Shown: positions 1 through 56,372 of the stretch, in pieces | How positions within the stretch are numbered: position 1 is the stretch's first letter | How the letters are laid out: every line of letters begins with the position of its first letter | From: Pseudovirgaria hyperparasitica | Lineage: Eukaryota | NCBI GenBank assembly: GCA_010093815.1 | Contig: ML996573.1 | Length of the DNA stretch: 56,372 nucleotides | Reading direction: 5' to 3' (one strand) | The notes under the pieces: model-generated | The model's input: only the letters and a program-made list of their open reading frames with translations | Databases searched by the model: none | Told to the model about the DNA's origin: nothing | Made by a program: the position numbers and the translations under genes

Positions 1-172
1 TTATCGTACTATTATAGACGAATTAAGCTAGTAGTAGTAGTTCTACCTAATTATCTTATTATTTATTAATATAGTATTAGAGGTATTATTCTAGTGTTCT
101 ATTTAGAATCTCTATTTATCTATCTATCTATAGGTAGTAGACTATTAATAGTTAGTAGTTCGTTCTAAGCTA
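1..172 (-). pseudogene. RIP-degraded Ty3/Gypsy integrase core fragment, the downstream continuation of the element at 27209-32167
   Basis: After C->T/G->A reversion the minus strand reads ...[31 protein letters not shown]..., the canonical Gypsy integrase motif. It continues the ...SDRDKLFTSNFWKS motif that ends at 27209. Confidence 0.85.
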
Positions 173-173
173 T

Positions 174-200
174 TCATTAGGAAAGATACAGCGCTCCCAA
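174..200 (+). repeat. Left terminal inverted repeat
   Basis: tcattaggaaagatacagcgctcccaa matches the reverse complement of 27182-27208 (ccattaggaaagatacggcgctcccaa) at 25/27 positions; both mismatches are RIP-type transitions. Followed by short c(c)taagtact repeats. Confidence 0.9.
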
Positions 201-315
201 GTACTCCTAAGTACTCCCTAAGTATTCTTTCATCCCATTGTATCCATCGGGCGGACCTACTTACTATCTATCCCAACGGGACGGCTTTATATAATTTATA
301 CTAAGTATTCCGTTT

Positions 316-360
316 NNNNNNNNNNNNNNNNNNNNNNNNNNNNNNNNNNNNNNNNNNNNN
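316..360. other. Assembly gap (45 N)
   Basis: Run of n in the left subterminal region of the TIR element. Confidence 1.
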
Positions 361-364
361 ACTC

Positions 365-1420
365 TCATAGAATAAATAGTATATAGTATTTTAGCTTCTC
401 TATCTACTCTACCTACTCTATCTACTCTATATACTCTATCTATTTTAATAGAAGTCTCTTTTCTAAAGTAATATCTTTATCTAAAGTATCTCTATAACTC
501 TATATATCTTATTATTCTAAATTATATCTTTAGTATATTTAATTATAGTCTTTAAATTTAATACTAGAAAGATAGTATATAATAGAGAGTAGAGGTTAAA
601 AATTAATTAGACTAGGAACTTAAATTAAATGGTACTATTCTAAGCTCTCTCCGACTATATAGCTATAATGAAATATAGTAGACCTTCCTTTCTTCTACCT
701 TTGGGCGGTGTCCTTTATCTATTAAAAGGTGTCCTTATCTAGAACTACCTTTGATGACCTTTTCTCCCACCAGACACTTCCCTCTATATTTCTAGTTACT
801 ATTTTTATTCTCTCTTATATTATCTGTTCGGCCTCGTAGTAGTCTATATAGTTCCCTAGCTATATACTAATATCCGACTTCTCTTAAAAGTATATACTCT
901 TTATATATAGGTTAAAGACCCGACTTAAACGTCCGCTACTATCTAACTTTATTTTAATTTAAGTATCGGTCGGGGTAGATAGACTACTAGTTAAGGTAGC
1001 TATAACTAGGGATAATAAGTTAGTAATAGACTTATTTATACTACACGTATATATACTATTATTTACCGTTCCCGCGGTTACTTAGAGCGGGTCTATACTT
1101 AATACCTAAGATGGTATAATCTTATCCGTAGCCACTACTAGTAGTATAGAACTCTCACCCATATCTAATAGCGTATAAGATGATTCGAGGCACTTATCCA
1201 ACTGGTTTAGAGTATCCGACTCATCCTTTTCATAGTAGTTAGTATCTATATAGCCTCTATAACTTTAGTATATACTTATATTATCTAATAGCTTAGACTC
1301 CTCGCTCTTATCTAAGTTATCTATATCTACTTTAGAGAAGTTATCTAGGTTATCTTTATATAGGTTTATATATATAGTGTCCGGGTCGATTGGTGTTAGT
1401 ACTATAAATACCAATGCTAT
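365..1420 (-). pseudogene. RIP-degraded ~350-codon ORF of unknown function with an acidic N-terminus (transposon cargo)
   Basis: One frame runs from ATA (probable RIP'd ATG) at 1420 to TGA at 365-367 with only TAA/TAG interruptions. It reads ALVF..PTPIDPDT...DESEE... Confidence 0.5.
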
Positions 1421-1549
1421 TAGCGATTTTTAAATGTAGTTAATACGGTAGGGCGCCTGGTTCGACTATGTTAGGCTTAGCGCTCGCTATTCCTCTATAT
1501 AATTTAGCACGCGATTAGATAAAGGTATATATATATACCTAGTATTAGT

Positions 1550-2900
1550 GGAGAGTATATAAATCTATAGCGACCGAAGAACGAGTTCGGCGCCTACCCG
1601 CTACTATATTCGTTAAGGGCATGCCTTATTATAATATATATAATAGTAATTATAGATAGTGGGATTGGTCGGAATATACTACTATAGTACTCCTTTAATC
1701 TAAGGAATCTTAGGGACTATAGTAGAACTAACTTTAGAGCCTTAATTACTACTAGCCCTACGAACATTTTCCGAGTTACGCTAGTATTATACTAATAATT
1801 AGTAACACGTCTAATACGACGTAAGTAATATACCTTTACTTCTATATACGCGTTATTACGTATTAGGTTACTTATACTAGCTTTTCTCTTCTCGGCTATC
1901 TTCTAGTCCTAGTATTCGGATACTATCTATCTAACTCTAGAGAGGAGTTAGTAACGGAAGTCTATTATATCTTCCTTTACTAGCATAATAATATAGGCGG
2001 GAGGTGTGTTTTATGAATTATAATTAAGGTAGTAGCTACTAAGATTAATATCTCCGGCGGCTATCTAGGCCGATTATACTAGTATCCTAAAACTATCTAG
2101 GCTACTATCTAGCTATATATTAAGGTAATCGAATACCGGTAGTAACCGGCCTAAAAACGTTATAGCGATCGAAATCTCTATTATCGTAAGGTACCGGTCT
2201 CGTTCGTAAGGCTAAAGACTATCTCTATAGGACCGTCTCTTTTCACGGATAGTTAGTTCTCTCTCTACTACTATTTCTCTATCTTCTTCTATCGAGCTAG
2301 ATAGCTAATACGGTGGAGGAGAGGATGTAAGGCCGTTATATCCCCGGTTACTATTATAGTAGGATGTTACCGTGACGTCTAAGCTATATAGGGCGTTACT
2401 ACTATATTCGCTACCGGTATACCTAGACTACTAGGTTATTAGTAGATAAACGAACGCGTTAAGATAAGCTAGGTATATATATATACATTTTTTATATCGA
2501 TGGCTGTCGTGTAAGTCCCTATTATTAATACTAATACGTGTCTACGTTATATCGTATCTTCGTTTATCTATCCCGTTTAGTTTACTATAGTTACTAGATT
2601 ATCTTCTATTAGTGTTACCGCTACGGTAGCTAGATAGTCCCTTAACCGTCTTCCGTGTTAGAGGTCCTATAGAGAAGATATATAAGAGATTAGTAGATAT
2701 TTTTATTAGTAATAGGTCGGTAACCTACTAGGCGATAATATTAGGTAGCGGGATAATAACTAGCTAGTAGACACGATGAAGGTTTAGGCGTAGACTAATA
2801 TAGTGTTTTTATAGACGCGTGATACTTACGCGTTATTATTAATAATTTTAAGCGAGCGTGTATAGGAATTAAGGGGCTAAGAGCTAGGTAGAAGTTAGAG
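1550..2900 (-). pseudogene. RIP-degraded ORF remnant of unknown function, possibly intron-containing
   Basis: A minus frame reads as protein-like (..EEDRE...ERELxIREKRRSYRDSLxPYERDRYL..) and there is a gtaagt donor-like site near 2824-2829. Boundaries are approximate. Confidence 0.3.
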
Positions 2901-3045
2901 GTTAGTAGGTATATATCGGGCTTTCGACGGGCTTACACCTAACTTCTTCCGGTATACGCCTAGAATATCCGCCGTATGCCGTATTATTACCATCTACTAA
3001 TAATTATACTATGGTATTTTTCCTTTATAGTAACTATACCTCGAG

Positions 3046-6000
3046 ATGCCACGGGCCGTAGTCTCCTACTAATACTATAGTAGAAAGATTAGTAGTGTAT
3101 ACTATATAATCTATAGGCACTATAACTCGGAACTATATAGACGAGCACGGCTTGCCGTATTACTATTATTATTATAACTATTAGGCCCGTGGCTACTACT
3201 ATCGACCGGGTTATAGCGCGGCTTTAGTACTTATAGTTATATTAGTTAATGGAACTCTTTAGTTCGCTCTATTAGTGTTTAGCCGTCGAGCGTTAATTAG
3301 GAGTCCGAGTCTATAGAATTAGATACTTCTACTACTAATATTATCCTATATAAAGATACTACTATTTTCTCTAATCCTATTTCGGACCTAGAATCTATGG
3401 ACGGCGTTACTAGTAGCTATAGTACCGATTTAGTATGTTAGTCTAATATATATAGTAGAAATGCTATATCCATGGCGACGAGGGCGTCTAGTACTATATA
3501 TTTAACGAAAACGTTCGAAGAGGAGAGCGGTATATATATTATAGTAGACTAGAGTAGACGTGATAATCCGTCCGATATAAGTATATATAGTCTAGGTTTA
3601 TAGTAGTAACTAATTTAGTAGGCCCGATTCGGTTAATTCGATAGTAAGTTTATAGAGCGCCTTATAATATGGACGAATCGGTTTAGTATTTCGAATATAG
3701 TATATAATGAATTAACTACTATCCTTAAATAGACTTCCGCTATACCCCCCGACCTTTTTATACTAAAATCTAATATCATGCGTAAGTAGTTATTATACTA
3801 CCCTAAAGGGATACCGTACGAAAGTTGGTAGCGTAGCTACGATATATTCGGCACTACTATAGTCGAATACTAGTATAGGGATCCGCTTACGTTAGTGGAA
3901 TTCCTCCTTAGATACTAACCGTTCGCTAGTAAGCTCGTGTTTAAGCCGGTACGATAATTTACTAGTTTAGGCGACCGGGTATATAGTAAAGCCTATATAG
4001 TAGATGGTTAGTAGGATATGCACGCTACTATTCCGGATAGTACTATCGTCGTCTCTATTATTTTATCTTCGGATAAGACAAACCTTACTAACCATAGTAG
4101 TAATAGAGTAGTATAGCTAGTCTACCTATCTATTTATAATCTACCACTAAACGTCCGCTTATCTAGGAGTCTACTATTATTTCTACTACTTACTCTATTA
4201 CTAGTAGTTAAGCTAGAAACGGTAGCGAATCGCTTTATGTTCTATTAGGTTATAAGTAAAGTTCTAGCCTATATATCCGCCCATGATAGAGTCGTTAACT
4301 ATACTAATTATTATATAGCGTTATAGGCTATATAGAGTACTAGAGTATTAGTATTATATACTAATGGCGGCTCGCGTAAGTACTATCCGCGTTTAGCTTT
4401 ATATATTATAGATTTTCCGGAGTAGGTGCTTGTTACGGGTGTATCCTATCGGTATACATGTCTAATATATATAGTCCCTAGTAATAGACGATAGTATCTA
4501 TAAGAAGCTATTACTAGTGTATAGGAGTTCTATATATACTTATCGTTATAGGAATAGGTTTACCGTGTACGTCGCGAGTTAATAACTAATGGCCATGGTA
4601 GTAAGTATACTAGTGGTAAGATAGATAATGGGACGAGTATACCCGGTGTCTTATCGTTTTCGTCGACGTCTTTCGCGCTAGTAGTATAGGGCTATTATAT
4701 TCGCTAATCGGTTAAGAGTCGGTATTCTAGTAGGTGGATAGAGCTATTGGATAATTTCGCCTAGTTACTTACTAGAGTTAATATACACCGCGCGGTCGCT
4801 CCGGATATTCTACATTAACTATATAAGGGTATATTAGAATACACGTTTAATTAGATAGTCTTATATATTATTAATTAAGAGCGTACGGGATATAAGTTAA
4901 AGGGTGTATTTACCGGTATACCCCCTATAGAACGAGTAAAGAAGGTAATCGATAAGCGATTCGCGTCTATTGGGGTATTCGGTCGTTATAACCTACTTAC
5001 GTATATAACTTTAGTAATATAATAGACGGGGGCGATGTTTAAGCGTATGCTAGTAGTGTTTATAGTCGCGTTTAAACCGCTCCTATGTTATAATCGATAC
5101 TTCCTAAGCGTAGTACGGGCGGTTATTAATATATACATGTTAGCGGCGTACTATACGTATAATACATAGACACTAGTATACTTAGAAGAGGCTATATTAT
5201 ACTTAGACGACCTGAAATACTAGTTTATACTATATTATAGAGATAAATCGGAGGATAATCATTTTAACTTTCCGAAGTTCCATGTATTATCGCACCTGGT
5301 CGATGCTATTAAATACTATAGTTCGTTATATCTAATGTCGGTAGAGCTACTAGAGCGATCTTATATTATAGTAAAGAAATTATATCGAGGTTTAAATAAG
5401 AGAGAGACGTTTCTATAGTAGATACTAGTAGTAGATATACACACGATAAATACTAAAATCTCTAGTAGTATAGAGGTAGCGGCTAGTACTAGTATATTAG
5501 TAGCCTCTAGCCTAGAGTAGCTCGATAATACACGTAAGCTAGTCGGCCAGCGGTATATTCTAAAGGAGCCACGCTAGAGTAAACATATACTCTACGTCTT
5601 ATAGAGCTAGAGACTATCTACGTTCTACTAGACTACCGTTAGTGATCTCCACGACGTGTATAGTAGTAGTTTTATATTACTTAATACGGTTACACCCTTT
5701 ATACGTAACTATCGTAATCGGCTTATTAGGGATAATATATTAAAAGATACGAATATCGAACGTATTAAAAAGGACCCTTCATAGGCACGGGTCCTTCCTA
5801 TCTATATATATAAGACCATGTACGTGCCGATACGACTAGATAGAGATATATCTATAGAGGCCTTCAACCCGATTTAGATAAGATATACCCATAACTAGTA
5901 AAAGAGTAGTAAGGCTAGGGAGAATTATATAATAGTATAGGAGTTTAATAAGGGTAGTAACTACCTTAACGGGAAGCGGGTTAGTAAAGTCCGTATATTT

Positions 6001-6372
6001 CTAGAGGTATACGATATAGAGAGTATTAACGTAACTAGTAGTATAGCGGCGCGATTCCTAGGTGCGTTAGTTAAACTACTTAATAACTCGGGTGGAGGTA
6101 ATATCGACACCATTAGTAGCCTTATACCATTACGTATAGCGGGTTAAAGGTCTAGTAATAAGACTTATATAATGGATAGGTTCCGTGTCTACGAGCTAGA
6201 GTATATCCTACGCCCTATATAGATTATATTACGTTAGTTAGTTACGGATAGTTTATTCTAGTTAAACATGTATAGTAATTAGGGGATCTATAACGAGGTA
6301 TATAACCTAGACTTCTAGGCTATAAATAGACGAAACATAACCGTAGTATTAAAACACGGGCGCGTGTCGTAA
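3046..6372 (+). pseudogene. Plavaka-family transposase (~1108 codons) with a putative N-terminal C2H2-like finger
   Basis: Single frame from ATG 3046 to TAA 6370-6372. Reverted motifs YRDPL..VEFLL...PF..ELVF.P, RVYSEAHTADGWWDM, VVPIILSSDKTNLTNHSGD..AWPVYLSI.NL, DFPEQVL, FNFPKFHVLSH and C-terminal N.YSDW..YNEVYD are typical of Plavaka transposases. Confidence 0.9.
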
Positions 6373-6820
6373 GTCTATTACTATCTACCGCCGTCTACCG
6401 TAGTATGCCGGCATATGCCGGTATATAGCGGAAGTTATAGTTTATATATAGTAGCACTCGATAGTCATATCCTATACTAGGATATCTCTAAGGAATAATC
6501 GTAGTTTATTACAATCGGTTCTATAAAAGGCTTATATTTAATGACTATCTATAATTTTAGCTAAGGAGTATCTAGGGATATACCTTCTTATTATCTAATA
6601 ATTACTAGCTAGTATAAAAACTCCACGCCTCTAAAAGGGGTATATAGAACTTAAAGGATCCTCGTTTACGGGTAGAACTAGACATAGATAGTATTAACCT
6701 AATATAGATAGATTATATATATTAATACCCTAAAATCCGAACTATATCTCTAGGTCTACTAGATCTAGCTCGTACCCGATCCTAATGTTTTCGTTATTCG
6801 CGTTTATACCTTATTAGATA

Positions 6821-6948
6821 CCGGGTATATAACGAGTCTATGGTTAAGTAAGTATTAGGTACGTGACGAGTCTATTAATAAATAAGTGCCGGGTATATAA
6901 CGAGTCTATGTAAATAAGTATGAATAAGTATATACCGGGTATATAACG
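6821..6948. repeat. Three copies of CCGGGTATATAACG downstream of the transposase
   Basis: Copies begin near 6821, 6889 and 6935; the first two extend with AGTCTATG. Confidence 0.75.
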
Positions 6949-7771
6949 CTCTTACTAGGGAAACGTCTTCCTTAAGTATCTCCCCCTTCTAATATTTCTT
7001 CTTCTCTTCCTTTATTCTTTCCCTAGCCTTATAAGTATAGTTAGACTTATATTACTATATTATTAATATGTACGTTCTTGTATAGACCGTTAGAAACTAC
7101 GGTAACTAGATGTATATTCTTATAATAGATAAATATACCGTACTAATACGTCGCATTATTCGTGTTTAATATAAGAGTTTACTACTATAATTATTTGTTA
7201 TCACGCTCGTCTATCTCTTCTTAACGATAGTACTAATCGATAATAATCTATTATAGAGATAATAGTTAGTATTATATACTTCTCTTAAATATTCGCATGT
7301 TAATATCGCATAAGTATATACTTCGCGGAGGTCCTCTATCCTTCCCTTAAGCTACCTAGACTATCCCCTAATTACTAAAAACTCTTATATCTAACTATTT
7401 CCACTATTTATTCCTCGGTTCTACTCGTTAGGCTTTGAACGATAGCGAACTACGACGGGTTAGCGGTTATCTATATTTCGCGTACGCCGAGTTAGTATGC
7501 CTAAATATAATAGATAATAGTATGTTTATAATAATAATAATAATAATAATATTATATAACTAGGTAGAGTAGTACTCTACAGGCCTATGCCTTCTCTAGT
7601 CTAAGCCACTATGTAAGAAGAAACCCCATAGAGAAAAACTTCCTTATATCTATAACTATATCTCGTTAAACCTCTATTTTATCTTAAGTATATAGCTATA
7701 GGGTACGCCTATTAGCCTATAGCCTATATTACTATTATTTCGCCCTTAGGTAGTACGTATAGATACGGAGG

Positions 7772-7802
7772 TTATTAGTTAAGGGCTACCCTTAACTAAT
7801 AA
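7772..7802. repeat. 31-bp hairpin at the 3' end of the LINE
   Basis: ttattagttaaggg-cta-cccttaactaataa, a perfect 14-bp stem. Confidence 0.9.
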
Positions 7803-10800
7803 TCGGGGTTCTCCCGGGGTTCTTCCGGTATATATCGGGTTACTACCGGCGTATACCGGGTCTCTTCCGGTATATATTTCCGGGTCTACTAGTACTAGAG
7901 GAGTAGTAGATATATAAGTATCTATCGGGAGACGTCCTTAGGGTACTTATTAAGCTATTATATAATATCTAAAGTCTTTATAATATAGATAAGCTATTAC
8001 TATTATATATGGAGGTTAGGGTATATAGCTAGATAGTAGCGTATTATACCTCTCCGGCCGTACGCCTTATACTATAGGGAGGTATTAGAAACGCCTCTCT
8101 TATAGATATAGTATAGAAGTCCTATAGCGCCCGTTCGGGCTTAGATAAGTATAGATACTTAGGCTTTCGTTAGCCCTTTATACATCTATTTACTTAGTTT
8201 CTTCTATAGCCCTCGAATCTACTCTAGATATCTATTCTACTAGGAGATCTAGTAGGTATAGAGTGCCTCTTTCTACTTATCTTAAGTCCACGACCGCATG
8301 TTTTTTATAAGTTCTTAAAGGCTCTACTAGTCTAGAAGAGCGTCCGGGTTATCTCGGACTTCTTATACTACTTAGCTAGAGTCGGCTTCTATTAAGTACC
8401 TATACCGTATTCGATTCCGGCCTATATATAGAAGTACGCGGTAATATATACTAATTTATACACATAGCGCGGCGAAAGTATATTCTACGTTTTCTATACG
8501 TTCCTATACTTATTATTTAGTAAAGTATACTACTCTCTATATCTAGTAGAAGTTATATATACTTATAACGTCTATCTTACGTCGTAGTAGCACCGTATTA
8601 GTAGCTTTATATACGCCTAATATAAGACGGAGTATACGGTTCTATATAGATTCGAGCTTTATTCGCCTAGTCTATATAAGGGCCGTATACTAGTACTTAT
8701 GTCCGTACGTGAAGGCGGGTCGTACTATAGATATATATAGCTGGCGTGCCTTATCCCGGGCGGTTCCCTACGTGGAGACTATAATCTATTATATAGCGGC
8801 TTCTGCCTAGAGGGCCCTAGAGACGGTATATACCACTTATGGTCCCTATTTAAGCTTACTATCTAGTATAACTCCGAGCGCGTGTATACTTTATACTAGT
8901 AGTTCGTTAAATACGTCGATTCGGGGGCGTTATTTGTCTTCCCTAGTTACCTATTTCCCTTAACGGTTAATAAAGTATATAAGCTAGTATTTCTCTAGGG
9001 CGAACTTTACTCCGTGGCGTTTTACCTACTAGAGGCACCTCTTATAGTCCTATTCTAGTCGTCTATACGTTCGGTTAGTATTATTATTAATAGCTAGGAG
9101 GTATATGTTATCGGCGTATCCGACTACCTCTATATACTTTATTTCTTAAAGAAGGTCTACCGTAAAGAAGAGGAATAGAATCGGAGAGATAGTGCTCCCT
9201 TATGGGATACTATATACTATCTCTTTATATTCGCTCTAGTACCTAGGGATATATATCTAAGTTATTCTTCCTATAAGGAATAACTATATAAAGCGTGTAA
9301 TCTATTCTAGTATTCGTCTTATCCGGAGGTTATAAATAAGTCTTATATGGTTTATCTTATTAAACGCTCCGGCCATATCGAGGGAGAGAAGCAATACTAC
9401 CCATCCCTACTTCTATACAGCCTAGACGACTTCAATAATATATTAGATAGCTATTATTAGGGAGCTATCTATCTTTACCTTCTAGTTCGGAGGGAGGAGA
9501 TTATATTCCTATACCGTGGTGCTTATCTTCTTCGCTACCGTAGCCTCTAGTATCTTATCTAGGTAGAAGAGAAGGGCGATTAGTCTCTATCCCTTTAGGG
9601 AGTTAGGGCTCTTTCCTAGTTTCGGGAGTATAATAGTATAGGCGACTTAGAAGCTCTAGGGGTGGTACCCCTACGTGACGCATGCTTAGAATATACGAGT
9701 AATAAGTAGTAGGGTCGCTTTTATAGTACTTTTTAGGCATTAATTTAGAATTCTATCTAGTCTAGGTACTTTATCATTTAGGAGTATCTTAATAATATTA
9801 AGTATATCCTCCTCCGTAACTTCTTCGGGGATGTCTACTACGTATAGATATTCGGCGCCGTGAACGTCTAATAGGTCTACTAGTTCCGGGAGAGGGAACA
9901 TAGCCTCCTATAGGGCCTTAGTTTTCTTAAGGCTTATAGAGTATATTCTCCCCTAATGTATTAGGGGAGGCATGAGTAGCGGGGGTATCGGAGTATCTAC
10001 ACCCTTAGCCTATTTCGCTATACGCTATAGCCCTATTACGTATCGTGTCTATTAACTAGTAATTATATACTACTATTTACGCCTTTCGTTATGGAGGACT
10101 TTGTCGCGTTATTATATTACTTCCTTCTATTCTTTCTATAACTCGGGTATTCTCATACGGTATACGCGTGTGTATAGCCTTCGGGCGTCTTATATACTTT
10201 CCTATACTCGAGGAATCCCCTTTGCTTCCAGGGGCCGGTATATTCGGTATAGTACATGTTTATTTCTCGTATTCTAGTATATTTATAGGAGTATCTATAC
10301 GGCCTAGTCTATGGCTAGATTATTAGATATATTAACTATAGAGGGATCTAGAATCGCCGATTCCAGGTCCTTTAGGTACTTTTCCTAGTTAGTATTCTTC
10401 TATATCTATCGTCCCCGTTATTTATTCGGGGTATATATATTTATTACGGTTTCTATACATTTATAGTCGGAATCCGTCTATACCTAGCTTAGGCGGTAGT
10501 ATTAGATCTAGTAACTAATATACTCTATGGCGAAGGTAAGGTTAAGCGTGGACCCGTCTTCGTCCTATTTATGTTTTTTCTATATAACTTATTCTATAGA
10601 TATAAGTAGGTATAGGAAGTCGTGGTAGCGGGTACGTAGTTCCCTTACTCTAAGTTCTTCCCTTACTACGGCTAGGCCTCCCTACTATTAGTAGTAGAGG
10701 TTAAAGTCTCCTAGGAGGATGTGTTACCCTAGTTCCGTAGTACCCTTAAGCATCTCGTCTAGTATAAGTACACGTTATTAGTTATATATATTATATATAT

Positions 10801-11090
10801 ATAGGGGGCCTATATCTATTTATAGATGTAGTATTATCCTAAGGTTATCGCGCTCGGTATATAACTATAATAAGAGTAGTATTAATCTATGAATATAGAA
10901 GAGGACTCGTCTTTCTAGTCCTAGAGGGTGTATAGTATAGTATCCGGGGTATATGGTTGGTTTACTCGTCTAGTAGTGTTTATAGAGTTCCTAGATAGCG
11001 AGTATTATGGCCCCGGTCTCTTCGAGGAGCGTCGCCTAGTTCTCTCTTTTATATTATACGTTTACCTATATAATTTAGAGTATATTCTAG
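7790..11090 (-). pseudogene. LINE ORF2 (APE endonuclease and reverse transcriptase)
   Basis: Reverted motifs LQIMQANV..ILAIQEP (~11085-10985), HILLGDFN (~10700-10724), GIPQGSTISPILFL (~9170-9211) and VVGYADDTYLL (~9095-9128). Confidence 0.9.
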
Positions 11091-11099
11091 TCCCTTATT

Positions 11100-12512
11100 A
11101 GGTACTAGAGAGTATATATATCTATATACTTATTCCTTAGAGGCGCGACTATCCTCGCGCGGTAGCGGCTTTAACTATACCTTTTAGTCGTCCTATCGTC
11201 TTCGGGATAGTCTACTATCCCGCCTAACTATCTTCTAGAGGGGAGGTTAGGGGTATTATAAAGGAAGGGCCCGTAGTAGGTATTATATTCTATAACTATC
11301 TCGCGCCTCTCGCTTTTATCGTGCGAATATATTCTATAACCTATTTACGTTTTATGTACGTTAACGACCACGACGGGTGTTTCCCGTTATAGTTTAAATA
11401 CTATACTATATCTCTATTTCTTAGTCCGTCTCCTCGCGGTTTATAAGGGCACTCCTAGGTAGCGTAGTCCCTACGGCACTATCCGCACTTAGTCTTCTAT
11501 AAGTACCTTTATATAGTATATCTATACCCTTAATAGTTAAAGCACTATATTATTACCTATGCTCTATCCTATGGCTCGGCCATAAGGAGCTCTCCTTCTA
11601 CTAGGAATCCCTTCTATATAATGCGTTATACGAGGGCGGGGTCTCGGAGCTCTATAATTATAGTAGAGTGTTTTTTCGCCGTCGTCTTAATCGCCTATAG
11701 GTTCTTCTACCACGCTTTTATAATCTTAATCCCTAGGTATTTTCGCGTGTTAGATTATTCTATACGCGTAATATTCTCCGCTCCGATAGTCTATCCCTAT
11801 ATAGATACTATATATACTATAATCGGGTATATAGCTACCCTAATAGACGCGCCGGGGAAGATACTACCTATCGCGTTCGGATCTCGTAAGATGTTTTACT
11901 ACGTAGTATTTATTATAGTAGTAAGTACTACCCTACCTAGCGTAACTTTAGTAGCCACGACGCTTAACTATATTCCTTTCTATTCGTTAATCTTATTTAT
12001 AATTTCCTTTAGGGATACCTATTAGACCTACGCTAGTATATTCTTATCCTAGATTACGACACGTATACTATATACTCTATCTATGGTCCTAGTAGTCCTT
12101 AGTGCGGTAGCTCCGGGTATTACTATAATCTAAGCCTACGTGTTAGGGCGCTTACCTTAGAATAGCTCTTTCTAGATTCTCCGTAGGCTGGCTTCTATTC
12201 GGTTAAGTCTACTACTAGGTTCCTCTCGTGGCGACTTTCTTTCTTCCTCTATAATTCCTCTTAGGTTCCGGATAAGGTTCCGGAATATATAAAGAAGAGT
12301 CTTCTTTCCCTTCTCGGCGTCCCTCTCTATATATATTACCTAGTATTTAATTTTATCTAGGAGGGTCTCCCCTCTTGGGGTCCCCTCGGTCTAGGTTATC
12401 TATAGCGCTTCGCACCCTTAGTTAGTACCTATAATTTAGATAGGTGTCTAGCTATCTATATTAATGTCGCTATATAGCCGTTTCTACCGTACTAGTGGGG
12501 GTATATCCGGCA
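11100..12512 (-). pseudogene. LINE ORF1 (gag-like, zinc knuckles)
   Basis: ATG near 12512, a coiled-coil-like segment, and a C-x2-C-x3-H-x6-C-like knuckle (reverted C.NCNGKHPSWS.TC) at ~11357-11400. Confidence 0.75.
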
Positions 12513-12548
12513 TCTACCGGGGTATTATAATGCCTAAGGCCGCTATAG

Positions 12549-12579
12549 TTATTAGTTAAGGGTAGCCCTTAACTAATAA
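12549..12579. repeat. 31-bp hairpin in the LINE 5' UTR
   Basis: ttattagttaaggg-tag-cccttaactaataa. Confidence 0.9.
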
Positions 12580-15529
12580 AAGGGGGTCGGCGTGTCGGCG
12601 TTTATTAGATATAGTCTATACTCGTGTTATTAAAGAGTCTTCGAGTATATATATATAGTATCTCTATACGTCGGTATCGTCGCGTATTATACGCTATACG
12701 TATATACGTGTGTCGGAGGTTATTATACTTGGTATACTCTATCGTTTGATGTATATAAATCGCTGTTTTGCCCTGAATTGACCAGTTTGGTCCGTTAGGG
12801 TGTGAGAAGTTTTTTTTTAGCAAGTATATACCTATACTAATAGTATGTTTATAATAGTATATACTAGATCTTATAGTATTTCTCTTTAGCGGTAGATCCA
12901 CGTGGTCGTAAAGATAGTCTACTATTCTATCGTGCCTATATACTACGCTACTCTTTTATCGTATATAGACGGTATTACTAGAGTAGGGCCATCACCTAGT
13001 AAACTTAACGTTATATATAGAGTATTGTATATTTAACGTCGTTATTTTACGTGCTCTATGTTAGTACGGGATCGGATACCGGCTGTATATTTCCCCGCCT
13101 CTATTAAATTAACGAGTTATTACCAATAACTATACGGACTACTCGTGTTAATATAGCCGTAACGTACGTGTTATACCTACGCCTATTATATAGTATATAT
13201 ATCTTGTCTCTCTATTACCCTAGTAATATATACTATTCTCTATTCCGTCTACCTATGGCTATATCTAGCCAGCCGCGAATAAATAGCCGAGTAGAAGCGA
13301 GTCTCGATCTACTTTATATATTCAGAGCGTCCGACAGGTAGAAACTTCGGGTATATATAGAAGAGTTGATTTAGGAGGAATTTACTAGCCTATTACTAAA
13401 CCTACGTAGTAAGGAAGTAAAGGACCACTATATAAAACGAGAGTATTACCTATAGACGGTCACGGATAAATATATATTTATTAATAGTAGTTATACTATT
13501 TCACGGGTAGATACTATATATTAACTTAATACTATATTCTTAGTATTTACGCGTAACTGGCGGCGGTTAGCTAAATACTATTATATACGTTAAAACGATG
13601 CCCCGGGCTAGACGAGCTATCGTAATATTATATATACCCCACGAACCCGCCTAATATATCTAGCTAACCTAGTTATTTAACCGTCGGACTACTAGTATCT
13701 ATATCTCCTAAGGTAGCCGTGCCGCCGTGTTATATATATATATCTATAGTCCTTATCCGCGATCGTACTCGGGTTACCCTAGTACTAATAACGGCTATAT
13801 AGAATGGTATAACGCCGTTAAATGTTAAGGGTATAAAAATACGCGATATAGTAGGTCTTAGTATAAATAAACTATTAGAATTTATTAGCTTATCTATAGA
13901 TATACTAGGGGACGTAGACGGTTATAGGCATGGTCGCGTCTACCTAGAGTACCCGATTCTACCGAGCGAGTTAAGTAATATAATCCTTTATAAGGATAGT
14001 TTAGACTAGGTATTATAGTAGACTATTAAATAGGTACTAGGCTTAGGACTAGATCGGGTGGTTTTCCGCGTAGGCGATATAAACGGTATATTTAGAAGTC
14101 TACTATAACGTGTTAACTATAATCTAACTATATAGGAATGTCGCGCTATGAGTATAGTAGTAGGATTCATCCGTCTAGCGCGCGTAGGTAAGCTCGAGAT
14201 ATATATACGCCGATAGATATCGGTATATATTAATATATTACGACTACTAAGCGGTATATACTAATGTATGCTAGCATATCTAGTATATACCGGTATAATA
14301 CCGTCGCTCTTCCGTGGACATAACACCATTTATATATCTTAGGTTTTCGGTTATCGGTTATATATAGTGTTATATATACGGCGGATACCTTACTAGATTT
14401 AGGTCTTTCGTCGATAGTATATAGGTACGCCCTAGTCTACTTAATATAGGCGTAGTTAACGCTTCACCTACTTAAACGATGGACGTTAATAACGACGCGA
14501 CTAGTATATTTACCTATTATATTATTAGCTAGCTAACGTTATATTAGGAGAGTCGAGCGCCGCCGTTCTACCTACTCTACCCGTTAATATTAATATGCTA
14601 GTAATTATAACCTAATCGCCTTACGAATCGATATATAATGCTAGTACGCTCGAGAGTTCGAGCGAATATATAAAAGTCCGATATTATATACCATTTAGGG
14701 CCGGGGAGGAAGCGCCTACCGGCGTAGTAGTTATTAAGGCGATGGTAGAAGTCTATATATAACTAGATATACTAAGTCTACCTTCTTCTTATATAGTCCT
14801 ATTACTAGATAATGTTACCGGTTTTAATATTATAGGAGAGGAGTTTATAGATACGAACCTATGAATATCGGTATAATATCGGCTCGATAGTACGTATTAT
14901 AGCATAAGGGAAGTTATATTTAAGCGGTAGTTAGACACGTGCGCTAGTATACTAATGGACATATAGTATCTCTACTATAAATCGAATAGGTAAGGCATAG
15001 CTAGTAATATCTCACTACCTAGAAGAGATAGTTACTATAGAATTTAGGAGATAGACTCGGCGTCTATAGCGTTAGTATATCGGACGGTTAAACTTTTATG
15101 TAATACTATTTACTTATACCTATATTTATCTAAGCCCCGATTCGATAGCCTTCTATAACGTACTATATACTCGGTCGGCGAGCTACTAGACTCATATAAT
15201 AGTAGTATACTACCCCACTTTATATACTACTTAAGCTACTATTACTTTAGCCTACGTTAATCTTAGCTTTCTTTAGTTGTCCCTATATTATAAAAGAAAA
15301 CTTCTATAAACCTTTCCTCTACTTATCTTGGTTTTTAAACCTAAATCTTACCTTCTATACTTTATTCCGTGTTAATTACGACTATATACGAACGCTACGT
15401 CGAACTCGACTCTATTAACCCCTAAGGTCTATTCAATATAATAGTTAATGAGGTTATATTTATAGTTTATAATATAGATTAAGAACTCGTTATATTTAGC
15501 GATATTTAGGACCAGTCTACGCTCGACGT

Positions 15530-15860
15530 GATTAAGCCTTACGTTTAAGCCGAGTCTTACGTTTAAGTCGAGCCTTACGTTTAAGTTAAGCCTTATACTT
15601 AAGTCGAGCCTTACGTTTAAGCTAAGCCTTACGTTTAAGTCGAGCCTTATACTTAAGCCGATTCTTATGTTTAAGCCGAGCCTTACGCTTAAGCCGATCC
15701 TTACGTTTAAGCCGAGCCTTACGTTTAAGCCGATCCTCATATTTAAGTCGAGCCTTATATTTAAGCCGATCCTTATGTTTAAGCCGATCCTTATATTTAA
15801 GCTAAGCCTTACGTTTAAGCCGAGCCTTACGTTTAAGCCGAGCCTTACGCTTAAGTTAAA
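15530..15860 (+). repeat. 18-bp tandem repeat (~18 units) encoding approximately (VQAEPH)n in the helicase frame
   Basis: Unit ~gtttaagccgagccttac, i.e. RIP'd gtt caa gcc gag cct cac; in frame with the Walker A motif. Confidence 0.9.
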
Positions 15861-18800
15861 GCTTATAATACGACTACCGTCTCGACTAATAATAAACTAC
15901 TCGTCCTTAGTATACTTACTAGTAACTACCGTCCTAACGACGAGTATAAACTTAAGAAGGTCCAAAGTAGTAAGGCTCCCGTTCCTACTTACGCTACCTA
16001 TTAGATCTCTCTTATATAGGGCGATCTATAGTTAACCTTTAGGAATGTCTATGGTATTAGTAGAGAAATAGATGGACTTAAGTAGGAACAAGCGAAAACT
16101 CAAGCTAAGCTTAAGCTAGTAGTATTTAAGGCTTATAGTAAAGGTCATAGCTTCGAAGAGTCGATTAGTTATATATATAGATTCCTTGAATTCCCTAAGT
16201 ACCGCTCTTAGATTAAGTTATATACTCGCTTCCGATGGATTAACGAAGGGAAATTAGTATCCTTAATAAGCTTACTCCGCTTTAATCGTACTAATATCCT
16301 TCTATTATCTGACTACCCTACGGTATAGATCTTTAAGGTTAAGTAAGTAGACGACTTTATTAAGTATTTTTCTAAACTTCCTAATCTTATTATAAGCGAA
16401 GCGGATAAAGCTAATATACTATATATTAATACCGGCCTCTACGAAGACCCTCGCGACTTTTAGGTTATTAAACTTATAGCTAGCGAGCTTCTTAGTATAG
16501 ATTTTACTATCCCATTATATGTTAGACCCGATATAATATACGAACGAGTGAAGTAATTCTTTAAAGATCTAGGTACTTATACTATAGTTCGTATCTTGCT
16601 ACCGCTATATAACCCTATGGATCTTACCGGCTTTAATAATAAGCTTAAACTAGAGAGCGATCTAATTAATTCATAGTATATAGGAGTTACTACTCCCTAT
16701 ATATAATACAGTATAATAAGTAGGCCGGACACTTAGCCCTAGATCTCTATTCCCTACCGCGAGTCATTCGATAAGAAATTTAACTATCTAATATATATTA
16801 CTATGAGTACCTTATAAGACGAATAGGCGGATCTTCTATTATCCTAATTCTAAGACGTTACTATCGGGTATATCTAGCTCTTAGGTGTTACTCGGGTGCT
16901 CTTAGCTATCGTCTATCCTATCGATGCGAAAGGATTCTATCGCATAGAACTAGGTAGTTATGGGTACCTTAAAGTAGATTTAAAGGATTATAATAACGAC
17001 GTATACCGCTTTAAAGTCCTTTAATTTCGCCTAGGCGTCCTTCTATTCGAATGCCTCGCTCTAAAAGTCTTTAATAAGGTTAGGCGTCCTTCTAAAGCAC
17101 CTAAGGTACCGATTATATTAATAGATACGGTTACTAATGTAACTTAAGCTCGTCCTAAACATTTTATTCGGACTAGCGATACTAGTTTAAGTACGATTAG
17201 GTCGTCTCTTACTACGCTCATAGGGTTCACGGACGTTCTAGCTTTAGTTAGTGTATAAACCTATAATAAGCTTACTAAGTAACGCATTAATACGTGCTAG
17301 AAACTAATCTACCACGCCGTGTAAGCTCCTAGAGACGACGGCGTAGACGACCACGCCGCTTAGGATGCGTTTAATGCGATGGTCCCTAATGTTATCGTAG
17401 ACTCGGTGTCTATATCTCTAATGTATAGGTCCCCTAACCCTAACGACGAGATTCTAGATTATAGTATAGAGCCTTAGGATACCCTTATTACTCTTTCTAA
17501 ATTATCTATATCCCTAGATAATAATAAGGACATGAATATAGAATATAGTCACGATGTTATTAGCGACGAAGGTTCTATTACTAGCCCCGTCGCCGATATA
17601 TATACACTTCTAATATTATCTAAAGTCTACTCTAGTGTTCTATCCCCTTTACTACCCTCCGTATAGGACCTAATACTTAGTAATAACTACCTGAATCTTT
17701 AACCCGTCGACTATAACCGCTACGTTAAAGATTATAAAAGATTCCACGATCTCTAGAATATTATACGTTTAGAACTATCTCCCTAATACTAGTATATCTA
17801 TATATAGGCGACGGACGTACTTAGAGCTTAGTTTCTACTTCACGGCTATGGAGGAGCTAGGAAGAGCCATTTATGGCTTCGTCTACTACTGGCTATACTT
17901 CTAATTAACGAAATAAACGGTACTTCTATTATCGCTTATACTACTAAGGTAGTTATCCTATCTAGTGATGTAATAGCGCACCTCCCTACGCTAGGTTCTA
18001 CCTAAATATATAGGATATATATATATATTATTATCGGTCTAACTAACGAAACCTACAACAACGCTATAAGAAAAGCATATAAATATATAAGTAATATATT
18101 TACTCGCTATAAGTCTCTAAAGATACTAGTCGTTCTTCGAAGATACCTCGAAGCCGTTAATCGAGAGGTTTTCTTTACTATAGCTAGACTATCTCGTTAC
18201 GGCGACCCTCTTATCGGGCCAACCTAGAACGATATAATAGGCGGTACTATCCTCGCGTAAGCCTAGGCCGACTATAGTAAACGACCATCGGAATATAGTA
18301 CGGATCCCCGTGCTCGTCTATAGAAACTATATACCGGTTACGTTACGCTCGAGGTTGTTAGACTCATTAAATCTCGATACTAATATAAATAGATCCCTAA
18401 GAATTTCGAGAAAGAAACGGCTTAGCTATTACGCGCTATCTATAAATATTATACTTATAATAAGGATATGTCTAAGGAGGAGTATAATAGGATGAACGAG
18501 CTATACCTCGCTACCTAGGATCTAGTTACTATCCACGCCTAGATTCATGTAGAGACCCTATATATTATAAACATCGCTAAGGTAGCCCGTAATATATATC
18601 CGATTTTGGTCGTAATAGAAGAGGCTACGTATATCCTTAAAAGTAATACACTCGGGATTATCGTTAATTATACTACTATAGAATGGTAACCGACATTTAT
18701 TTACGTTGGCGACCCACGCTAGCTCGATACCTACTAGCGTAATAGTACTAATATATAGGCCGTAAACTAGAGGATCTCCTTTATAAAGCGCTAGATATAA

Positions 18801-19856
18801 TATAGTTTCCCGACTACTCGCCTTACCGAGTTAGAACGCTTAGTTCCTAGAATAATAAACGTTATATTACTAATTACTTACTTGGGTAAGCTAACGACCT
18901 CGCCCCGTATAATAAATGATATCGATATACTACTCGCAGAGACCGTTTAATAAATATTTGGAATCCGTGGCTATTAATATATTATATACGCTAATGTTAA
19001 CGGGGATCACGCGTACACGGTGAATAACTTAATATATAACATAGACTTATTACGTTTTACTTAGTGGATTATTACCGAGCTCTTCCGTCATAGCGTCGTA
19101 CTCGATCGCGTGCTCTATATTTCTATATATACCGCCTAACGTAATCTGTTTAAAGGGATAGTTAGGAACTCGCTTCTAACTATACTTGCCGTAGCGGATA
19201 AAGCTCGATTTAATGCCCTACCTAAGCCGGTATAGAAGCTTGTCTAATGGCGTTCATAGGACGGTTCTTAGGGTTATAATAATAATATAGTCCTTATTAA
19301 CCCGGTCTAAACCAATCGCTTCGGCTTCCTCTCGGAAGTAAACCGTAACGTCGTTACTATTACGCGCGCTAAATAGATAATAGTTATTATCGCTAACTTC
19401 GTATCTCTTAAGAGGTAGAAAGTCCTAGACGGTATACTCGGCGAGATATAGAACAAGTGCTCTAAGATTCATGCGATATACACGTGCACGACCCCCGATC
19501 TAGATGGCCTCCCTCTACTCTCTAACATGTCTAATCCCTAATATGGTCGCCCTATACTTAGTATTAGAGAGAGGGGAGAATAAAGCGATTAATAAACTAC
19601 CGATGGTACTAAGCCCCGTAAGCTACTAGTCTACTATAAATGTAATATTAAAGGATATAAGTCTATTAAGTATCTAAGAGGGTCGACGCTTATATATAAT
19701 AACTATTAGGACATCAGCTATAAAGCTAATGTTTACCCTAAACCTAAGACGCTTACGGGTACGTTTTACTATAATTATAGAACTACCAATTATACTTAGC
19801 GTTATTATTCTAGCCGTACTAAATTACTAGCACGTATAAATAGTAATAATCTAGTT

Positions 19857-19940
19857 AATACTACTAGAGCTAATACTACTAGAGCTAATACTACTAGAAC
19901 TAATACTACTAGAACTAATACTACTAGAGCTAATACTACT
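19857..19940 (+). repeat. 15-bp tandem repeat (~5.5 units) in the helicase C-terminal tail
   Basis: taatactactaga(g/a)c repeated. Confidence 0.9.
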
Positions 19941-21339
19941 AACGAAGTAACTACTAGCGGCTAGGACGATAGAGACTACGAGGATGCTAACTAAGACGGC
20001 GGTTTTACGATATATAAAGACATGGAAGTCAATTGGTAATAGTATACGATTAGACTCACGTGTTAGGGCTACTTAGTCACGGCTTCTTAGTAAGTATACC
20101 TCTATATCTATTTTAGATATAGTTACGATATTCTACTAGGTAGATAGTTTAGCTCTATTAAAGACCTATTAAGGGTATTTCTATTACGTCTACTCTAGTA
20201 TAGACGCGCTATTAGATAATACGGCGCCACTAGACACGTTAACTAGTACCCACCGATTAAGAAATAAACATGATTCTATATCTACCACGAGCCCCGGCCT
20301 AATAACGTAGGCTTCCTTTAGTTATCCCCTTTATACTTTTAAAACTACTTCTAGCCTTTATATCGGGAGATATTACTATCTAAAGAGAAAATATAAAAAA
20401 ATATACGCCCTAATCAAAGCCTCTATCTTTAGACTTTAACTATAATATATACGGGATATAGTAAACCTAAATATCGCGTACTTTAAAAGCATGGAAGAAT
20501 ATAATACTCGAATATAACGAAATATAGGCTCACGATACTCGGAGAGTACCTAGGGATAAGCATATGAATATAAAATGGGATAAGACTAACGCGGCACCTC
20601 GTATATGCGTAGCTATATACCGTTCTAGACGTAGTCGCCTACGATATAACATTGCGAGATAAGAATCATGGCTATCCAATTCTATTAAGGGTATTAGACG
20701 ATATAAAGTGAATAATTATACGCCCGACCACGCTACGCTAAGTTACGTGTATGTTATAAACGCGTGTTCGAGGAATAATAAGGATATAAACGAGGTTCAC
20801 CTAGTAGGTACCTCGTTATTCCGGCTTCTACCTCTATCGTCCGACCTATACCTCCGTCTTCCTCGCGCCTATAATATACTACACGTATACTATATAATTA
20901 GTCCGTAAATTATAAACACTATATTAACTATACACGTTAACTATATACGATTAATATATCGAATCCGATTCTATAATAAAGTAACCGTCCGAATATAGTA
21001 ATTACTATAGTACTACTTCGTATCTTAAGCCTAGATATATAAGTAAAGCGTAAAGCTATAGAGGCGCGTATAAGGTAGCTATATATAGAAGTATATATGG
21101 CTACTCTACTCGTAGACCATGGGTGTTGAACTAAGAACGAGCTCGGCGTAAAAAGAGCACGTGAGATTATTAATAAGGTAGCGGGCGAATTCCTAGTAGT
21201 ATAGGAAAGAGTAGTAGAGTATATAGAGATAAAGGCGCTATACTATATCTACGACTAGGTATATACTATAGTATAGAAAACCATATATTATAGAAAAACT
21301 ATCTCCGAGTGTAAGAAGAGGCGTGTAATTATAGCCCTA

Positions 21340-21460
21340 TATTCTACGATCTTATAATCCCTACCTATCACGACCTTATAACCTCCGCCTATCGCGACCT
21401 TATAACCCCTACCTATCACGACCTTATAGCTCTCGTATACTACGACCTTATAGCCTATAC
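21340..21460 (+). repeat. 24-bp degenerate tandem repeat (~5 units) inside an unidentified cargo ORF remnant
   Basis: Unit ~ctacctatcacgaccttataaccc. Confidence 0.75.
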
Positions 21461-22949
21461 TCGTAGCGGTCCCATAGTCTACTAACGTATATACTATAAG
21501 AAAAATTAAATTTATAATTAGATTTAACGATAACGTATTCCTCAAAATACTAGTACCTACGTCTAACTAGTAGAAAGACCATAGCGACGCTTCGTGTATT
21601 AATTTAGTAGTATTTATACGGCGAATTAGAATCTAATACGTAATAAAGACTAGGAGGGCACTTGACTAGAGCCGTACTACCATGCATTCTATTATACTAG
21701 TAGTTAAGTATACGATAAGTAAAACGGAACTAGAGGTAGATATTAGATAGCTCCTATAGTTAGTAATCGAATGTATTCTAGAATATAGTAATAGTATAAT
21801 ACTTCTCGGCCTTAGATAGGATATAGATGGTATACCCGAAGTAAAATAAAATATAAACCAGCGACTAACACATGATAGTATAGACGGCTATATATAGGTT
21901 ACGCTCGAATAAATCCGTCCCTCCGTCCCTAATACTATACTCGCTATGATTAGTATAATAATAGTAATAGAAAGCTACCGTCTATGACGGTAGAGATACC
22001 TACGGAGATAGTATTATAGGTAGTAGATAGTATTACCTAAACGACTTAACCCTTCCTCTAGCGATACTATATATACTACTATCGGTACCCGGGAAGTTAT
22101 AAGACCAATCTATAAGCTCTAAAGATAGTAACTTCGAAAGCCTTAAAAGTACCTTAGATATAGAGGATATGGATATCGCTTTTAAAGACTAATAGAATAA
22201 TAAAAAGGGTGCTAGAGGTAGTAAGAGTAGCGTGTGTACTTGGCTAAGGCGATACGATCCGACGTAAGACGGCTTCTATCTACTATATATTAGTATATGC
22301 CCGATTCTACTAGCTATATAACTATAGCGTATATATTTAGTTAAGACGTTATAATACCGGTATAAGCCGGCGTCTACCTAGTTCACGTCGGGATACGCCC
22401 GGTCCTACTAGCTATATTATTACTACGACTATAATTATATAAGATCTACTCTAATAATTAAATATTTACTTATATACTTTACTTCCTCCGTACTTATTGA
22501 AATTATATTATAATCGCTAAACGCGGTGACTTAACTTCTACCGCCTAAATCTAGTTTTCATATCTTGTCGCCATTAACGCCGTCTTACTACCTATGGCCT
22601 AAGTCGCATATAGGAATAGATAGGTATAACGAGAGTTACGACTATCCTAGTTTAACTACCGGCCATAGAATGGCTAACCGTGACACGTATATACGACGTG
22701 CGGAGGCCTTAAGCGTTAGCGCCCTCCTACCTTATATCTAGTATCTCTAAGGTCTATATCTAATACCCGAAACAAGTCATGATATATATAGGGCTACTAT
22801 TATTAAGATAGTAAGTAAAGAAGTAGTAATAGAGCTTAAAACTAGTAGTATAGATACTACTATACTCTATAGAATAGTTAAGGAAACCGTTACTAGAGAA
22901 TTCAATTAGTATATCGCGGCTATAAATAGTAAGTTAGTACCGATGGTTA

Positions 22950-25900
22950 CGACCATAGATATAACAGAGGCTAAACTAGATATAGATACTATAGGCATAG
23001 GTACGTAGACATAGTTACCGCTAGAATATAAGAAGAAAGATAATATAGAAGATGCTAAAATGGAAGACGACGTAGCTAGTATACTTAGACATATATATAT
23101 ATATACGGTCCTAGATACTAATATTAGAGTAGTATCGAAGATAGGTGCGGCTATAACCACCGACATAGATAATCTACCTATGAATGTCGTCGTGCCTAGC
23201 GAAGCTTATCTACGCGTAAACATACTAGCCATAGAGATATAGTTATAGTTACCGCCGGAATATACGGAGAAAGAGAATGTAGAAGATACTAAAATGGAAG
23301 ACGACGTAGCTAGTATACTTAGACACATATATATATATATAGTCCTAGATACTAATATTAGAGTAGTATCGAAGATAGGTACGGCTATAACTACCGACAT
23401 AGATAATCTATCTATGAATGTCGTCGTGTCTAGCGAAGCTTATCCACGCGTAAACATACTAGCTATAGAGATATAGTTATAGTTACCGCCGGAATATATA
23501 GAGAAAGAGAACGTGGAAGATACTAAAATAGAAGACGACGTAGCTAGTATACTTAGATACATATATATATATATAGTCCTAGATACTAACATTAGAGTAG
23601 TATCGAAGATAGGTGCGCCTATAATTACCGATATAGATAATTCCCCCACGAATGCCGTCGTGCCTCTAGATACCGGCGAGACTTATCTATAGCTACTAGA
23701 AATAAAGAGAATACTCTCGGATAATATAGTAAACCTAGTCGATTCTCCGAAACGCCTAAAACTAGAATATATTATACTACTAGATGTCGACCGGTAGACA
23801 CGTGAAAACCAGGAACTATTCGGGTTAGTAGATAATTTATATAGTAGATATATATTAGATAGTACATTAGCGAACGACCTTAACTTTAAAATTCTTTCTA
23901 TAGACGACGACTCTAATAGAGACGAAGTAAAGCTAGATATAGAGGACTTAATTCCGGTAGATAATAATGTTAGTACGAAACTATAGAAAGCGTAAGTTAT
24001 ACTAAGAAGTAAGTAGGAATATACACTACTATACTAATATACCTATAGAATATTCGCCGTTAATAACTCTAATAAAGTAGTCTAAGCTATCTCTTATTAT
24101 ACGGAAGAGATGCGGTTACTTACTATAAGTATATTTAGGCTTACGCTAGACAACCTAATAAAGGAGTTCGGCTATATACCTACTCTATATCTAGCCTTTA
24201 GTATAAGTAGGTTATATAGGCCATGGGCCAGCTAGTTACTCGCGGTAGTTACTATATTTAAGTAGTAGGCGGGTCCGTAGAAGTGCTAGATCTTAGTAGA
24301 TAGTCTAGGGCTAGGGAAGATAATCGTGCTTATAACGTTCATCCGCCTCGCGTTTTATTAGGACTTTCTACGCGATAATATAGAACTTAATCTAGGAAAT
24401 TATCTATAACCGACTTAAGACTCGGGCATAGATAGAAAGTGCCCGATATAATCTCTATATCCGATTAAATGTCCGTGTAGCTAGACCGATAATTTCGTCC
24501 ATGTGCCCCGCCTTTAAGGACTATTTATACTATACTACCTAAGGTCCCTTCTAATAGCGCATTGGCCGTAGCGCTTTAAATAGATGTATAATAATACGGA
24601 TAGTATATTTACCGATTAAATCGATAAACGGAACCTAATAAAGATAATAGTACGGCTAACGTACTCGAAAACCCTTACTAACGCCCCTAGTATCCGATAA
24701 TTCTCGTATATAGACCGATAATACTTAGCTAAGAGATACCTACACCCCGAATGGGAACATAGCGTTAATATTAGTAATACTACTAAATTCGAGACCGACG
24801 AGGAGTATATCGTTAGAGCATGGTCGATTCCCGTTAATAGAACCGCTACTACCGAATTTCCGTCGCGATACACGAAGAACTATATAATCTATAGCACCGT
24901 CTAGAGTATAGAACCCTAATATCTTAAATCTTTTAAGGGACGCGTGGTTATAAGAGTAAAGAGGGCGAAACAATTTAGTACTAAAAATACTTAAACTCGT
25001 GAAGTAGCATTCCTTAGTATATTAATAGTAGACAAGTTCTATTCCGTAAAGAACCCCGATATAAAATAGTATAAATATACGATATATAATACCCTTATAT
25101 TTAGTATATAGGTTAGTGTAACGCCCCTCTCGAATAGTCTAGTAGATATTCTAGCGGCTATCGAGGTAGGTGCTCTAGATAAGTTACCTAACTACGTTAA
25201 CGATAATACTACTAAAAGGGTATTTAAGAGCCTATAGAATAAAACTATAAGAAAGATTATTATAACGTGGTCGAATAAACTCCTTAGTTTAATAAAAGGT
25301 AAGTCGGCGGACACGATGGCCGCGATAGTCCGTAGGGCATTAGAAACCATAGAAGGTAAGCGTATACTACGTATGGTAGCCGATTAGTATTTACTATTCA
25401 TCCTATAACGGGGACTACTAACTAAATAGTTTAATGGAGAGGTATATCTATCTACGATATTAAAGCTAGTAGTAGAGTTTATATCTATCCCGGCTATAGA
25501 ACTAGAGAAGATAATCATATAGTTATATAAGAATAGAGGTAGATAGTTTAATAATCTATAGCCTAACGGAACGCCGCGGGACTCGTAGATATAATCTACC
25601 GCCTAGAGTAAATCGAAAGGGGGTACCGGGTCCGGGCTTAACGTATACTACTATTAGGCTAGACTAGCTACTACGTGTATACTACTTATATACCTTACTA
25701 ATAAAAAGATAGAAGACGAGTAAATTAATATTACGCTTACGCGTCGGAGGGATAGTAATAATAGTATACTAAGTAAGATAATCACTAATCCCGTATGCGA
25801 AGCGCTTCTATAGCTAGATAAGGCCATGCGAAAGAAGATAGTATCGCTAGCTAATAAACACGCTTTAAAGGTAAACTAGATCCGTAACTTCATTAATAAT

Positions 25901-26520
25901 AACGTTTATAATGAAAGTACTAGACGCGCGCGATAAACATCCGCCAACTACCCGGAGAAAATCGTACTCGTATATACCGTACCGGTAAGCTTAATATTCC
26001 TATACTTAGTAAGTGTTTACACTACCTACTAGTAACGTAATTCACTAATATATATAGGTACTACGTCCATATATATAAGCGAAAATATTAGTATATTTAC
26101 TAGCCAGCCTAAGTACGTCCGAATTAAATAAGGTATATAGATTATTTAGATCGACTAAGTCGGATTCTCCGTGTATTCTACTAGTATTAGCTTCGTAGGT
26201 CTACGAAGGATAAGACCTAATAGTCGCTGGTTTTATAGTGTTAGTAGACTAATACTTACGTAAGGAGACGTGGCCGTAGGTAAGTATAAGATATTATCGC
26301 CATAGATAATATCGGCCTATAGTATATGCGTATACTTTAATTTTAGACTATTTAGAGGTTAAGGCTAGACTCGCCGCGTTAGGTAAGGTAATCGAAAGCA
26401 CGAGGATATAAGCCTTAGACCTAGGAAAAGAAGATATAGCTACGGTAGAGATAGCTATATCTAATATACTAGTAATAGGCGTACGCTTTAATCCCATAGA
26501 GATATAGTAGTATAGAAGTA
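22950..26520 (+). pseudogene. SNF2/SWI2-family ATPase with N-terminal 78-aa repeats
   Basis: Same-frame reverted motifs ILAD.PGLGKTI (24290), P.SLL..HW, LIVDEFHSVKN (25022-25054) and SATPLSNSL. After a probable intron (gtaagt at ~26009) comes QAS.RCHRHGQ.RP.VYAY.L (~26278-26340). Ends approximate. Confidence 0.82.
22990..23665 (+). repeat. 234-bp tandem repeat, ~3 copies
   Basis: at(g/a)gaagacgacgtagctagtatacttaga at 23060, 23294 and 23528. Confidence 0.95.
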
Positions 26521-26649
26521 AGTAAGGTAGTTAGTTAATTAGCTTCTAAGAGACTAGATAGCATGGTAGTATAAATACAAACCGCTGTTTACTCGTGATT
26601 ATATATCTATATATATCTATACGTGAAGAGAAATAAGATATTTATTCTA

Positions 26650-26970
26650 TACCGTTATATAGTAGGACGTTACTATATATGCCGGCATATAATAGAATAT
26701 TCCGACATGCGCCGGTATATTATAGGATATTTCTAGATACTTAAAGTATAGTCGTAGTATAAAGTAGTATTACTATTATATACCGGTATATAGTAGAACG
26801 TTACTATATATGCCGGTATATAACGGGATCATGTTCCGATATACTATATGCCGCTAGTATATTATAGAATATTCCTAGATACTTAAAGTATAGTTATAAT
26901 ATAAAGTAGTATTACTATACTATACCGGTATTTAGTAGAACGTTACTATATATACCGGTATATAATAGGA
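26650..26970. repeat. Right subterminal tandem repeat (131-142 bp period, ~2.3 copies)
   Basis: acgttactatatat(g/a)ccgg at 26667, 26798 and 26940. Confidence 0.85.
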
Positions 26971-27004
26971 TTAAACGTTTTCTTAACGTTCGATAGAACG
27001 ATTC

Positions 27005-27180
27005 TAAAAGAACTAGGACGGCTCTAGAAGAACTAGGACGACTCCGGGAGGACTAGGACGACTCTAGGAGGATTAGAATAACTCTAGAAGTACCGGGACG
27101 ACTCTAGGAGGATTGGGACAACTCTAGAAGTACCGGGACCCATTTGGGATAACTTTAGAAGTACCGGGAGACCTAGAAGC
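27005..27180. repeat. Right subterminal ~20-bp tandem repeats next to the TIR
   Basis: Variants of actctaggaggactaggacg and actctagaagtaccgggacg. Confidence 0.85.
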
Positions 27181-27181
27181 A

Positions 27182-27208
27182 TTGGGAGCGCCGTATCTTT
27201 CCTAATGG
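27182..27208 (-). repeat. Right terminal inverted repeat
   Basis: ttgggagcgccgtatctttcctaatgg. Confidence 0.9.
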
Positions 27209-30200
27209 ACTTTTCTAAAAATTTAATATAAAGAGCTTATCTCTATTAGATATAATACTATTAGATAAACTATAGTTTACTATAACTACTCGTAGGAATA
27301 TATAGACTATTTCTTCTATATCTATATTCTTTTAATAGGGTATAAAGTAGGTATACTTCGTAAGTTTATTAACTACTACTAGTATAGTATTATACTATAC
27401 TTATAAAACTAGTTCTCTTAAGAGTAGTAGATCTATTATAAAGTCTATAGAGATTATTTTCTAAGTATATAATAGTAGGGGAATCGGTTAAAGTTCTCTA
27501 TATAGTTTATATCTATTAGATTAGCTTTTACTATATAGAATATAGTCCTATATAACTTTCTTAATAACTTATCTTTCCTTATAAGTTATATAGTATCTCT
27601 TAAATCTTTTATAAGTTTTTATTTCTTCTTAATATCTATATATTGGATCTTTATAGAATTCTTTAATAAAATAATAGGCCTCGTCCCTTAGGATTATACT
27701 CCTTCCCTTAGAATTCTTAAATATAAATTCTTTCTATATTACTATAACGTATTATATTAGTTTAAGGTTTCCTTCTTTAGTAATTTCTAATATAGTCTAT
27801 TCTATAGTAGGTTCTTTTTGCTTATATTCTACTTATTAGCTAAGGGTATTAGCTCTTCCGTTTTCGGATCCTTTATAGTATATAATTTAGATATTAAACT
27901 CTATAAGAAGCTTATACTAACTAATTTATTTCTTTCGGAGTTCCTTTATTATAGTAAAGGTAGTTAGGTTTTTATAGTTAGTATATACCTTTACTATATA
28001 GTCTAATCCGTAGAGATAGCTTCTCTATTTCTTAAGATACTTAATTATAGTATAGAGTTCTTTTTTATAGATTAGCTAATTTATTTCTAATCCTTAGAAT
28101 TTTCGGGAGTAAAATACTATAGAATATCTTTTCCCTTATTTATCTATCTAGGTTAACTACCCTCTAATAGTAAATTCTAATATATCTATCTTAACTTTAT
28201 AGAGTTTTCCTATTTAATATATCTTTAATATAGGTTTAGTTATAATAGACTCTTTTAATTATTAAAATACTTATTCTTACTTTAGTCTCTATTTAAATAT
28301 TATATTTTTCTTTATAAGCTTATATAGTAGGGCCGTCTTTATAGAATAGTTATATATAAATTATCTATAAAAGTTTATAAATCCGGTAAATCCTCAGATT
28401 TCCTTAACTATCTTAGATTATTTCTAGTTTTTAATAGCTTTAATCTTCTTTAGGTCTATTTATATTTCTCTAGATATAATTTTAAATTCTAAAAATATAA
28501 CTTTCTATATATAGAAGATACTCTTCTTTAATTCTACTAGTAGATTTACTATTTATAATTTCTAAAGTATCTTATATATATATTCTCTATACTCTAATAG
28601 GTTTCTTAAATAAATTAATATATTATCTAGGTATACTATTATAAAGTAGTTAAGGTATTCTCTTAGTATATTATTAATTAGTATTTAGAATATAGCTAGT
28701 ATATTAGTTAGTCTAAATAGTATTACTAGATATTTATAGTAGCCGTATTAAGTCTAAAAAGCTATTTTCTATTTATCTCCTTCTATTATATATATAAGGT
28801 TATAGACTTCTTATAAGTCTATTATAGTAAAGTACTAAGCTTCTATAAGTTAGTCCTATAATTTATTAATTTAGGGTAGAGGGTATCTATTTTTAATAGT
28901 AATATTATTTAAGTATTAATAGTCTATATAGGGTCGTTCGCTTCTATCTTTCTTTAGTATAAAGAGTATTAGATATTCTATAGATAATTTAGAGAGTTAG
29001 ATATATCCCTTTACTTCTATTTTCTTAATATATTATTACGTTATCTCTAGTTATTTTTTAGTAAGTTAGTATATACTTTTAAATATAGATACTATTTCTA
29101 GTTAGAGTATTATTATATAATTATATAGGCTATACTTTAGTAGTTCTATCTTAAGTTCTTCTTTAAAGATAATATAGTATTAGTAGTATTTCTTTAGTAT
29201 AAGTACGTCGTTTATTTTTTAAATCTATTTATCTATAGGCGTACTTTATTATACTATATATTTCTTATATAAGGGTCCGCTCTTTATATTACCTTACTTA
29301 TTATTAAGCTTCTAAATATAGTAGATAGACTTCCCGGTTATTAGCGCCTTTATAGATTTATTAATCTCTACTTCTTCTTTAATAGTTTCTAAGGGTCTTA
29401 ATATTTCCTAGGGTATAATTTTCTTAGTTTTCTAGTTAATTATAGAGTTAACTTCTTCGAGCTATAGTATTCCTAGAATTAAGTTATATTATTCTAGCTC
29501 CGCTATATCTAGTTATAATTATTAGTATTCTACTATTAAGACTAAATCTAGAGGTTCTATTTCTAAGTATACTATCCTATTAGTATATTCTATATTAAGT
29601 CCTTTAAATATAGATAGTTTATATAGTTCTTCTTTACTATTATAGGATATTTTTAGTTTATCTACTATAGTTAGAGAGATAAAATTAGACTATACTCCGC
29701 TATTAATTAGTACTTTAATAGATTATTTTTAATAGAGCTAAATTTTAAGAGATATTTATATTTTATTATCTAAGCTACTAATAGATACGAGAGATTTTCT
29801 TTTTAGCTTAGCTATTTCTCTTAGGGTATCTAGCCTTTCTAGTTTTTTCGTAGCTTACTAAGTTCTTATTCCGTTTCTTATATAAGTTAGATTATAGATT
29901 AAACTTATTTCTTAATTTTATCTAAGTCTACTTAAAGATTATACTATATAATAGCCTTAGATATTAAATAAGTTCGGTACGTAACGTCCGGATATTAGAT
30001 ATATTAATTCTCTAGATAAATCTTATTTTCTACCCGTTTTAATATAAAGTAGTTTTTATTAGCTTTCTTAGTAATTATTTTATACTATTATATATCTTCG
30101 TCCCTAAAGGCTTTTAGAATTACTTAATTTTAATACTATTATAGAAACTATTTCTAGGTTCGCTTCTTATAGAGGTAGCGAAGATAGTTATTATAGATAT

Positions 30201-32167
30201 AAGTAACCTAGGAAGTCTTACTATGTTCCTCGTGGTAGGTTAAAATAAGTTAGTTATCTTCTAATTAGATTTCTACGTCTCTTCTAGGTGGGTCTCTATT
30301 ATTCTTATCTATATACTTTCTATAGTAATAGATAATATAGTAAGTAATAGGGTCTTATATTATTATTAACTTATTATATAGTTCTTCTATAGTAAGGGTT
30401 TCTTTCTTACTATTCTCCTCTATAGTACTTCCTTTAATTATTACTTCTTTAGATACTATTTCTTTACTTAGTTTAGGTCTTCTTATTACTTCTAAGTATT
30501 TCTATAGTTCTACTTTTTCGTAAAGTAATAGGGGTTATTTACTAGCTATTAAGATATTTCTTTTCTTTAGATACTAATCTATACCGTCTTTTTCTAACTT
30601 ATATATAAAATAGAGGTTATTAGTATAACTAGTCTATAATATAGCTATATAAGGTACTTCTTTCTTTTCTATAGTGAAGTTCCCTCGTCTTAGTACCGGG
30701 TCTTTAATCTAACTTTTCTTATTCTTATTTTTTAGGTATTCGCGTATATAGTATCCCTTTTCCTTATAGTAGAGATACTTACCTTCCTTCTTTAGTTACT
30801 CCTTTTCTTTATTAGATAGTTATTTTATCTATAAGGCGCTAAGTTCTATAGATACGGGTCCGTTATAGAATCCCTTATATAAGTAGTTTAGGGCTTTATT
30901 AAGATAGCCCTTCCTTATATCTTATTTAAGTATAGGTTAAAAGACCTTCTTCCCTCTTTTCTTATAGCGTCTCTTATATAGTTAGTTATTAATCTAGACT
31001 ATAAGCTTAATATACTTCTAGAGGTTAGTAGAATAGTCTCTCTCTCTAGAGATTTCATCCTTAACATTATTATATAATCTAGTATAGAACTAGAGAATTA
31101 GGGGTTTATCATCCTATCCTAGCTAACTAGAGATTTATTAGAATTTAGAGGCGTAGTTAGACGTAGATTTTATCTAGACTATTTACTAGATCTATCTCTT
31201 AGCTATCCTTTATTTATCTATATCTCTAAAAGTTATCTTAATATATTTCTTAAATTCTTTAAAGCGTTTAAAGACCTTAGTAGTATTATTCTATTAATTC
31301 TACGGATTATTTTCTATAAAGTCCCTTAAGTAGAGCTCGAACCATGTAAGTATATCTCCCTTTAGTAGTCTAGCAGTAAATATAACTTATTCTTCTAGGT
31401 CCTAAATTTAATAGGCCTAGAGATATATTCTAATCTATATTAGGAATCCTTAGAGTTCGCTTTACTTACCTTTAAAAGGTTCTAGAATTTTTCTTTTAAA
31501 GCTCTCTTTAGCTTTTCTAAGTTTAATATTTTCTCTTTAGAGCTCCGCGACTTACTCCTCTAATTTAGTAATAAGGTATCTAACTTATTCTATAGTTAGT
31601 ACTTATAGAGTAGTTTATAAAGATAAGGATTATCTATTATTTACTATTTTATATTTAAATAGATAGCGTGAATACTTACTTTAGAGTCTAAGATAAGTAA
31701 TTAAACTATAATAAACCTTCCTTAATAAGGGTGCGGCTTATCTCTAAAGTAGTCCGTTCTATAGAGTATTCTAGCTTTTCTAAAGATAAAGGTACTTAGA
31801 AGGCTTAGAGAAGTATAAGTAGGTTTATAGTAAGTATTAATAGGGTATAAATAGTAACTAGCTAGTAGGCGAGTGAAGTAGTAATTATATCGGTATAAGT
31901 TTAAATTAATTACTATAGAACTATTTCTAGAGATCGGGTCTAAAGGGTCTATATAGTTCTACTAAGGTCCTCTAATTAGAATGCTTATTCTAAGTATTTA
32001 GTACGTTACTTAGAATACTAATATTCTATTTCTAATTACTAGATAGACTACTTAGAATATCTATTCTAAGTATCTATAATTAGCTCTCCCTATAGGTGTC
32101 TATCTCGGCCTTAGATTATTATCTAAGGTTACCTATTATATTATAGGCACCTCTTCTACGTGTTATA
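27209..32167 (-). mobile_element. Ty3/Gypsy LTR retrotransposon (5' LTR, gag, PR, RT, RH, 5' part of IN), heavily RIP'd; host of the TIR element
   Basis: Reverted motifs: gag knuckle CLHCKEKGHYARECP (~30735-30780), protease ALIDSGA (~29692-29713), RT YLDD (~28622-28633) and integrase SDRDKLFTSNFWKS (27209-27250). Confidence 0.88.
31707..32167 (-). repeat. Probable 5' LTR of the host Gypsy element
   Basis: Bounded by tataata...tgttata (RIP'd TGTAACA...TGTTACA) just upstream of gag. The partner LTR is outside the window. Confidence 0.6.
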
Positions 32168-33381
32168 CTATTTCTTATACTACTTATACTAGAGTCTACG
32201 TATTCTTCTATGGCTCTAGCTGGTAATTCATTATATATACTTTATTCTATAGTTCTACTATAAATAACTCCCTCTTAGTAAAGAAGTCTTCTTATATAAT
32301 CTAATAGATAAGAATAGAGTCTTAGAGCTCTACTATTATAGTAGAATATGTTTTTAATTTTACTTTAATCTCTTATATATTCTTCTACTATATCTTTATA
32401 ATCTTAATTCTAGGGTATTTCTAGTTATTAGATTATTCTATTTACTTAATATTATTAGTATTAATAATATATCTCTAGATAGAGACTATATATATCTATA
32501 TTAGATATATATTAGCGTAGATAGATATACTAGAGAAGATATTATTAATTATATTTAGGTTATAGAAGATAGTCTATTAGACTATATTAGTAGTAGTAGT
32601 TAGTACTATATCTTCTAGAGTAAGTTTAGCTATAACTATATTTAACTATATTTCTTTTTATTTATTAATCTTATTAATAATATTCTTTAGAGATATCTTC
32701 TAGACCTATATAAGAGTATTCTTATTCTAGATAATAATCTATATACTATATACTTCTTCTATAGATATTCTTAGTATTTAGATTATTCTAGTTATACTAT
32801 CTAATAGTACTATAACTTAGATCTATATAGTTAGATATTTTTTCTAGATAAGGTCTTTCTAGATTCTTAGTAGACTAGCCTTAATTTAGTCTAATCTTAA
32901 TTCTAGACTTACCTCTAGTATTTACTTTACTCTTATAGTAAGCTTCTTAATATTCTAGACTAGACTTTAGAAGATACTAAGAAGGGTAGTCTTATCTTTC
33001 TTAATCTCTCTCTCTATATATACTATCTAGTAGTTAATTTTATCTAGGAGAGTATCCCTAGTTAGGGTTCTCTCTTTCTTCTTTATCTATAGTATTCTAT
33101 ATCTTTAGTTATTTATTATCTTTTAGATGGGGGTTTAATTATTCTAGGATATTCCGCTATATAGCTATTTCTACTATACTAGGGTTAGAGATATACCTAG
33201 TAGAAACTAGGGTATATTAGCGCCTAAGGCCTCTATAGTTATTAGTTAAGGGCTACCCTTAACTAATAAAAGGGAGTTAGTATATTAGTATTTAGTAGTA
33301 GTAGTCTATACTTATATCTTTAATAAGTTTTTAAGTATATATATATAGTATCTCTATATATTAGTATTACTATATTTTATA

Positions 33382-33422
<41 letters not shown>

Positions 33423-33519
33423 GGGTTATTATACTTGGTATACTCTATTAATTAATATATATATAGATCGTTATATTGCCCTAAGTTAACTAGTTTAGTC
33501 TCTTAGAGTATAAAGAAGT
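32168..33519 (-). mobile_element. 5' part (UTR and ORF1) of a second, more heavily RIP'd Tad1-like LINE
   Basis: Collinear similarity to ~11600-12810, including the hairpin at 33239-33269 and the 5'-terminal ...gaagt. Confidence 0.8.
33385..33419. repeat. (TA)n microsatellite in the LINE 5' UTR
   Basis: About 17 TA units. Confidence 0.95.
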
Positions 33520-33899
33520 CTATATATTTTTTAGTATAGCTTAGTTAATATAGTAGTTATATAATCTATAGAGCTATCTCTAAGGTAATAGCTAGAAAGT
33601 AAGAGATAAGTATATATATAAGTTAATAAAAGTAAACTAAGATCTAAAGTTTATCTATATAAAGACTATTAATTATATTATAAAGACTTAATTAGATATA
33701 TATAGAAATATAATAATTTTAGAATTTTAGATTTATATATAGTTAAATACTTTAGAGTAAAGTATAAAAGAAAGAAGAAGATTATTAGAATAAGTACTAG
33801 AATAGACTTAACTAGACTACTATAGTCTAGTATAGTTCTATAATAGAAGGACCTAGACTAAGTTAGCTAGAATAAGTAAGATTACTATATAAATAGATT

Positions 33900-34370
33900 A
33901 TATATACTTAATTTCTACTCTTTAGAAATTAATCTTATTATAAGAGTAGACTATTCTTTTAAATATACTTCTAAATTCTTTTATAATCTATTAGACTACT
34001 ATTCTATATCTATAATTCTTATAGAGATAGTATTATATTATATCTCTCTAGCTATATACTTTATACTATAGAGATACTTCTAGAATACTTCTCTAGTATA
34101 GATAGTATAGAAGTTCTATAGCTTCTATTTAGACTTAGAGAAGGATAGATATCTAGACTTTTATAAGCTCTTTATATATCTATTTACTTAGTTTCTTCTA
34201 TAGTTTTTAAATCTACTCTAGATATCTATTCTATTAGAATATCTAATAGACTTAGAGAGCTTCTTTCTATTTATTCTAGGTCTATAATTATATAGTTAAT
34301 ATAAGCTTCTAAGAGTTCTACTAGTTTAGAGAGATATCTAGATTATCTCTAATCTCTTATATAATCTAGT
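33900..34370 (-). mobile_element. LINE ORF2 3' fragment
   Basis: Similar to ~8040-8390, e.g. tctatttacttagtttcttctatag...atctactctagatatctattcta. Confidence 0.75.
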
Positions 34371-34644
34371 TTAAGTCTATCTCTAGATATATATCTATAG
34401 AGTATTACTCTATCTAGTTATATAATAATAATATTATTATTATTATTATAGATATTCTATTATTATAGAAGATATCTAAAAAATATTATATTTAAAAAAT
34501 ATAGAGAAAGAAATAGTATAACTATAGAGCTACAAAAGTTTTTTTAATATAGATTTCTCTATATATAATAGCTTAGACTAGAGTAGATTTAGATCTATAG
34601 AGTAGTAATCTATCTAGTTAAATAATAATAATATTATTATTATT
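34370..34644 (+). mobile_element. Two short LINE 3'-end fragments with (TTA)n tails
   Basis: tagagta...ctatctagtta(t/a)ataataataatattattatta at ~34397-34447 and ~34596-34644, similar to the reverse complement of 7530-7580. Confidence 0.7.
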
Positions 34645-34822
34645 CTAGATAGATAAAGAAAGAGAGAACTAGAGAGTCTTAGGCTCTTATAAGAATAACT
34701 AGTACTTTAGCGCCTTGGCATTCTATATATAGGGACCTAAGTTTACTATGTAACGTATACCTTACCTACTGTGAATGGGACACGATATCACATCCGACCT
34801 TTTGTACTGTTATGTAGCAGCC

Positions 34823-35950
34823 ATGATTACGTCGAAGCGGGTTGCTCTTGTTGTAGTTGCCATTCTTACGATACTTTTCTTCCTCCATAGCTTACGATCC
34901 TCCTCACCTCAGCATTCACCCTCCGATCAATTGCCTAAGTTTGTAACATCAACCCGGAGCTCAGCTTCACAACTCAAGGAAGACTTACGTGCCTCCATGG
35001 TAGAAGCGTCTCGATTTGCAACAGGGAAGGGTAGTGCGGCAGAGTCGCTCAAGTTATCTTCTCTTCAGAATCCTTTGAAGGGGCTTGGCACGAGGTCGCT
35101 CCGTGAACAGCTTGAATATCAATTTCCATACGATCCGCAATCTAACTTCCCGGCATACATTTGGCAGACATGGAAGCACGACCCGTCGGAGGTGTCCTTC
35201 GAGGAAGAATTCAGAGAGAACGAAATTAGCTGGACCCAATTGCACCCAGGCTTCGTACACGAGGTCATAACGGATGATATCGCGGTGCACTTGTTGCGCC
35301 ATCTGTATGCATCCTTGCCAGATGTATTGGCTGCCTATCATGCCCTGCCACTCCCAATACTCAAGGCTGACTTCTTCCGGTACCTAATTCTACTTGCACG
35401 CGGCGGTATCTACTCTGACATTGATACTGCTGCGCTCAAGCCTGCGACGGACTGGGTTCCTGCTAAGATTCCAAGAGATTCCTTCGGTATGATCATAGGT
35501 ATCGAGGCCGACCCGGATCGAGACGATTGGGCGGATTGGTACTCCCGGAGAATACAATTTTGTCAATGGACGATACAATCAAAGCCTGGTCATCCTATAC
35601 TTCGTGATGTCGTAGCCAACATTACGGAAGAGACTCTTCTTCGCAGAGATCGAGGCCGGCTCTCCAGAGACCACAGAGGCATAGTCGACTTCACTGGCCC
35701 TGCGCTATGGACTGATATCATCTTCAAGTACTTCAACAATCCGAGCGTTTTCGATATGAGCACGAGCCAGGGCAGCGTAACGTGGCAACATTTCACGAGG
35801 ATTACGAGCGCAAAGAAAGTTGGCGACGTAATCGTGCTACCCATTACGAGCTTCTCGCCTGGTGTAAAACAAATGGGTGCCGGAGAAGATGACGATGATA
35901 TGGCATTCGTTAAGCATCACTTCGAAGGCACTGTTACCCTAAGGGATTAG
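34823..35950 (+). CDS. OCH1: Initiation-specific alpha-1,6-mannosyltransferase (GT32); native C-terminus replaced by LTR-encoded VTLRD*
   Basis: N-terminal signal anchor, then FPYDPQSNFPAYIWQTWK, ADFFRYLILLARGGIYSDIDT (DxD), IGIEADPDRDDWADWYSRRIQFCQWTIQSKPGHP and VLPITSFSPGV...FVKHHFEG. No RIP signature. An upstream in-frame ATG at 34775 is possible. Confidence 0.92.
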   Translation: MITSKRVALVVVAILTILFFLHSLRSSSPQHSPSDQLPKFVTSTRSSASQLKEDLRASMVEASRFATGKGSAAESLKLSSLQNPLKGLGTRSLREQLEYQFPYDPQSNFPAYIWQTWKHDPSEVSFEEEFRENEISWTQLHPGFVHEVITDDIAVHLLRHLYASLPDVLAAYHALPLPILKADFFRYLILLARGGIYSDIDTAALKPATDWVPAKIPRDSFGMIIGIEADPDRDDWADWYSRRIQFCQWTIQSKPGHPILRDVVANITEETLLRRDRGRLSRDHRGIVDFTGPALWTDIIFKYFNNPSVFDMSTSQGSVTWQHFTRITSAKKVGDVIVLPITSFSPGVKQMGAGEDDDDMAFVKHHFEGTVTLRD

Positions 35951-36039
35951 TGCCTTGGCACCAACTTAGTAGACACCTCATGTACTCTAGCCTCTTCCTA
36001 TAGACATCCACTAATACGATAAGAGATATGAACCCTATA
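35932..36039 (+). repeat. 5' LTR of the outer element
   Basis: tgttaccct...aaccctata; differs from the 3' LTR by 13 transitions. Confidence 0.95.
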
Positions 36040-36040
36040 G

Positions 36041-36058
36041 TGGTGCATCGACTGGGAA
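36041..36058 (+). promoter_or_regulatory. Primer-binding site, probably tRNA-Gly
   Basis: tggtgcatcgactgggaa begins 1 nt after the LTR. Its complement ...TTCCCAGTCGATGCACCA resembles a tRNA-Gly(GCC) 3' end. Confidence 0.7.
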
Positions 36059-39000
36059 ATTAAGGATTAAGTCTACTACGAGTACTTACTAACGAGTTAA
36101 AAGAGAAGAAGCCCTACGAGTCTACACGCCACACGAGTTCCGTAATATAGAAGTATTTATAAGCTAAACTAATTATACCCCTTACGGTTGGCAGCAGCTC
36201 TAAAGAGAGAGAATAGAGATAGGATATAACGAATTTTCTTTACCAGCCGTATAAGACCCCCTTAGGCACCCTAGATGCAATATCTATAGCCTAGAAGTCC
36301 TTTATAGACTAATAGATAGCACTACGTCTTCTATTAATCCTTACTATCTAACTACCTAGTTAGTTATTTACGGGCCCGGACTAGTAGAAAACTATAATTA
36401 TTATACCCGGAGCATCCGCCAACCGTTTAAGGGAAGCTATAGACATGATAGAAGGACCTAGACCGCCGTTACCCGGTCTGTCTCTACCTCTTAAACAGTC
36501 CCTACTATTTCCTTTATCTTCTTTACATGATCTTCTACCTCTACCTCTATCTCTAGCCTCTATAAGCCTTACTATACTACTACCCCCGTTACTAGACCTA
36601 ATTAGTTTTAACCCCCTATTATATAACTATATCCCTAAGTTAGACGACCCTTTTACGCCGGAATCACTCGATACTATTAATATTCTCGCTTAGTAAATTA
36701 AGCGTTTCTAAGTTGGCTCTAACGCTCCCTTAATATAAGAGTAGCGGAGTGTTCCCTAGCGGTAAGTCTATCTATCATTATATAACGAGGGTATACGTTC
36801 TATATCTAGACCTTCCTCCCGTTTATCTAACCGTTTAATTACGACTTAGACTAATTTTCATATCCTGGTGTTACTAAGCCTACCGCTAGTACTACTCCCT
36901 AATCTCGATAACCCGTTCCCCTAGCCTTCCTCTTTGGATAATTCTCTACGGGTAGTAAACGCTTACCCTAGGAAGTCTCGGTCGCAAATAGTAAAGATAG
37001 TAAACCCGATTTAAATTCCCACGTTTAGTGGCTCTAGACTTAATAATGTTAAGGTCTAGGCCAATATCGTAAAAGCGGCATTTAATTTCAACGACTATTT
37101 CTATATATCTAATTAGGAGAAGTCTTACTACCTTACTATAATAATAATATTAAACACGTTAGGGGACATAAAGTACTTTATAAACCGAATGACGCTAGCC
37201 TAATAGATAAACGCTAAGGCAATGCTACTCGCGCTTAAGTAGAGATTTCCCCCCGTTTCTAAAATAGAGCTTAGTCATTAAGCTATGATTAAGATTACTC
37301 GGCTTAAGTAGAACGCTATGAAACTCGAGGATTACGTCGATCGAGCGTGTAAGATCCGGCGCTTCCTTCCCATAGGGATGGATAGGCTATTTAACATGAA
37401 TTTTATCCATAGGCTAAAGTCCGACCAACTTAAGGGCTAGGCGATTCCAATCGCGTGCTAAGAAGACGTAACGTTCGATACGTTAGTCAACCGTCTACTC
37501 TCTATGGCTAGAATAATAGACTTAGGGGTTACCTCCTACTTCTTTAACGAGAATAGTAAGGAGCTTAAATCGGATAGAGATATTACTATATTACTTAAGT
37601 TCTAGAACTCCCTCTAAGAGAGTAATCGGAAAGCCATAGATAAAATAACGCGGACTCTTAAGAGCTTATAGTCCATCTAAGGGCCTCCGGGGAGTTATCT
37701 ATAAGGAAACCAACCGTAGGGAAACCCGCCTAGCACCCGGTCTACGTTAGCTATGGCTCCCGTGTAGATTCCGAGCATGCTAATAGTAGCGCCCTTAATA
37801 TAGGCCTCCTAGCTACCTTTATAATATCGCTAACCATTCATAGATAAAGGGAGGGGTTACGCTATAAACATCCTCGACTAGTGTTTTATATATAGTCGAT
37901 CTAGCTATTATACGAAGACATGTAACGGTACCCCTTTACTAGAAGACTAATAAGCTACTATTAAGTCCCGATACTACGCGAATAAGGAGTAATTTATTAT
38001 AAAGCGCGTATAAATAAGCCAGCCGTAGTCTATATCGGTTACGAACGTATTAATCCGCCCCTATACTACTACGGACCCCGTTAGCCCTATTACGGTTAAC
38101 GCCTAGATACCCGGTAACTACTACGTCTTAATAAGAATGCCCGAGATTAATAATATTAAGCTTAACCCATCTATAGAAGCTAACGCTCTAGGTAAGAGAA
38201 AGTAAGAATCCGGGGGTAAAGTTATCTATGGTAGCAATTCCCGCGGCGAGTCCTTTAAAGAGCCGTATAACGTACCCGCCCCTACTAGCTAGTTTACTAT
38301 AAAGGTCCCCTAAGAATAGTATATCGTTAGTATAAAAGGGCGGAAGTACCTTAACGCTACTAATATACTTGCTAATTATAACGTTACGCTCTCCCTACTT
38401 AACCTTATTAATATATTAGAGTTATTCCGCCGCGAAGTAGCCCGTAACCTAGTCCTAGAACTAAACCCGCACGCCAATAGCTCGACTACCACTAACGCCT
38501 CTACTTAGGTTAGCTCCGTTAAGTTTCGTGTAAAGGAGGACTCTATATTAGTAGTTCCCGCGCTAATAATTAATATAACTAAGCCCCTTATTACTTTTAA
38601 TAACGAAGCCCCTCTAGCGGTAGTAGATATATTCTACGTCCATAGGGTACTTAGTAACCCTAATAGAAGTAAGCCTCGATTTAAGATAAATAAGATCCTC
38701 TTTAATGGAGGGGCTAGAACGAATTGTATTACGAAGCGCGCCGTTAACGCGGTCGGATTACCTATCCGGAAGTTCCGTACGATTATAATAGCCGTTACGG
38801 ACGGTCGGGAGACCCTGGTTACCGGCTAGACTAAGTTTAGCCTTACTATTACGGGCGTTTCCCGTTTAGTTAAGGCCTAGGTATTAGATTACTCGCCGAC
38901 CTAGATAGTTCTCGTCTACTACTACTATATGGCCTAAGTCTATTATAAAGGCGACTATACTATAAATTTATATACGATTAGCGAAAGCCCGTAATCTACC

Positions 39001-40717
39001 GTTATCGCCCTCTAAGCTCGTGTACCTTATAAAGTCTCTAAGATACTAAGAATGTTTTACTAGACATACACGAATAACTTAGATAGGTTATAGGCTACCT
39101 AGCGCTTCGAAGTACGGCTTCTAGACGACGCTAGCACGGATTAGGTCCTCTGATAGTTAGCCGACGGTAATAATATCTTTAGGCTCCCGGTAGAAATCCT
39201 AAAAAAAGGATGTTACTAGTAGATAGCCCTAAATCTACTAGTGTAAACGTATTAGGGAGAGATAGCTCCGGCGCTTTAAGTACGGTTGGTATTAGAGCGC
39301 TAGAAGTAATATAGCCATGCTTATCTAAGAACCGTTACGCTCGGAAGGAGCGAATGAAACACGCCCTCCGTATAGGTATTAATAGCGCTATAATTCCGTT
39401 AGTGCCCCCCCCCGTCTAAGAGCTATAATAATAGTTTAGATCGAGTAAAAGAAACATAGAAGAATAACGAGTTCCATGGTAACTAAGATACTCGGTGTCT
39501 AGCTACGAAGCTAACAAATCGGAAAGAGATTTAGCGCCGAATATTTAGGGACAACTACTAGATGGTTAGTATCTCGTAGGTAACGTACGGGATCGGCGCC
39601 TATATAGGGTCGTTAAAGGGTTCTACTATAGAGATTACTAACCATAGGGATTCTACTATTATGGTATGTTCTACTATAGCTTAGGGGTTCCCTACTACGG
39701 GCGGCTCTATGTATAGCGCGAATGTTTATAAGCTTCGTATATTCATTCCTAGGAATACGGCGTAGATATAGGAAGATACATTCGGATTACCAATGCTAGG
39801 GTTTCCTATAGACCGTCGTCTAATTAGTTATAGACGACCTCTACTAACGGCTAGTACATCGAGCATGTAGCTACTAAGCCGATTCCTAAACCTTAAAGGT
39901 AACTAGGTAAAGATAGAGCGTGAAACATCGTAGTTCCGAGACCTTATCGAAACATAGAGTAACTTATTTATTACTAATGTTCGGGTAATGCCGATAATGG
40001 ACTTAATTATATATTATATCCCTACGTATAGTAACATCCCTAAGGCCGCTAAGTAGGGGTTATTTATACCAAAGGAACTCGACCATCTTAAGAAGGTCCT
40101 CCCGGCATTGGACGAGACGAAAATTATCGCGCCTTACGTCTCCCTATACTCTACTTAGACTCGTCTTCCTCTAAAAGTAAGCGGAGTATTACGGATAGTT
40201 CACGCGTAGATTTAGTTAAACATAGATACGATTAAATCCAACTACCCGATTCTAAGGATAGAGCCTATCCTAGAAGGGGTTAGTAGATCTATATTAAAAT
40301 GTATGTTTTAGGCGGACGTATTAAACGGGTTTTAGGCGGTTAGGCTAAACCTAAAGTACGTCTATAAGATAGTGTTCACGATACCCTTCGGGTAATTCTA
40401 CTATTTACGGATAGAATAGGGGTTAACTAGAGGACCTAGGACGTATGCCAGGCTAAAGGACATTACTAATGGTATTATACCAAGCCCTAATCTAGAGCCT
40501 AGCTTAGGCGACGCGGTAAAGAATGTTTTCTTCGCCTCTTTTTTCAATGATAACGATGGCGGAGCCCCTAACTTTAAGGACCTGTTTCTCTTTCTCTATG
40601 AATATTACTTCCCCCGGCTTACCTAGGCGAAGCTTACTTTAAATCTAGAGAAATTACGCTTCTTCACAAGCGAGATTAAAGTCCTTAGTTATAGTAAAAG
40701 CTCTCTTGGCATTAGAC

Positions 40718-43700
40718 TATAAGAATAGGGTAGTTGGATAGTAGTGTAGCTAGATGGAACAATAGGGTGTATTCTGTCATAGAACGAATTACTACCGAAC
40801 CCTTTCGGTAGGAATCCGAGAGTATATATATAAAGGAACGCCGATCTATCTAGCACGTGACTGTTTACCGCCCTTCACGTCACCTCCTAACTCTATTAGC
40901 TAAGGTACGTGTAGGTCGGGTCCTACCTAAGGCTAAGTCCTAATAATTATCCCTTCCCTCTAGGAAGCTGCCCTTAGCGACCTAGATTATTATCTATCTC
41001 TATATCCCCATCCTAAGTCTCGCAAGACCTTAGTCGTTCTCTACGCTTCGTCTTAGATACTTACCGATATTCGCCGATCTAAGATTTATATAAGCGTTTT
41101 CCTAATAAACTAGATTTTATCTATCTTAACTTCTTATATAGGTAAGATTACCTAATTAGGCCTAGCGTATCACGTGATGTAATTAGGTAAGCCCGGGTGC
41201 TACCTATATTAAAATCTTTTCTTAGAAATATTCCTTTCTTTAAAAAACTTCTCAACTCTTTATAGAGTTTTTTAGATTATTAGGTATATTACCCGATCCT
41301 TATAGACATAGATTTATATAGATTTACTACTATTTAGTGCGATTTAGCGTAATTTGCTAATTTTCGTGCCGTCCTTAGCTAGCAATAATATAATTCGTAA
41401 TAATCCGCATAAATCAATAATAATTATAATATGGTTTCCCGAAATCTTAACGCTCTAAAGTAATCGGCGCGGAAATAGGCGCCTTTAAATAATCCCTGTC
41501 TCGCATGCGTCACTAACATGTTAAAAGCTATTAATCTACCCCGACCTAGGCCGGGCTCTAATAATCTAGCTATATATTATTATGGTTGTTACTTTCCGTT
41601 ATACATTACTCACGGCGGTGCCAAATCTATAATATACGGTACTTACATAACTAAGAAGCGTTATTACTTATAGGTATTTAAGTAAGTTCGAAGAACTTTA
41701 TGTAGATTTACTTATATTAGTATAGATTACTACTAGGCCTCTAGTGACCCCTACTAATAAGGAGCGTGGTACTACTAATCGTAACGCCTTAGAGAAGGCT
41801 TTCTACGAGCTATATACCTAAGGCAAGGGTTACGCCTAGGAGTATAATTCTAATAAGATCCGCAAGGGTTTATCGGAATCTACTACAGCTATTATTACCG
41901 CGATTACTAGGTAATATCGTTTTTCTTAAATCGTTATAGATTCTTACTAATATATGTTAATCTCTATAATAGTGCTAAAATCTCTACCACTTCGGACTTC
42001 TTTCTATATACCGGCGATATTAAAATTCCTAGAAAAGGTTCTAGTAAAAAGGCTAAGGTTCCTTCCTCGCGCGTGCTAAAGAGCCGTAAATTTAGGGAAG
42101 ATAGCTCTAATCTAGAAGTTTCTATACTAACGGTATGTGGTTCTATACCGATCGTTAAATCTTTTCGCTAATTTATATAATTCTTAGCGTGCCCACGCCG
42201 GTCCGTCCCTCTCTATCCCGGGTTCCGCTACTCCGTAGGTTTCTATAGAGGAGTTCATAGCTATAAGGCGCGCTATATAGAATTTATAGCGTCGGAACGA
42301 AAGGCTAGAGACTTATATTATAAAGCTCTACACTATGCTAAACAAGAACCAGCGGAAGGAATTAGATGTAACCATCGCGGTAATTAGTACTTCTACTCCT
42401 ACTCCGACTTGATCGGTTTGGATCTACACCGATCGGTGCTAATATATCTCTTTTATCTGGCGTTTTGGTTTTTTCGGTTTTAATTTTAAAGCGATCTTAC
42501 TTCTTCTAGATAGATTAGTGCGAGTTTATATAGATCTATATAGATCTTTATATTTTCTTTTAGCTTTCTTAATTTTATCTTTCTTTAATAATAACTTCTT
42601 TAATCTCTTTAGTAATCTATACCGATCTATACCGATCGGCACCGATTTTTAATGTCCATTTCTCTTAGTGAATCACTTTTCTAAGTCTCTTTTTTAGTTA
42701 ATTTTTTTTTAAAGTTCTAAGTTCGAACTTTCTAAGGAAGTTCCTTAATTCCTTAGAATGTTTTAAAGATCTATATCTCTTTTACCTTCTTCCTTTTAGG
42801 CGGCCGTCCTTAGCGCCGAACTATACTAAAAAACGTCGAATCGCCGTACTTTAGCATAATTCTCTGCGATTCCACGGCTTCCTTTACTAATTACTACTTA
42901 TACGCTAATATCGCTGCTTTGCTAATGTATATTACGGGTTCCCAAGTATCTTCGTTAGGATTATACCCTTTCCAACGAATTTTATATAGCCACGTGCCAT
43001 CTTCGGCACGTTATTAGCCTAGTATCTACTTAACTTCGTAGATATCCGTACCTCCTTACGTAACTACTTCATGTAACGTCTATTCGGAACGATCCGACAA
43101 CGATAAGGCATGGAATGGCTCGAGAAGCGTAATATGGAACACATTGTATATCTTTAACGTGGGAGGGAGTTTCAACTCATACGCCTGGTTATTGATTACA
43201 CGAGTAACCTTAAATAGACCTATTATCGTGTAGTTAAGCTTCTTCTTCGGCCTGATACTACGAATATTCTTGCTATTTAGTAAAACTTTGTCTCTAATAT
43301 TAAAGATTATAGGCTTTCTACCCTTATTATAGTGCGATTTACTATAATCTATAGCATCTTATAATAACTTTATAACGCTTCTTTACGTTTGGAATAGTTC
43401 TATTATAATCTCCGTCGCCTTAACGTTAGGCTACTCTGATTTACACTAAGTTCCCATGAACTGCGCTTTATAATTTCGACCGAAGTTTACTTCGAACGGA
43501 CTTACGTAGGTTGACGCATGTCGGCTGTTATTATACGCGAATTCCGCGACATAGACTAACCTTGCCTAGTTATCTTACTTATAGTTGTAATATGCGCGTA
43601 AATACGCCTTAACTATCTGATTCTACCACTCTATCTACCTATCTATTTATGGGTGGAACGCGGTGCTAAGTTTCCGCTTGATTCCTAGCGTATAGTAGAA

Positions 43701-46700
43701 ATCCTTCTAAAACTTAGACGTTATCTACGGACCTCTATCCGAAACTATACCGTTTAGTATACCGTGGAGCCGAACTACGTCACGAAGTAGTATATCTATA
43801 AGATCCGGTACTTGGATCGTCTTCCTTATAGGGATGTAGTGTAACATCTTTATAAATCTATCTAAAACTATGAGTAAACTATTATAAACATGCCTAAGAC
43901 ACTTACTTAGGGGCAGATCTATGATAAAATCCATCGACAATTCTTTCCATGCCTTATTTAGTATAGGCAATGGCCTCAATTCGCTATATAGTAAGTGTCT
44001 ATATACTTTCGTATGCTGGTAAACGTTACACGTTTTTACGTAGTCCTTTATATACTTATAAAGACCTAGCTAGTCGTACGTCCTTCGGATTAAATCGACC
44101 GTCCTTATAATACTAAAGTATCCTACTAATGCATAATCGTGCTGTTCCCTTAAAACATTGATTTGTAAGCCGCCCTCCGGCACGTAGAGTCGGCCTTAGA
44201 AGTAGATCGCGTCCGATTATCGTTCCTACCTTAATAACTACGGCGGTTCTATAGCCATTCCCTTCATGCTTATAACTTTCTTTACTAATATATCGGAATT
44301 CTAGGTAGATTTAATTAAGTCTTTGAGGATTTGCTCTGTTTCTTAGACGTTAGTTTAGATTACTTAATGCCCGCTCTAATTCCCGCGGAGAGTCGCTGAA
44401 AGTGTCCTGGCTTCCGGCACTCTATTAGATAACTAGTCTTTTAGTATCTATAGTATAGCATAGTCTAAATTGCACCAACTATCTACGTTATTCTACGACG
44501 ATTTCTCGTAATCTTTACGCCGTGATAGAGGATCTACTTTGTTCTCTCTTCTAGCTTTATATGAGATTTTAAAGTCAAATATTAATATCTACTTAGCCTA
44601 ACGTACTTATCGGCGATTAAGGACCTTGGTCGATATGAAGTAACGTAGATTTACGTAATCTAATAATAATTTAATCTAATGTACGGAGCCTTCTAAATAA
44701 TATTACCATTGCTTAAAACTCTCGATAATTACGAGTAGTTCCTAGTCGTGCGTGTTATAACGCGTCTCTATATCCGCTATTTTACGGGAAAAGAAGGCGA
44801 CCGGGTGCTATTGCACCTTATCTTTCGTATCTTTATACGGTTGACTAATAATTCTAGTAATTGCGAATCTAGATGCGTCTGTTTCGACCTAAATATGCTT
44901 CTTAGGATCGAAATGCCTAAGAATCGGCGTAGTTATAAAGCAATTCTTTAACGATCGGAACGTATCTCGCGCTTCCGGCGTCAACTATATCTTAACCGAC
45001 TTAGCTTTACGCTATGCTCGCCCACCTATAGGGATTTTACCGCCATTCTCTATGAGTTTATTAAGCGGCGCTATAATTCGTAAGAAACCTATAATGAATT
45101 TACGATAATAGTTTACGAAACCTATGAACGTCCTGATTTAACGTATAGTAGTAGGTTCTAGCCATTCTATAATGGTCTTGACACGCTCTAGCTCCATTTT
45201 AAGGCCGCCGTGTGTCATAATAAAGCCGAGAAACCCAACTTCTTGTTAGTGAAACTTATATTTAGATAACTTTACGTAGAGTTTATACTATCTTAAACGA
45301 TTTAGTACCGATTTCACGTGTTCTTCGTGATCCTATATGCTATCGGAGTAAATTAGTATGTTATCGAGGTAAACTACATAGATCATATTAAGTAATCCTA
45401 TAAGTGTAGTATTAATGTATCCTTAGAACGCTCCTAGCGCATTTATTAGCCTAAACGGCATAATAGTATACTTAAAATGACCATATCTGGTCCGAAATGC
45501 GGTTTTCCACTCATCTCCGCGACGGATTCGAAGCCGGTAATATATATCTCGCAAATCTAGCTTCGTAAAGTACTTTGCCTTGGTTAATTAGTCTAAAGAT
45601 TTACTAACCAACGGTAATGGGTGACGATTCTTCTTAGTCACCGCATTTAGTACTCGATAGTTAACGTATAGACGTAAACTTCCGTCTTTCTTCTTCACGA
45701 AGAGAATAGGTACGCTAGCTAATAACATACTATGATATATCTAGCCTCTTCCGAGATATTCTTTAATATATTTACGAAGAACTTTAAGTTCTAGTCTTAA
45801 AAGTAGATAAAGTAGACTATAAGGGACGTCTACTCCCTCTTCGAGCTCGATCTTTAGCTTATATAGCCTATAGTTGGGGAGGAGTAACGCGTCTTCTACC
45901 GAAAACATATCCGTGTACTACGAATATACGTTAGGTAGCGTGTCTTTACCCCGATTATTACTATCCTCTTCGTCTTCGTCGACGATCGATAGAGATATAA
46001 GGTAGATTAGCGACGATCGGGTCCGCACGGTAAGGTTCTATGTCTCCTTACTAATGGTTACGACTTACTAGTATAATTTACCGCGATATTAACGGAACGT
46101 TAATGTCTCCTTCTAAAAATTAAGGATTGGGTTTAGGCGTTTAAGCTAAGGCATCCCTAGAATTATATTCCATTAGCTAATATTAGCTATAATGAATTCA
46201 TTAGACATCTACTATTTTATTATCTTTAAGTCATGAACTTCATAATTCGTTATAGTTTTACCTAAAGTTCTAACTTTATATCCATTAACTATGATGGTTC
46301 GGCCAACTTTACCGAGATCGTACGATAATCTATACTTCTTAGCGAGAATCGATAAAATATAGTTATCTTCTATACTAGTGTCTATAAGGGCCTATATAGT
46401 TTTATTACCATTTACTATAGATAACGATACTTTTAGTAATATTAGGTCTTTACTCGCCGGAAGGCGCTACGGCTCCTCCTAAGTATATATAATTTAGCTA
46501 AGAACGCGGTTAGGTCTCGCGTACTAGCCTATTCTTTTTTCGGATTCTTATAGTTAGGCGAAATATATCCCTTTTCTCTATACTTATAGTAATAAAGTAC
46601 GCTATGATCCTACTATTTTACGATAGGCGTTACATTTAAGCCTATGCCTTATCCTTTTCCGCATTAGGAACCACCGCCTCGATTATTTCAGTATCCTCTT

Positions 46701-48104
46701 AACGCGTTTCTACCCCGATTTACGCTCTTCTAGCGTTAATCGCGGTAAGGTTACTCTTAATCGAACGTATTCGATCGACCTCGTTTCTAACCCGTATAGG
46801 GTTCATCGGTTTTACCTAGAGAGCCGCGTTCCTTAAGGATGCGGTAGTGTTCGTTAGCTTTCTCCTCTAATTCATGTAGATAGTTAAAACTTAATAATGC
46901 TATTCCTAATCTTTCGCGGATTAACGGGAGTAGTACTTCACGAAACTAGAATATACGAATATTTTCCTATAGTATAGGGATATTATCCTAGAGGTTTTAT
47001 AGGTATTATAGTAGTTAAGTAGGTGTCTAGTTCGGTCGTTATACCACGCTTCTTAACTTAGATAGTGCCTTTCTTTCGCGTTCTCCGTTAGTTCCGAGGG
47101 TATTTAGTATAAATATAGCTAAATGCTCCTAGGTTATCGCCGATAGTAGCTTAACTTCCTTCTATCTATTCTATTAATCGCGGGATTATAAACCTAAGTA
47201 ACGTTCTCCGAATGAAATGCGTTATACTTCGGTAGAAAAGAGCATAGGGTTATCGAGGAAGTACTTCTCGCAGTCTCTCTTCTAATCTTTCCACTTCTTT
47301 TAGTTCTTCCCTATAAATATAGTCGGATCTTTAGGTTTCAGCACACCTAAGGAAGGAGTAGGGTAAATCGGTAACGAAGCGGCCGGGTATACGGTAGATT
47401 ATCGCAACTCTAATAGTAGGTAAACTAATTCCGCCTAAATTAGTATAGGAAGTCGTCCACCTACTATCGTTCCGCGTAGTCTTTTAAGAGACTCGTTAAG
47501 TTCTCGTCGTTTTACGAGGAGTTTCGTACGTTCGGTCTATTCTTTAAGGATCTATATCTCTCGGGCTTAATTAGCGATGTGCTCCTATAGTTCGGCGATT
47601 GATGGTTGCGATTCCTTATGTAGCTCTACCACGACTCGTTATCCAGCTTCCTATCGTGGGAAGTCGCTTAGTATATCCACCATTTCCTTATTAGAAAGTT
47701 CCGTGATTCGGTCGGACATCTCTACTTCTCTATTAAGAACGGCTAGATTTAATGCCGATTATAGAGGATCCCTATTATTTAATATAGTATTACTTATCCC
47801 TATAGTAGATCGTGTCGACCTTCTTAGTTCTAGTTAGACTATCTTAACTATAGTACTATATAGGGAGTAATTCGAATATAAGAATAGGGTAGTTAGATAG
47901 TAGTATAGCTAGATAGAATAATAGGGTATATTCTATTATAGAACGAATTACTACCGAACCCTTTCGGTAGGAATCCGAGAGTATATATATAAAGGGACGC
48001 CGATCTATCTAGCACGTGACTGTTTACCGCCCTTCACGTCACCTCCTAACCCTATTAGCTAAGGTACATGTAGGTCGGGTCCTACCTAAGGCTAAGTCCT
48101 AACA
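40718..48104 (-). mobile_element. Chromovirus-type Ty3/Gypsy element (7387 bp) nested in the RT of the outer element
   Basis: 228-bp LTRs at 40718-40945 and 47877-48104; TSD tagac at 40713-40717 and 48105-48109; PPT at ~40946-40961. Motifs: protease ALIDTG (~46375-46392), RT VVYLDDIL (~45353-45377), integrase SMDFI/SDRGP/STAFHP and chromodomain YKIRWKGY.P.EDTWEP (~42936-42990). Confidence 0.95.
41431..42412 (+). pseudogene. Antisense accessory ORF of the inner element (Cys-rich N-terminus, probable intron, coiled-coil-like C-terminus)
   Basis: ATG at 41431 then PCLAC...GCYF; reverted C-G-x-C-x-TKKR-x-C. Protein-like frame ends ...ELD.TI..I.TSTPTPT* (TGA 42410-42412). Confidence 0.5.
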
Positions 48105-51070
48105 TAGACTATCCTTAGTTAAGGTCGTAGCCTTTCGGGAATAGCTAACGCTAACTTATAAGGCTGAATTAGAATGATTTATTAATAGCCTAGGATTTCT
48201 TAAGGCATTTATCCTAGGACGGTCTAACCTCTATAATTTACTTAAGACCGCTATTTAACGGACCGCGACCGCTAACGCTAGCGGTAGCCATGTTTAGAAA
48301 ACTTACTATACAACGACATTTACATGGTCCCCTAAACATTAGAAAGCGTTCGAGTTTATAAAGTCCTAAGTAGCTAATAACATTACGTCGTCTAGTGACC
48401 CCGAGAGATAGTACTACTTAGCTACTAATGCTTCTCTTACTAGTGCTAGGGGTGTCCTATTCTAACTCTATGGCGTCCCTAATAGTAAGTTAGCGAAAAT
48501 AGATAGTAGCGATAACTTAGAGATTATTATATTCCTTTTATATAAATTTAAACCTTAGGAGACTTAATACTATACCACGGAGCGCGAAGCGCTAGCCCTT
48601 CTTAAGTCTCTTAATAAGACGTACTAGCTTATCTAGGGAAGCCCTTATAAGGTTAAAGTTTATACCGACCATGTTACCCTAGTTATGATTATAACTAATG
48701 ATAACGCTTACGGCCGTCTATTACGTTAGTAACTACGGTTTATAGAATACAACCTTAACGTAAAACACGTCCCTAGTAAGAATTTAGTAATAGCGGACGG
48801 TCTTTCCCGGTTATTATAATCTCGTATATATGTAATTAGAAATAGTCTAGAAGTTAAGGACCTTATCGCGTTTAATGTCTATGCATGCCCTACCTCTAGC
48901 TATACGGTTAGCGACGTAGACCCCGATTCTAAGACTTATATCTCTATTAAGGACGAAGACCGATAGGGGAAATAGTTATACTCCGATTAGTATCGAGACG
49001 CGTTACTACTTAAACTTACAGGCATTATTTCTAACGAGAAATTATAGTCACGACCGCGACTCCGGATAATACGATAGTAGGTAAAGTCTCTTCTAATAGT
49101 TGGTACCTTACCGCTAGTACTCGCTATACTAACCTATAAGGATAAACGAGTTAAATATATAGTCGAGCACGAAGTCCGTTAGGCGATTAGGGCATGTTAT
49201 AATATTAGCGGGTACTTCGCCTCTAAGATTACTAAGGCGAAGGTCCGTCGGCGTTTCTATTGGTCTACTATTATACGAGATATTATTATCTTCTATTAAG
49301 AGTACCTATACTACTAATTCCTTAGGCCTCTCTGGCCGAGTAGAAGTATCTTACTAATTCTCTAGATATAGCCCCTCGACTTAATTAGCATGGACTATAT
49401 TAGGCCTATTACTCTAGCTAGTCCGGCTAGCGAAAAATATATCTAGATTAGTATCGACTACATAACGAGGTTTCTATTTACCTAGGCTAGGGTAATAGCC
49501 ACCTTATAAGACACCGTCGAATGCATAGTAACTAGTATTATGAACATTTTCGGGTTCCCTCGCGTAGTATATATAGATAATAGAAGTTATTTTATAGAGG
49601 GTAGCTTTCTAAAGATACTCGCGTAGAATAATATAAAGTACTTTAACGCTCTAACTAGCCACCCCTAGTCCGTCGGGCTTTCTGAGTAGTATATCTAACT
49701 TCTTCTATAAGTACTTCGAAGTATACTTTAGATAGGGCTATAAGCGATCTAGAATTAGCCGGACTACATTCTAAGAGTAGTACTAGAAATTAATAATCGG
49801 CTAATTAAGGTCGAGGGTTTTTCCCTCTTTTAACTTTTACTTGGAGGGTATACCTATCTTAGGTAATAATTATCTATTATTAACGATATTCGCTTAGCCG
49901 CGCTATAGAAAGAGCTTAGGGCTAAGATAATAGTCCCTATACAAAGTACTATCTCTTCTAATAAGTACTCCGATTATCTCGCTAGAATTAATAAAGCCTA
50001 TACCTACGGACTCTAAAAGCGTCTAATATAGTAGAAGCGTCTTACCGAACGGAGTAGGGTATACTTCCTAGAGCCTACGGTTGGTAGCCTAGTACTCTTA
50101 TACCGCCTCCGATAAGATAAGGAGAAGAGATATAAGTTTAAGCCTCGTTAGGAGGGTCCTTATAAGGTTATAAAGATTTCCTTAAATGGGTAGAGTATAT
50201 AGCTCCGCGTAATCTACTTAGGAAAGGATGTCGGGAAGTACTCTATAAACGATGTTAAGCCGTTTATAGTTCTAGTAGACGAAGATAATAATTCCGGTTA
50301 GTAAACGATCGCGGAGACTAACGATCTTATCTAGCGCAATCTCTATAGATTTTTATCGTGACTACGCGCTATGAAGAAGATTCGGATAGAAGAGAATATC
50401 CTCTAAACTAGAGACGGCTATGAACCCCTACCGGAGAACCCTAAGAGTAAGCTCCTACGCGAACTCCGGAATAGATACCCTTATACTAAGTACGATACGT
50501 CCCGAGCTTCTATATACGGGTTCGTAGAAGAAACCGCGTATTAGGGACTTAAGGCCGTTAATCTCGCCAAGCTAATAATATCGCCCGACTTATAATAACC
50601 CCATCACCTTATGAAATACTAGAGTATGATTAAAAATAGTTATACCTTATAGATAATTATTACTACCGTGCTAAGGGTTAGCGGTTTCTCTATCGAAGCC
50701 TAAATAGAATTTTAAAACTATTACGTTTATAGAATATAATTACCGCGTTAAGATACGTCTCTACATTTAGAAGTACGGCTAGTAATAGTATATCTTTCCT
50801 AAGCGAGGCCCCTATTCTACGGTTGGTAGCATTTATCTTTAGAGTTACTAGCTTAAGATTATTACCAGCGAACGGTCACGCCGTTACGGTATATATTAAG
50901 CAAGGGATAAAGATAGTTACTACCCCTGAGTTCACGAGATAGATAAAGTACCACACGCTTACCTTTAACATCTTACCTTTACCTTCGTTTACCTATCTTT
51001 TTAGACGTTCTATTCCCTCTATACCGTTTCGTTATATCTCCTCTTTAACTAAATCATTTCTATAGCTACT

Positions 51071-52963
51071 ATGAGTTCTCTAGAGAGAGTAGATACCCTA
51101 GTCGACGCGAACGAAGATGAATTTTTAGATAGTAGACATAGTTTACTAATTATCTATAACTTCGAAGCTAAGGACGATAATAAGGAGCCCCCAATAGCTA
51201 ATCCACGTAACTACGTAGTAATTAGCTAAATCGAAATGTATAAGAACGAAGACTAGTACGTTAAAGAGAGTAAGCTTTATACTTAGCTTCTCTAAAGCTC
51301 CTTATTCCTTTAACGTAACCGATGCTAGTTGAAATACTTTACGCTTAAACTTAACGCGAACATTTATAAGCGGAAGTAGAACGAATAGTCTAATACTAGC
51401 TACGAGGAGCTTAAAGATAAAATCGTCTAAATAATTACTAGTATCGCCCTCGTACTACGCACTTATATAGGCTCCTAAGACTAGATTACTAAGTATATTT
51501 AGTGCGGTCGTGCCGCGGAGGTGCTATTAAGTAAACTTATTCTAGCTAGAGAGTAATACTAGCATCTAATACTAGAAGACCTCGCGGAGGATTCTAAGGA
51601 AATCGCCCGCGATAACTATACGCTATCACACGGTAATAGCACGAAAGAAATCGAGGAGACTTTATCTAGCCATAAGGTAATGAAAGCGCTAGGGAACCGA
51701 GAACCGAACGAGCTTAGTAAAACAAGTAGCGCGATAACGGTTGCACTAGTACCAACCGTTATAGAAAATATAAACATGGTCGATAATAGCGAAGACGAGG
51801 GTAGCGACAACGAAACTTCGGACCTTAGCATGGTTTTCGGTAGTAAGTATACCCTAGTAGACCGTATAGCTATCCTTAAGCTACTCTACGGCTCTCTAAA
51901 ACCTACGCTCTAGAAGAATAAGGAGCCTTACTTTAAGCACTAAGGGCGACTCTATACAAAGTACTACCGGGCGCTATTTACTAGAGATAAGAAGGGAAAA
52001 AACATATTTATAAAGAAGTACTAGACTAGTTACATAGGTATGGATATTAATAAGAGGGAGGTAGCCCTACGCCACGAGACTACTTTTAATATCTAAGGTA
52101 AAGTCCGTAAACGTTAATAGAAGGTATGGCGTTAAGGGCACATTCTAGACGATAAAAATAAAGGTAAGTTCGCTCTAATTTCGAGTCTTACACGCTATAA
52201 GCTCTCCTAAATAGGGGCTAAGAGGATACTTAATTAGGCGGTACGAAGCTAGGTATTTAACGCGGCTAAGGAAAAATTCCGTGCTAGAGACGAAGTAAAG
52301 TCTCTATAGAATAGCTAGATTTAGTACTTAAAGGAGAAGAATAATCTTAACGATCTTAAGCGCTAGCTACGTAAAGATTTCCTTCGATAGTAGGGGGAAG
52401 ATAAGAAACGCCTCCTTAAAAAGAAAGCGGCCCTAAATAAAGCTCGAGATAAGTTCATCTAAAGGCTTAACAAAGCTAAGGGTAAGATACTCTAATTAGA
52501 AGAAGAACGTAATAACACGCGGAGGAATGTCTAAACCCTTTAATCTATCCTTGGCACGCTCTTAACGGGAAGTTTAGACGCTATTCTTACTAAGTATAAA
52601 ACTATAAACCGTAGTAAGGGACCTAGTTATGAAATAGTAGTAGGTGGAGCTATGGTTAGTAATATGTCTACCTAGCCGTAAAAAACGATGATTGAAGAGA
52701 ACATACTCTTAGGTCTTGTAATGTAGGTAACCGAGCCATTGAGGATGGCATTTTCGAGCACCTTTACTAGCCCTTACCACGCCTTACCGCGGAATGTTTC
52801 CCCCATGATAGTTTAGAACCTAATGTTTTTTACTAAAGACAACCTATATACGGAGGTTGTAATAGTAATATAATAAGACCCGGCAAATGAGAAATATAAT
52901 ATCTCTATAGTTGGCGAAGAACGGGGGATTGAAATCGGATAAGTAGCTTAGAGAAGAAAATGA
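51071..52963 (+). pseudogene. Extra 630-codon ORF between pol and the 3' LTR of the outer element
   Basis: ATG 51071 and TGA 52961-52963 are in one frame with only TAA/TAG interruptions. It contains track ORF 51680-51913 and an E/K/R/Q-rich coiled-coil-like stretch at ~52230-52540. Confidence 0.75.
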
Positions 52964-53211
52964 TAACTATAGCGTAAGAGAGTTACAATTAAACCGACTC
53001 TAGCTTTAACCGTATCGCGGAGGATTAGGTCTATAGTTAGTACTATATATTAGAATAAATACTACTTTTAGTAGGGTAAATCTAAGGATAAAATAGAGGG
53101 GGGGGAGAAGAGAAGTTAGAAAACTCTAGGAACTTAGGACTTAGGCGTTTAACTTTTAAGGAAACATAGGGTTACATATATAAGAAGTTTAAGAGACATC
53201 TAATAACATAT

Positions 53212-53226
53212 AGAGAGAGAGAAGGA
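53212..53226 (+). promoter_or_regulatory. Polypurine tract
   Basis: agagagagagaagga abuts the 3' LTR. Confidence 0.85.
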
Positions 53227-53334
53227 TATTACTCTAAGGGATTAGTACCTTAGTACTAACTTAGTAGATACCTTATGTACTCTAGCCTCTTCCTATAGAT
53301 ATCTACTAATATAATAAGAGATATAAACCCTATA
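53227..53334 (+). repeat. 3' LTR of the outer element
   Basis: 108-bp direct repeat of 35932-36039. Confidence 0.95.
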
Positions 53335-53387
53335 GCACTTGGAAGCTAGAGGAGCTAAGGTACATTAGAGAGAATAATAAAGAATAA
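53335..53387 (+). pseudogene. OCH1: Displaced native 3' end of OCH1
   Basis: Joining at the gcac TSD gives FEG-TWK-L-EELR-Y-I-R-ENNKE*, the RIP'd form of GTWKPEELRHIGE..., matching the usual Och1 tail GTWKPE..RHIG. Confidence 0.88.
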
Positions 53388-53832
53388 ACTCTAAGAGATG
53401 TCTATCTCTTATATCGGTCTCTTCTAAGATAATATTATATTAGCATTTTAGAAGAGCTTTAGAATTGAATTATAATTTTAGTTATTATAAATTACCTAGT
53501 CTATAAGAAGGTATATAGAGCGTAGATATATAAATTTATACTTTTTTTTAAATATATAATTATTAGTATAGATAAATATCAAGAGTTATACTTAAATCAA
53601 ATGGTTTATTAGTAGGTTAGCTAATTAGTAAGTATATTAACTTATTAATAAACTAACATAGAGCCGAACCTCTTCGGTTGAAATCCCTAATCTGGTCGGC
53701 ACAGCTAGCAGCAAGGATTTAGCGTCTAAGCTTGGGTCGCGACTTACCAAAGTCGTGCAACAAATGCTTCCGAACCACATTTCTAGCTTCAGACAATCTA
53801 TCTTCGAGTCATTCAATACTTGCTCAACCTGA

Positions 53833-55247
53833 TTACAAGTTCCCTCTTATCCAAGGATGCCCAAGCAACTCCTTCGCGGTCCACCGATCCTCAGGCCTCC
53901 ACTGCAACATGCACCTCACAAACTGCAAGAATTCTTCCTTTTTTTCTCCGTCCAGATTTTCTTCCGAGCTCTCCAACGTCAAGCCTTGCGGTATACATGT
54001 ATCGGCTAACCAATTTCCTAATAGAACTTCGGTTAGCTTAAGGCGGTACGTTGGGCGTACAGTCTCACCTTCACCATCGAAAAATTCTTTACTCCGCGCT
54101 CCTCTCTCTAGCATATCCGTCGGCGGCGGACCGAGCATCGCGACTAGTTCCGCGAGATGAGCCCTGGTCATGTATCGGTTTTCAGCTGGATCGATGCCGT
54201 AGAAGAGATGTTTACTCTCGTAGAGGTCCCAAATCTGTGCACTTAGGTCAATGTCTGGTTTCGCCTCAGGCTTGAGACGGTACGCACCATCGCTCCAACG
54301 TTCCAGATATCAGCTGGATAACCCCATTCAGTCTTCAGCATGACCTCTGGGCATCGGTAGACATCTGGTTGCGCGTGATGGATCTGAGGTTTGTCGCCAC
54401 GAACTGCAGAGCCGAAGTCTCCAAGGACAACACGGCCATACTCTTTCGGCAACCCGAACTGGCGTGTCGCGTAGATTGGCTTGCCGTCCACGACTTTTCG
54501 AGGCGAGGGAGATGTCATTTCGGCGTCAACAAAGGCTTTCAAGATGCCCTGGTCCTCAATTTCTATGAGGATGTTGTCGGCTTTTATGTCTACATTTTTG
54601 TCAACAGAGTTGCGGGAAGACATGTGTTGAACCGTACCTGTATGTATGATCTTGGCTTCTGTATGAAGGTAATCGAGTGCGAGGAACACTTGCGACAAAC
54701 CAGCTTTTAGCAGCTCGTCCGTGAAGCGGTGCGCAGGGTTTCTGTTCAAGAGATCCTTGAAACTATCCCACATTGGTGTCTGGACAAGACATCGATGATC
54801 GCCACCTTGTCGGGGAATAGTAAACAAGTCAAGAGCTGTCCGGACGTGATTGTACCCTGGATGCGAAGCATTGCCTTGGCTTAAGATACTGTACATGCTG
54901 TACTCATCTTCATCCATTCCCTCTCTTATGAAAACTTTCAAGGTCGTGTAAGCATGGTGACTGGTGTACTGTTAGTATAGATAGCATAATTGCCGAATGG
55001 TAACTTGCTTCAGATCACGGGCCAGCCAAACAGTTGACGTAACACCAAAACCAAGTTTGCCTACTACTTGGTACTTCGACGCAAAGACATCTCCTATGTT
55101 GACCGGATAGTAGACACCCCTGTGGAACTCCTCAAGCTGTTCTTCTTCAAACAATACTGCGTCGCTAACGACTTCAAAACCGGATGTCGGAAAGTTGAGT
55201 TTGGGCCATGGTTGTCTTCGAAAGAGTGACTTCGCGAGTTTGAACAT
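53833..55247 (-). CDS. SRPK-like (CMGC) Ser/Thr protein kinase, 5 exons, 404 aa
   Basis: Exons 55009-55247, 54638-54960, 54288-54589, 54069-54234 and 53833-54017 total 1215 nt. Motifs KLGFGVTSTVWLARD, LKV, IIHTDIKADN, LGDFG, YRCPE, DIWNVG and MLQWRPEDR. Confidence 0.92.
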
Positions 55248-55399
55248 AGGGAAACGTGTAAAGAGCGTATCGTAATATAAAGTACTAGGGCGGAAGGCTG
55301 CAATCAGCCTTAAGTTTAAGGCTACTTTCCTAAAATTATATAGAGTAGAGTATTATAGAGTAGAGTATTATAGAGATAGAGAAAGTTATATAATATATC

Positions 55400-55400
55400 T

Positions 55401-55431
<31 letters not shown>

Positions 55432-55490
55432 ATAACTAGATAGAGTAGTTTACTCTATAGATATATACCTTCTCTAGTCTAAGCTATTAT
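55400..55490 (-). mobile_element. LINE 3'-end fragment with tail
   Basis: (taa)n...tatataactagatagagtag...ccttctctagtctaagc, matching 7530-7606. Confidence 0.8.
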
Positions 55491-56372
55491 TATTATAGAA
55501 GGTAATAAGAAGATAGATAATAGTAAGAACTATAGACTAAAGATTCTATATATATAGCCGTAGATTCTATAAAGTAGCTAGTAATTAATATATACTTAAC
55601 TAAGATATAATAACTCTATTCTTAATATATTAGTAGCTAAAAGTATACTACTAGCTAGTTATTTTTAAAAGAAAGATAGTACTAGTTAAATATAAGATAC
55701 TAATATCTAAATATACTAGTTCTCTAGAACTAAATTAAAAGATATTAATACTCTAACTTAGTAAATAAAAGATACTTCTATAAAATTTAGTAAAAGAAGT
55801 TTATAAATATAGTAAGATAATTAGTAAGGATAAAAGAATACTAGGTACTAGATAACATTTATTAATATTAATATTATTAAGACTTATAAAAGTATTAAAT
55901 TATAAAAGAAAGTTCTAAGAAAGAAGCTAAGGAAATAGTAAATAAAGGATTTACTACTAGAGGAAAATAAATAGTAAATAAAGAATTTACTACTAGAGAG
56001 AAATAGAAATAAGTATCTATAGAAAGGCCTTATCTTATTCTAACTATACTAAATTTATAAGACTTATTCTAGAGAATTATATAAATATAGTATAAGTACT
56101 AGTATTTCTAAATAAGTTATATATTAAAAGAATTAAGCTCTCTATAATTCTCTAGTTTCTATTAAGTAAGAAATATAATACTATACTACGACTAGTTATA
56201 CTTAGTACTAGCTAAACTCTACTTTATAGAAATAGTATATAAAGTCTTAGTTTCTATAAGCTACTAAGGTTAGAGTGTAAACTTAACCTCTACTATATCT
56301 AATAAGTTTATATAAGGTATTTCCTTATTAGGAATAGCTTAATATTAGTAATCGATATTACTAATATTATCT

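Follow-up and report, generated by a model that had tools for sequence, protein, structure and literature searches.

The locus described here raises the question of whether about 27 kb of AT-rich, heavily mutated sequence, lying between two matching terminal inverted repeats (TIRs) in a window of 56,372 nt (the whole stretch of DNA that was analysed), is a single mobile unit and of what kind. An earlier note on this DNA had seen in it one mobile multi-gene unit and a candidate for an undescribed class of giant cargo transposon. Probably, the segment 175–27207 represents a single copy of a DNA transposon that belongs to the Plavaka lineage (CMC/CACTA-like, with a DDE transposase), a large element of autonomous type; within this known group of transposons it is unusual, and it does not form a new class. 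Between its TIRs lie a DUF6532 frame, a Plavaka transposase, a nested retroelement, an SF1 helicase frame and a probable SNF2-like frame, all heavily mutated by RIP (Table 1). When the LINE-like insertion and one copy of its target duplication are subtracted, the net length is 21,710 bp, in agreement with the ~22 kb estimated before. No second copy of the element was found within the 56,372-nt window.

Table 1. Coordinates of the features of the transposon and of the retroelement nested in it (positions in the window).
Feature	Position	Strand	Remarks
Left TIR	175–200	+	Tip 5'-CATTA; inverted-pair search and pattern count
Left subterminal region, short repeated motifs	201–315		Ends at N gap 316–360
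DUF6532 domain, RIP-broken frame	1591–1995	-	PF20149, E 1.8e-6, 28.4 bits, cut-off 24
Plavaka (CMC/CACTA-like DDE) transposase	3301–6400	+	One continuous 1033-codon frame
Left 19-bp target duplication of retroelement	7515–7533		Exact match to 12838–12856
Nested non-LTR (LINE-like) retroelement	7534–12837	-	5304 bp; RVT_1 at 8933–9598; no part of the transposon
Right 19-bp target duplication of retroelement	12838–12856		Exact match to 7515–7533
Internal region, family unrecognisable	12857–15251		Six-frame search
SF1 (Upf1/ZNFX1-like) helicase	15252–19550	+	One continuous 1433-codon frame, 90 stops
Internal region, family unrecognisable	19551–22534		Short tandem arrays at 19856–19957 and 21329–21452
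Probable SNF2-like ATPase frame	22535–26300	+	1255 codons, 59 stops
Right subterminal repeats	26643–27139		~130-bp units at 26643–26971; 20-bp array x6.8 at 26994–27130
Right TIR	27182–27207	-	Tip TAATG-3'; inverted-pair search and pattern count

The TIR arms, of 26 nt each and 96% complementary, are one of 298 inverted pairs of at least 20 nt in 1–28500; the 25 pairs shown are mostly 70–84% complementary, and one short palindromic pair of 31 nt reaches 100%. Exactly two places in the window fit the TIR pattern, compared with 0.00 on average over 100 shuffles, and the pair noticed earlier is thereby confirmed. Tolerating C/T and G/A differences extends the match to 172/27210 and gives TIRs of 26–29 bp. 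Arrays of subterminal repeats, which had been described for both ends, were recovered on the right, whereas on the left only short motifs precede the N gap. A transition-tolerant alignment of the left 172–315 with the reverse complement of the right 26950–27210 scored 90, compared with 47.5 ± 6.0 (maximum 68) in 200 shuffles, a score that derives mostly from the TIR itself. No clean target duplication of 2–3 bp is visible at either CATTA tip in this one copy with RIP-mutated flanks, the left tip being next to TT and the right one to GA, a mismatch even with RIP allowed. With the boundaries set at 172–27210, CT and TT adjoin the element, and a single C>T would reconcile them, again in one copy with mutated flanks.

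Both GC content and RIP index shift at the two TIRs. The flanks have a GC content of 0.25 and a (CpA+TpG)/(ApC+GpT) ratio of 0.05–0.10, and the interior of the element has values of 0.35–0.39 and 0.19–0.27 throughout. This profile bears out the earlier claim of RIP across the element; RIP in this host would be of the CpA type, as is typical of Pezizomycotina.

The transposase frame, which had been called full-length and of Plavaka type, gives a match to PF18759 of 103.8 bits (E 1.4e-29, cut-off 26.3), in full accord with that claim; its 55 stops are made up of 43 TAG, 12 TAA and no TGA. A homologue search among 7999 scored candidates returned 41 relatives at E ≤ 1e-5, every one of them carrying PF18759, and the named relatives are all Agaricomycetes with 22–30% identity. 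When the frame was aligned with 14 homologues, the residue of the window was identical in 74 of 194 near-invariant columns, and 28 of the 120 differing columns could be reached by C>T or G>A alone (control 11.6 ± 3.0, maximum 23 in 1000). Among the kept residues are the invariant D, D and E, with codons at nt 4072, 4411 and 5353 (alignment positions 258, 371 and 685), the near-invariant H(3)H pair at alignment positions 661 and 665, and one conserved C at alignment position 387. Judging from the description of the family, D, D, E and H(3)H are likely to be the catalytic residues. On the opposite strand, the DUF6532 frame holds 30 stops in 467 codons over 1300–2700; it is the one nameable member of the at least four further ORF remnants counted earlier.

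The insertion between transposase and helicase has the features of a non-LTR retroelement, with an RVT_1 domain (E 3e-13), a trinucleotide tail at 7534–7553 and no LTRs; an endonuclease domain was not found in it. Three contigs begin at 12838 and their preceding letters match 7492–7514 with two transitions, which means that in other copies the transposase side adjoins the middle region directly, without the retroelement.

The helicase frame was recognised by AAA_12 at 18816–19397 (32 bits, cut-off 27) and by PDB matches, of which ZNFX1 is the best (E 4e-4), followed by DNA2, SEN1 and NAM7 (E 0.07–0.5), so that the SF1 helicase of the earlier note is upheld. It contains an in-frame 18-bp repeat (x17.8) at 15535–15855. 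AAA_11, the N-terminal helicase domain, was not detected at E ≤ 1 in a Pfam search of the frame. Motif-like strings upstream of AAA_12 were seen by eye only.

The frame at 22535–26300 is, on sub-threshold matches, probably an SNF2-like ATPase. A piece of 357 residues matches SNF2-rel_dom with 12.2 bits (E 0.095), under the cut-off of 24.9 and second in rank behind a spurious AKAP28 match (E 0.02); no Pfam match was obtained for the long frame. Searches with the SNF2-like frame gave no match in the PDB at E ≤ 1 (767 residues) and none at E ≤ 0.001 among 1.84 billion representative proteins; of the four PDB matches of the region at E ≤ 10, three are CHD1L (E 0.76–0.80). Helicase_C had no match at E ≤ 10 in 25850–26401. 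Strings resembling motifs I, II and III occur at 24308, 25031 and 25121, in order, in one frame and with the usual spacing between II and III; the joint pattern, chosen after the sequence was seen, did not arise once when the window was simulated 200 times with a first-order Markov model. An in-frame 234-bp repeat (x2.8) lies at 23011–23665. The SNF2 assignment fails all thresholded tests, and the SNF2 ATPase that had been read here survives in a weaker form. Among the profiles named by the earlier note, Plavaka and AAA_12 were thus recovered, AAA_11 was not and SNF2 stayed below threshold.

Inside the element, the only families that matched at E ≤ 0.01 in six-frame Pfam scans of 1–28500 were Plavaka, AAA_12, DUF6532 and RVT_1, with RNase H domains in the right flank; these scans found no second transposase or recombinase. 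In the six frames of 12857–15552 and 19550–22602, no family was matched at E ≤ 1, save for one chance-level match of E 0.25.

Evidence for further copies comes from contigs of two public sequencing runs, X1 and X2, of one sample that is probably the window's own source and hence not independent of it. On 1–20000, 33,829 (X1) and 14,115 (X2) contig pieces were placed at ≥80% identity, and 1245 of the 1261 variable places in X1 are transitions. Summed contig depth, which is not copy number, is 19–26 thousand in 21 of 22 bins outside the retroelement, transposase and helicase alike; it reaches 35 thousand in the bin 12674–13340, which overlaps the retroelement end, and 140–300 thousand, about 10 times more, in the retroelement. 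The number of distinct contigs that carry variant letters is about 20 at places 4615 and 4972, within the transposase, and likewise at 17338 and 17789, within the helicase. The contigs support the view that, in the source sample, at least 1–20 kb (transposase, middle region and SF1 helicase) is a single unit present in many copies that have diverged by RIP. To this extent the mobile multi-gene unit of the earlier note stands; 20–27 kb, with the SNF2-like frame and the right end, and the left TIR beyond the N gap at 316–360 would form part of the same repeated unit. In four contigs the left flank (to 173) is followed by 9 other letters and then by 21 letters identical to 27210–27230, so that the two flanks also occur joined to each other with the 27 kb absent. 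The joint resembles the empty sites that the earlier note had suggested looking for, though its 9 letters are not derivable from the filled site and stay unexplained. In each run, one contig joins place 176 to retroelement sequence on the opposite strand, which could reflect a further insertion of this terminus.

In the history that we propose, the transposase would cut the element at its TIRs and paste it elsewhere, with binding to the repeated subterminal motifs probably aiding the cutting, as in En/Spm. The element would carry at least three further genes, for a DUF6532 protein, an Upf1/ZNFX1-like SF1 helicase and a probable SNF2-like ATPase. Our best guess is that the two ATPases serve the element itself, in handling either chromatin and silencing or its very long donor DNA; this is preferred over recently captured host genes because their frames are intronless and exceed 1,200 codons, and because the copy abundance of the helicase equals that of the transposase. 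The family would have multiplied to many copies, which were then destroyed by RIP. Tentatively, and with somewhat less than an even chance of being right, we propose an undescribed Plavaka family in an ascomycete with active RIP, in which a module of two ATPases (an SF1 helicase of the Upf1/ZNFX1 kind and a remodeller resembling SNF2, each with a tandem-repeat N-terminus) is fixed alongside DUF6532. Thus equipped, it would have reached dozens of ~22-kb copies before RIP, the module serving to counter chromatin- or RNA-based silencing.

Perhaps the locus is instead a composite, in which a smaller Plavaka element (TIRs, DUF6532 and transposase) has received or captured the helicase/SNF2-like block in this copy or sub-lineage, making the ATPases passengers without a role in transposition. 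This would agree with the published fungal Plavaka cargo, which in the available text of PMC12730594 is TET/JBP and not helicases. It would also agree with the metagenome data: tblastn of the accessory frames against 80 Plavaka-bearing loci gave nothing at E ≤ 0.01, and helicase, SNF2 and DUF6532 domains occur in 0 of 22 large ORFs neighbouring Plavaka transposases at 14 loci. Helicase cargo is no general Plavaka trait. Nonetheless, we regard a composite as unlikely: the summed depth of the helicase (15.3–20 kb) equals that of the transposase, whereas the proven nested element differs about tenfold, 7514 joins 12838 directly in other copies, and between the two TIRs the GC content and RIP indices stay uniform. 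Moreover, 12.9–26.6 kb is not bracketed by a further strong pair of inverted or direct repeats, and no other transposase or recombinase domain was found there by the scans described above.

It is very improbable that the 27-kb unit is unreal, the 45-N join at 316–360 having brought together a left TIR and an element body of different origin. The gap does part the left TIR from the remainder only 116 bases inside it, no contig shown in X1 or X2 bridges it, those reaching 315 continue into it with letters unlike the window's from 361 onward, and a multicopy family favours scaffolding errors. Yet the four flank-to-flank contigs argue against such a misjoin, since the two element ends in this scaffold then share one site of the same older repeat, as for a single insertion, and the shift in composition is present at both TIRs. 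We give even less credence to a reading of the element as a Starship-like giant cargo transposon of a new class. A net 21.7 kb, at least four genes of which two are ATPases, and a RIP-active host, where the known giant elements are Starships, could be read in this way; the transposase, however, is clearly Plavaka, giant Plavaka and En/Spm elements with 3–5 genes have already been described in the accessible parts of the literature, the scans contain no tyrosine-recombinase family, and the handful of genes includes no recognisable host-benefit gene. The undescribed class of the earlier note is accordingly given up in favour of a large Plavaka element with accessory genes, a kind already in print.

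Whatever its history, the Plavaka copy at 175–27207 is dead, RIP-mutated and immobile by itself, as 55 to 90 stops interrupt each of its three long frames and 30 the DUF6532 frame. With all frames destroyed it is uninformative on function, and its value is that of a pointer to a family to be sought intact in relatives. For annotation, the element accounts for ~27 kb of AT-rich, otherwise unreadable sequence, and it cautions against taking RIP-degraded helicase or SNF2 fragments in such regions for decayed host genes, since they may belong to transposons.

With Starships the element shares being a large mobile unit in fungi of the RIP-performing kind; it differs in its DDE transposase and clear TIRs, in being far smaller and in lacking evident host-benefit cargo, and no tyrosine recombinase ("captain") was found in six-frame Pfam scans of 1–28500 at E ≤ 0.01. 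In En/Spm (CACTA) of maize, subterminal repeats are bound by a second protein. Both have short TIRs, arrays of subterminal repeats and multiple gene products, but the tips of our element are not CACTA, a 3-bp target duplication is not visible and its size is much larger. Helicase-type accessory proteins in DDE-type transposons have a precedent in Inton, Enton and Academ, members of other superfamilies for which SNF2 or RecQ helicases are reported (PMC3627910, with reference to Kapitonov et al.); in the literature text available to our search, these elements are described in that one sentence only.

The earlier view that Plavaka is usually discussed as genes rather than as delimited elements does not hold in the accessible portions of four sources: elements were delimited in Agaricomycotina, with TIRs and 2–3 bp target duplications (PMC12730594), in Marasmius (PMC8290104) and in the ascomycete Tuber (PMC12581995), and giant families have been described in the red alga Bostrychia (bioRxiv 10.1101/2025.02.11.637652). 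The fungal PlavakaA/B of the CMCT clade share with our element PF18759, the DDE triad, H(3)H and TIR tips starting with 5'-CA. The PlavakaB tip given in the available text, CATCA..TGATG (PMC12730594), agrees with our CATTA..TAATG if one C>T at CpA, a RIP change, is assumed per end, while the Tuber tip CATAC, as far as given in PMC12581995, differs from CATTA at two positions. One further gene, TET/JBP, is present in some fungal Plavaka (PMC12730594, available text); our element has in its place a helicase of SF1, a probable SNF2-like ATPase and DUF6532, and the expected 2–3 bp duplication is not visible in it. Comparable in build are, from the parts of the reports at hand, the "Giant Plavaka" of Bostrychia, of 17.4–19.1 kb with three accessory genes, PAG1-3 (bioRxiv 10.1101/2025.02.11.637652), and the En/Spm families of Chondrus, of 16–20 kb with 4–5 ORFs: these too are very large, with a small fixed accessory set, tandem repeats and massive amplification. 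They belong to another kingdom and their accessory genes are others, namely a DNA methylase/SET protein, a ParB-like/2OG-oxygenase protein and one unknown protein, with no helicases reported in those parts.

Large DDE transposons with small fixed accessory sets recur, with TET/JBP in fungi and methylase/SET plus oxygenase in red algae, and such genes are thought to aid escape from silencing. In the reading that we tentatively propose, the two-ATPase module would parallel the TET/JBP of basidiomycete Plavaka and the methylase/oxygenase genes of red-algal Plavaka. What is still unusual here is the kind of cargo, helicase-type ATPases, together with the size and the RIP-active host. If true, helicase-type ATPases in a Plavaka element would extend the range of accessory modules by a different kind, and Starships would not be the sole multi-gene mobile units of RIP-active ascomycetes.

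The stretch at 175-27207 is a genuine copy, clearly delimited and inactivated by RIP, of a very large Plavaka transposon which holds a helicase gene, a DUF6532 gene and a nested LINE-like element, and probably also a SNF2-like gene. The window is fungal DNA, AT-rich and RIP-mutated apart from two unmutated islands, and the transposon was inserted into an older repeat of retrotransposon origin on which RIP has acted more strongly (GC 0.25). Between two intact host genes, at 36000-54000, there is a second block of RIP-mutated repeats.

Features located in and around the Plavaka element (window coordinates)
Feature	Position	Strand	Remarks
DUF6532	1591-1995	minus	E 1.8e-6
Transposase frame	3301-6400	plus	continuous, 1033 codons, 55 stops (43 TAG, 12 TAA, 0 TGA)
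Nested LINE-like retroelement	7534-12837	minus	5304 bp; RVT_1 at 8933-9598
SF1 frame (Upf1/ZNFX1-like helicase)	15252-19550	plus	continuous; in-frame 18-bp x17.8 repeat at start
SNF2-like frame	22535-26300	plus	1255 codons, 59 stops; in-frame 234-bp x2.8 repeat at start
Right subterminal ~130-bp repeats	26643-26971		
Right subterminal 20-bp array	26994-27130		x6.8
RT_RNaseH_2 / RT_RNaseH domain	28001-28276	minus	right flank of the element
Glycosyltransferase ORF	34775-35950		unmutated island 1
Direct repeats	35934-36040 / 53229-53335		89%; 36000-54000 block
Direct repeats	40711-40943 / 47870-48102		95%; 36000-54000 block
Tf2-1-like integrase SH3 domain	43080-43358	minus	36000-54000 block
Protein-kinase gene	~53.8-55.0 kb		unmutated island 2

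The inverted repeat pair claimed by the earlier note is real: 175-200 and 27182-27207 are 96% complementary over 26 nt, and the TIR pattern has exactly two matches in the 56 kb, one per strand, against 0.00 expected from 100 shuffles. Pairing extends to 172/27210 if C/T and G/A differences are allowed. GC content and RIP indices change abruptly at the TIRs and stay even between them. Alignment of the left and right ends scored 90, compared to 47.5 +/- 6.0 for shuffles (maximum 68 of 200), with the TIR making up most of the score. The subterminal repeat arrays of the earlier note are found at the right end, while the left end, before the 45 N at 316-360, has short repeated motifs only. The CATTA tips of this single copy are adjoined by TT on the left and GA on the right, with no duplication; with boundaries at 172 and 27210 instead, the next two bases are CT and TT, whose agreement needs one C>T change. 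A 9-bp target site duplication, modelled on nine unmatched letters in contigs joining the two flanks, was rejected, as the bases concerned pair ungapped within the TIR.

Six-frame translations of 1-28500, in which stops were read as X, were scanned against Pfam. The Plavaka transposase frame was confirmed by PF18759, which matches the plus strand with E 1.4e-29 (core at 3856-4485). Its stops are all TAG or TAA with no TGA, as predicted by CpA>TpA and TpG>TpA mutation. Among 7999 scored candidates, 41 relatives were retrieved at E<=1e-5, all of them carrying PF18759, at 22-30% identity; the 38 that are named belong to genera which we take to be Agaricomycetes. When aligned with 14 relatives, the window matches them at 74 of the 194 near-invariant columns, and the invariant D, D and E as well as H(3)H are preserved. 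C>T or G>A changes alone would account for 28 of the 120 columns that differ (control 11.6 +/- 3.0, maximum 23 of 1000), thus RIP accounts for part of the divergence and the remainder is real distance from the basidiomycete families. Mapping frames by stop density instead brought antisense low-complexity frames to the top.

The first of the two helicases was also verified, with AAA_12 scoring 32 bits (cut-off 27) at 18816-19397 of the plus strand. Comparison of its core with PDB returned nine sequences at E<=1, including ZNFX1 (E 4e-4), DNA2, SEN1 and NAM7, and one that is unrelated. The Pfam scan detected no AAA_11 domain in the SF1 frame, and homologue searches came back empty, both for the entire frame (E<=0.001) and with words taken from the helicase core (E<=1); the word index probably misses homologues of such RIP-degraded sequence.

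The second helicase, described as a SNF2 ATPase, is a more delicate case, since every thresholded test fails and the signals below threshold agree. No match to the 1367-residue frame was found in Pfam, nor for 767 residues in PDB at E<=1, nor in 1.84 billion representative proteins at E<=0.001, and 25850-26401 gave no Helicase_C match at E<=10. A 357-residue piece matched SNF2-rel_dom at E 0.095 with 12.2 bits (cut-off 24.9), second to a spurious AKAP28 match (E 0.02), and when PDB was searched at E<=10, the SNF2 ATPase CHD1L made up three of the four matches, aligned at motifs II-III with E 0.76-0.80. Strings resembling SNF2 motifs I, II and III occur at 24308, 25031 and 25121, the distance between II and III being the customary one, and their joint pattern arose in 0 of 200 Markov simulations, the patterns having been picked after viewing the sequence. 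These signals are mutually consistent, and the frame is a probable SNF2-like ATPase. Each of the two ATPase frames opens with an in-frame tandem repeat, built on a hexapeptide in the first (x17.8, 15535-15855) and on a 78-residue acidic unit in the second (x2.8, 23011-23665).

As for the "at least four more ORF remnants" of the earlier note, none was confirmed beyond DUF6532, because 12857-15552 and 19550-22602 yielded no family in any frame. A TET/JBP domain, known as cargo of fungal Plavaka, was absent from the six-frame Pfam scan of the element.

An exact 19-bp duplication (7515-7533 and 12838-12856) brackets the retroelement, whose 3′ end carries a trinucleotide run. Without the retroelement, and with the duplication counted once, the transposon measures 21,710 bp tip to tip, in agreement with the net size of ~22 kb proposed earlier. 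A diverged partial copy (67-73% identity), with segments in a different order, is present at 32319-34361.

The window holds no second copy of the element. Evidence for a single mobile unit was sought in the contigs of two public sequencing runs (X1 and X2) of one sample, probably the source of the window, compared with 1-20000 at >=80% identity. There were 33,829 and 14,115 matching pieces in the two runs. In X1, about one third are >=99% alike, one third 95-99% and one third 90-95%, with 2,600 below 90%, and 1245 of the 1261 variable places are transitions, which indicates that 1-20000 exists in many copies differing in the manner of RIP. Outside the retroelement there are 22 bins, and in 21 of them, across the transposase, the middle region and the helicase, summed contig depth, which is not a copy number and was used only to compare regions, is 19-26 thousand; the exception, at 35 thousand (12674-13340), overlaps the retroelement end. 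Over the retroelement itself it is some tenfold higher, pointing to a far more abundant family. The helicase region thus resembles the transposase region and differs from the only insert proven to be foreign. Three contigs start at 12838 and are preceded by letters matching 7492-7514 with two transitions, showing that other copies lack the retroelement and are continuous across its site.

Four contigs run from the left flank, up to 173, through nine other letters into 21 letters identical to 27210-27230. The older host repeat therefore also exists without the element, and these contigs provide empty-site-like evidence that the whole 27 kb is an insertion. No displayed contig piece bridges the N gap at 316-360; both ends sit at one and the same site, which makes a misjoin at the gap unlikely. 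The nine letters are not a 2-3 bp target site and are not derivable from the filled site or the tips; they could stem from a paralogue, from a deletion at the target or from the footprint of an excision. In each run, a single contig connects place 176 with retroelement sequence on the opposite strand, as would be expected if this terminus had inserted elsewhere too. Each run also has one contig in which 3087 is linked to 19689, with 16.6 kb missing; the joint is weak, its shorter side having 21 letters, and the contig perhaps represents an internally deleted, non-autonomous derivative. The proposal of one mobile multi-gene unit is well supported for the left 20 kb and plausible for the remainder (20-27 kb).

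A metagenome scan gave 516 Plavaka relatives, from which 80 loci were kept. The non-transposase frames of the window found nothing there by tblastn at E<=0.01. Among 125 ORFs (>=180 residues, 21 loci of >=9 kb), 22 of the larger ones outside the transposase match, from 14 loci, were scanned for domains; they carried retroelement, F-box, fungal-kinase and RabGAP domains, and helicase, SNF2 and DUF6532 domains were absent from them. Judging by these loci, helicase cargo is not general among Plavaka. ORFs of the PF17667 fungal-type protein kinase lie directly upstream of the transposase matches in two metagenome loci (L064:3204-4616 and L065:8035-9432); a third locus, L068, has an ORF at the coordinates of the L065 kinase. 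One database protein (P0039) carries both the PF17667 and the Plavaka domain. This kinase may be a recurrent companion gene in basidiomycete-like Plavaka elements.

The idea that Plavaka is known only as genes does not hold, as delimited elements are described in PMC12730594, PMC12581995, PMC8290104 and bioRxiv 10.1101/2025.02.11.637652. PlavakaA has TGT..ACA tips and a 2-bp TSD, and PlavakaB has CATCA..TGATG tips and a 2-3 bp TSD, some members carrying TET/JBP (PMC12730594); Tuber Plavaka has 5′-CATAC tips and a 2-bp TSD (PMC12581995), and the TIRs have been characterised in Marasmius (PMC8290104). The CATTA tip of the window is one CpA>TpA change away from that of PlavakaB. One sentence of PMC3627910 names "Inton" and "Enton" as transposons with SNF2 helicases, and Academ as one with RecQ; searching for these transposon names yielded no further description. 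Among the papers listed by searches for helicase-bearing EnSpm/Plavaka elements in fungi, none described such an element, which is no proof of their absence. Large size has precedents: Chondrus En/Spm families of 16-20 kb with 4-5 ORFs, cited in PMC6431247, and the giant Plavaka of a red alga, 17.4-19.1 kb long, which carry three accessory genes with tandem repeats beside them and make up one third of its genome (bioRxiv 10.1101/2025.02.11.637652). Hence the element is not the undescribed class that had been suggested but a member of Plavaka, where, as far as these sources go, delimited and giant multi-gene forms are already published. It differs from Plavaka with TET/JBP in its cargo, which consists of a helicase, a probable SNF2-like protein and DUF6532.

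Follow-up and report, generated by a model that had tools for sequence, protein, structure and literature searches.

The stretch of Pseudovirgaria hyperparasitica DNA analysed here (hereafter the window; 56,372 nt) harbors on its plus strand (15384-20039) an Upf1-like SF1 helicase gene of 1552 codons (start uncertain) with 93 stops, all of them TAA or TAG, in a region bearing a strong RIP signature (composite index ~1.2-2.0 across 15-20 kb of the window). The gene has been destroyed by RIP in every copy examined, and no intact helicase was found among the copies examined in the host genome. In line with the full SF1 motif set of the original prediction, motifs I to VI were recovered in order on two RecA domains (as in SF1B helicases), the RecA2 region with motifs IV-VI (18816-19397, +; aa 1145-1338) matched the Pfam family AAA_12 (PF13087, E 1.3e-7, over cut-off), and a profile-profile comparison with intact relatives carrying AAA_11 and AAA_12 yielded 550 collinear columns from motif I to motif VI (E 7e-35). 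Motif I (Walker A; 17841-17867, +), predicted as HGYGGAGKS, reads HGYGGARKS in the window, with an Arg codon in 20 of 20 piled-up copies; AGKS in the window gene is a back-reading from RIP, and GLGGAGKS is kept in one copy (C4) of a paralog borne by a gypsy retrotransposon (see below). The EEA of motif II (18618-18626, +) has its Glu codon in all 20 piled-up copies, but it is ordinary and not a divergent variant, since five intact SF1 genes of the host also carry it. Two further regions typify the clade to which the helicase belongs: a signature insert of the DxR...S[LI]G type (here DPRARL...; 18303-18338, +), which aligns column for column with 19 intact relatives and is absent from the host helicase ORFs, and part of a clade-specific N-terminal region (16647-16823, +), where an HMM of the relatives' N-termini matched the copy pile-up (E 4e-5), while the 11 host helicase sequences gave no match. 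No UPF1_Zn_bind, SEN1_N, Dna2 nuclease or NF-X1 domain was found in the window helicase by Pfam, whose sensitivity is lowered by RIP. The proposed intron-free 4.6-kb frame holds for aa 170-1495, as indicated by its alignment with the paralog, which runs in a single frame, together with third-position bias, while stop density gives it no support (92 stops versus 105 in another plus-strand frame and 87 in one minus-strand frame); for aa 1-170, both the start and the reading of a repeat as protein are inferred.

This repeat is an 18-nt tandem array (15535-15855, +) of 17.8 units (15-19 in gap-free copies) that would be translated in frame as a VQAEPH-like hexapeptide, (V/A)Q(A/V)(E/D)P(H/Y) in copies keeping C/G, much as predicted (~18 copies). 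It is absent from the gypsy paralog and is therefore Plavaka-specific and no family feature; two open reading frames (15532-16035, +; 15429-15896, -) were rejected as genes, being other frames of the same repeat. The tail of the gene encodes three degenerate CCHC zinc knuckles (19632-19673, 19695-19736 and 19767-19808, +), identified by matching a RIP-degenerate pattern ([CY]x2[CY]x4[HY]x4[CY]). Across the 112,740 six-frame positions of the window this pattern gave 23 single hits, and only here does it form such a triple. The gag-like knuckles of the original prediction stand in this degenerate form only, as no copy holds a strict CCHC knuckle; some copies retain a Cys or His residue at five ligand positions out of 12, and both gypsy paralog copies have the three knuckles at identical spacing. 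A 15-nt tandem repeat (5.7 units; 19856-19941, +) lies in the low-complexity tail.

The helicase is cargo of a ~21.7-kb PlavakaB DNA transposon (window 175-27207) present at no fewer than 27 loci of the host genome. Its 26-bp terminal inverted repeats (TIRs; left 175-200, +, starting with CATTAGG, or CATCAGG in less mutated copies; right 27182-27207, -) are complementary at 25 of 26 positions, the right one marks a sharp element end in all 9 aligned copies, and the TIR matched the genome 26 times (reversed control: 0). PlavakaB elements are defined by 5'-CATCA..TGATG-3' termini and 2- or 3-bp target site duplications (TSDs; PMC12730594, section 3.2.2). Here most copies end in CATTA/TAATG, with the unmutated CATCA..TGATG form in 2 of the 26 TIR matches, and 8 of 9 paired copies are flanked by 2-bp TSDs (TA in five, then TT, AA and CG; TA being enriched by RIP), the window's own copy showing a TSD mismatch. 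The PlavakaB assignment rests on these termini and TSDs and on a RIP-dead Plavaka DDE transposase (2998-6300, +, ends approximate; PF18759, E 3.7e-29, Pfam match 3856-4485) in which the motifs SSDKT, DFPE, DILHQLYKG and PKFH could be read. Further cargo comprises a RIP-dead gene with a DUF6532 match (1591-1995, -; PF20149, E 2.5e-6, over cut-off) and a long RIP-dead frame (22200-26400, +, ends approximate) with a 234-bp repeat (23011-23665), few stops in one reading frame and SNF2-like motifs, which had no SNF2 match in Pfam and no match in PDB. A same-strand Plavaka match lies within 30 kb upstream of the helicase at 20 of 27 loci, and three of the other seven are near contig starts. Nested within the transposon, and foreign to it, is a retroelement (7527-12838, -; RVT_1 E 4.6e-14 at 8933-9598), which we take to be LINE-type by its lack of LTRs and its motifs. 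It is missing at this position in all nine other copies compared and was rejected, as a later insertion, as the carrier of the helicase; a Helitron or Starship carrier was likewise rejected, given the TIRs, 2-bp TSDs and Plavaka transposase.

A paralog of the Plavaka helicase, with 38% identity to it across aa 170-1495 in a single frame, forms an additional ORF that follows pol and precedes the 3' LTR in a Ty3/gypsy element present in two copies, both with TG..CA LTRs, 5-bp TSDs and a polypurine tract. The pol domains follow the order RT - RNase H - integrase in Pfam, where RNase H is over cut-off (E 4e-8) and RT (E 0.0045), integrase H2C2 (E 0.11) and SH3_Tf2-1 (E 4e-4) are below it, in order; gag, protease and chromodomain gave no Pfam match, and a chromodomain-like stretch is visible by eye. 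The LTR pairs show no transversions within each copy and eight across copies, which indicates two separate retrotranspositions with the helicase in both; a segmental duplication as the origin of the paralog was rejected on the LTRs and TSDs. The helicase is thus encoded within mobile elements of two kinds, as had been proposed for one.

Transversions between the two gypsy copies, by codon position, amounted to 24/13/116 in the helicase (153 in all, p 7e-27), 1/1/37 in the integrase control and 7/6/10 in the non-coding spacer, with the third-position bias of the helicase present in its N-terminus, core and knuckle tail. The gypsy-lineage helicase evolved under strong purifying selection and was consequently functional in that lineage. 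Between the Plavaka and gypsy helicases the corresponding figures were 195/162/413. The Plavaka copies differ from one another almost only by RIP, and since their few transversions are unbiased (12/19/13), the helicase may have been a passenger in that element. Taken together, we consider the helicase to be a functional accessory gene common to class I and class II elements, with selection measured in the gypsy lineage only.

Phylogenetically, the helicase belongs to an unnamed ascomycete Upf1-like (SF1B) clade that is separate from the host genes. The final trees held 35 of 49 sequences (a recognisable motif I or VI being required), five partial host genes being put in manually, and recovered the helicase in a clade with bootstrap 100 (shortened bootstrap run) that holds no host gene and leaves Sen1 and Dna2 outside; these trees have a long helicase branch (1.7), relatives picked by the query's own profile and no mixture model. 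AU tests on 25 of the 35 sequences rejected grouping with host Upf1 (p 0.0007), with a host gene that, from a motif, we take to be MOV10-like (L119; p 0.006) and with the ZNFX1-like genes (labelled from motif and BLAST neighbours) plus Aquarius (p 0.007). Nesting in an ordinary host orthogroup was thus looked for and, for these families, not found. EEA, which the five host helicases also have, was rejected as a mark of ZNFX1 orthology. A quick tree gave no starred group containing the helicase. The host possesses its own intact Upf1-like set (with Upf1 at another locus), and none of its 24 AAA_12 matches is an intact member of the clade.

The clade is patchy, ascomycete-wide and highly diverged (~18% mean column identity), and knuckles occur in just 1 of 22 relatives, where they are N-terminal. 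A profile search of 1.84 billion representatives returned 45 matches (best E 3e-9), so that no close intact relative is present in that library; a word-indexed search with the X-read window protein gave none among 8000 candidates, because RIP erases shared words, and with the clade alignment it gave four, mostly Sen1-type. The best PDB sequence match was ZNFX1, weakly (E 7e-5). The structure model of an intact relative (P0003, pLDDT 71) best matched Upf1 cores (Foldseek E 3e-34; TM 0.80 on the Upf1 helicase domain), with Sen1 structures also among the fold matches, and is predicted to hold the stalk, 1B barrel and 1C insertion of the Upf1 core fold; for the N-terminal alpha/beta domain of the clade there is a sub-threshold structure-atlas lead (0.76). 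A viral (Viral_helicase1-type) identity was rejected, as the best families are AAA_11/AAA_12 and the best folds cellular Upf1. Relatives were found neither on viral contigs nor, for P0047, in a metagenome context, and the matches listed by a sequencing-run search include two DNA runs from one study and no RNA run. At the 6.3-kb locus of the intact relative P0037 (L123), the only relative whose surroundings were read, no transposase was visible by eye, which leaves room for the wider clade to be ordinary lineage-specific host genes.

These observations confirm what was originally seen in the sequence, and partly support how it was interpreted. We are highly confident that the locus holds an accessory gene of mobile elements, once functional and later killed by RIP (i.e. 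an Upf1-like SF1B helicase with three C-terminal CCHC knuckles, in PlavakaB and Ty3/gypsy versions). For its function, counter-silencing or transcript protection is our best guess, and a tentative one; the account as a whole, joining the gene's history to a role in RNA protection, seems to us evenly poised. Upf1-like enzymes move 5'->3' along single-stranded nucleic acid at the expense of ATP, unwinding duplexes and stripping proteins, and zinc knuckles bind single-stranded RNA; the predicted RNA handling would thus follow from the modelled fold of the intact relative and from the knuckles. One version of the helicase spread to 27 loci or more with the ~21.7-kb cut-and-paste transposon, and a diverged one was carried in the interval between pol and 3' LTR of the retrotransposon. 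In both, the enzyme may have worked on RNA of the element itself: it would unwind molecules that are double-stranded or aberrant, or remove host factors ahead of any action by RdRP/Dicer/Argonaute or nonsense-mediated decay, so that the transcript survives. We favor an RNA-level role because the carriers have no chemistry of transposition in common, yet both depend on transcripts that escape host surveillance. The helicase gave no lasting shield from RIP, and the elements were RIP-silenced regardless.

A housekeeping role, rather unlikely in our view, would have the helicase remodel element RNA (for translation, packaging or gypsy reverse transcription) or resolve RNA:DNA hybrids and R-loops on the long transcripts of both carriers, in a Sen1-like manner. 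Sen1, an Upf1-like enzyme, acts on hybrids, and its structures are among the fold matches; the gag-like knuckles and the ORF3 position in the gypsy element point the same way, and the same alternative has been raised for insect elements (PMC5563155). However, packaging and reverse transcription are inapplicable to a DDE transposon, and most gypsy and Plavaka elements do without a helicase (none occurs in the portions of Plavaka text and supplement searched). Less probable still is that a fast-evolving fungal defence gene was captured and spread by the elements but kept for the benefit of the host, for instance in antiviral RNA sensing, a role of ZNFX1. The patchiness and divergence of the clade resemble those of many defence genes, ZNFX1 is the best (weak) PDB match, and the intact member at L123 adjoins a small ORF, presumably of fungal N-terminal (HeLo-like) type; against this stand the rejected ZNFX1-like grouping and a multi-copy carriage that exposes the gene to RIP, with no intact copy among the 24 host AAA_12 matches. 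Chance capture of a host gene by two elements, with a role in neither, is the least credible reading and is largely refuted for the gypsy version: large elements do acquire passengers and no selection is measurable among the Plavaka copies, but the differences in the gene between the two gypsy copies, which inserted separately, are strongly biased to third positions, and the gene is full-length, single-frame and intron-free in both carriers and had no intact host donor among those matches.

Both carriers are of known kinds; new here are the clade placement, the gypsy paralog with the same three knuckles and the purifying selection. Our element resembles published PlavakaB (CMCT clade; Kojima 2025, PMC12730594) in its transposase, CATCA..TGATG-type ends, 2-bp TSDs and accessory genes, but the elements described in the parts consulted are from Agaricomycotina and carry TET/JBP, whereas ours (~22 kb) lies in a RIP-proficient ascomycete-type genome with an SF1 helicase, an SNF2-like frame and DUF6532; 'helicase' occurs once in the text searched (for Helitron) and not in the supplement searched. 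The giant Plavaka of the red alga Bostrychia (bioRxiv 10.1101/2025.02.11.637652) is similar in size (17-19 kb) and in carrying multiple accessory genes, which pass from one transposon family to another, but its cargo is PAG1-3 (methylase/SET, 2OG oxygenase), with no helicase in the text searched. The Plavaka cargo known from these two sources (TET/JBP, methylase/SET, 2OG oxygenase) suggests chromatin or silencing as its target (PMC12730594; bioRxiv 10.1101/2025.02.11.637652); it acts on DNA or chromatin marks, while a helicase cargo would act on RNA. Accessory SF1 helicase domains are also found in insect LINE and LTR retrotransposons, where, according to the parts consulted (PMC6338049, PMC5563155), they are of RNA-virus origin, fused to ORF1/ORF2, and show weak silencing suppression; ours, in contrast, is of cellular type (AAA_11/AAA_12), a separate ORF, fungal, and present in a DNA transposon as well. 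The ORF3 genes of bdelloid rotifer LTR elements (PMC5408684) are likewise enzyme-coding extra ORFs after pol common to several element types, but encode an exonuclease, esterase or env within retroelements, as opposed to a 1300-aa helicase across class I and class II. With the Upf1-like SF1B families (Upf1, Sen1, Dna2, IGHMBP2/Hcs1, MOV10, ZNFX1, Aquarius) the helicase shares the motif set and, for the intact relative, the predicted fold, differing by its separate clade, own insert and own N-terminal domain. In the open literature searched, no report places an Upf1-like helicase in a Plavaka element or in a gypsy element of a fungus.

Genes that are selected within transposons and traded between unrelated classes usually mark what limits the elements. 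It is conceivable, if doubtful, that this undescribed Upf1-like family is a counter-defence cassette of ascomycete mobile elements, exchanged between LTR retrotransposons and transposons of the cut-and-paste kind and broadly suppressing RNA silencing or RNA surveillance in fungi, much as TET/JBP and VANDAL-type cargo counters silencing elsewhere, but with RNA as its target. Should the helicase suppress quelling, meiotic silencing or NMD, RNA defence in fungi could be approached through a transposon-encoded factor, and an unnamed ascomycete helicase clade would gain a function. As intact natural relatives exist (e.g. Aspergillus multicolor KAL4911555.1), the question of function is open to experiment.

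The Upf1-like SF1 helicase gene at 15384-20039 (+) is a real, element-borne and once functional transposon accessory gene. The frame comprises 1552 codons with 93 stops (all TAA or TAG) and lies in a window where the RIP composite index is ~1 or above nearly throughout, being negative only in two gene islands (at ~35 and ~54 kb). Its original reading as an SF1 helicase was borne out: translated with X at stops, it matched AAA_12 (E 1.3e-7), and a 6-copy profile could be aligned with 19 intact relatives (E 7e-35) across 550 collinear columns that begin ahead of motif I and end beyond motif VI. The repeat that was noted is equally real (17.8 units of 18 nt), as are the three CCHC knuckles, RIP-degenerate in form; no other triple of this kind occurs among the 112,740 six-frame positions of the window. 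As for the divergent motifs claimed, motif I reads GGARKS in the window (with the Arg codon in 20/20 copies) and the proposed AGKS is a reconstruction, albeit one that a copy of a paralog described below retains, while EEA, also found in 5 intact host helicases, loses its standing as an unusual variant. An intron-free frame is supported by homology for aa 170-1495 (the repeat falls within the first 170 codons); stop density by itself does not single the frame out.

The helicase was correctly predicted to be transposon-borne. A genome search with 17700-19500 as query gave 33 matches, reduced to 27 loci by merging split pieces and removing one diverged match; 20 of these 27 have a same-strand Plavaka match within 30 kb upstream. 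Since nine other copies join 175-7536 straight to 12838-27207, the intervening 5.3-kb piece is a later LINE-type insertion in an element of ~21.7 kb. The element terminates in 26-bp inverted repeats, and of 9 paired copies all but the window's own are flanked by 2-bp target duplications, in agreement with how PMC12730594 defines PlavakaB. Besides the helicase, its coding content comprises a Plavaka transposase (E 3.7e-29), a DUF6532 protein and a long, dead frame (22200-26400, +) with SNF2-like motifs, unconfirmed in Pfam and PDB, and a 234-bp repeat that varies in copy number among copies. Two segments of locally low stop density (12900-15200 and 20100-22200) possibly hold more cargo genes; the one frame scanned in each had no Pfam match. 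Of the 1101 columns that vary among nine copies, 1084 are purely C/T or A/G, which points to a recent burst followed by RIP, and the helicase frame is dead in all 20 copies checked. The window copy has no matching 2-bp duplication in its flanks (173-174 and 27208-27209) and an assembly gap (316-360) inside its subterminal tandem repeat; it is possibly a recombinant or mis-joined copy. Another Plavaka copy, in inverted orientation and head to head with the window's copy, starts ~6.2 kb before the window (locus L046).

The diverged match (contig C15) proved to be a paralog that aligns in one frame across aa 170-1495 at 38% identity, carrying the same three knuckles without the hexapeptide repeat, and a second copy was found on contig C4. 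Both reside in a Ty3/gypsy retrotransposon (G000:C15:785418-839758, +, broken up by nested insertions; G000:C4:1167210-1051881, -, spread across 115 kb by insertions nested in it, among them a copy of the Plavaka element; loci L039, L040, L060, L135-L137, L141, L145 and L150). Direct repeats of ~245 bp that end in TG..CA enclose both copies; each copy also shows a polypurine tract and a 5-bp target duplication, and contains matches to reverse transcriptase, RNase H, integrase and SH3 in gypsy order (RNase H alone above cut-off), with the helicase as a separate frame after the end of pol and before the 3' LTR. Neither owns a Plavaka transposase or SNF2-like frame. Transversions between 5' and 3' LTRs number 0 within each copy and 8 across copies, which identifies them as separate retrotranspositions of already diverged lineages. 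In the host genome this family is represented by just these 2 full copies, together with 2 fragments of the LTR; the fragments (C3:323203-323317 and C4:512301-512357) are short and apparently less mutated.

As RIP cannot produce transversions, their codon positions provide a test of selection. Between the gypsy copies, helicase transversions fall 24/13/116 at codon positions 1/2/3 (p 7e-27), as compared to 1/1/37 in the integrase control and 7/6/10 in non-coding spacer, and the third-position bias is present in the N-terminus, core and knuckle tail alike. The Plavaka and gypsy versions differ by 195/162/413 transversions. Among Plavaka copies the few transversions are unbiased (12/19/13), as expected of post-insertion decay, and the evidence for selection is thus limited to the gypsy carrier. 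A full-length helicase gene was maintained by selection in a retrotransposon, and is also present in a DNA transposon.

The host genome retains intact Sen1, Upf1, Dna2 and Aquarius (named by Pfam), genes that we take to be Hcs1-like, MOV10-like and ZNFX1-like from their motifs, and an RdRP frame continuing straight into a Upf1-like helicase frame (locus L114:2141-6600, -), the two probably forming a single fused gene for silencing. When 1.84 billion proteins were searched by profile, 45 weak matches emerged, made up of ZNFX1-like proteins and an unnamed group (named members in Aspergillus multicolor and Penicillium canariense) whose DxR...S[LI]G insert also occurs in the element's protein; the nearest atlas clusters were placed in Ascomycota. 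In a 35-sequence tree (with a long branch, query-selected relatives, a simple model and a shortened bootstrap) the element helicase fell within this group, with bootstrap 100 and separate from each of the 11 host genes, in keeping with the element-encoded factor originally predicted. AU tests (25 rows) rejected a grouping with Upf1, with ZNFX1-like plus Aquarius, or with MOV10-like genes. The group's N-terminal profile matches the element's protein and 0 host genes, and the predicted fold of an intact member resembles the Upf1 core, to which an alpha/beta domain is added at the N-terminus. No intact clade member was found in the host genome. CCHC knuckles occur in 1 of 22 relatives; an intact, intron-free member (L123:654-5600) has three at its N-terminus and adjoins a small ORF, putatively of the fungal HeLo-like N-terminal type. 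Around this member, the single intact relative with readable surroundings, no transposase is visible in 6.3 kb, which counts against a clade consisting of element genes only.

Enzymes of the Upf1-like family translocate along single-stranded nucleic acid in the 5'-3' direction and rearrange complexes of RNA and protein; CCHC knuckles are RNA binders. Because producing transcripts that evade host surveillance would be the step common to both carriers, our best single guess, held tentatively, is that the helicase would protect element RNA against RNAi or NMD. A part as life-cycle or R-loop helper seems unlikely, and carriage as defence cargo of benefit to the host more doubtful still. Passive capture is the least probable account.

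Accessory genes of transposons are already known as such; what stands out here is one helicase common to both transposon classes. In the accessible parts of the sources, fungal Plavaka elements carry TET/JBP cargo (PMC12730594, in whose supplement a search for the term 'helicase' gave 0 matches), red-algal ones of 17-19 kb carry three accessory genes (bioRxiv 10.1101/2025.02.11.637652), rotifer extra ORFs are common to several retroelement types (PMC5408684), and a review of giant eukaryotic elements names helicases solely for Helitrons and virus-like elements (PMC6431247). The SF1 helicases of insect retrotransposons are described there as of RNA-virus origin (PMC6338049, PMC5563155), whereas the present one is cellular-type and Upf1-like. 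No cellular-type Upf1-like helicase was found for Plavaka or fungal gypsy elements in the open literature searched, though Repbase or subscription papers may contain one.

Elsewhere in the window, two non-RIP sequences were observed: a protein kinase exon (54243-54917, -; PF00069) and a host gene with a glycosyltransferase DXD domain (34775-35950, +; PF04488). The latter frame stops at the start of a 107-bp direct repeat (35934-36040 / 53229-53335), so that its 3' end may be broken by insertions nested there. Direct terminal repeats of 233 bp delimit a RIP-dead element at 40711-48102, and further insertions of it lie near and inside other copies.

Follow-up and report, generated by a model that had tools for sequence, protein, structure and literature searches.

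A giant DNA transposon repeated in the genome of Pseudovirgaria hyperparasitica carries, as its last gene, a highly divergent SNF2-family ATPase gene that contains introns and has been inactivated by RIP. The gene recurs as a standard part of a ~22-kb PlavakaB family, which spread in the host fungus in two waves, B and A. The copy described here lies in a stretch of 56,372 nucleotides (hereafter the window) that is part of contig ML996573.1 of a 35-Mb genome (assembly GCA_010093815.1), and positions are given in this window throughout.

The transposon extends over 413-27207 (+), about 22 kb once a nested insert is subtracted, as delimited by copies of 92-94% identity that are colinear with 413-7536 and 12838-27207; its true left end lies leftward of 413 and was read in other copies only. 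The element is bounded by 26-bp inverted repeats, of which the right one was located at 27182-27207 (+) by comparison of termini, so that the SNF2 gene occupies the terminal cargo position that had been proposed for it; subterminal repeats with units of ~120-140 bp and 20 bp were detected by repeat analysis at 26579-27170 (no strand assigned). Where free of mutation, the ends read CATCA and TGATG, the former being unmutated in one copy and the latter in another, while the remaining copies display RIP-type variants. All six copies with both ends read, the window copy not among them, are flanked by a 2-bp target site duplication (TA in four, AA and TT in the others). A transposase pseudogene at 3553-6477 (+), defined by its frame extent, one relative and a PF18759 match at 3856-4485 (E 9.4e-24), completes the combination of Plavaka transposase, CATCA..TGATG termini and 2-bp duplication that is the signature of PlavakaB in the accessible part of its description (PMC12730594). 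An Upf1-like SF1 helicase pseudogene is found at 15801-20036 (+) from its frame extent and an AAA_12 (PF13087) match at ~18816-19397 (E 4.4e-8), and both neighbours attributed to the SNF2 gene from the sequence alone are therefore supported. The helicase frame reaches ~1400 codons, far beyond the AAA_12 match, and contains, near 19640, what may be a zinc knuckle, with 15-bp repeats lying further on at 19856-19941; an 18-bp unit repeated ~18 times at 15535-15855, just 5' of this frame or inside it, differs in length among copies. Low-stop frames at 725-2728 and 13000-15260 in a RIP-aware reading suggest additional cargo genes. The nested insert is a 5.3-kb retroelement foreign to the transposon (7537-12837, -), missing at the same site in other copies and recognised by an RVT_1 match (E 5.6e-14); endonuclease-like motifs noticed by eye suggest a LINE, and relatives of it are also present inside other Plavaka copies.

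The SNF2 core yielded 32 matches in the genome, corresponding to at least 25 loci, so the gene is not a one-off capture confined to this copy, an outcome that the sequence-only reading had put forward as evidence against its view. Co-occurrence with Plavaka genes was verified by hand pairing: of the 24 main transposase hits, 18 are followed downstream, on their own strand, by an SNF2 core at a distance of 14-43 kb, three others are no further than 21 kb from a contig end, two are accompanied by nothing but opposite-strand or rearranged pieces, and one is without a core hit.

The composite RIP index is ~1.2-2.0 across the region, except in two flanking gene islands without such a signal. These islands, free of mutation amid the repeats (34775-35950 and 53833-54971), correspond to a DXD glycosyltransferase and a protein kinase. 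In the alignment of the SNF2 region from 18 copies, C/T or G/A differences make up 857 of 892 variable columns, and 535 of the 539 in-frame stops counted in 13 copies are TAA or TAG, with 37-47 stops per copy in 802 codons. All 13 counted copies are RIP-killed, no intact copy of the gene was found among those examined, and the window copy, with 44 stops in 802 codons, has no open frame. From this we infer that the host fungus is RIP-active. Amplification after RIP was rejected, as shared stops fit saturation, given that the retained CpA is concentrated in a few copies. A second sample filed under the same species name reached no more than 4 and 2 of 30 bins and was given no evidential use. RIP generates transitions only; transversions were therefore used to compare copies.

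The pseudogene was delimited at 21971-26507 (+), with an uncertain start, from the positions of its motifs, an ordered motif score and the extent of its frame. It had been placed within 22950-26520, but the low-stop frame runs from ~21971 and the gene hence begins upstream of 22950, with candidate start positions between ~21971 and 22670, including ATG codons at 22169 and 22670. A 1-nt insertion at 22264, shared by the four B copies aligned there and a fifth one, argues that part of the 21971-22670 stretch is non-coding. Three 234-bp direct repeats are present at 22967-23668 (+), as the sequence-only reading had it, but their interpretation as 78-aa units was not confirmed, and their number is specific to this copy, ranging from 2 to ~7 units in the 19 arrays measured, several of which are irregularly spaced. 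Comparison of the units indicates that each is most likely composed of a 180-nt exon, encoding 60 aa that appear by eye acidic and rich in Pro, Thr and Ser, and a predicted 54-nt intron. These introns are placed on the plus strand at 23079-23132 and 23313-23366 from splice signals and indel pattern, and at 23547-23600 by homology with the complete units. A GTATAC or GTATGC donor, an RCTAAY branch site and a TAG acceptor occur in 47 of 47 regular-length units drawn from many copies, the intron piece varies from 52 to 58 nt and the exon piece measures 180 nt in 46 of 47; moreover a 2-nt shortening common to several B copies, which would shift the frame if translated, falls inside the intron piece. 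The splice signals, the length pattern and this shortening together make a coding unit of 60 aa the most likely one, and the 78-aa reading was rejected on the signals found in all 47 units and the near-constant 180-nt exon. Two further introns are predicted on the same strand, one of 57 nt at 23992-24048 (copy alignment, splice signals) and one of 49 nt at 26009-26057 (frame, splice signals) that shifts the genomic frame ahead of motifs V and VI. An intron between these two motifs was rejected, the downstream frame being continuous through V, VI and the tail.

On the order and spacing of its motifs, the encoded protein very probably belongs to the SNF2 family. The N-terminal ATPase lobe (24287-25150, +), delimited by motifs, profile-profile alignment and ordered score, contains motifs I (24293), II (25028) and III (25115), as well as a motif Ia (24653) assigned by eye and outside the scored blocks; the C-terminal lobe (25955-26330, +), delimited by motifs and ordered score, begins with motif IV (25955) and continues 3' of the 49-nt intron with motifs V (26205) and VI (26277-26309). 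The sharing of a frame between the repeats and motifs I, II and III, already proposed, was confirmed and extends to motif IV, and motif VI does follow a probable intron. In an ordered-motif test based on SNF2 profiles alone, with seven blocks all derived from 17 host SNF2 proteins and allowed spacings set after the sequence had been seen, the unaltered window copy reached 21.8 bits (mean -49.7 and maximum -24.5 for 150 shuffles) and its RIP-aware reading 22.8 bits (maxima of -31.1 for shuffles and -32.8 for 42 control frame pieces), that is ~9 SD over shuffles, the C-lobe blocks being individually near or below zero. A host-derived SNF2 HMM scored no more than 6.1 bits, its alignment falling on motifs I and II-III, a score exceeding those of 200 shuffles. 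A profile-profile comparison (hhalign) with SNF2 proteins aligned motifs II-III only, its E-value of 6e-4 speaking for membership and its probability being just 28%. In the RIP-aware reading, subfamilies A and B alike have DEFH as motif II and the two arginines of motif VI at canonical spacing, and the glutamines flanking motif VI are reconstructed at positions occupied by stops in the actual copies.

Failure of an HMM search had been named beforehand as an argument against SNF2 identity, and Pfam is indeed blank: neither PF00176 nor PF00271 exceeds its curated cut-off in six frames of the gene. This lowers the probability of SNF2 membership without excluding it, and the likely cause is RIP damage combined with divergence. 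Likewise, a PDB search with the gene profile gave no match, and no homologue was retrieved by a word-indexed search or by a full HMMER search of 1.84 billion representatives, blanks that may also be due to RIP damage. That the gene encodes another SF2 helicase, or that its motifs arose by chance, would agree with these empty searches, with the low hhalign probability and with an AlphaFold model of mean pLDDT 29, itself uninformative; the score ~9 SD over shuffles and the SNF2-type spelling and spacing of the motifs make it highly improbable.

The 17 host SNF2 ATPases (PF00176/PF00271) have motifs I, II, III, IV, V and VI in the same order and spelling, but the transposon protein is only 23-34% identical to them in the motif blocks (23-34 of 100 columns for each host protein) and no accessory domain was recognised in it. 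Its motifs I and II are 246 aa apart, compared with 104-145 aa in the host proteins, and a Cys/His-rich stretch in this long insertion (24430-24480), present in both subfamilies, is a possible metal site. The phylogenetic placement that had been called for was attempted on the 100 motif columns: the protein forms a long branch outside all host proteins, joined only with another long branch (support 82). The tree provides no subfamily assignment, and no domain diagnostic of ISWI, CHD, Rad5/16, Mot1, ATRX or other subfamilies was detected with Pfam.

The copies fall into two subfamilies. Subfamily A includes 18 loci that differ from each other by 0.0-0.4% transversions and are near-identical apart from RIP, and subfamily B six loci with 0.4-0.9% transversions; the two are ~6% apart at 152 diagnostic sites, and one further locus has pieces of both. 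Their backbones are near-identical, with 31 transversions in 16480 bases (0.19%, the backbone being covered by three B copies only) and none in the tested parts of the transposase and helicase, and they carry two versions of the right arm from near 22170. In the gene, transversions amount to 212 of 3606 (5.9%), beginning at 22175, and the 3' end has 9 in 692 sites; the A/B-divergent stretch is accordingly placed at 22175-26475 (+). A few B-type transversions were also observed in one short patch (~24915-24940) of two or three A-type copies, possibly by gene conversion. The two arms are most simply explained by one crossover at about 22170 with a sister lineage, which would have put the SNF2 arm of that lineage onto the transposon backbone, and the pattern suggests an SNF2 arm that was swapped and has evolved quickly.

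Within this arm, purifying selection is absent overall. First and second codon positions differ at 6.1% (141/2328) and fourfold sites at 3.7% (14/375; p 0.07, or 0.10 when counted from 22670), an excess that by itself lacks significance. Replacement-type transversions (125/1998) exceed those of a neutral pool including introns (16/480, p 0.011) or introns together with upstream DNA (40/975, p 0.017), a signal that varies with the choice of sites pooled as neutral, residual RIP blurring the codon classes. Positive selection on the gene is thus suggested rather than established. If the gene were a captured passenger evolving under relaxed constraint and of no benefit to the element, the like rates of divergence at replacement and silent sites would be expected, and homologue searches found no donor or relative for it. 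Against this, the five exon indels between A and B located 3' of the repeats are all multiples of three, the surroundings of motifs Q-I and V-VI are spared (5 transversions in 292 sites, versus 212 in 3606 gene-wide) and splice signals are kept in both alleles, which makes a passenger improbable; no such sparing is seen in the windows of motifs II-III and IV (12/141 and 6/69). From these patterns of change, the protein was presumably functional during the divergence, with a constrained core and a surface changing at least at the rate of neutral DNA.

SNF2 ATPases translocate along double-stranded DNA and shift protein-DNA contacts. The product of the transposon gene would be such an ATP-driven translocase serving its element: it would move or strip nucleosomes or other bound proteins off the element's own DNA, which, once cleared, would be accessible to transcription and to the transposase, and the variable acidic 60-aa repeats could be a disordered tether. 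We regard action on the element's own chromatin as an evenly balanced proposition, since the gene is a fixed member of the transposon, its catalytic motifs are intact and no host-type reader domain accompanies them. Chromatin remodelling, or a toolkit formed with the helicase as earlier envisaged, may describe this role. A motor of the Mot1/Rad54 type could also assist transposition itself, unrelated to silencing, by clearing target DNA or dismantling the transpososome, since these subfamilies clear DNA and take complexes apart. The stability of the gene in the element and the lack of any visible host-type histone-reader domain would suit this role, which is nevertheless doubtful, as quick surface change is unexpected in the partner of a transposase with no A-B transversion and the Plavaka families covered by the literature consulted are described as lacking such a gene.

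The SNF2 protein and the Upf1-like helicase might instead have acted as competitors or decoys against a host defence such as SAD-6/ATRX-dependent RIP or meiotic silencing, the new allele enabling a younger wave. According to the accessible parts of the reports, the Neurospora SNF2 protein SAD-6 is involved in meiotic silencing and one RIP pathway and works in host defence, as does the helicase-like SAD-3 (PMC5555490; 10.64898/2026.08.11.744009); SAD-6/ATRX is likewise an SNF2 ATPase tied to repeats and mobile DNA, but it is a host defence gene. The excess of replacement-type transversions over pooled neutral sites (p 0.011-0.017) and the lower divergence among A copies than within B would both agree with such a counter-defence. 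It is nonetheless rather unlikely: all copies examined are RIP-mutated, so any protection failed, the selection signal hinges on how neutral sites are pooled, and the protein is no closer to one of the 17 host SNF2 proteins than to another, no SAD-6 orthologue having been recognised for this comparison. Remodelling of the element's own chromatin remains our preferred reading.

A second repeated element of about 16-17 kb (at least 16 kb) is present in five copies, each no further than 25 kb from a contig end. It harbours a divergent RIP-damaged SNF2 gene, for which PF00176 exceeds its cut-off in two of the five copies, a Macro domain (E 9.6e-8) and motifs that we take, by eye, to be RecQ-like. 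No DNA similarity to Plavaka was detected and a homologue search of this element found none. Kinship between its SNF2 protein and that of Plavaka was rejected, with 24 of 100 motif columns shared and only motif I aligning.

SNF2 cargo on a Plavaka is absent from the literature searched (Plavaka, transposon-borne SNF2, silencing), the original Plavaka description by Iyer et al., which could mention it, aside. None of 13 metagenome Plavaka loci has an SNF2 gene, a comparison of little power as only three exceed 10 kb and all are distant, and neither a first metagenome scan nor a viral scan revealed Plavaka-SNF2 co-occurrence. PlavakaB was described from Agaricomycotina (mushrooms), with TET/JBP cargo or none, in the accessible part of Kojima 2025 (PMC12730594), where the term SNF2 has no occurrence in the text and one text supplement. 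The element analysed here has the same CATCA..TGATG ends, 2-bp duplication and PF18759 transposase and differs by its ~22-kb size, its RIP-active host and its SNF2 and Upf1-like cargo. It resembles the giant red-algal Plavakas of 17-19 kb in having fixed accessory genes, which in the latter are the set PAG1-3, thought to be DNA- or chromatin-modifying; the red-algal cargo consists, unlike here, of a methylase/SET and a ParB/2OG-oxygenase protein, helicase and SNF2 being unmentioned in the accessible part of that report (10.1101/2025.02.11.637652). VANC of VANDAL transposons offers a functional analogy as a transposon-encoded accessory factor against silencing, but, as far as the accessible text goes, it belongs to plant elements, is not an ATPase and has a demonstrated function, the one proposed here being deduced from sequence (PMC10398659).

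A broader scenario, which we put forward tentatively and hold to be unlikely, is that the giant Plavakas of ascomycetes possess their own SNF2 lineage, a module under positive selection that can be exchanged and that counters SNF2-dependent genome defence (RIP or meiotic silencing), that the allele swap led to a new burst of transposition, and that other, unrelated mobile elements of fungi, the second element among them, recruited SNF2 motors independently. Accessory genes are rare on DNA transposons and those described in Plavakas code for modifying enzymes; an SNF2 motor carried by a transposon would represent a new class of accessory factor, and the two-allele pattern marks the SNF2 gene as the sole fast-changing part of its element.

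Follow-up and report, generated by a model that had tools for sequence, protein, structure and literature searches.

An LTR retrotransposon interrupts the OCH1 gene of Pseudovirgaria hyperparasitica close to its 3' end, and a chimeric OCH1-LTR transcript exists. Our tentative reading is that the LTR-clipped OCH1 is a transcribed allele of weak activity which the fungus would tolerate, with RIP kept from the gene body and from the transcribed LTR. The locus is a new instance of a known phenomenon, in which a transposon provides the new 3' end of a gene.

Structure of the interrupted locus

The window analysed is a 56,372-nucleotide stretch of contig ML996573.1 (assembly GCA_010093815.1). The host is a hyperparasite, a fungus parasitic on rust fungi. 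A first-pass annotation described OCH1 as split by a nested insertion of about 17.4 kb that left the gene body intact, and closer analysis agrees: a Gypsy element within a Gypsy element, 17,403 bp long with 108-bp outer LTRs, interrupts the gene after FEGT and is flanked by an exact 4-bp target duplication, GCAC, at 35928-35931 and 53335-53338. The 5' duplication (+ strand) starts exactly at the phase-1 intron site of the orthologs, in a Gly codon. The body (34823..35931, +, codons 1-370) encodes a putative GT32 alpha-1,6-mannosyltransferase, as indicated by PF04488, the match to structure 9N3S and the invariant residues. The outer 5' LTR (35932..36039, +) gives the third base of T370, then, as first annotated, VTLRD and a stop (35948-35950), followed by a new 3' untranslated region. 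The chimeric reading frame (34823-35950) thus has 375 amino acids and ends KHHFEGT-VTLRD-stop; the final 15 amino acids of the OCH1 protein are lost and replaced by the LTR-derived residues. Behind the outer 3' LTR (53227..53334, +) lie the second GCAC and the orphaned tail of 15 codons and a stop (53335..53387, +). The exact rejoining of FEG|TWKPE..RHIG through the duplication was confirmed, as the frame after the second GCAC runs through T-WKLEELRYIRENNKE-stop and ends at 53387 without gain or loss of a base.

Each junction is spanned with 0 differences by single contigs from DNA runs; the assembly may have been built from these runs, so the contigs check it and do not represent a second isolate. 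The empty-site (joined) form is not listed in these runs, possibly the assembly's own sample. The gene stands as a RIP-free island of 1.3 kb where more than 100 kb of RIP'd repeats come to an end; its body is separated from a LINE end by 110 bases and abuts the LTR.

The interior of the outer element (36040..53226, +) is a RIP-destroyed Ty3/Gypsy sequence encoding RNase H and then integrase, with the inner element sitting in its reverse transcriptase. Its assignment follows from the LTR pair, the target duplication, the order of RNase H before integrase, a primer-binding site (36041..36058, +; pairing at 17 of 18 bases with the 3' terminus, CCA included, of the tRNA-Gly(GCC) found in this genome) and a polypurine tract read from the sequence 5' of the 3' LTR (53208..53226, +); a putative reverse transcriptase domain was recognised by eye. 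The LTR ends are TG..TA, presumably through alteration of CA. Sister copies of the outer element were not found in the assembly by DNA, pattern or protein searches, whose counts are lower bounds. The nested element (40718..48104, -) belongs to a multi-copy family and is a chromovirus-type Gypsy with reverse transcriptase, RNase H, integrase zinc finger, SH3 and chromodomain, 228-bp LTRs (40718-40945 and 47877-48104) and a 5-bp duplication, TAGAC (40713-40717 and 48105-48109). RIP has left 157 stops among the roughly 2,400 codons of the inserted element's two pol frames; neither LTR pair, of 108 and 228 bases, contains a transversion or indel. A composite or Pack-type DNA transposon carrying the genes was considered and rejected, as the flanking inverted repeats (34385-34644 and 55387-55490) are LINE ends; they match the (TAA)n terminus of a family, and the copy of that family at 7.5-10 kb carries a minus-strand RVT_1 coding region.

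OCH1 identity and copy number

The PF04488 domain scores 57.6 bits against a cut-off of 23, the DxD motif is D199/D201, the C-terminal H365 is present, and the protein matches the yeast Och1 structure (PDB 9N3S) with an E value of 2e-73. Its best homologs, of Dothideomycete type and 63-66% identical, are named Och1. A close relative is absent, the best homolog being 66% identical and the protein cluster having one member, and the conserved intron of the orthologs has been lost, leaving the body intronless. A search for a second OCH1 copy found none in the assembly, which has gaps and in which the window lies at a contig end; the next matches are only 34% and 31% identical, and none of the seven other PF04488 (GT32) loci is closer than 31% over its length. 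No match to the kinase that would show synteny was found in 80 ortholog loci, many of them short. No published work on this locus was found in the open-access literature.

Transcription of the chimeric gene

Contigs of two RNA-type runs traverse the gene-LTR junction unspliced, 34822..36071 (+) in run X3 and 34843-35977 in X4, though contigs do not give the strand or true ends. The runs come from one sample that is not recorded as RNA and were judged to be RNA solely by their spliced kinase joints. Expression and readthrough into the LTR are therefore seen, as the first-pass annotation had proposed to check. The public gene model P0002 has a second exon within the retroelement (36640..36693, +) that is absent from the RNA-type contig form. 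Because both runs cross the junction unspliced, this spliced end is unsupported, and the public protein record carries a terminal retroelement peptide not seen in the contigs. For the tail and for 36621-37287 no RNA-type contig cover is listed, and we do not take contig absence as proof.

The conserved tail and predicted activity

Of 41 residues invariant in the family, 39 are present in the body; the other two, W and R, belong to the lost tail, so that the encoded protein has no complete C-terminal HxFxG[TS]WK..R motif. Of 64 distinct ortholog loci, 63 have the tail G[TS]W[KR], as does yeast Och1, and all 120 proteins of the paralog family, a subfamily some 31% identical, have H.[FY]HAS.W. 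Database proteins that end at FEG (72 of 118 without W there) were rejected as natural truncations; they are unspliced gene calls, since an intron interrupts 56 of the 64 loci at that place.

In a bacterial YeGT glycosyltransferase, transfer is strongly lowered by W301A or by removal of the last 20 residues (PMC11152714). The predicted structure of an intact ortholog aligns with YeGT (Z 15.6, rmsd 3.7, 203 residues), the last pair, 299/302, placing W298 on W301, a match read from the end points of aligned ranges where pLDDT is about 53. An earlier AlphaFold model built from 44 rows, with a pLDDT of 57 and about 32 in the tail, was set aside. YeGT resembles Och1 in its GT32/GT44-type GT-A fold and in an S/T-W pair (Ser300-Trp301, the lid) at the end of the core, but such bacterial enzymes modify proteins and are only 14-18% identical. 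In apo yeast Och1 the tail is disordered and F465-K480 are not resolved (PMC12312940), and every contact modelled there is retained here. By alignment, the donor- and acceptor-binding residues of yeast Och1 have identical counterparts here, except the main-chain contact M464.

The truncated enzyme is probably impaired, as the lost W is invariant and maps to the lid tryptophan that YeGT requires. That WK is gone was correctly noted at first, but the suggestion that activity may be altered is likely too mild. The protein shares with fungal Och1 (yeast Och1, AfOch1, NcOCH-1) the PF04488 core, DxD and conserved pocket residues, and differs in lacking the W-K..R tail, in ending VTLRD, in its missing intron and in its RIP'd surroundings. 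A test of the C-terminal tryptophan in Och1 was not found in the literature examined, and the locus is a natural test of whether catalysis depends on this residue, which the one available crystal structure does not show.

RIP pattern and selection

All 13 differences between the outer LTRs are transitions (C>T or G>A), 10 of them at CpA/TpG, and all 13 sit in the 3' LTR, with none in the transcribed 5' LTR; the inner LTRs differ by 11 transitions of 11. The frequency of CpA+TpG per 100 bases is 12.8 in the body, 12.7 in its last 300 bases, 3.0-3.2 in the element interior and 5.5 in the tail, in agreement with the annotation of about 370 open codons free of RIP up to the LTR. At about 36050, close to the RNA contig end at 36071, the count per 50 bases drops from 6-7 to 1-3. 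RIP saturation extends to the very edge of the LINE ends that face the two genes (0.2 and 0.0 per 100). The body holds 141 RIP targets, 101 of them damaging if mutated, and shows no CpA/TpG depletion. In the tail the annotated changes P>L, H>Y and G>R, at conserved residues, are each CpA>TpA or TpG>TpA relative to the ortholog tail WKPExxRHIG.

A RIP'd remnant of a dispersed repeat (53449..53658, strand unassigned), with 17 further matches of 73-91% identity, several of which lie on the same contigs, begins 60 bases 3' of the tail stop and 115 bases from the 3' LTR. Squeezed between this repeat and the LTR, the tail could have decayed neutrally. A 350-base RIP leak beyond the 3' LTR was dropped as an interpretation once 53449-53658 turned out to be repeat. 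RIP fades at repeat edges within about 150 bases (10.1101/344036); this fading and the repeat beside the 3' LTR have to be set against the 13:0 asymmetry and the sharp drop near the RNA contig end. RIP hits are clustered, and the asymmetry may represent two or a few events only. The best sign of maintenance is the transcribed LTR, which lacks every RIP change separating it from its twin, and the locus offers a clean internal comparison between the spared LTR and its RIP-hit twin with the orphaned tail.

The earlier proposal that the chimeric gene stayed under selection is plausible, but the open frame and the tail decay adduced for it do not decide the matter. Divergence since insertion is small, as the LTR pairs indicate, so an open frame is expected even neutrally; the rough chance of no nonsense change in the body without selection is 0.25-0.8 over the allowed range. 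The body deviates at 14 of 167 highly conserved columns and other orthologs at most at six (paralog control 4/138, p = 0.051), a hint from sequence of older relaxation. As neutral control, a RIP-free pseudogene among repeats was not found among four kinase paralog loci; the island L095 appears intact, its stop lying in an intron.

Proposed mechanism and alternatives

The mechanism that we tentatively favour starts from an LTR retrotransposon that integrated in the final 16 codons of the only OCH1 gene. Transcription, as the RNA-type contigs show, continues into the 5' LTR, from which come five residues, a stop codon and the new 3' untranslated sequence. By alignment the protein keeps its membrane/signal end, the GT-A core, the DxD motif and every donor or acceptor contact that has been modelled; judging from structure and the YeGT mutants, it would lack the mobile C-terminal lid whose invariant tryptophan is meant to close over the nucleotide sugar. 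The fungus might tolerate this because outer-chain initiation is of low importance to it or because residual activity is enough. Ongoing transcription, or selection on residual function, may keep body and transcribed LTR free of RIP, and the tail, unread and boxed in by repeats, would accumulate RIP changes.

A lesser but real possibility is a young transcribed pseudogene, in which the enzyme became inactive when the lid was lost, the mycoparasite can dispense with OCH1, and the body remains intact only as unique sequence with little neutral time behind it. The clean LTR pairs, an open 1.1-kb frame expected neutrally, the raised divergence at conserved columns and the seven other GT32 loci agree with this, tail decay and LTR asymmetry can be read in the same way, and a quadruple och deletion in A. 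fumigatus had no phenotype, as cited in PMC11237753. Yet RIP that gave the element its stops and saturated the 3' LTR left no private hit in the transcribed LTR, and the body has lost no CpA/TpG despite its many damaging targets. Against it too, AfOch4 does not substitute for AfOch1 in A. fumigatus, where och1 loss is mild (PMC3012087), and N. crassa lacking och-1 is severely affected, its perithecia being blocked (PMC6796803). The cell-wall phenotype first suggested may or may not follow, the effects being strong in Neurospora and slight or nil in Aspergillus. The locus is a natural test of whether a filamentous ascomycete manages with little or no Och1. Less likely than not is a reading in which this rust hyperparasite has the lid-less Och1 as its sole outer-chain initiator and selection preserves some role for it, be it a lowered or modified mannose transfer or a task in the Golgi that involves no catalysis; the N-glycan coat would then be altered, and the LTR would have been adopted as 3' end and shielded from RIP.

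A chimeric enzyme that works nearly normally under ordinary purifying selection, its tail dispensable or replaced by VTLRD, which is the first-pass annotation's view in its strongest form, is improbable: the binding residues match bar M464 and the sole ortholog is expressed and RIP-free, but the tryptophan is conserved in both subfamilies, its YeGT equivalent is required and VTLRD has no aromatic residue. Least likely is that the native tail is still used by splicing across the element, or that intact alleles exist and the insertion is peculiar to one culture. One in-frame pair (donor 35933, acceptor 53318) could join the tail and contigs drop rare forms, but both RNA-type runs cross the donor unspliced, and the joint needs a 17-kb intron with weak sites and adds six residues; the loss of P, H and G from the tail also argues against its use. 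Only two samples, which may be one strain, bear on the culture.

Comparison with known systems

Transposon exonisation and LTR-donated 3' ends of host genes are known, and a 2026 bioRxiv item (10.64898/2026.05.04.722472) reportedly describes transposon-derived coding sequence in Blumeria. As in such cases, the host transcript enters an LTR for codons, a stop and 3' untranslated sequence; here, in contrast, a single-copy housekeeping glycosyltransferase loses a conserved catalytic lid, and RIP marks allow the kept and lost parts to be compared. In the AvrLm6 region of Leptosphaeria maculans, unique sequence beside repeats likewise carries RIP-type changes (PMC2973834), whereas the leak here reaches only the tail between two repeats and leaves the body free.

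Structure of the insertion

The chimeric OCH1 reading frame (34823-35950) encodes 375 residues and ends KHHFEGT-VTLRD. OCH1 is split here by an insert of 17,403 bp whose outer LTRs (35932-36039 and 53227-53334) are flanked on each side by GCAC. After the second GCAC the old OCH1 frame resumes (WKLEELRYIRENNKE-stop), and its P>L, H>Y and G>R changes are RIP-type in all three cases. The first-pass annotation had described an OCH1 split by a nested insertion, and the frame end, LTR pair, target duplication, tail frame and RIP-type tail changes were all borne out. DNA contigs, which may derive from the assembled sample, span both junctions with 0 differences. Two features place the outer element in Ty3/Gypsy: a primer site that agrees with the genome's tRNA-Gly(GCC) in 17 of 18 bases, and the position of RNase H ahead of integrase. 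About 2.5 kb (50700-53200) separate its integrase from the PPT and contain a K/E/R-rich plus-strand frame, now decayed, that may represent an additional gene. The inner Gypsy (40718-48104, minus strand) has a TAGAC duplication, encodes RT, RNase H, integrase, SH3 and a chromodomain, and carries about 2 kb (40950-42900) between chromodomain and 3' LTR. No sister copy or solo LTR of the outer Gypsy (35932-53334) was detected in the assembly; this heavily RIP-ed copy has persisted, whereas the rest of its family has apparently disappeared or eroded away.

Eighty ortholog loci were taken from metagenome contigs, and 64 remained after 8 without the motif and 8 duplicates were set aside. In 56/64 the Gly codon is split by a phase-1 intron, with G[TS]W[KR] coming after it; the motif is contiguous in seven, and one locus ends 62 bases later. 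Because of this intron, the many database proteins stopping near FEG are read as unspliced gene calls, and natural truncation there was rejected. P. hyperparasitica OCH1 has lost the intron, and the GCAC duplication starts (35927/35928) exactly at its site. The match is probably coincidence combined with survival of near-terminal insertions only; canonical splicing cannot excise the outer element at this former intron site.

Transcription

Four runs contain the stretch, 0/4 of them on record as RNA. Two, X3 and X4 (one sample), behave as RNA, judging from kinase joints with CT..AC ends and coverage of genes only. Contigs from X3 (34822-36071) and X4 (34843-35977) continue without gap or difference for 139 and 45 bases, respectively, past the gene-LTR junction, so a chimeric transcript exists; such contigs do not give its true end, strand or level. 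The public gene model P0002 splices from 35933 to 36640 inside the element, whereas the contigs are unspliced. The first-pass annotation had raised termination in the LTR or splicing; X3 and X4 contain unspliced read-through into the LTR, and the one in-frame body-to-tail splice possible on paper is absent from the joints listed for the runs.

Loss of the tail and copy number

The yeast Och1 tail carries GSWK, and H.[FY]HAS.W is found in 120/120 proteins of a paralog family. A two-subfamily alignment of 100 rows (45 OCH1, chosen for having the tail, and 55 paralogs) has 41 invariant columns; the window protein matches 39 and lacks the tail W and R. For apo yeast Och1, F465-K480 are described as unresolved, with modelled contacts stopping at H463/M464 (PMC12312940). 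The structure predicted for an intact ortholog (pLDDT 77, about 53 in the tail) aligns with yeast Och1 (PDB 9N3S) up to 293/464, and with ligand-free YeGT, a bacterial GT32/GT44-type enzyme with a C-terminal lid, up to 299/302. If the alignment end is ungapped, W298 of the ortholog model would fall on YeGT W301. In YeGT, the W301A change is reported to reduce both the hydrolase and the transferase activity, and transfer to drop strongly when the last 20 residues are removed (PMC11152714). By analogy, we infer that the chimeric OCH1 has lost its lid. Separately, an N-x-T sequon is lost in the body at codon 318 (N>S), the N being invariant in 44/44 aligned orthologs.

Searching the assembly with 278 body residues returned OCH1 itself and matches at 34% and 31%. 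A PF04488 search gave 8 loci, of which the window locus is 65% identical to the intact ortholog and the next 31% and 28%. The second OCH1 that the first-pass annotation had suggested seeking was thus not found in this assembly by either search.

Selection and interpretation

The OCH1 body is constrained over the long run. It deviates at 14/167 columns conserved at 95% (maximum 6 in any of 116 orthologs), against 4/138 for a paralog control, a count that 8/119 reach (14/167 against 4/138, p = 0.051), and at 90% the values are 19/189 and 9/171 (p = 0.11). These departures, among which V153I is the only RIP-context change, give only a weak hint of older relaxation in the body, since the two sets of homologs cover different taxa and P. 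hyperparasitica lacks a close relative.

Selection on OCH1 after the insertion, as first proposed, is plausible, and we tentatively favour a maintained weak allele, at somewhat under an even chance. The sequence shows an intronless OCH1 that received a Gypsy insertion with GCAC duplication, a second Gypsy nested inside the first, and RIP that acted after the insertion, leaving its marks in the LTR differences and the tail; the RNA-type contigs show a read-through transcript with the LTR-derived stop. If this transcript is translated, lid closure may be lost and activity reduced, and residual function or transcription may keep RIP out. Counted for maintenance are the outer-LTR differences, 13/13 in the 3' copy (11 of them where the 5' copy serves as 3' untranslated sequence), the sharp CpA+TpG fall around 36050, not far from where the RNA contig stops, and the LINE ends facing OCH1 and the kinase, RIP-saturated to their edges, though these families may be older and higher-copy. 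The 5' LTR has a CpA+TpG density of 10.2 per 100, against 0.9 for the 3' LTR and about 3 for the interior. RIP hits cluster, so the 13:0 asymmetry may represent few events. A young transcribed pseudogene is a doubtful but serious contender. LTR-pair differences are all transitions (outer 13/108, inner 11/228), which caps neutral divergence after the insertion at a few percent. An intact frame is to be expected on this basis, with a rough chance of 0.25-0.8 in the absence of selection. The tail sits between the outer LTR and a dispersed repeat (53449-53658), and RIP is reported to hit single-copy linkers between repeats, its effect at repeat edges fading within about 150 bases (10.1101/344036). 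Leakage of RIP into unique genes is likewise reported (PMC2973834).

Near-normal activity of the chimeric OCH1 is unlikely. Splicing, or a quirk of a single culture, is very improbable; the RNA-type contigs run straight through the junction. Loss of och-1 in N. crassa is reported to give tight colonies with no conidia or perithecia (PMC6796803), and that of och1 in A. fumigatus no more than a sporulation defect in high calcium, with no AfOch4 rescue (PMC3012087); a quadruple deletion has been cited as having no phenotype (PMC11237753). The fungus could tolerate either a weak or a dead OCH1 allele. Gene truncation and the donation of 3' ends by transposons, the nesting of LTR elements and the leakage of RIP are each already known, and no publication on the P. 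hyperparasitica OCH1 locus was found in the open-access literature. The case gains its use from a single-copy enzyme struck precisely at an invariant motif of untried role in Och1.

Genomic setting

P. hyperparasitica belongs to the Acrospermales (Dothideomycetes). It is reported to live on rust sori as a mycoparasite (PMC3317363). The window is the terminal part of contig C9 in a 35.4-Mb assembly. RIP-type, TpA-rich repeat DNA fills the 50 kb upstream of the window (~1 kb N) and its first 34 kb, and the only CpA/TpG-rich islands in the window are OCH1 (34.7-36.05 kb) and the kinase gene (53.7-55.27 kb). RIP'd repeats extend for over 100 kb up to the contig end, a stretch that may lie near a centromere or telomere. 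RIP post-dating the insertion implies sexual cycles, though the fungus is described as a hyphomycete.

The serine/threonine kinase gene (53790-55247, minus strand) is expressed and RIP-free and encodes about 404-408 aa; of its four introns, two are visible as joints in RNA-type contigs and the first is probably GC-AG. RIP'd DNA lies about 30-70 bases before its start. The kinase family has several paralogs; one of them, L095, forms a similar island among repeats. Inverted repeats around OCH1 and the kinase (34385-34655 and 55387-55490) were considered as DNA-transposon TIRs and rejected, being the (TAA)n termini of a LINE-like family, a copy of which (7511-10100) carries RVT_1 at 7.7-10.1 kb on the minus strand; one such end stops about 110-170 bases upstream of the OCH1 start. 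Elsewhere in the assembly, a Gypsy-like RNase H match (L116, G000:C36:52798-53433) lies within a 1451-codon open frame with no RIP signature, apparently an unmutated element or a domesticated gene.
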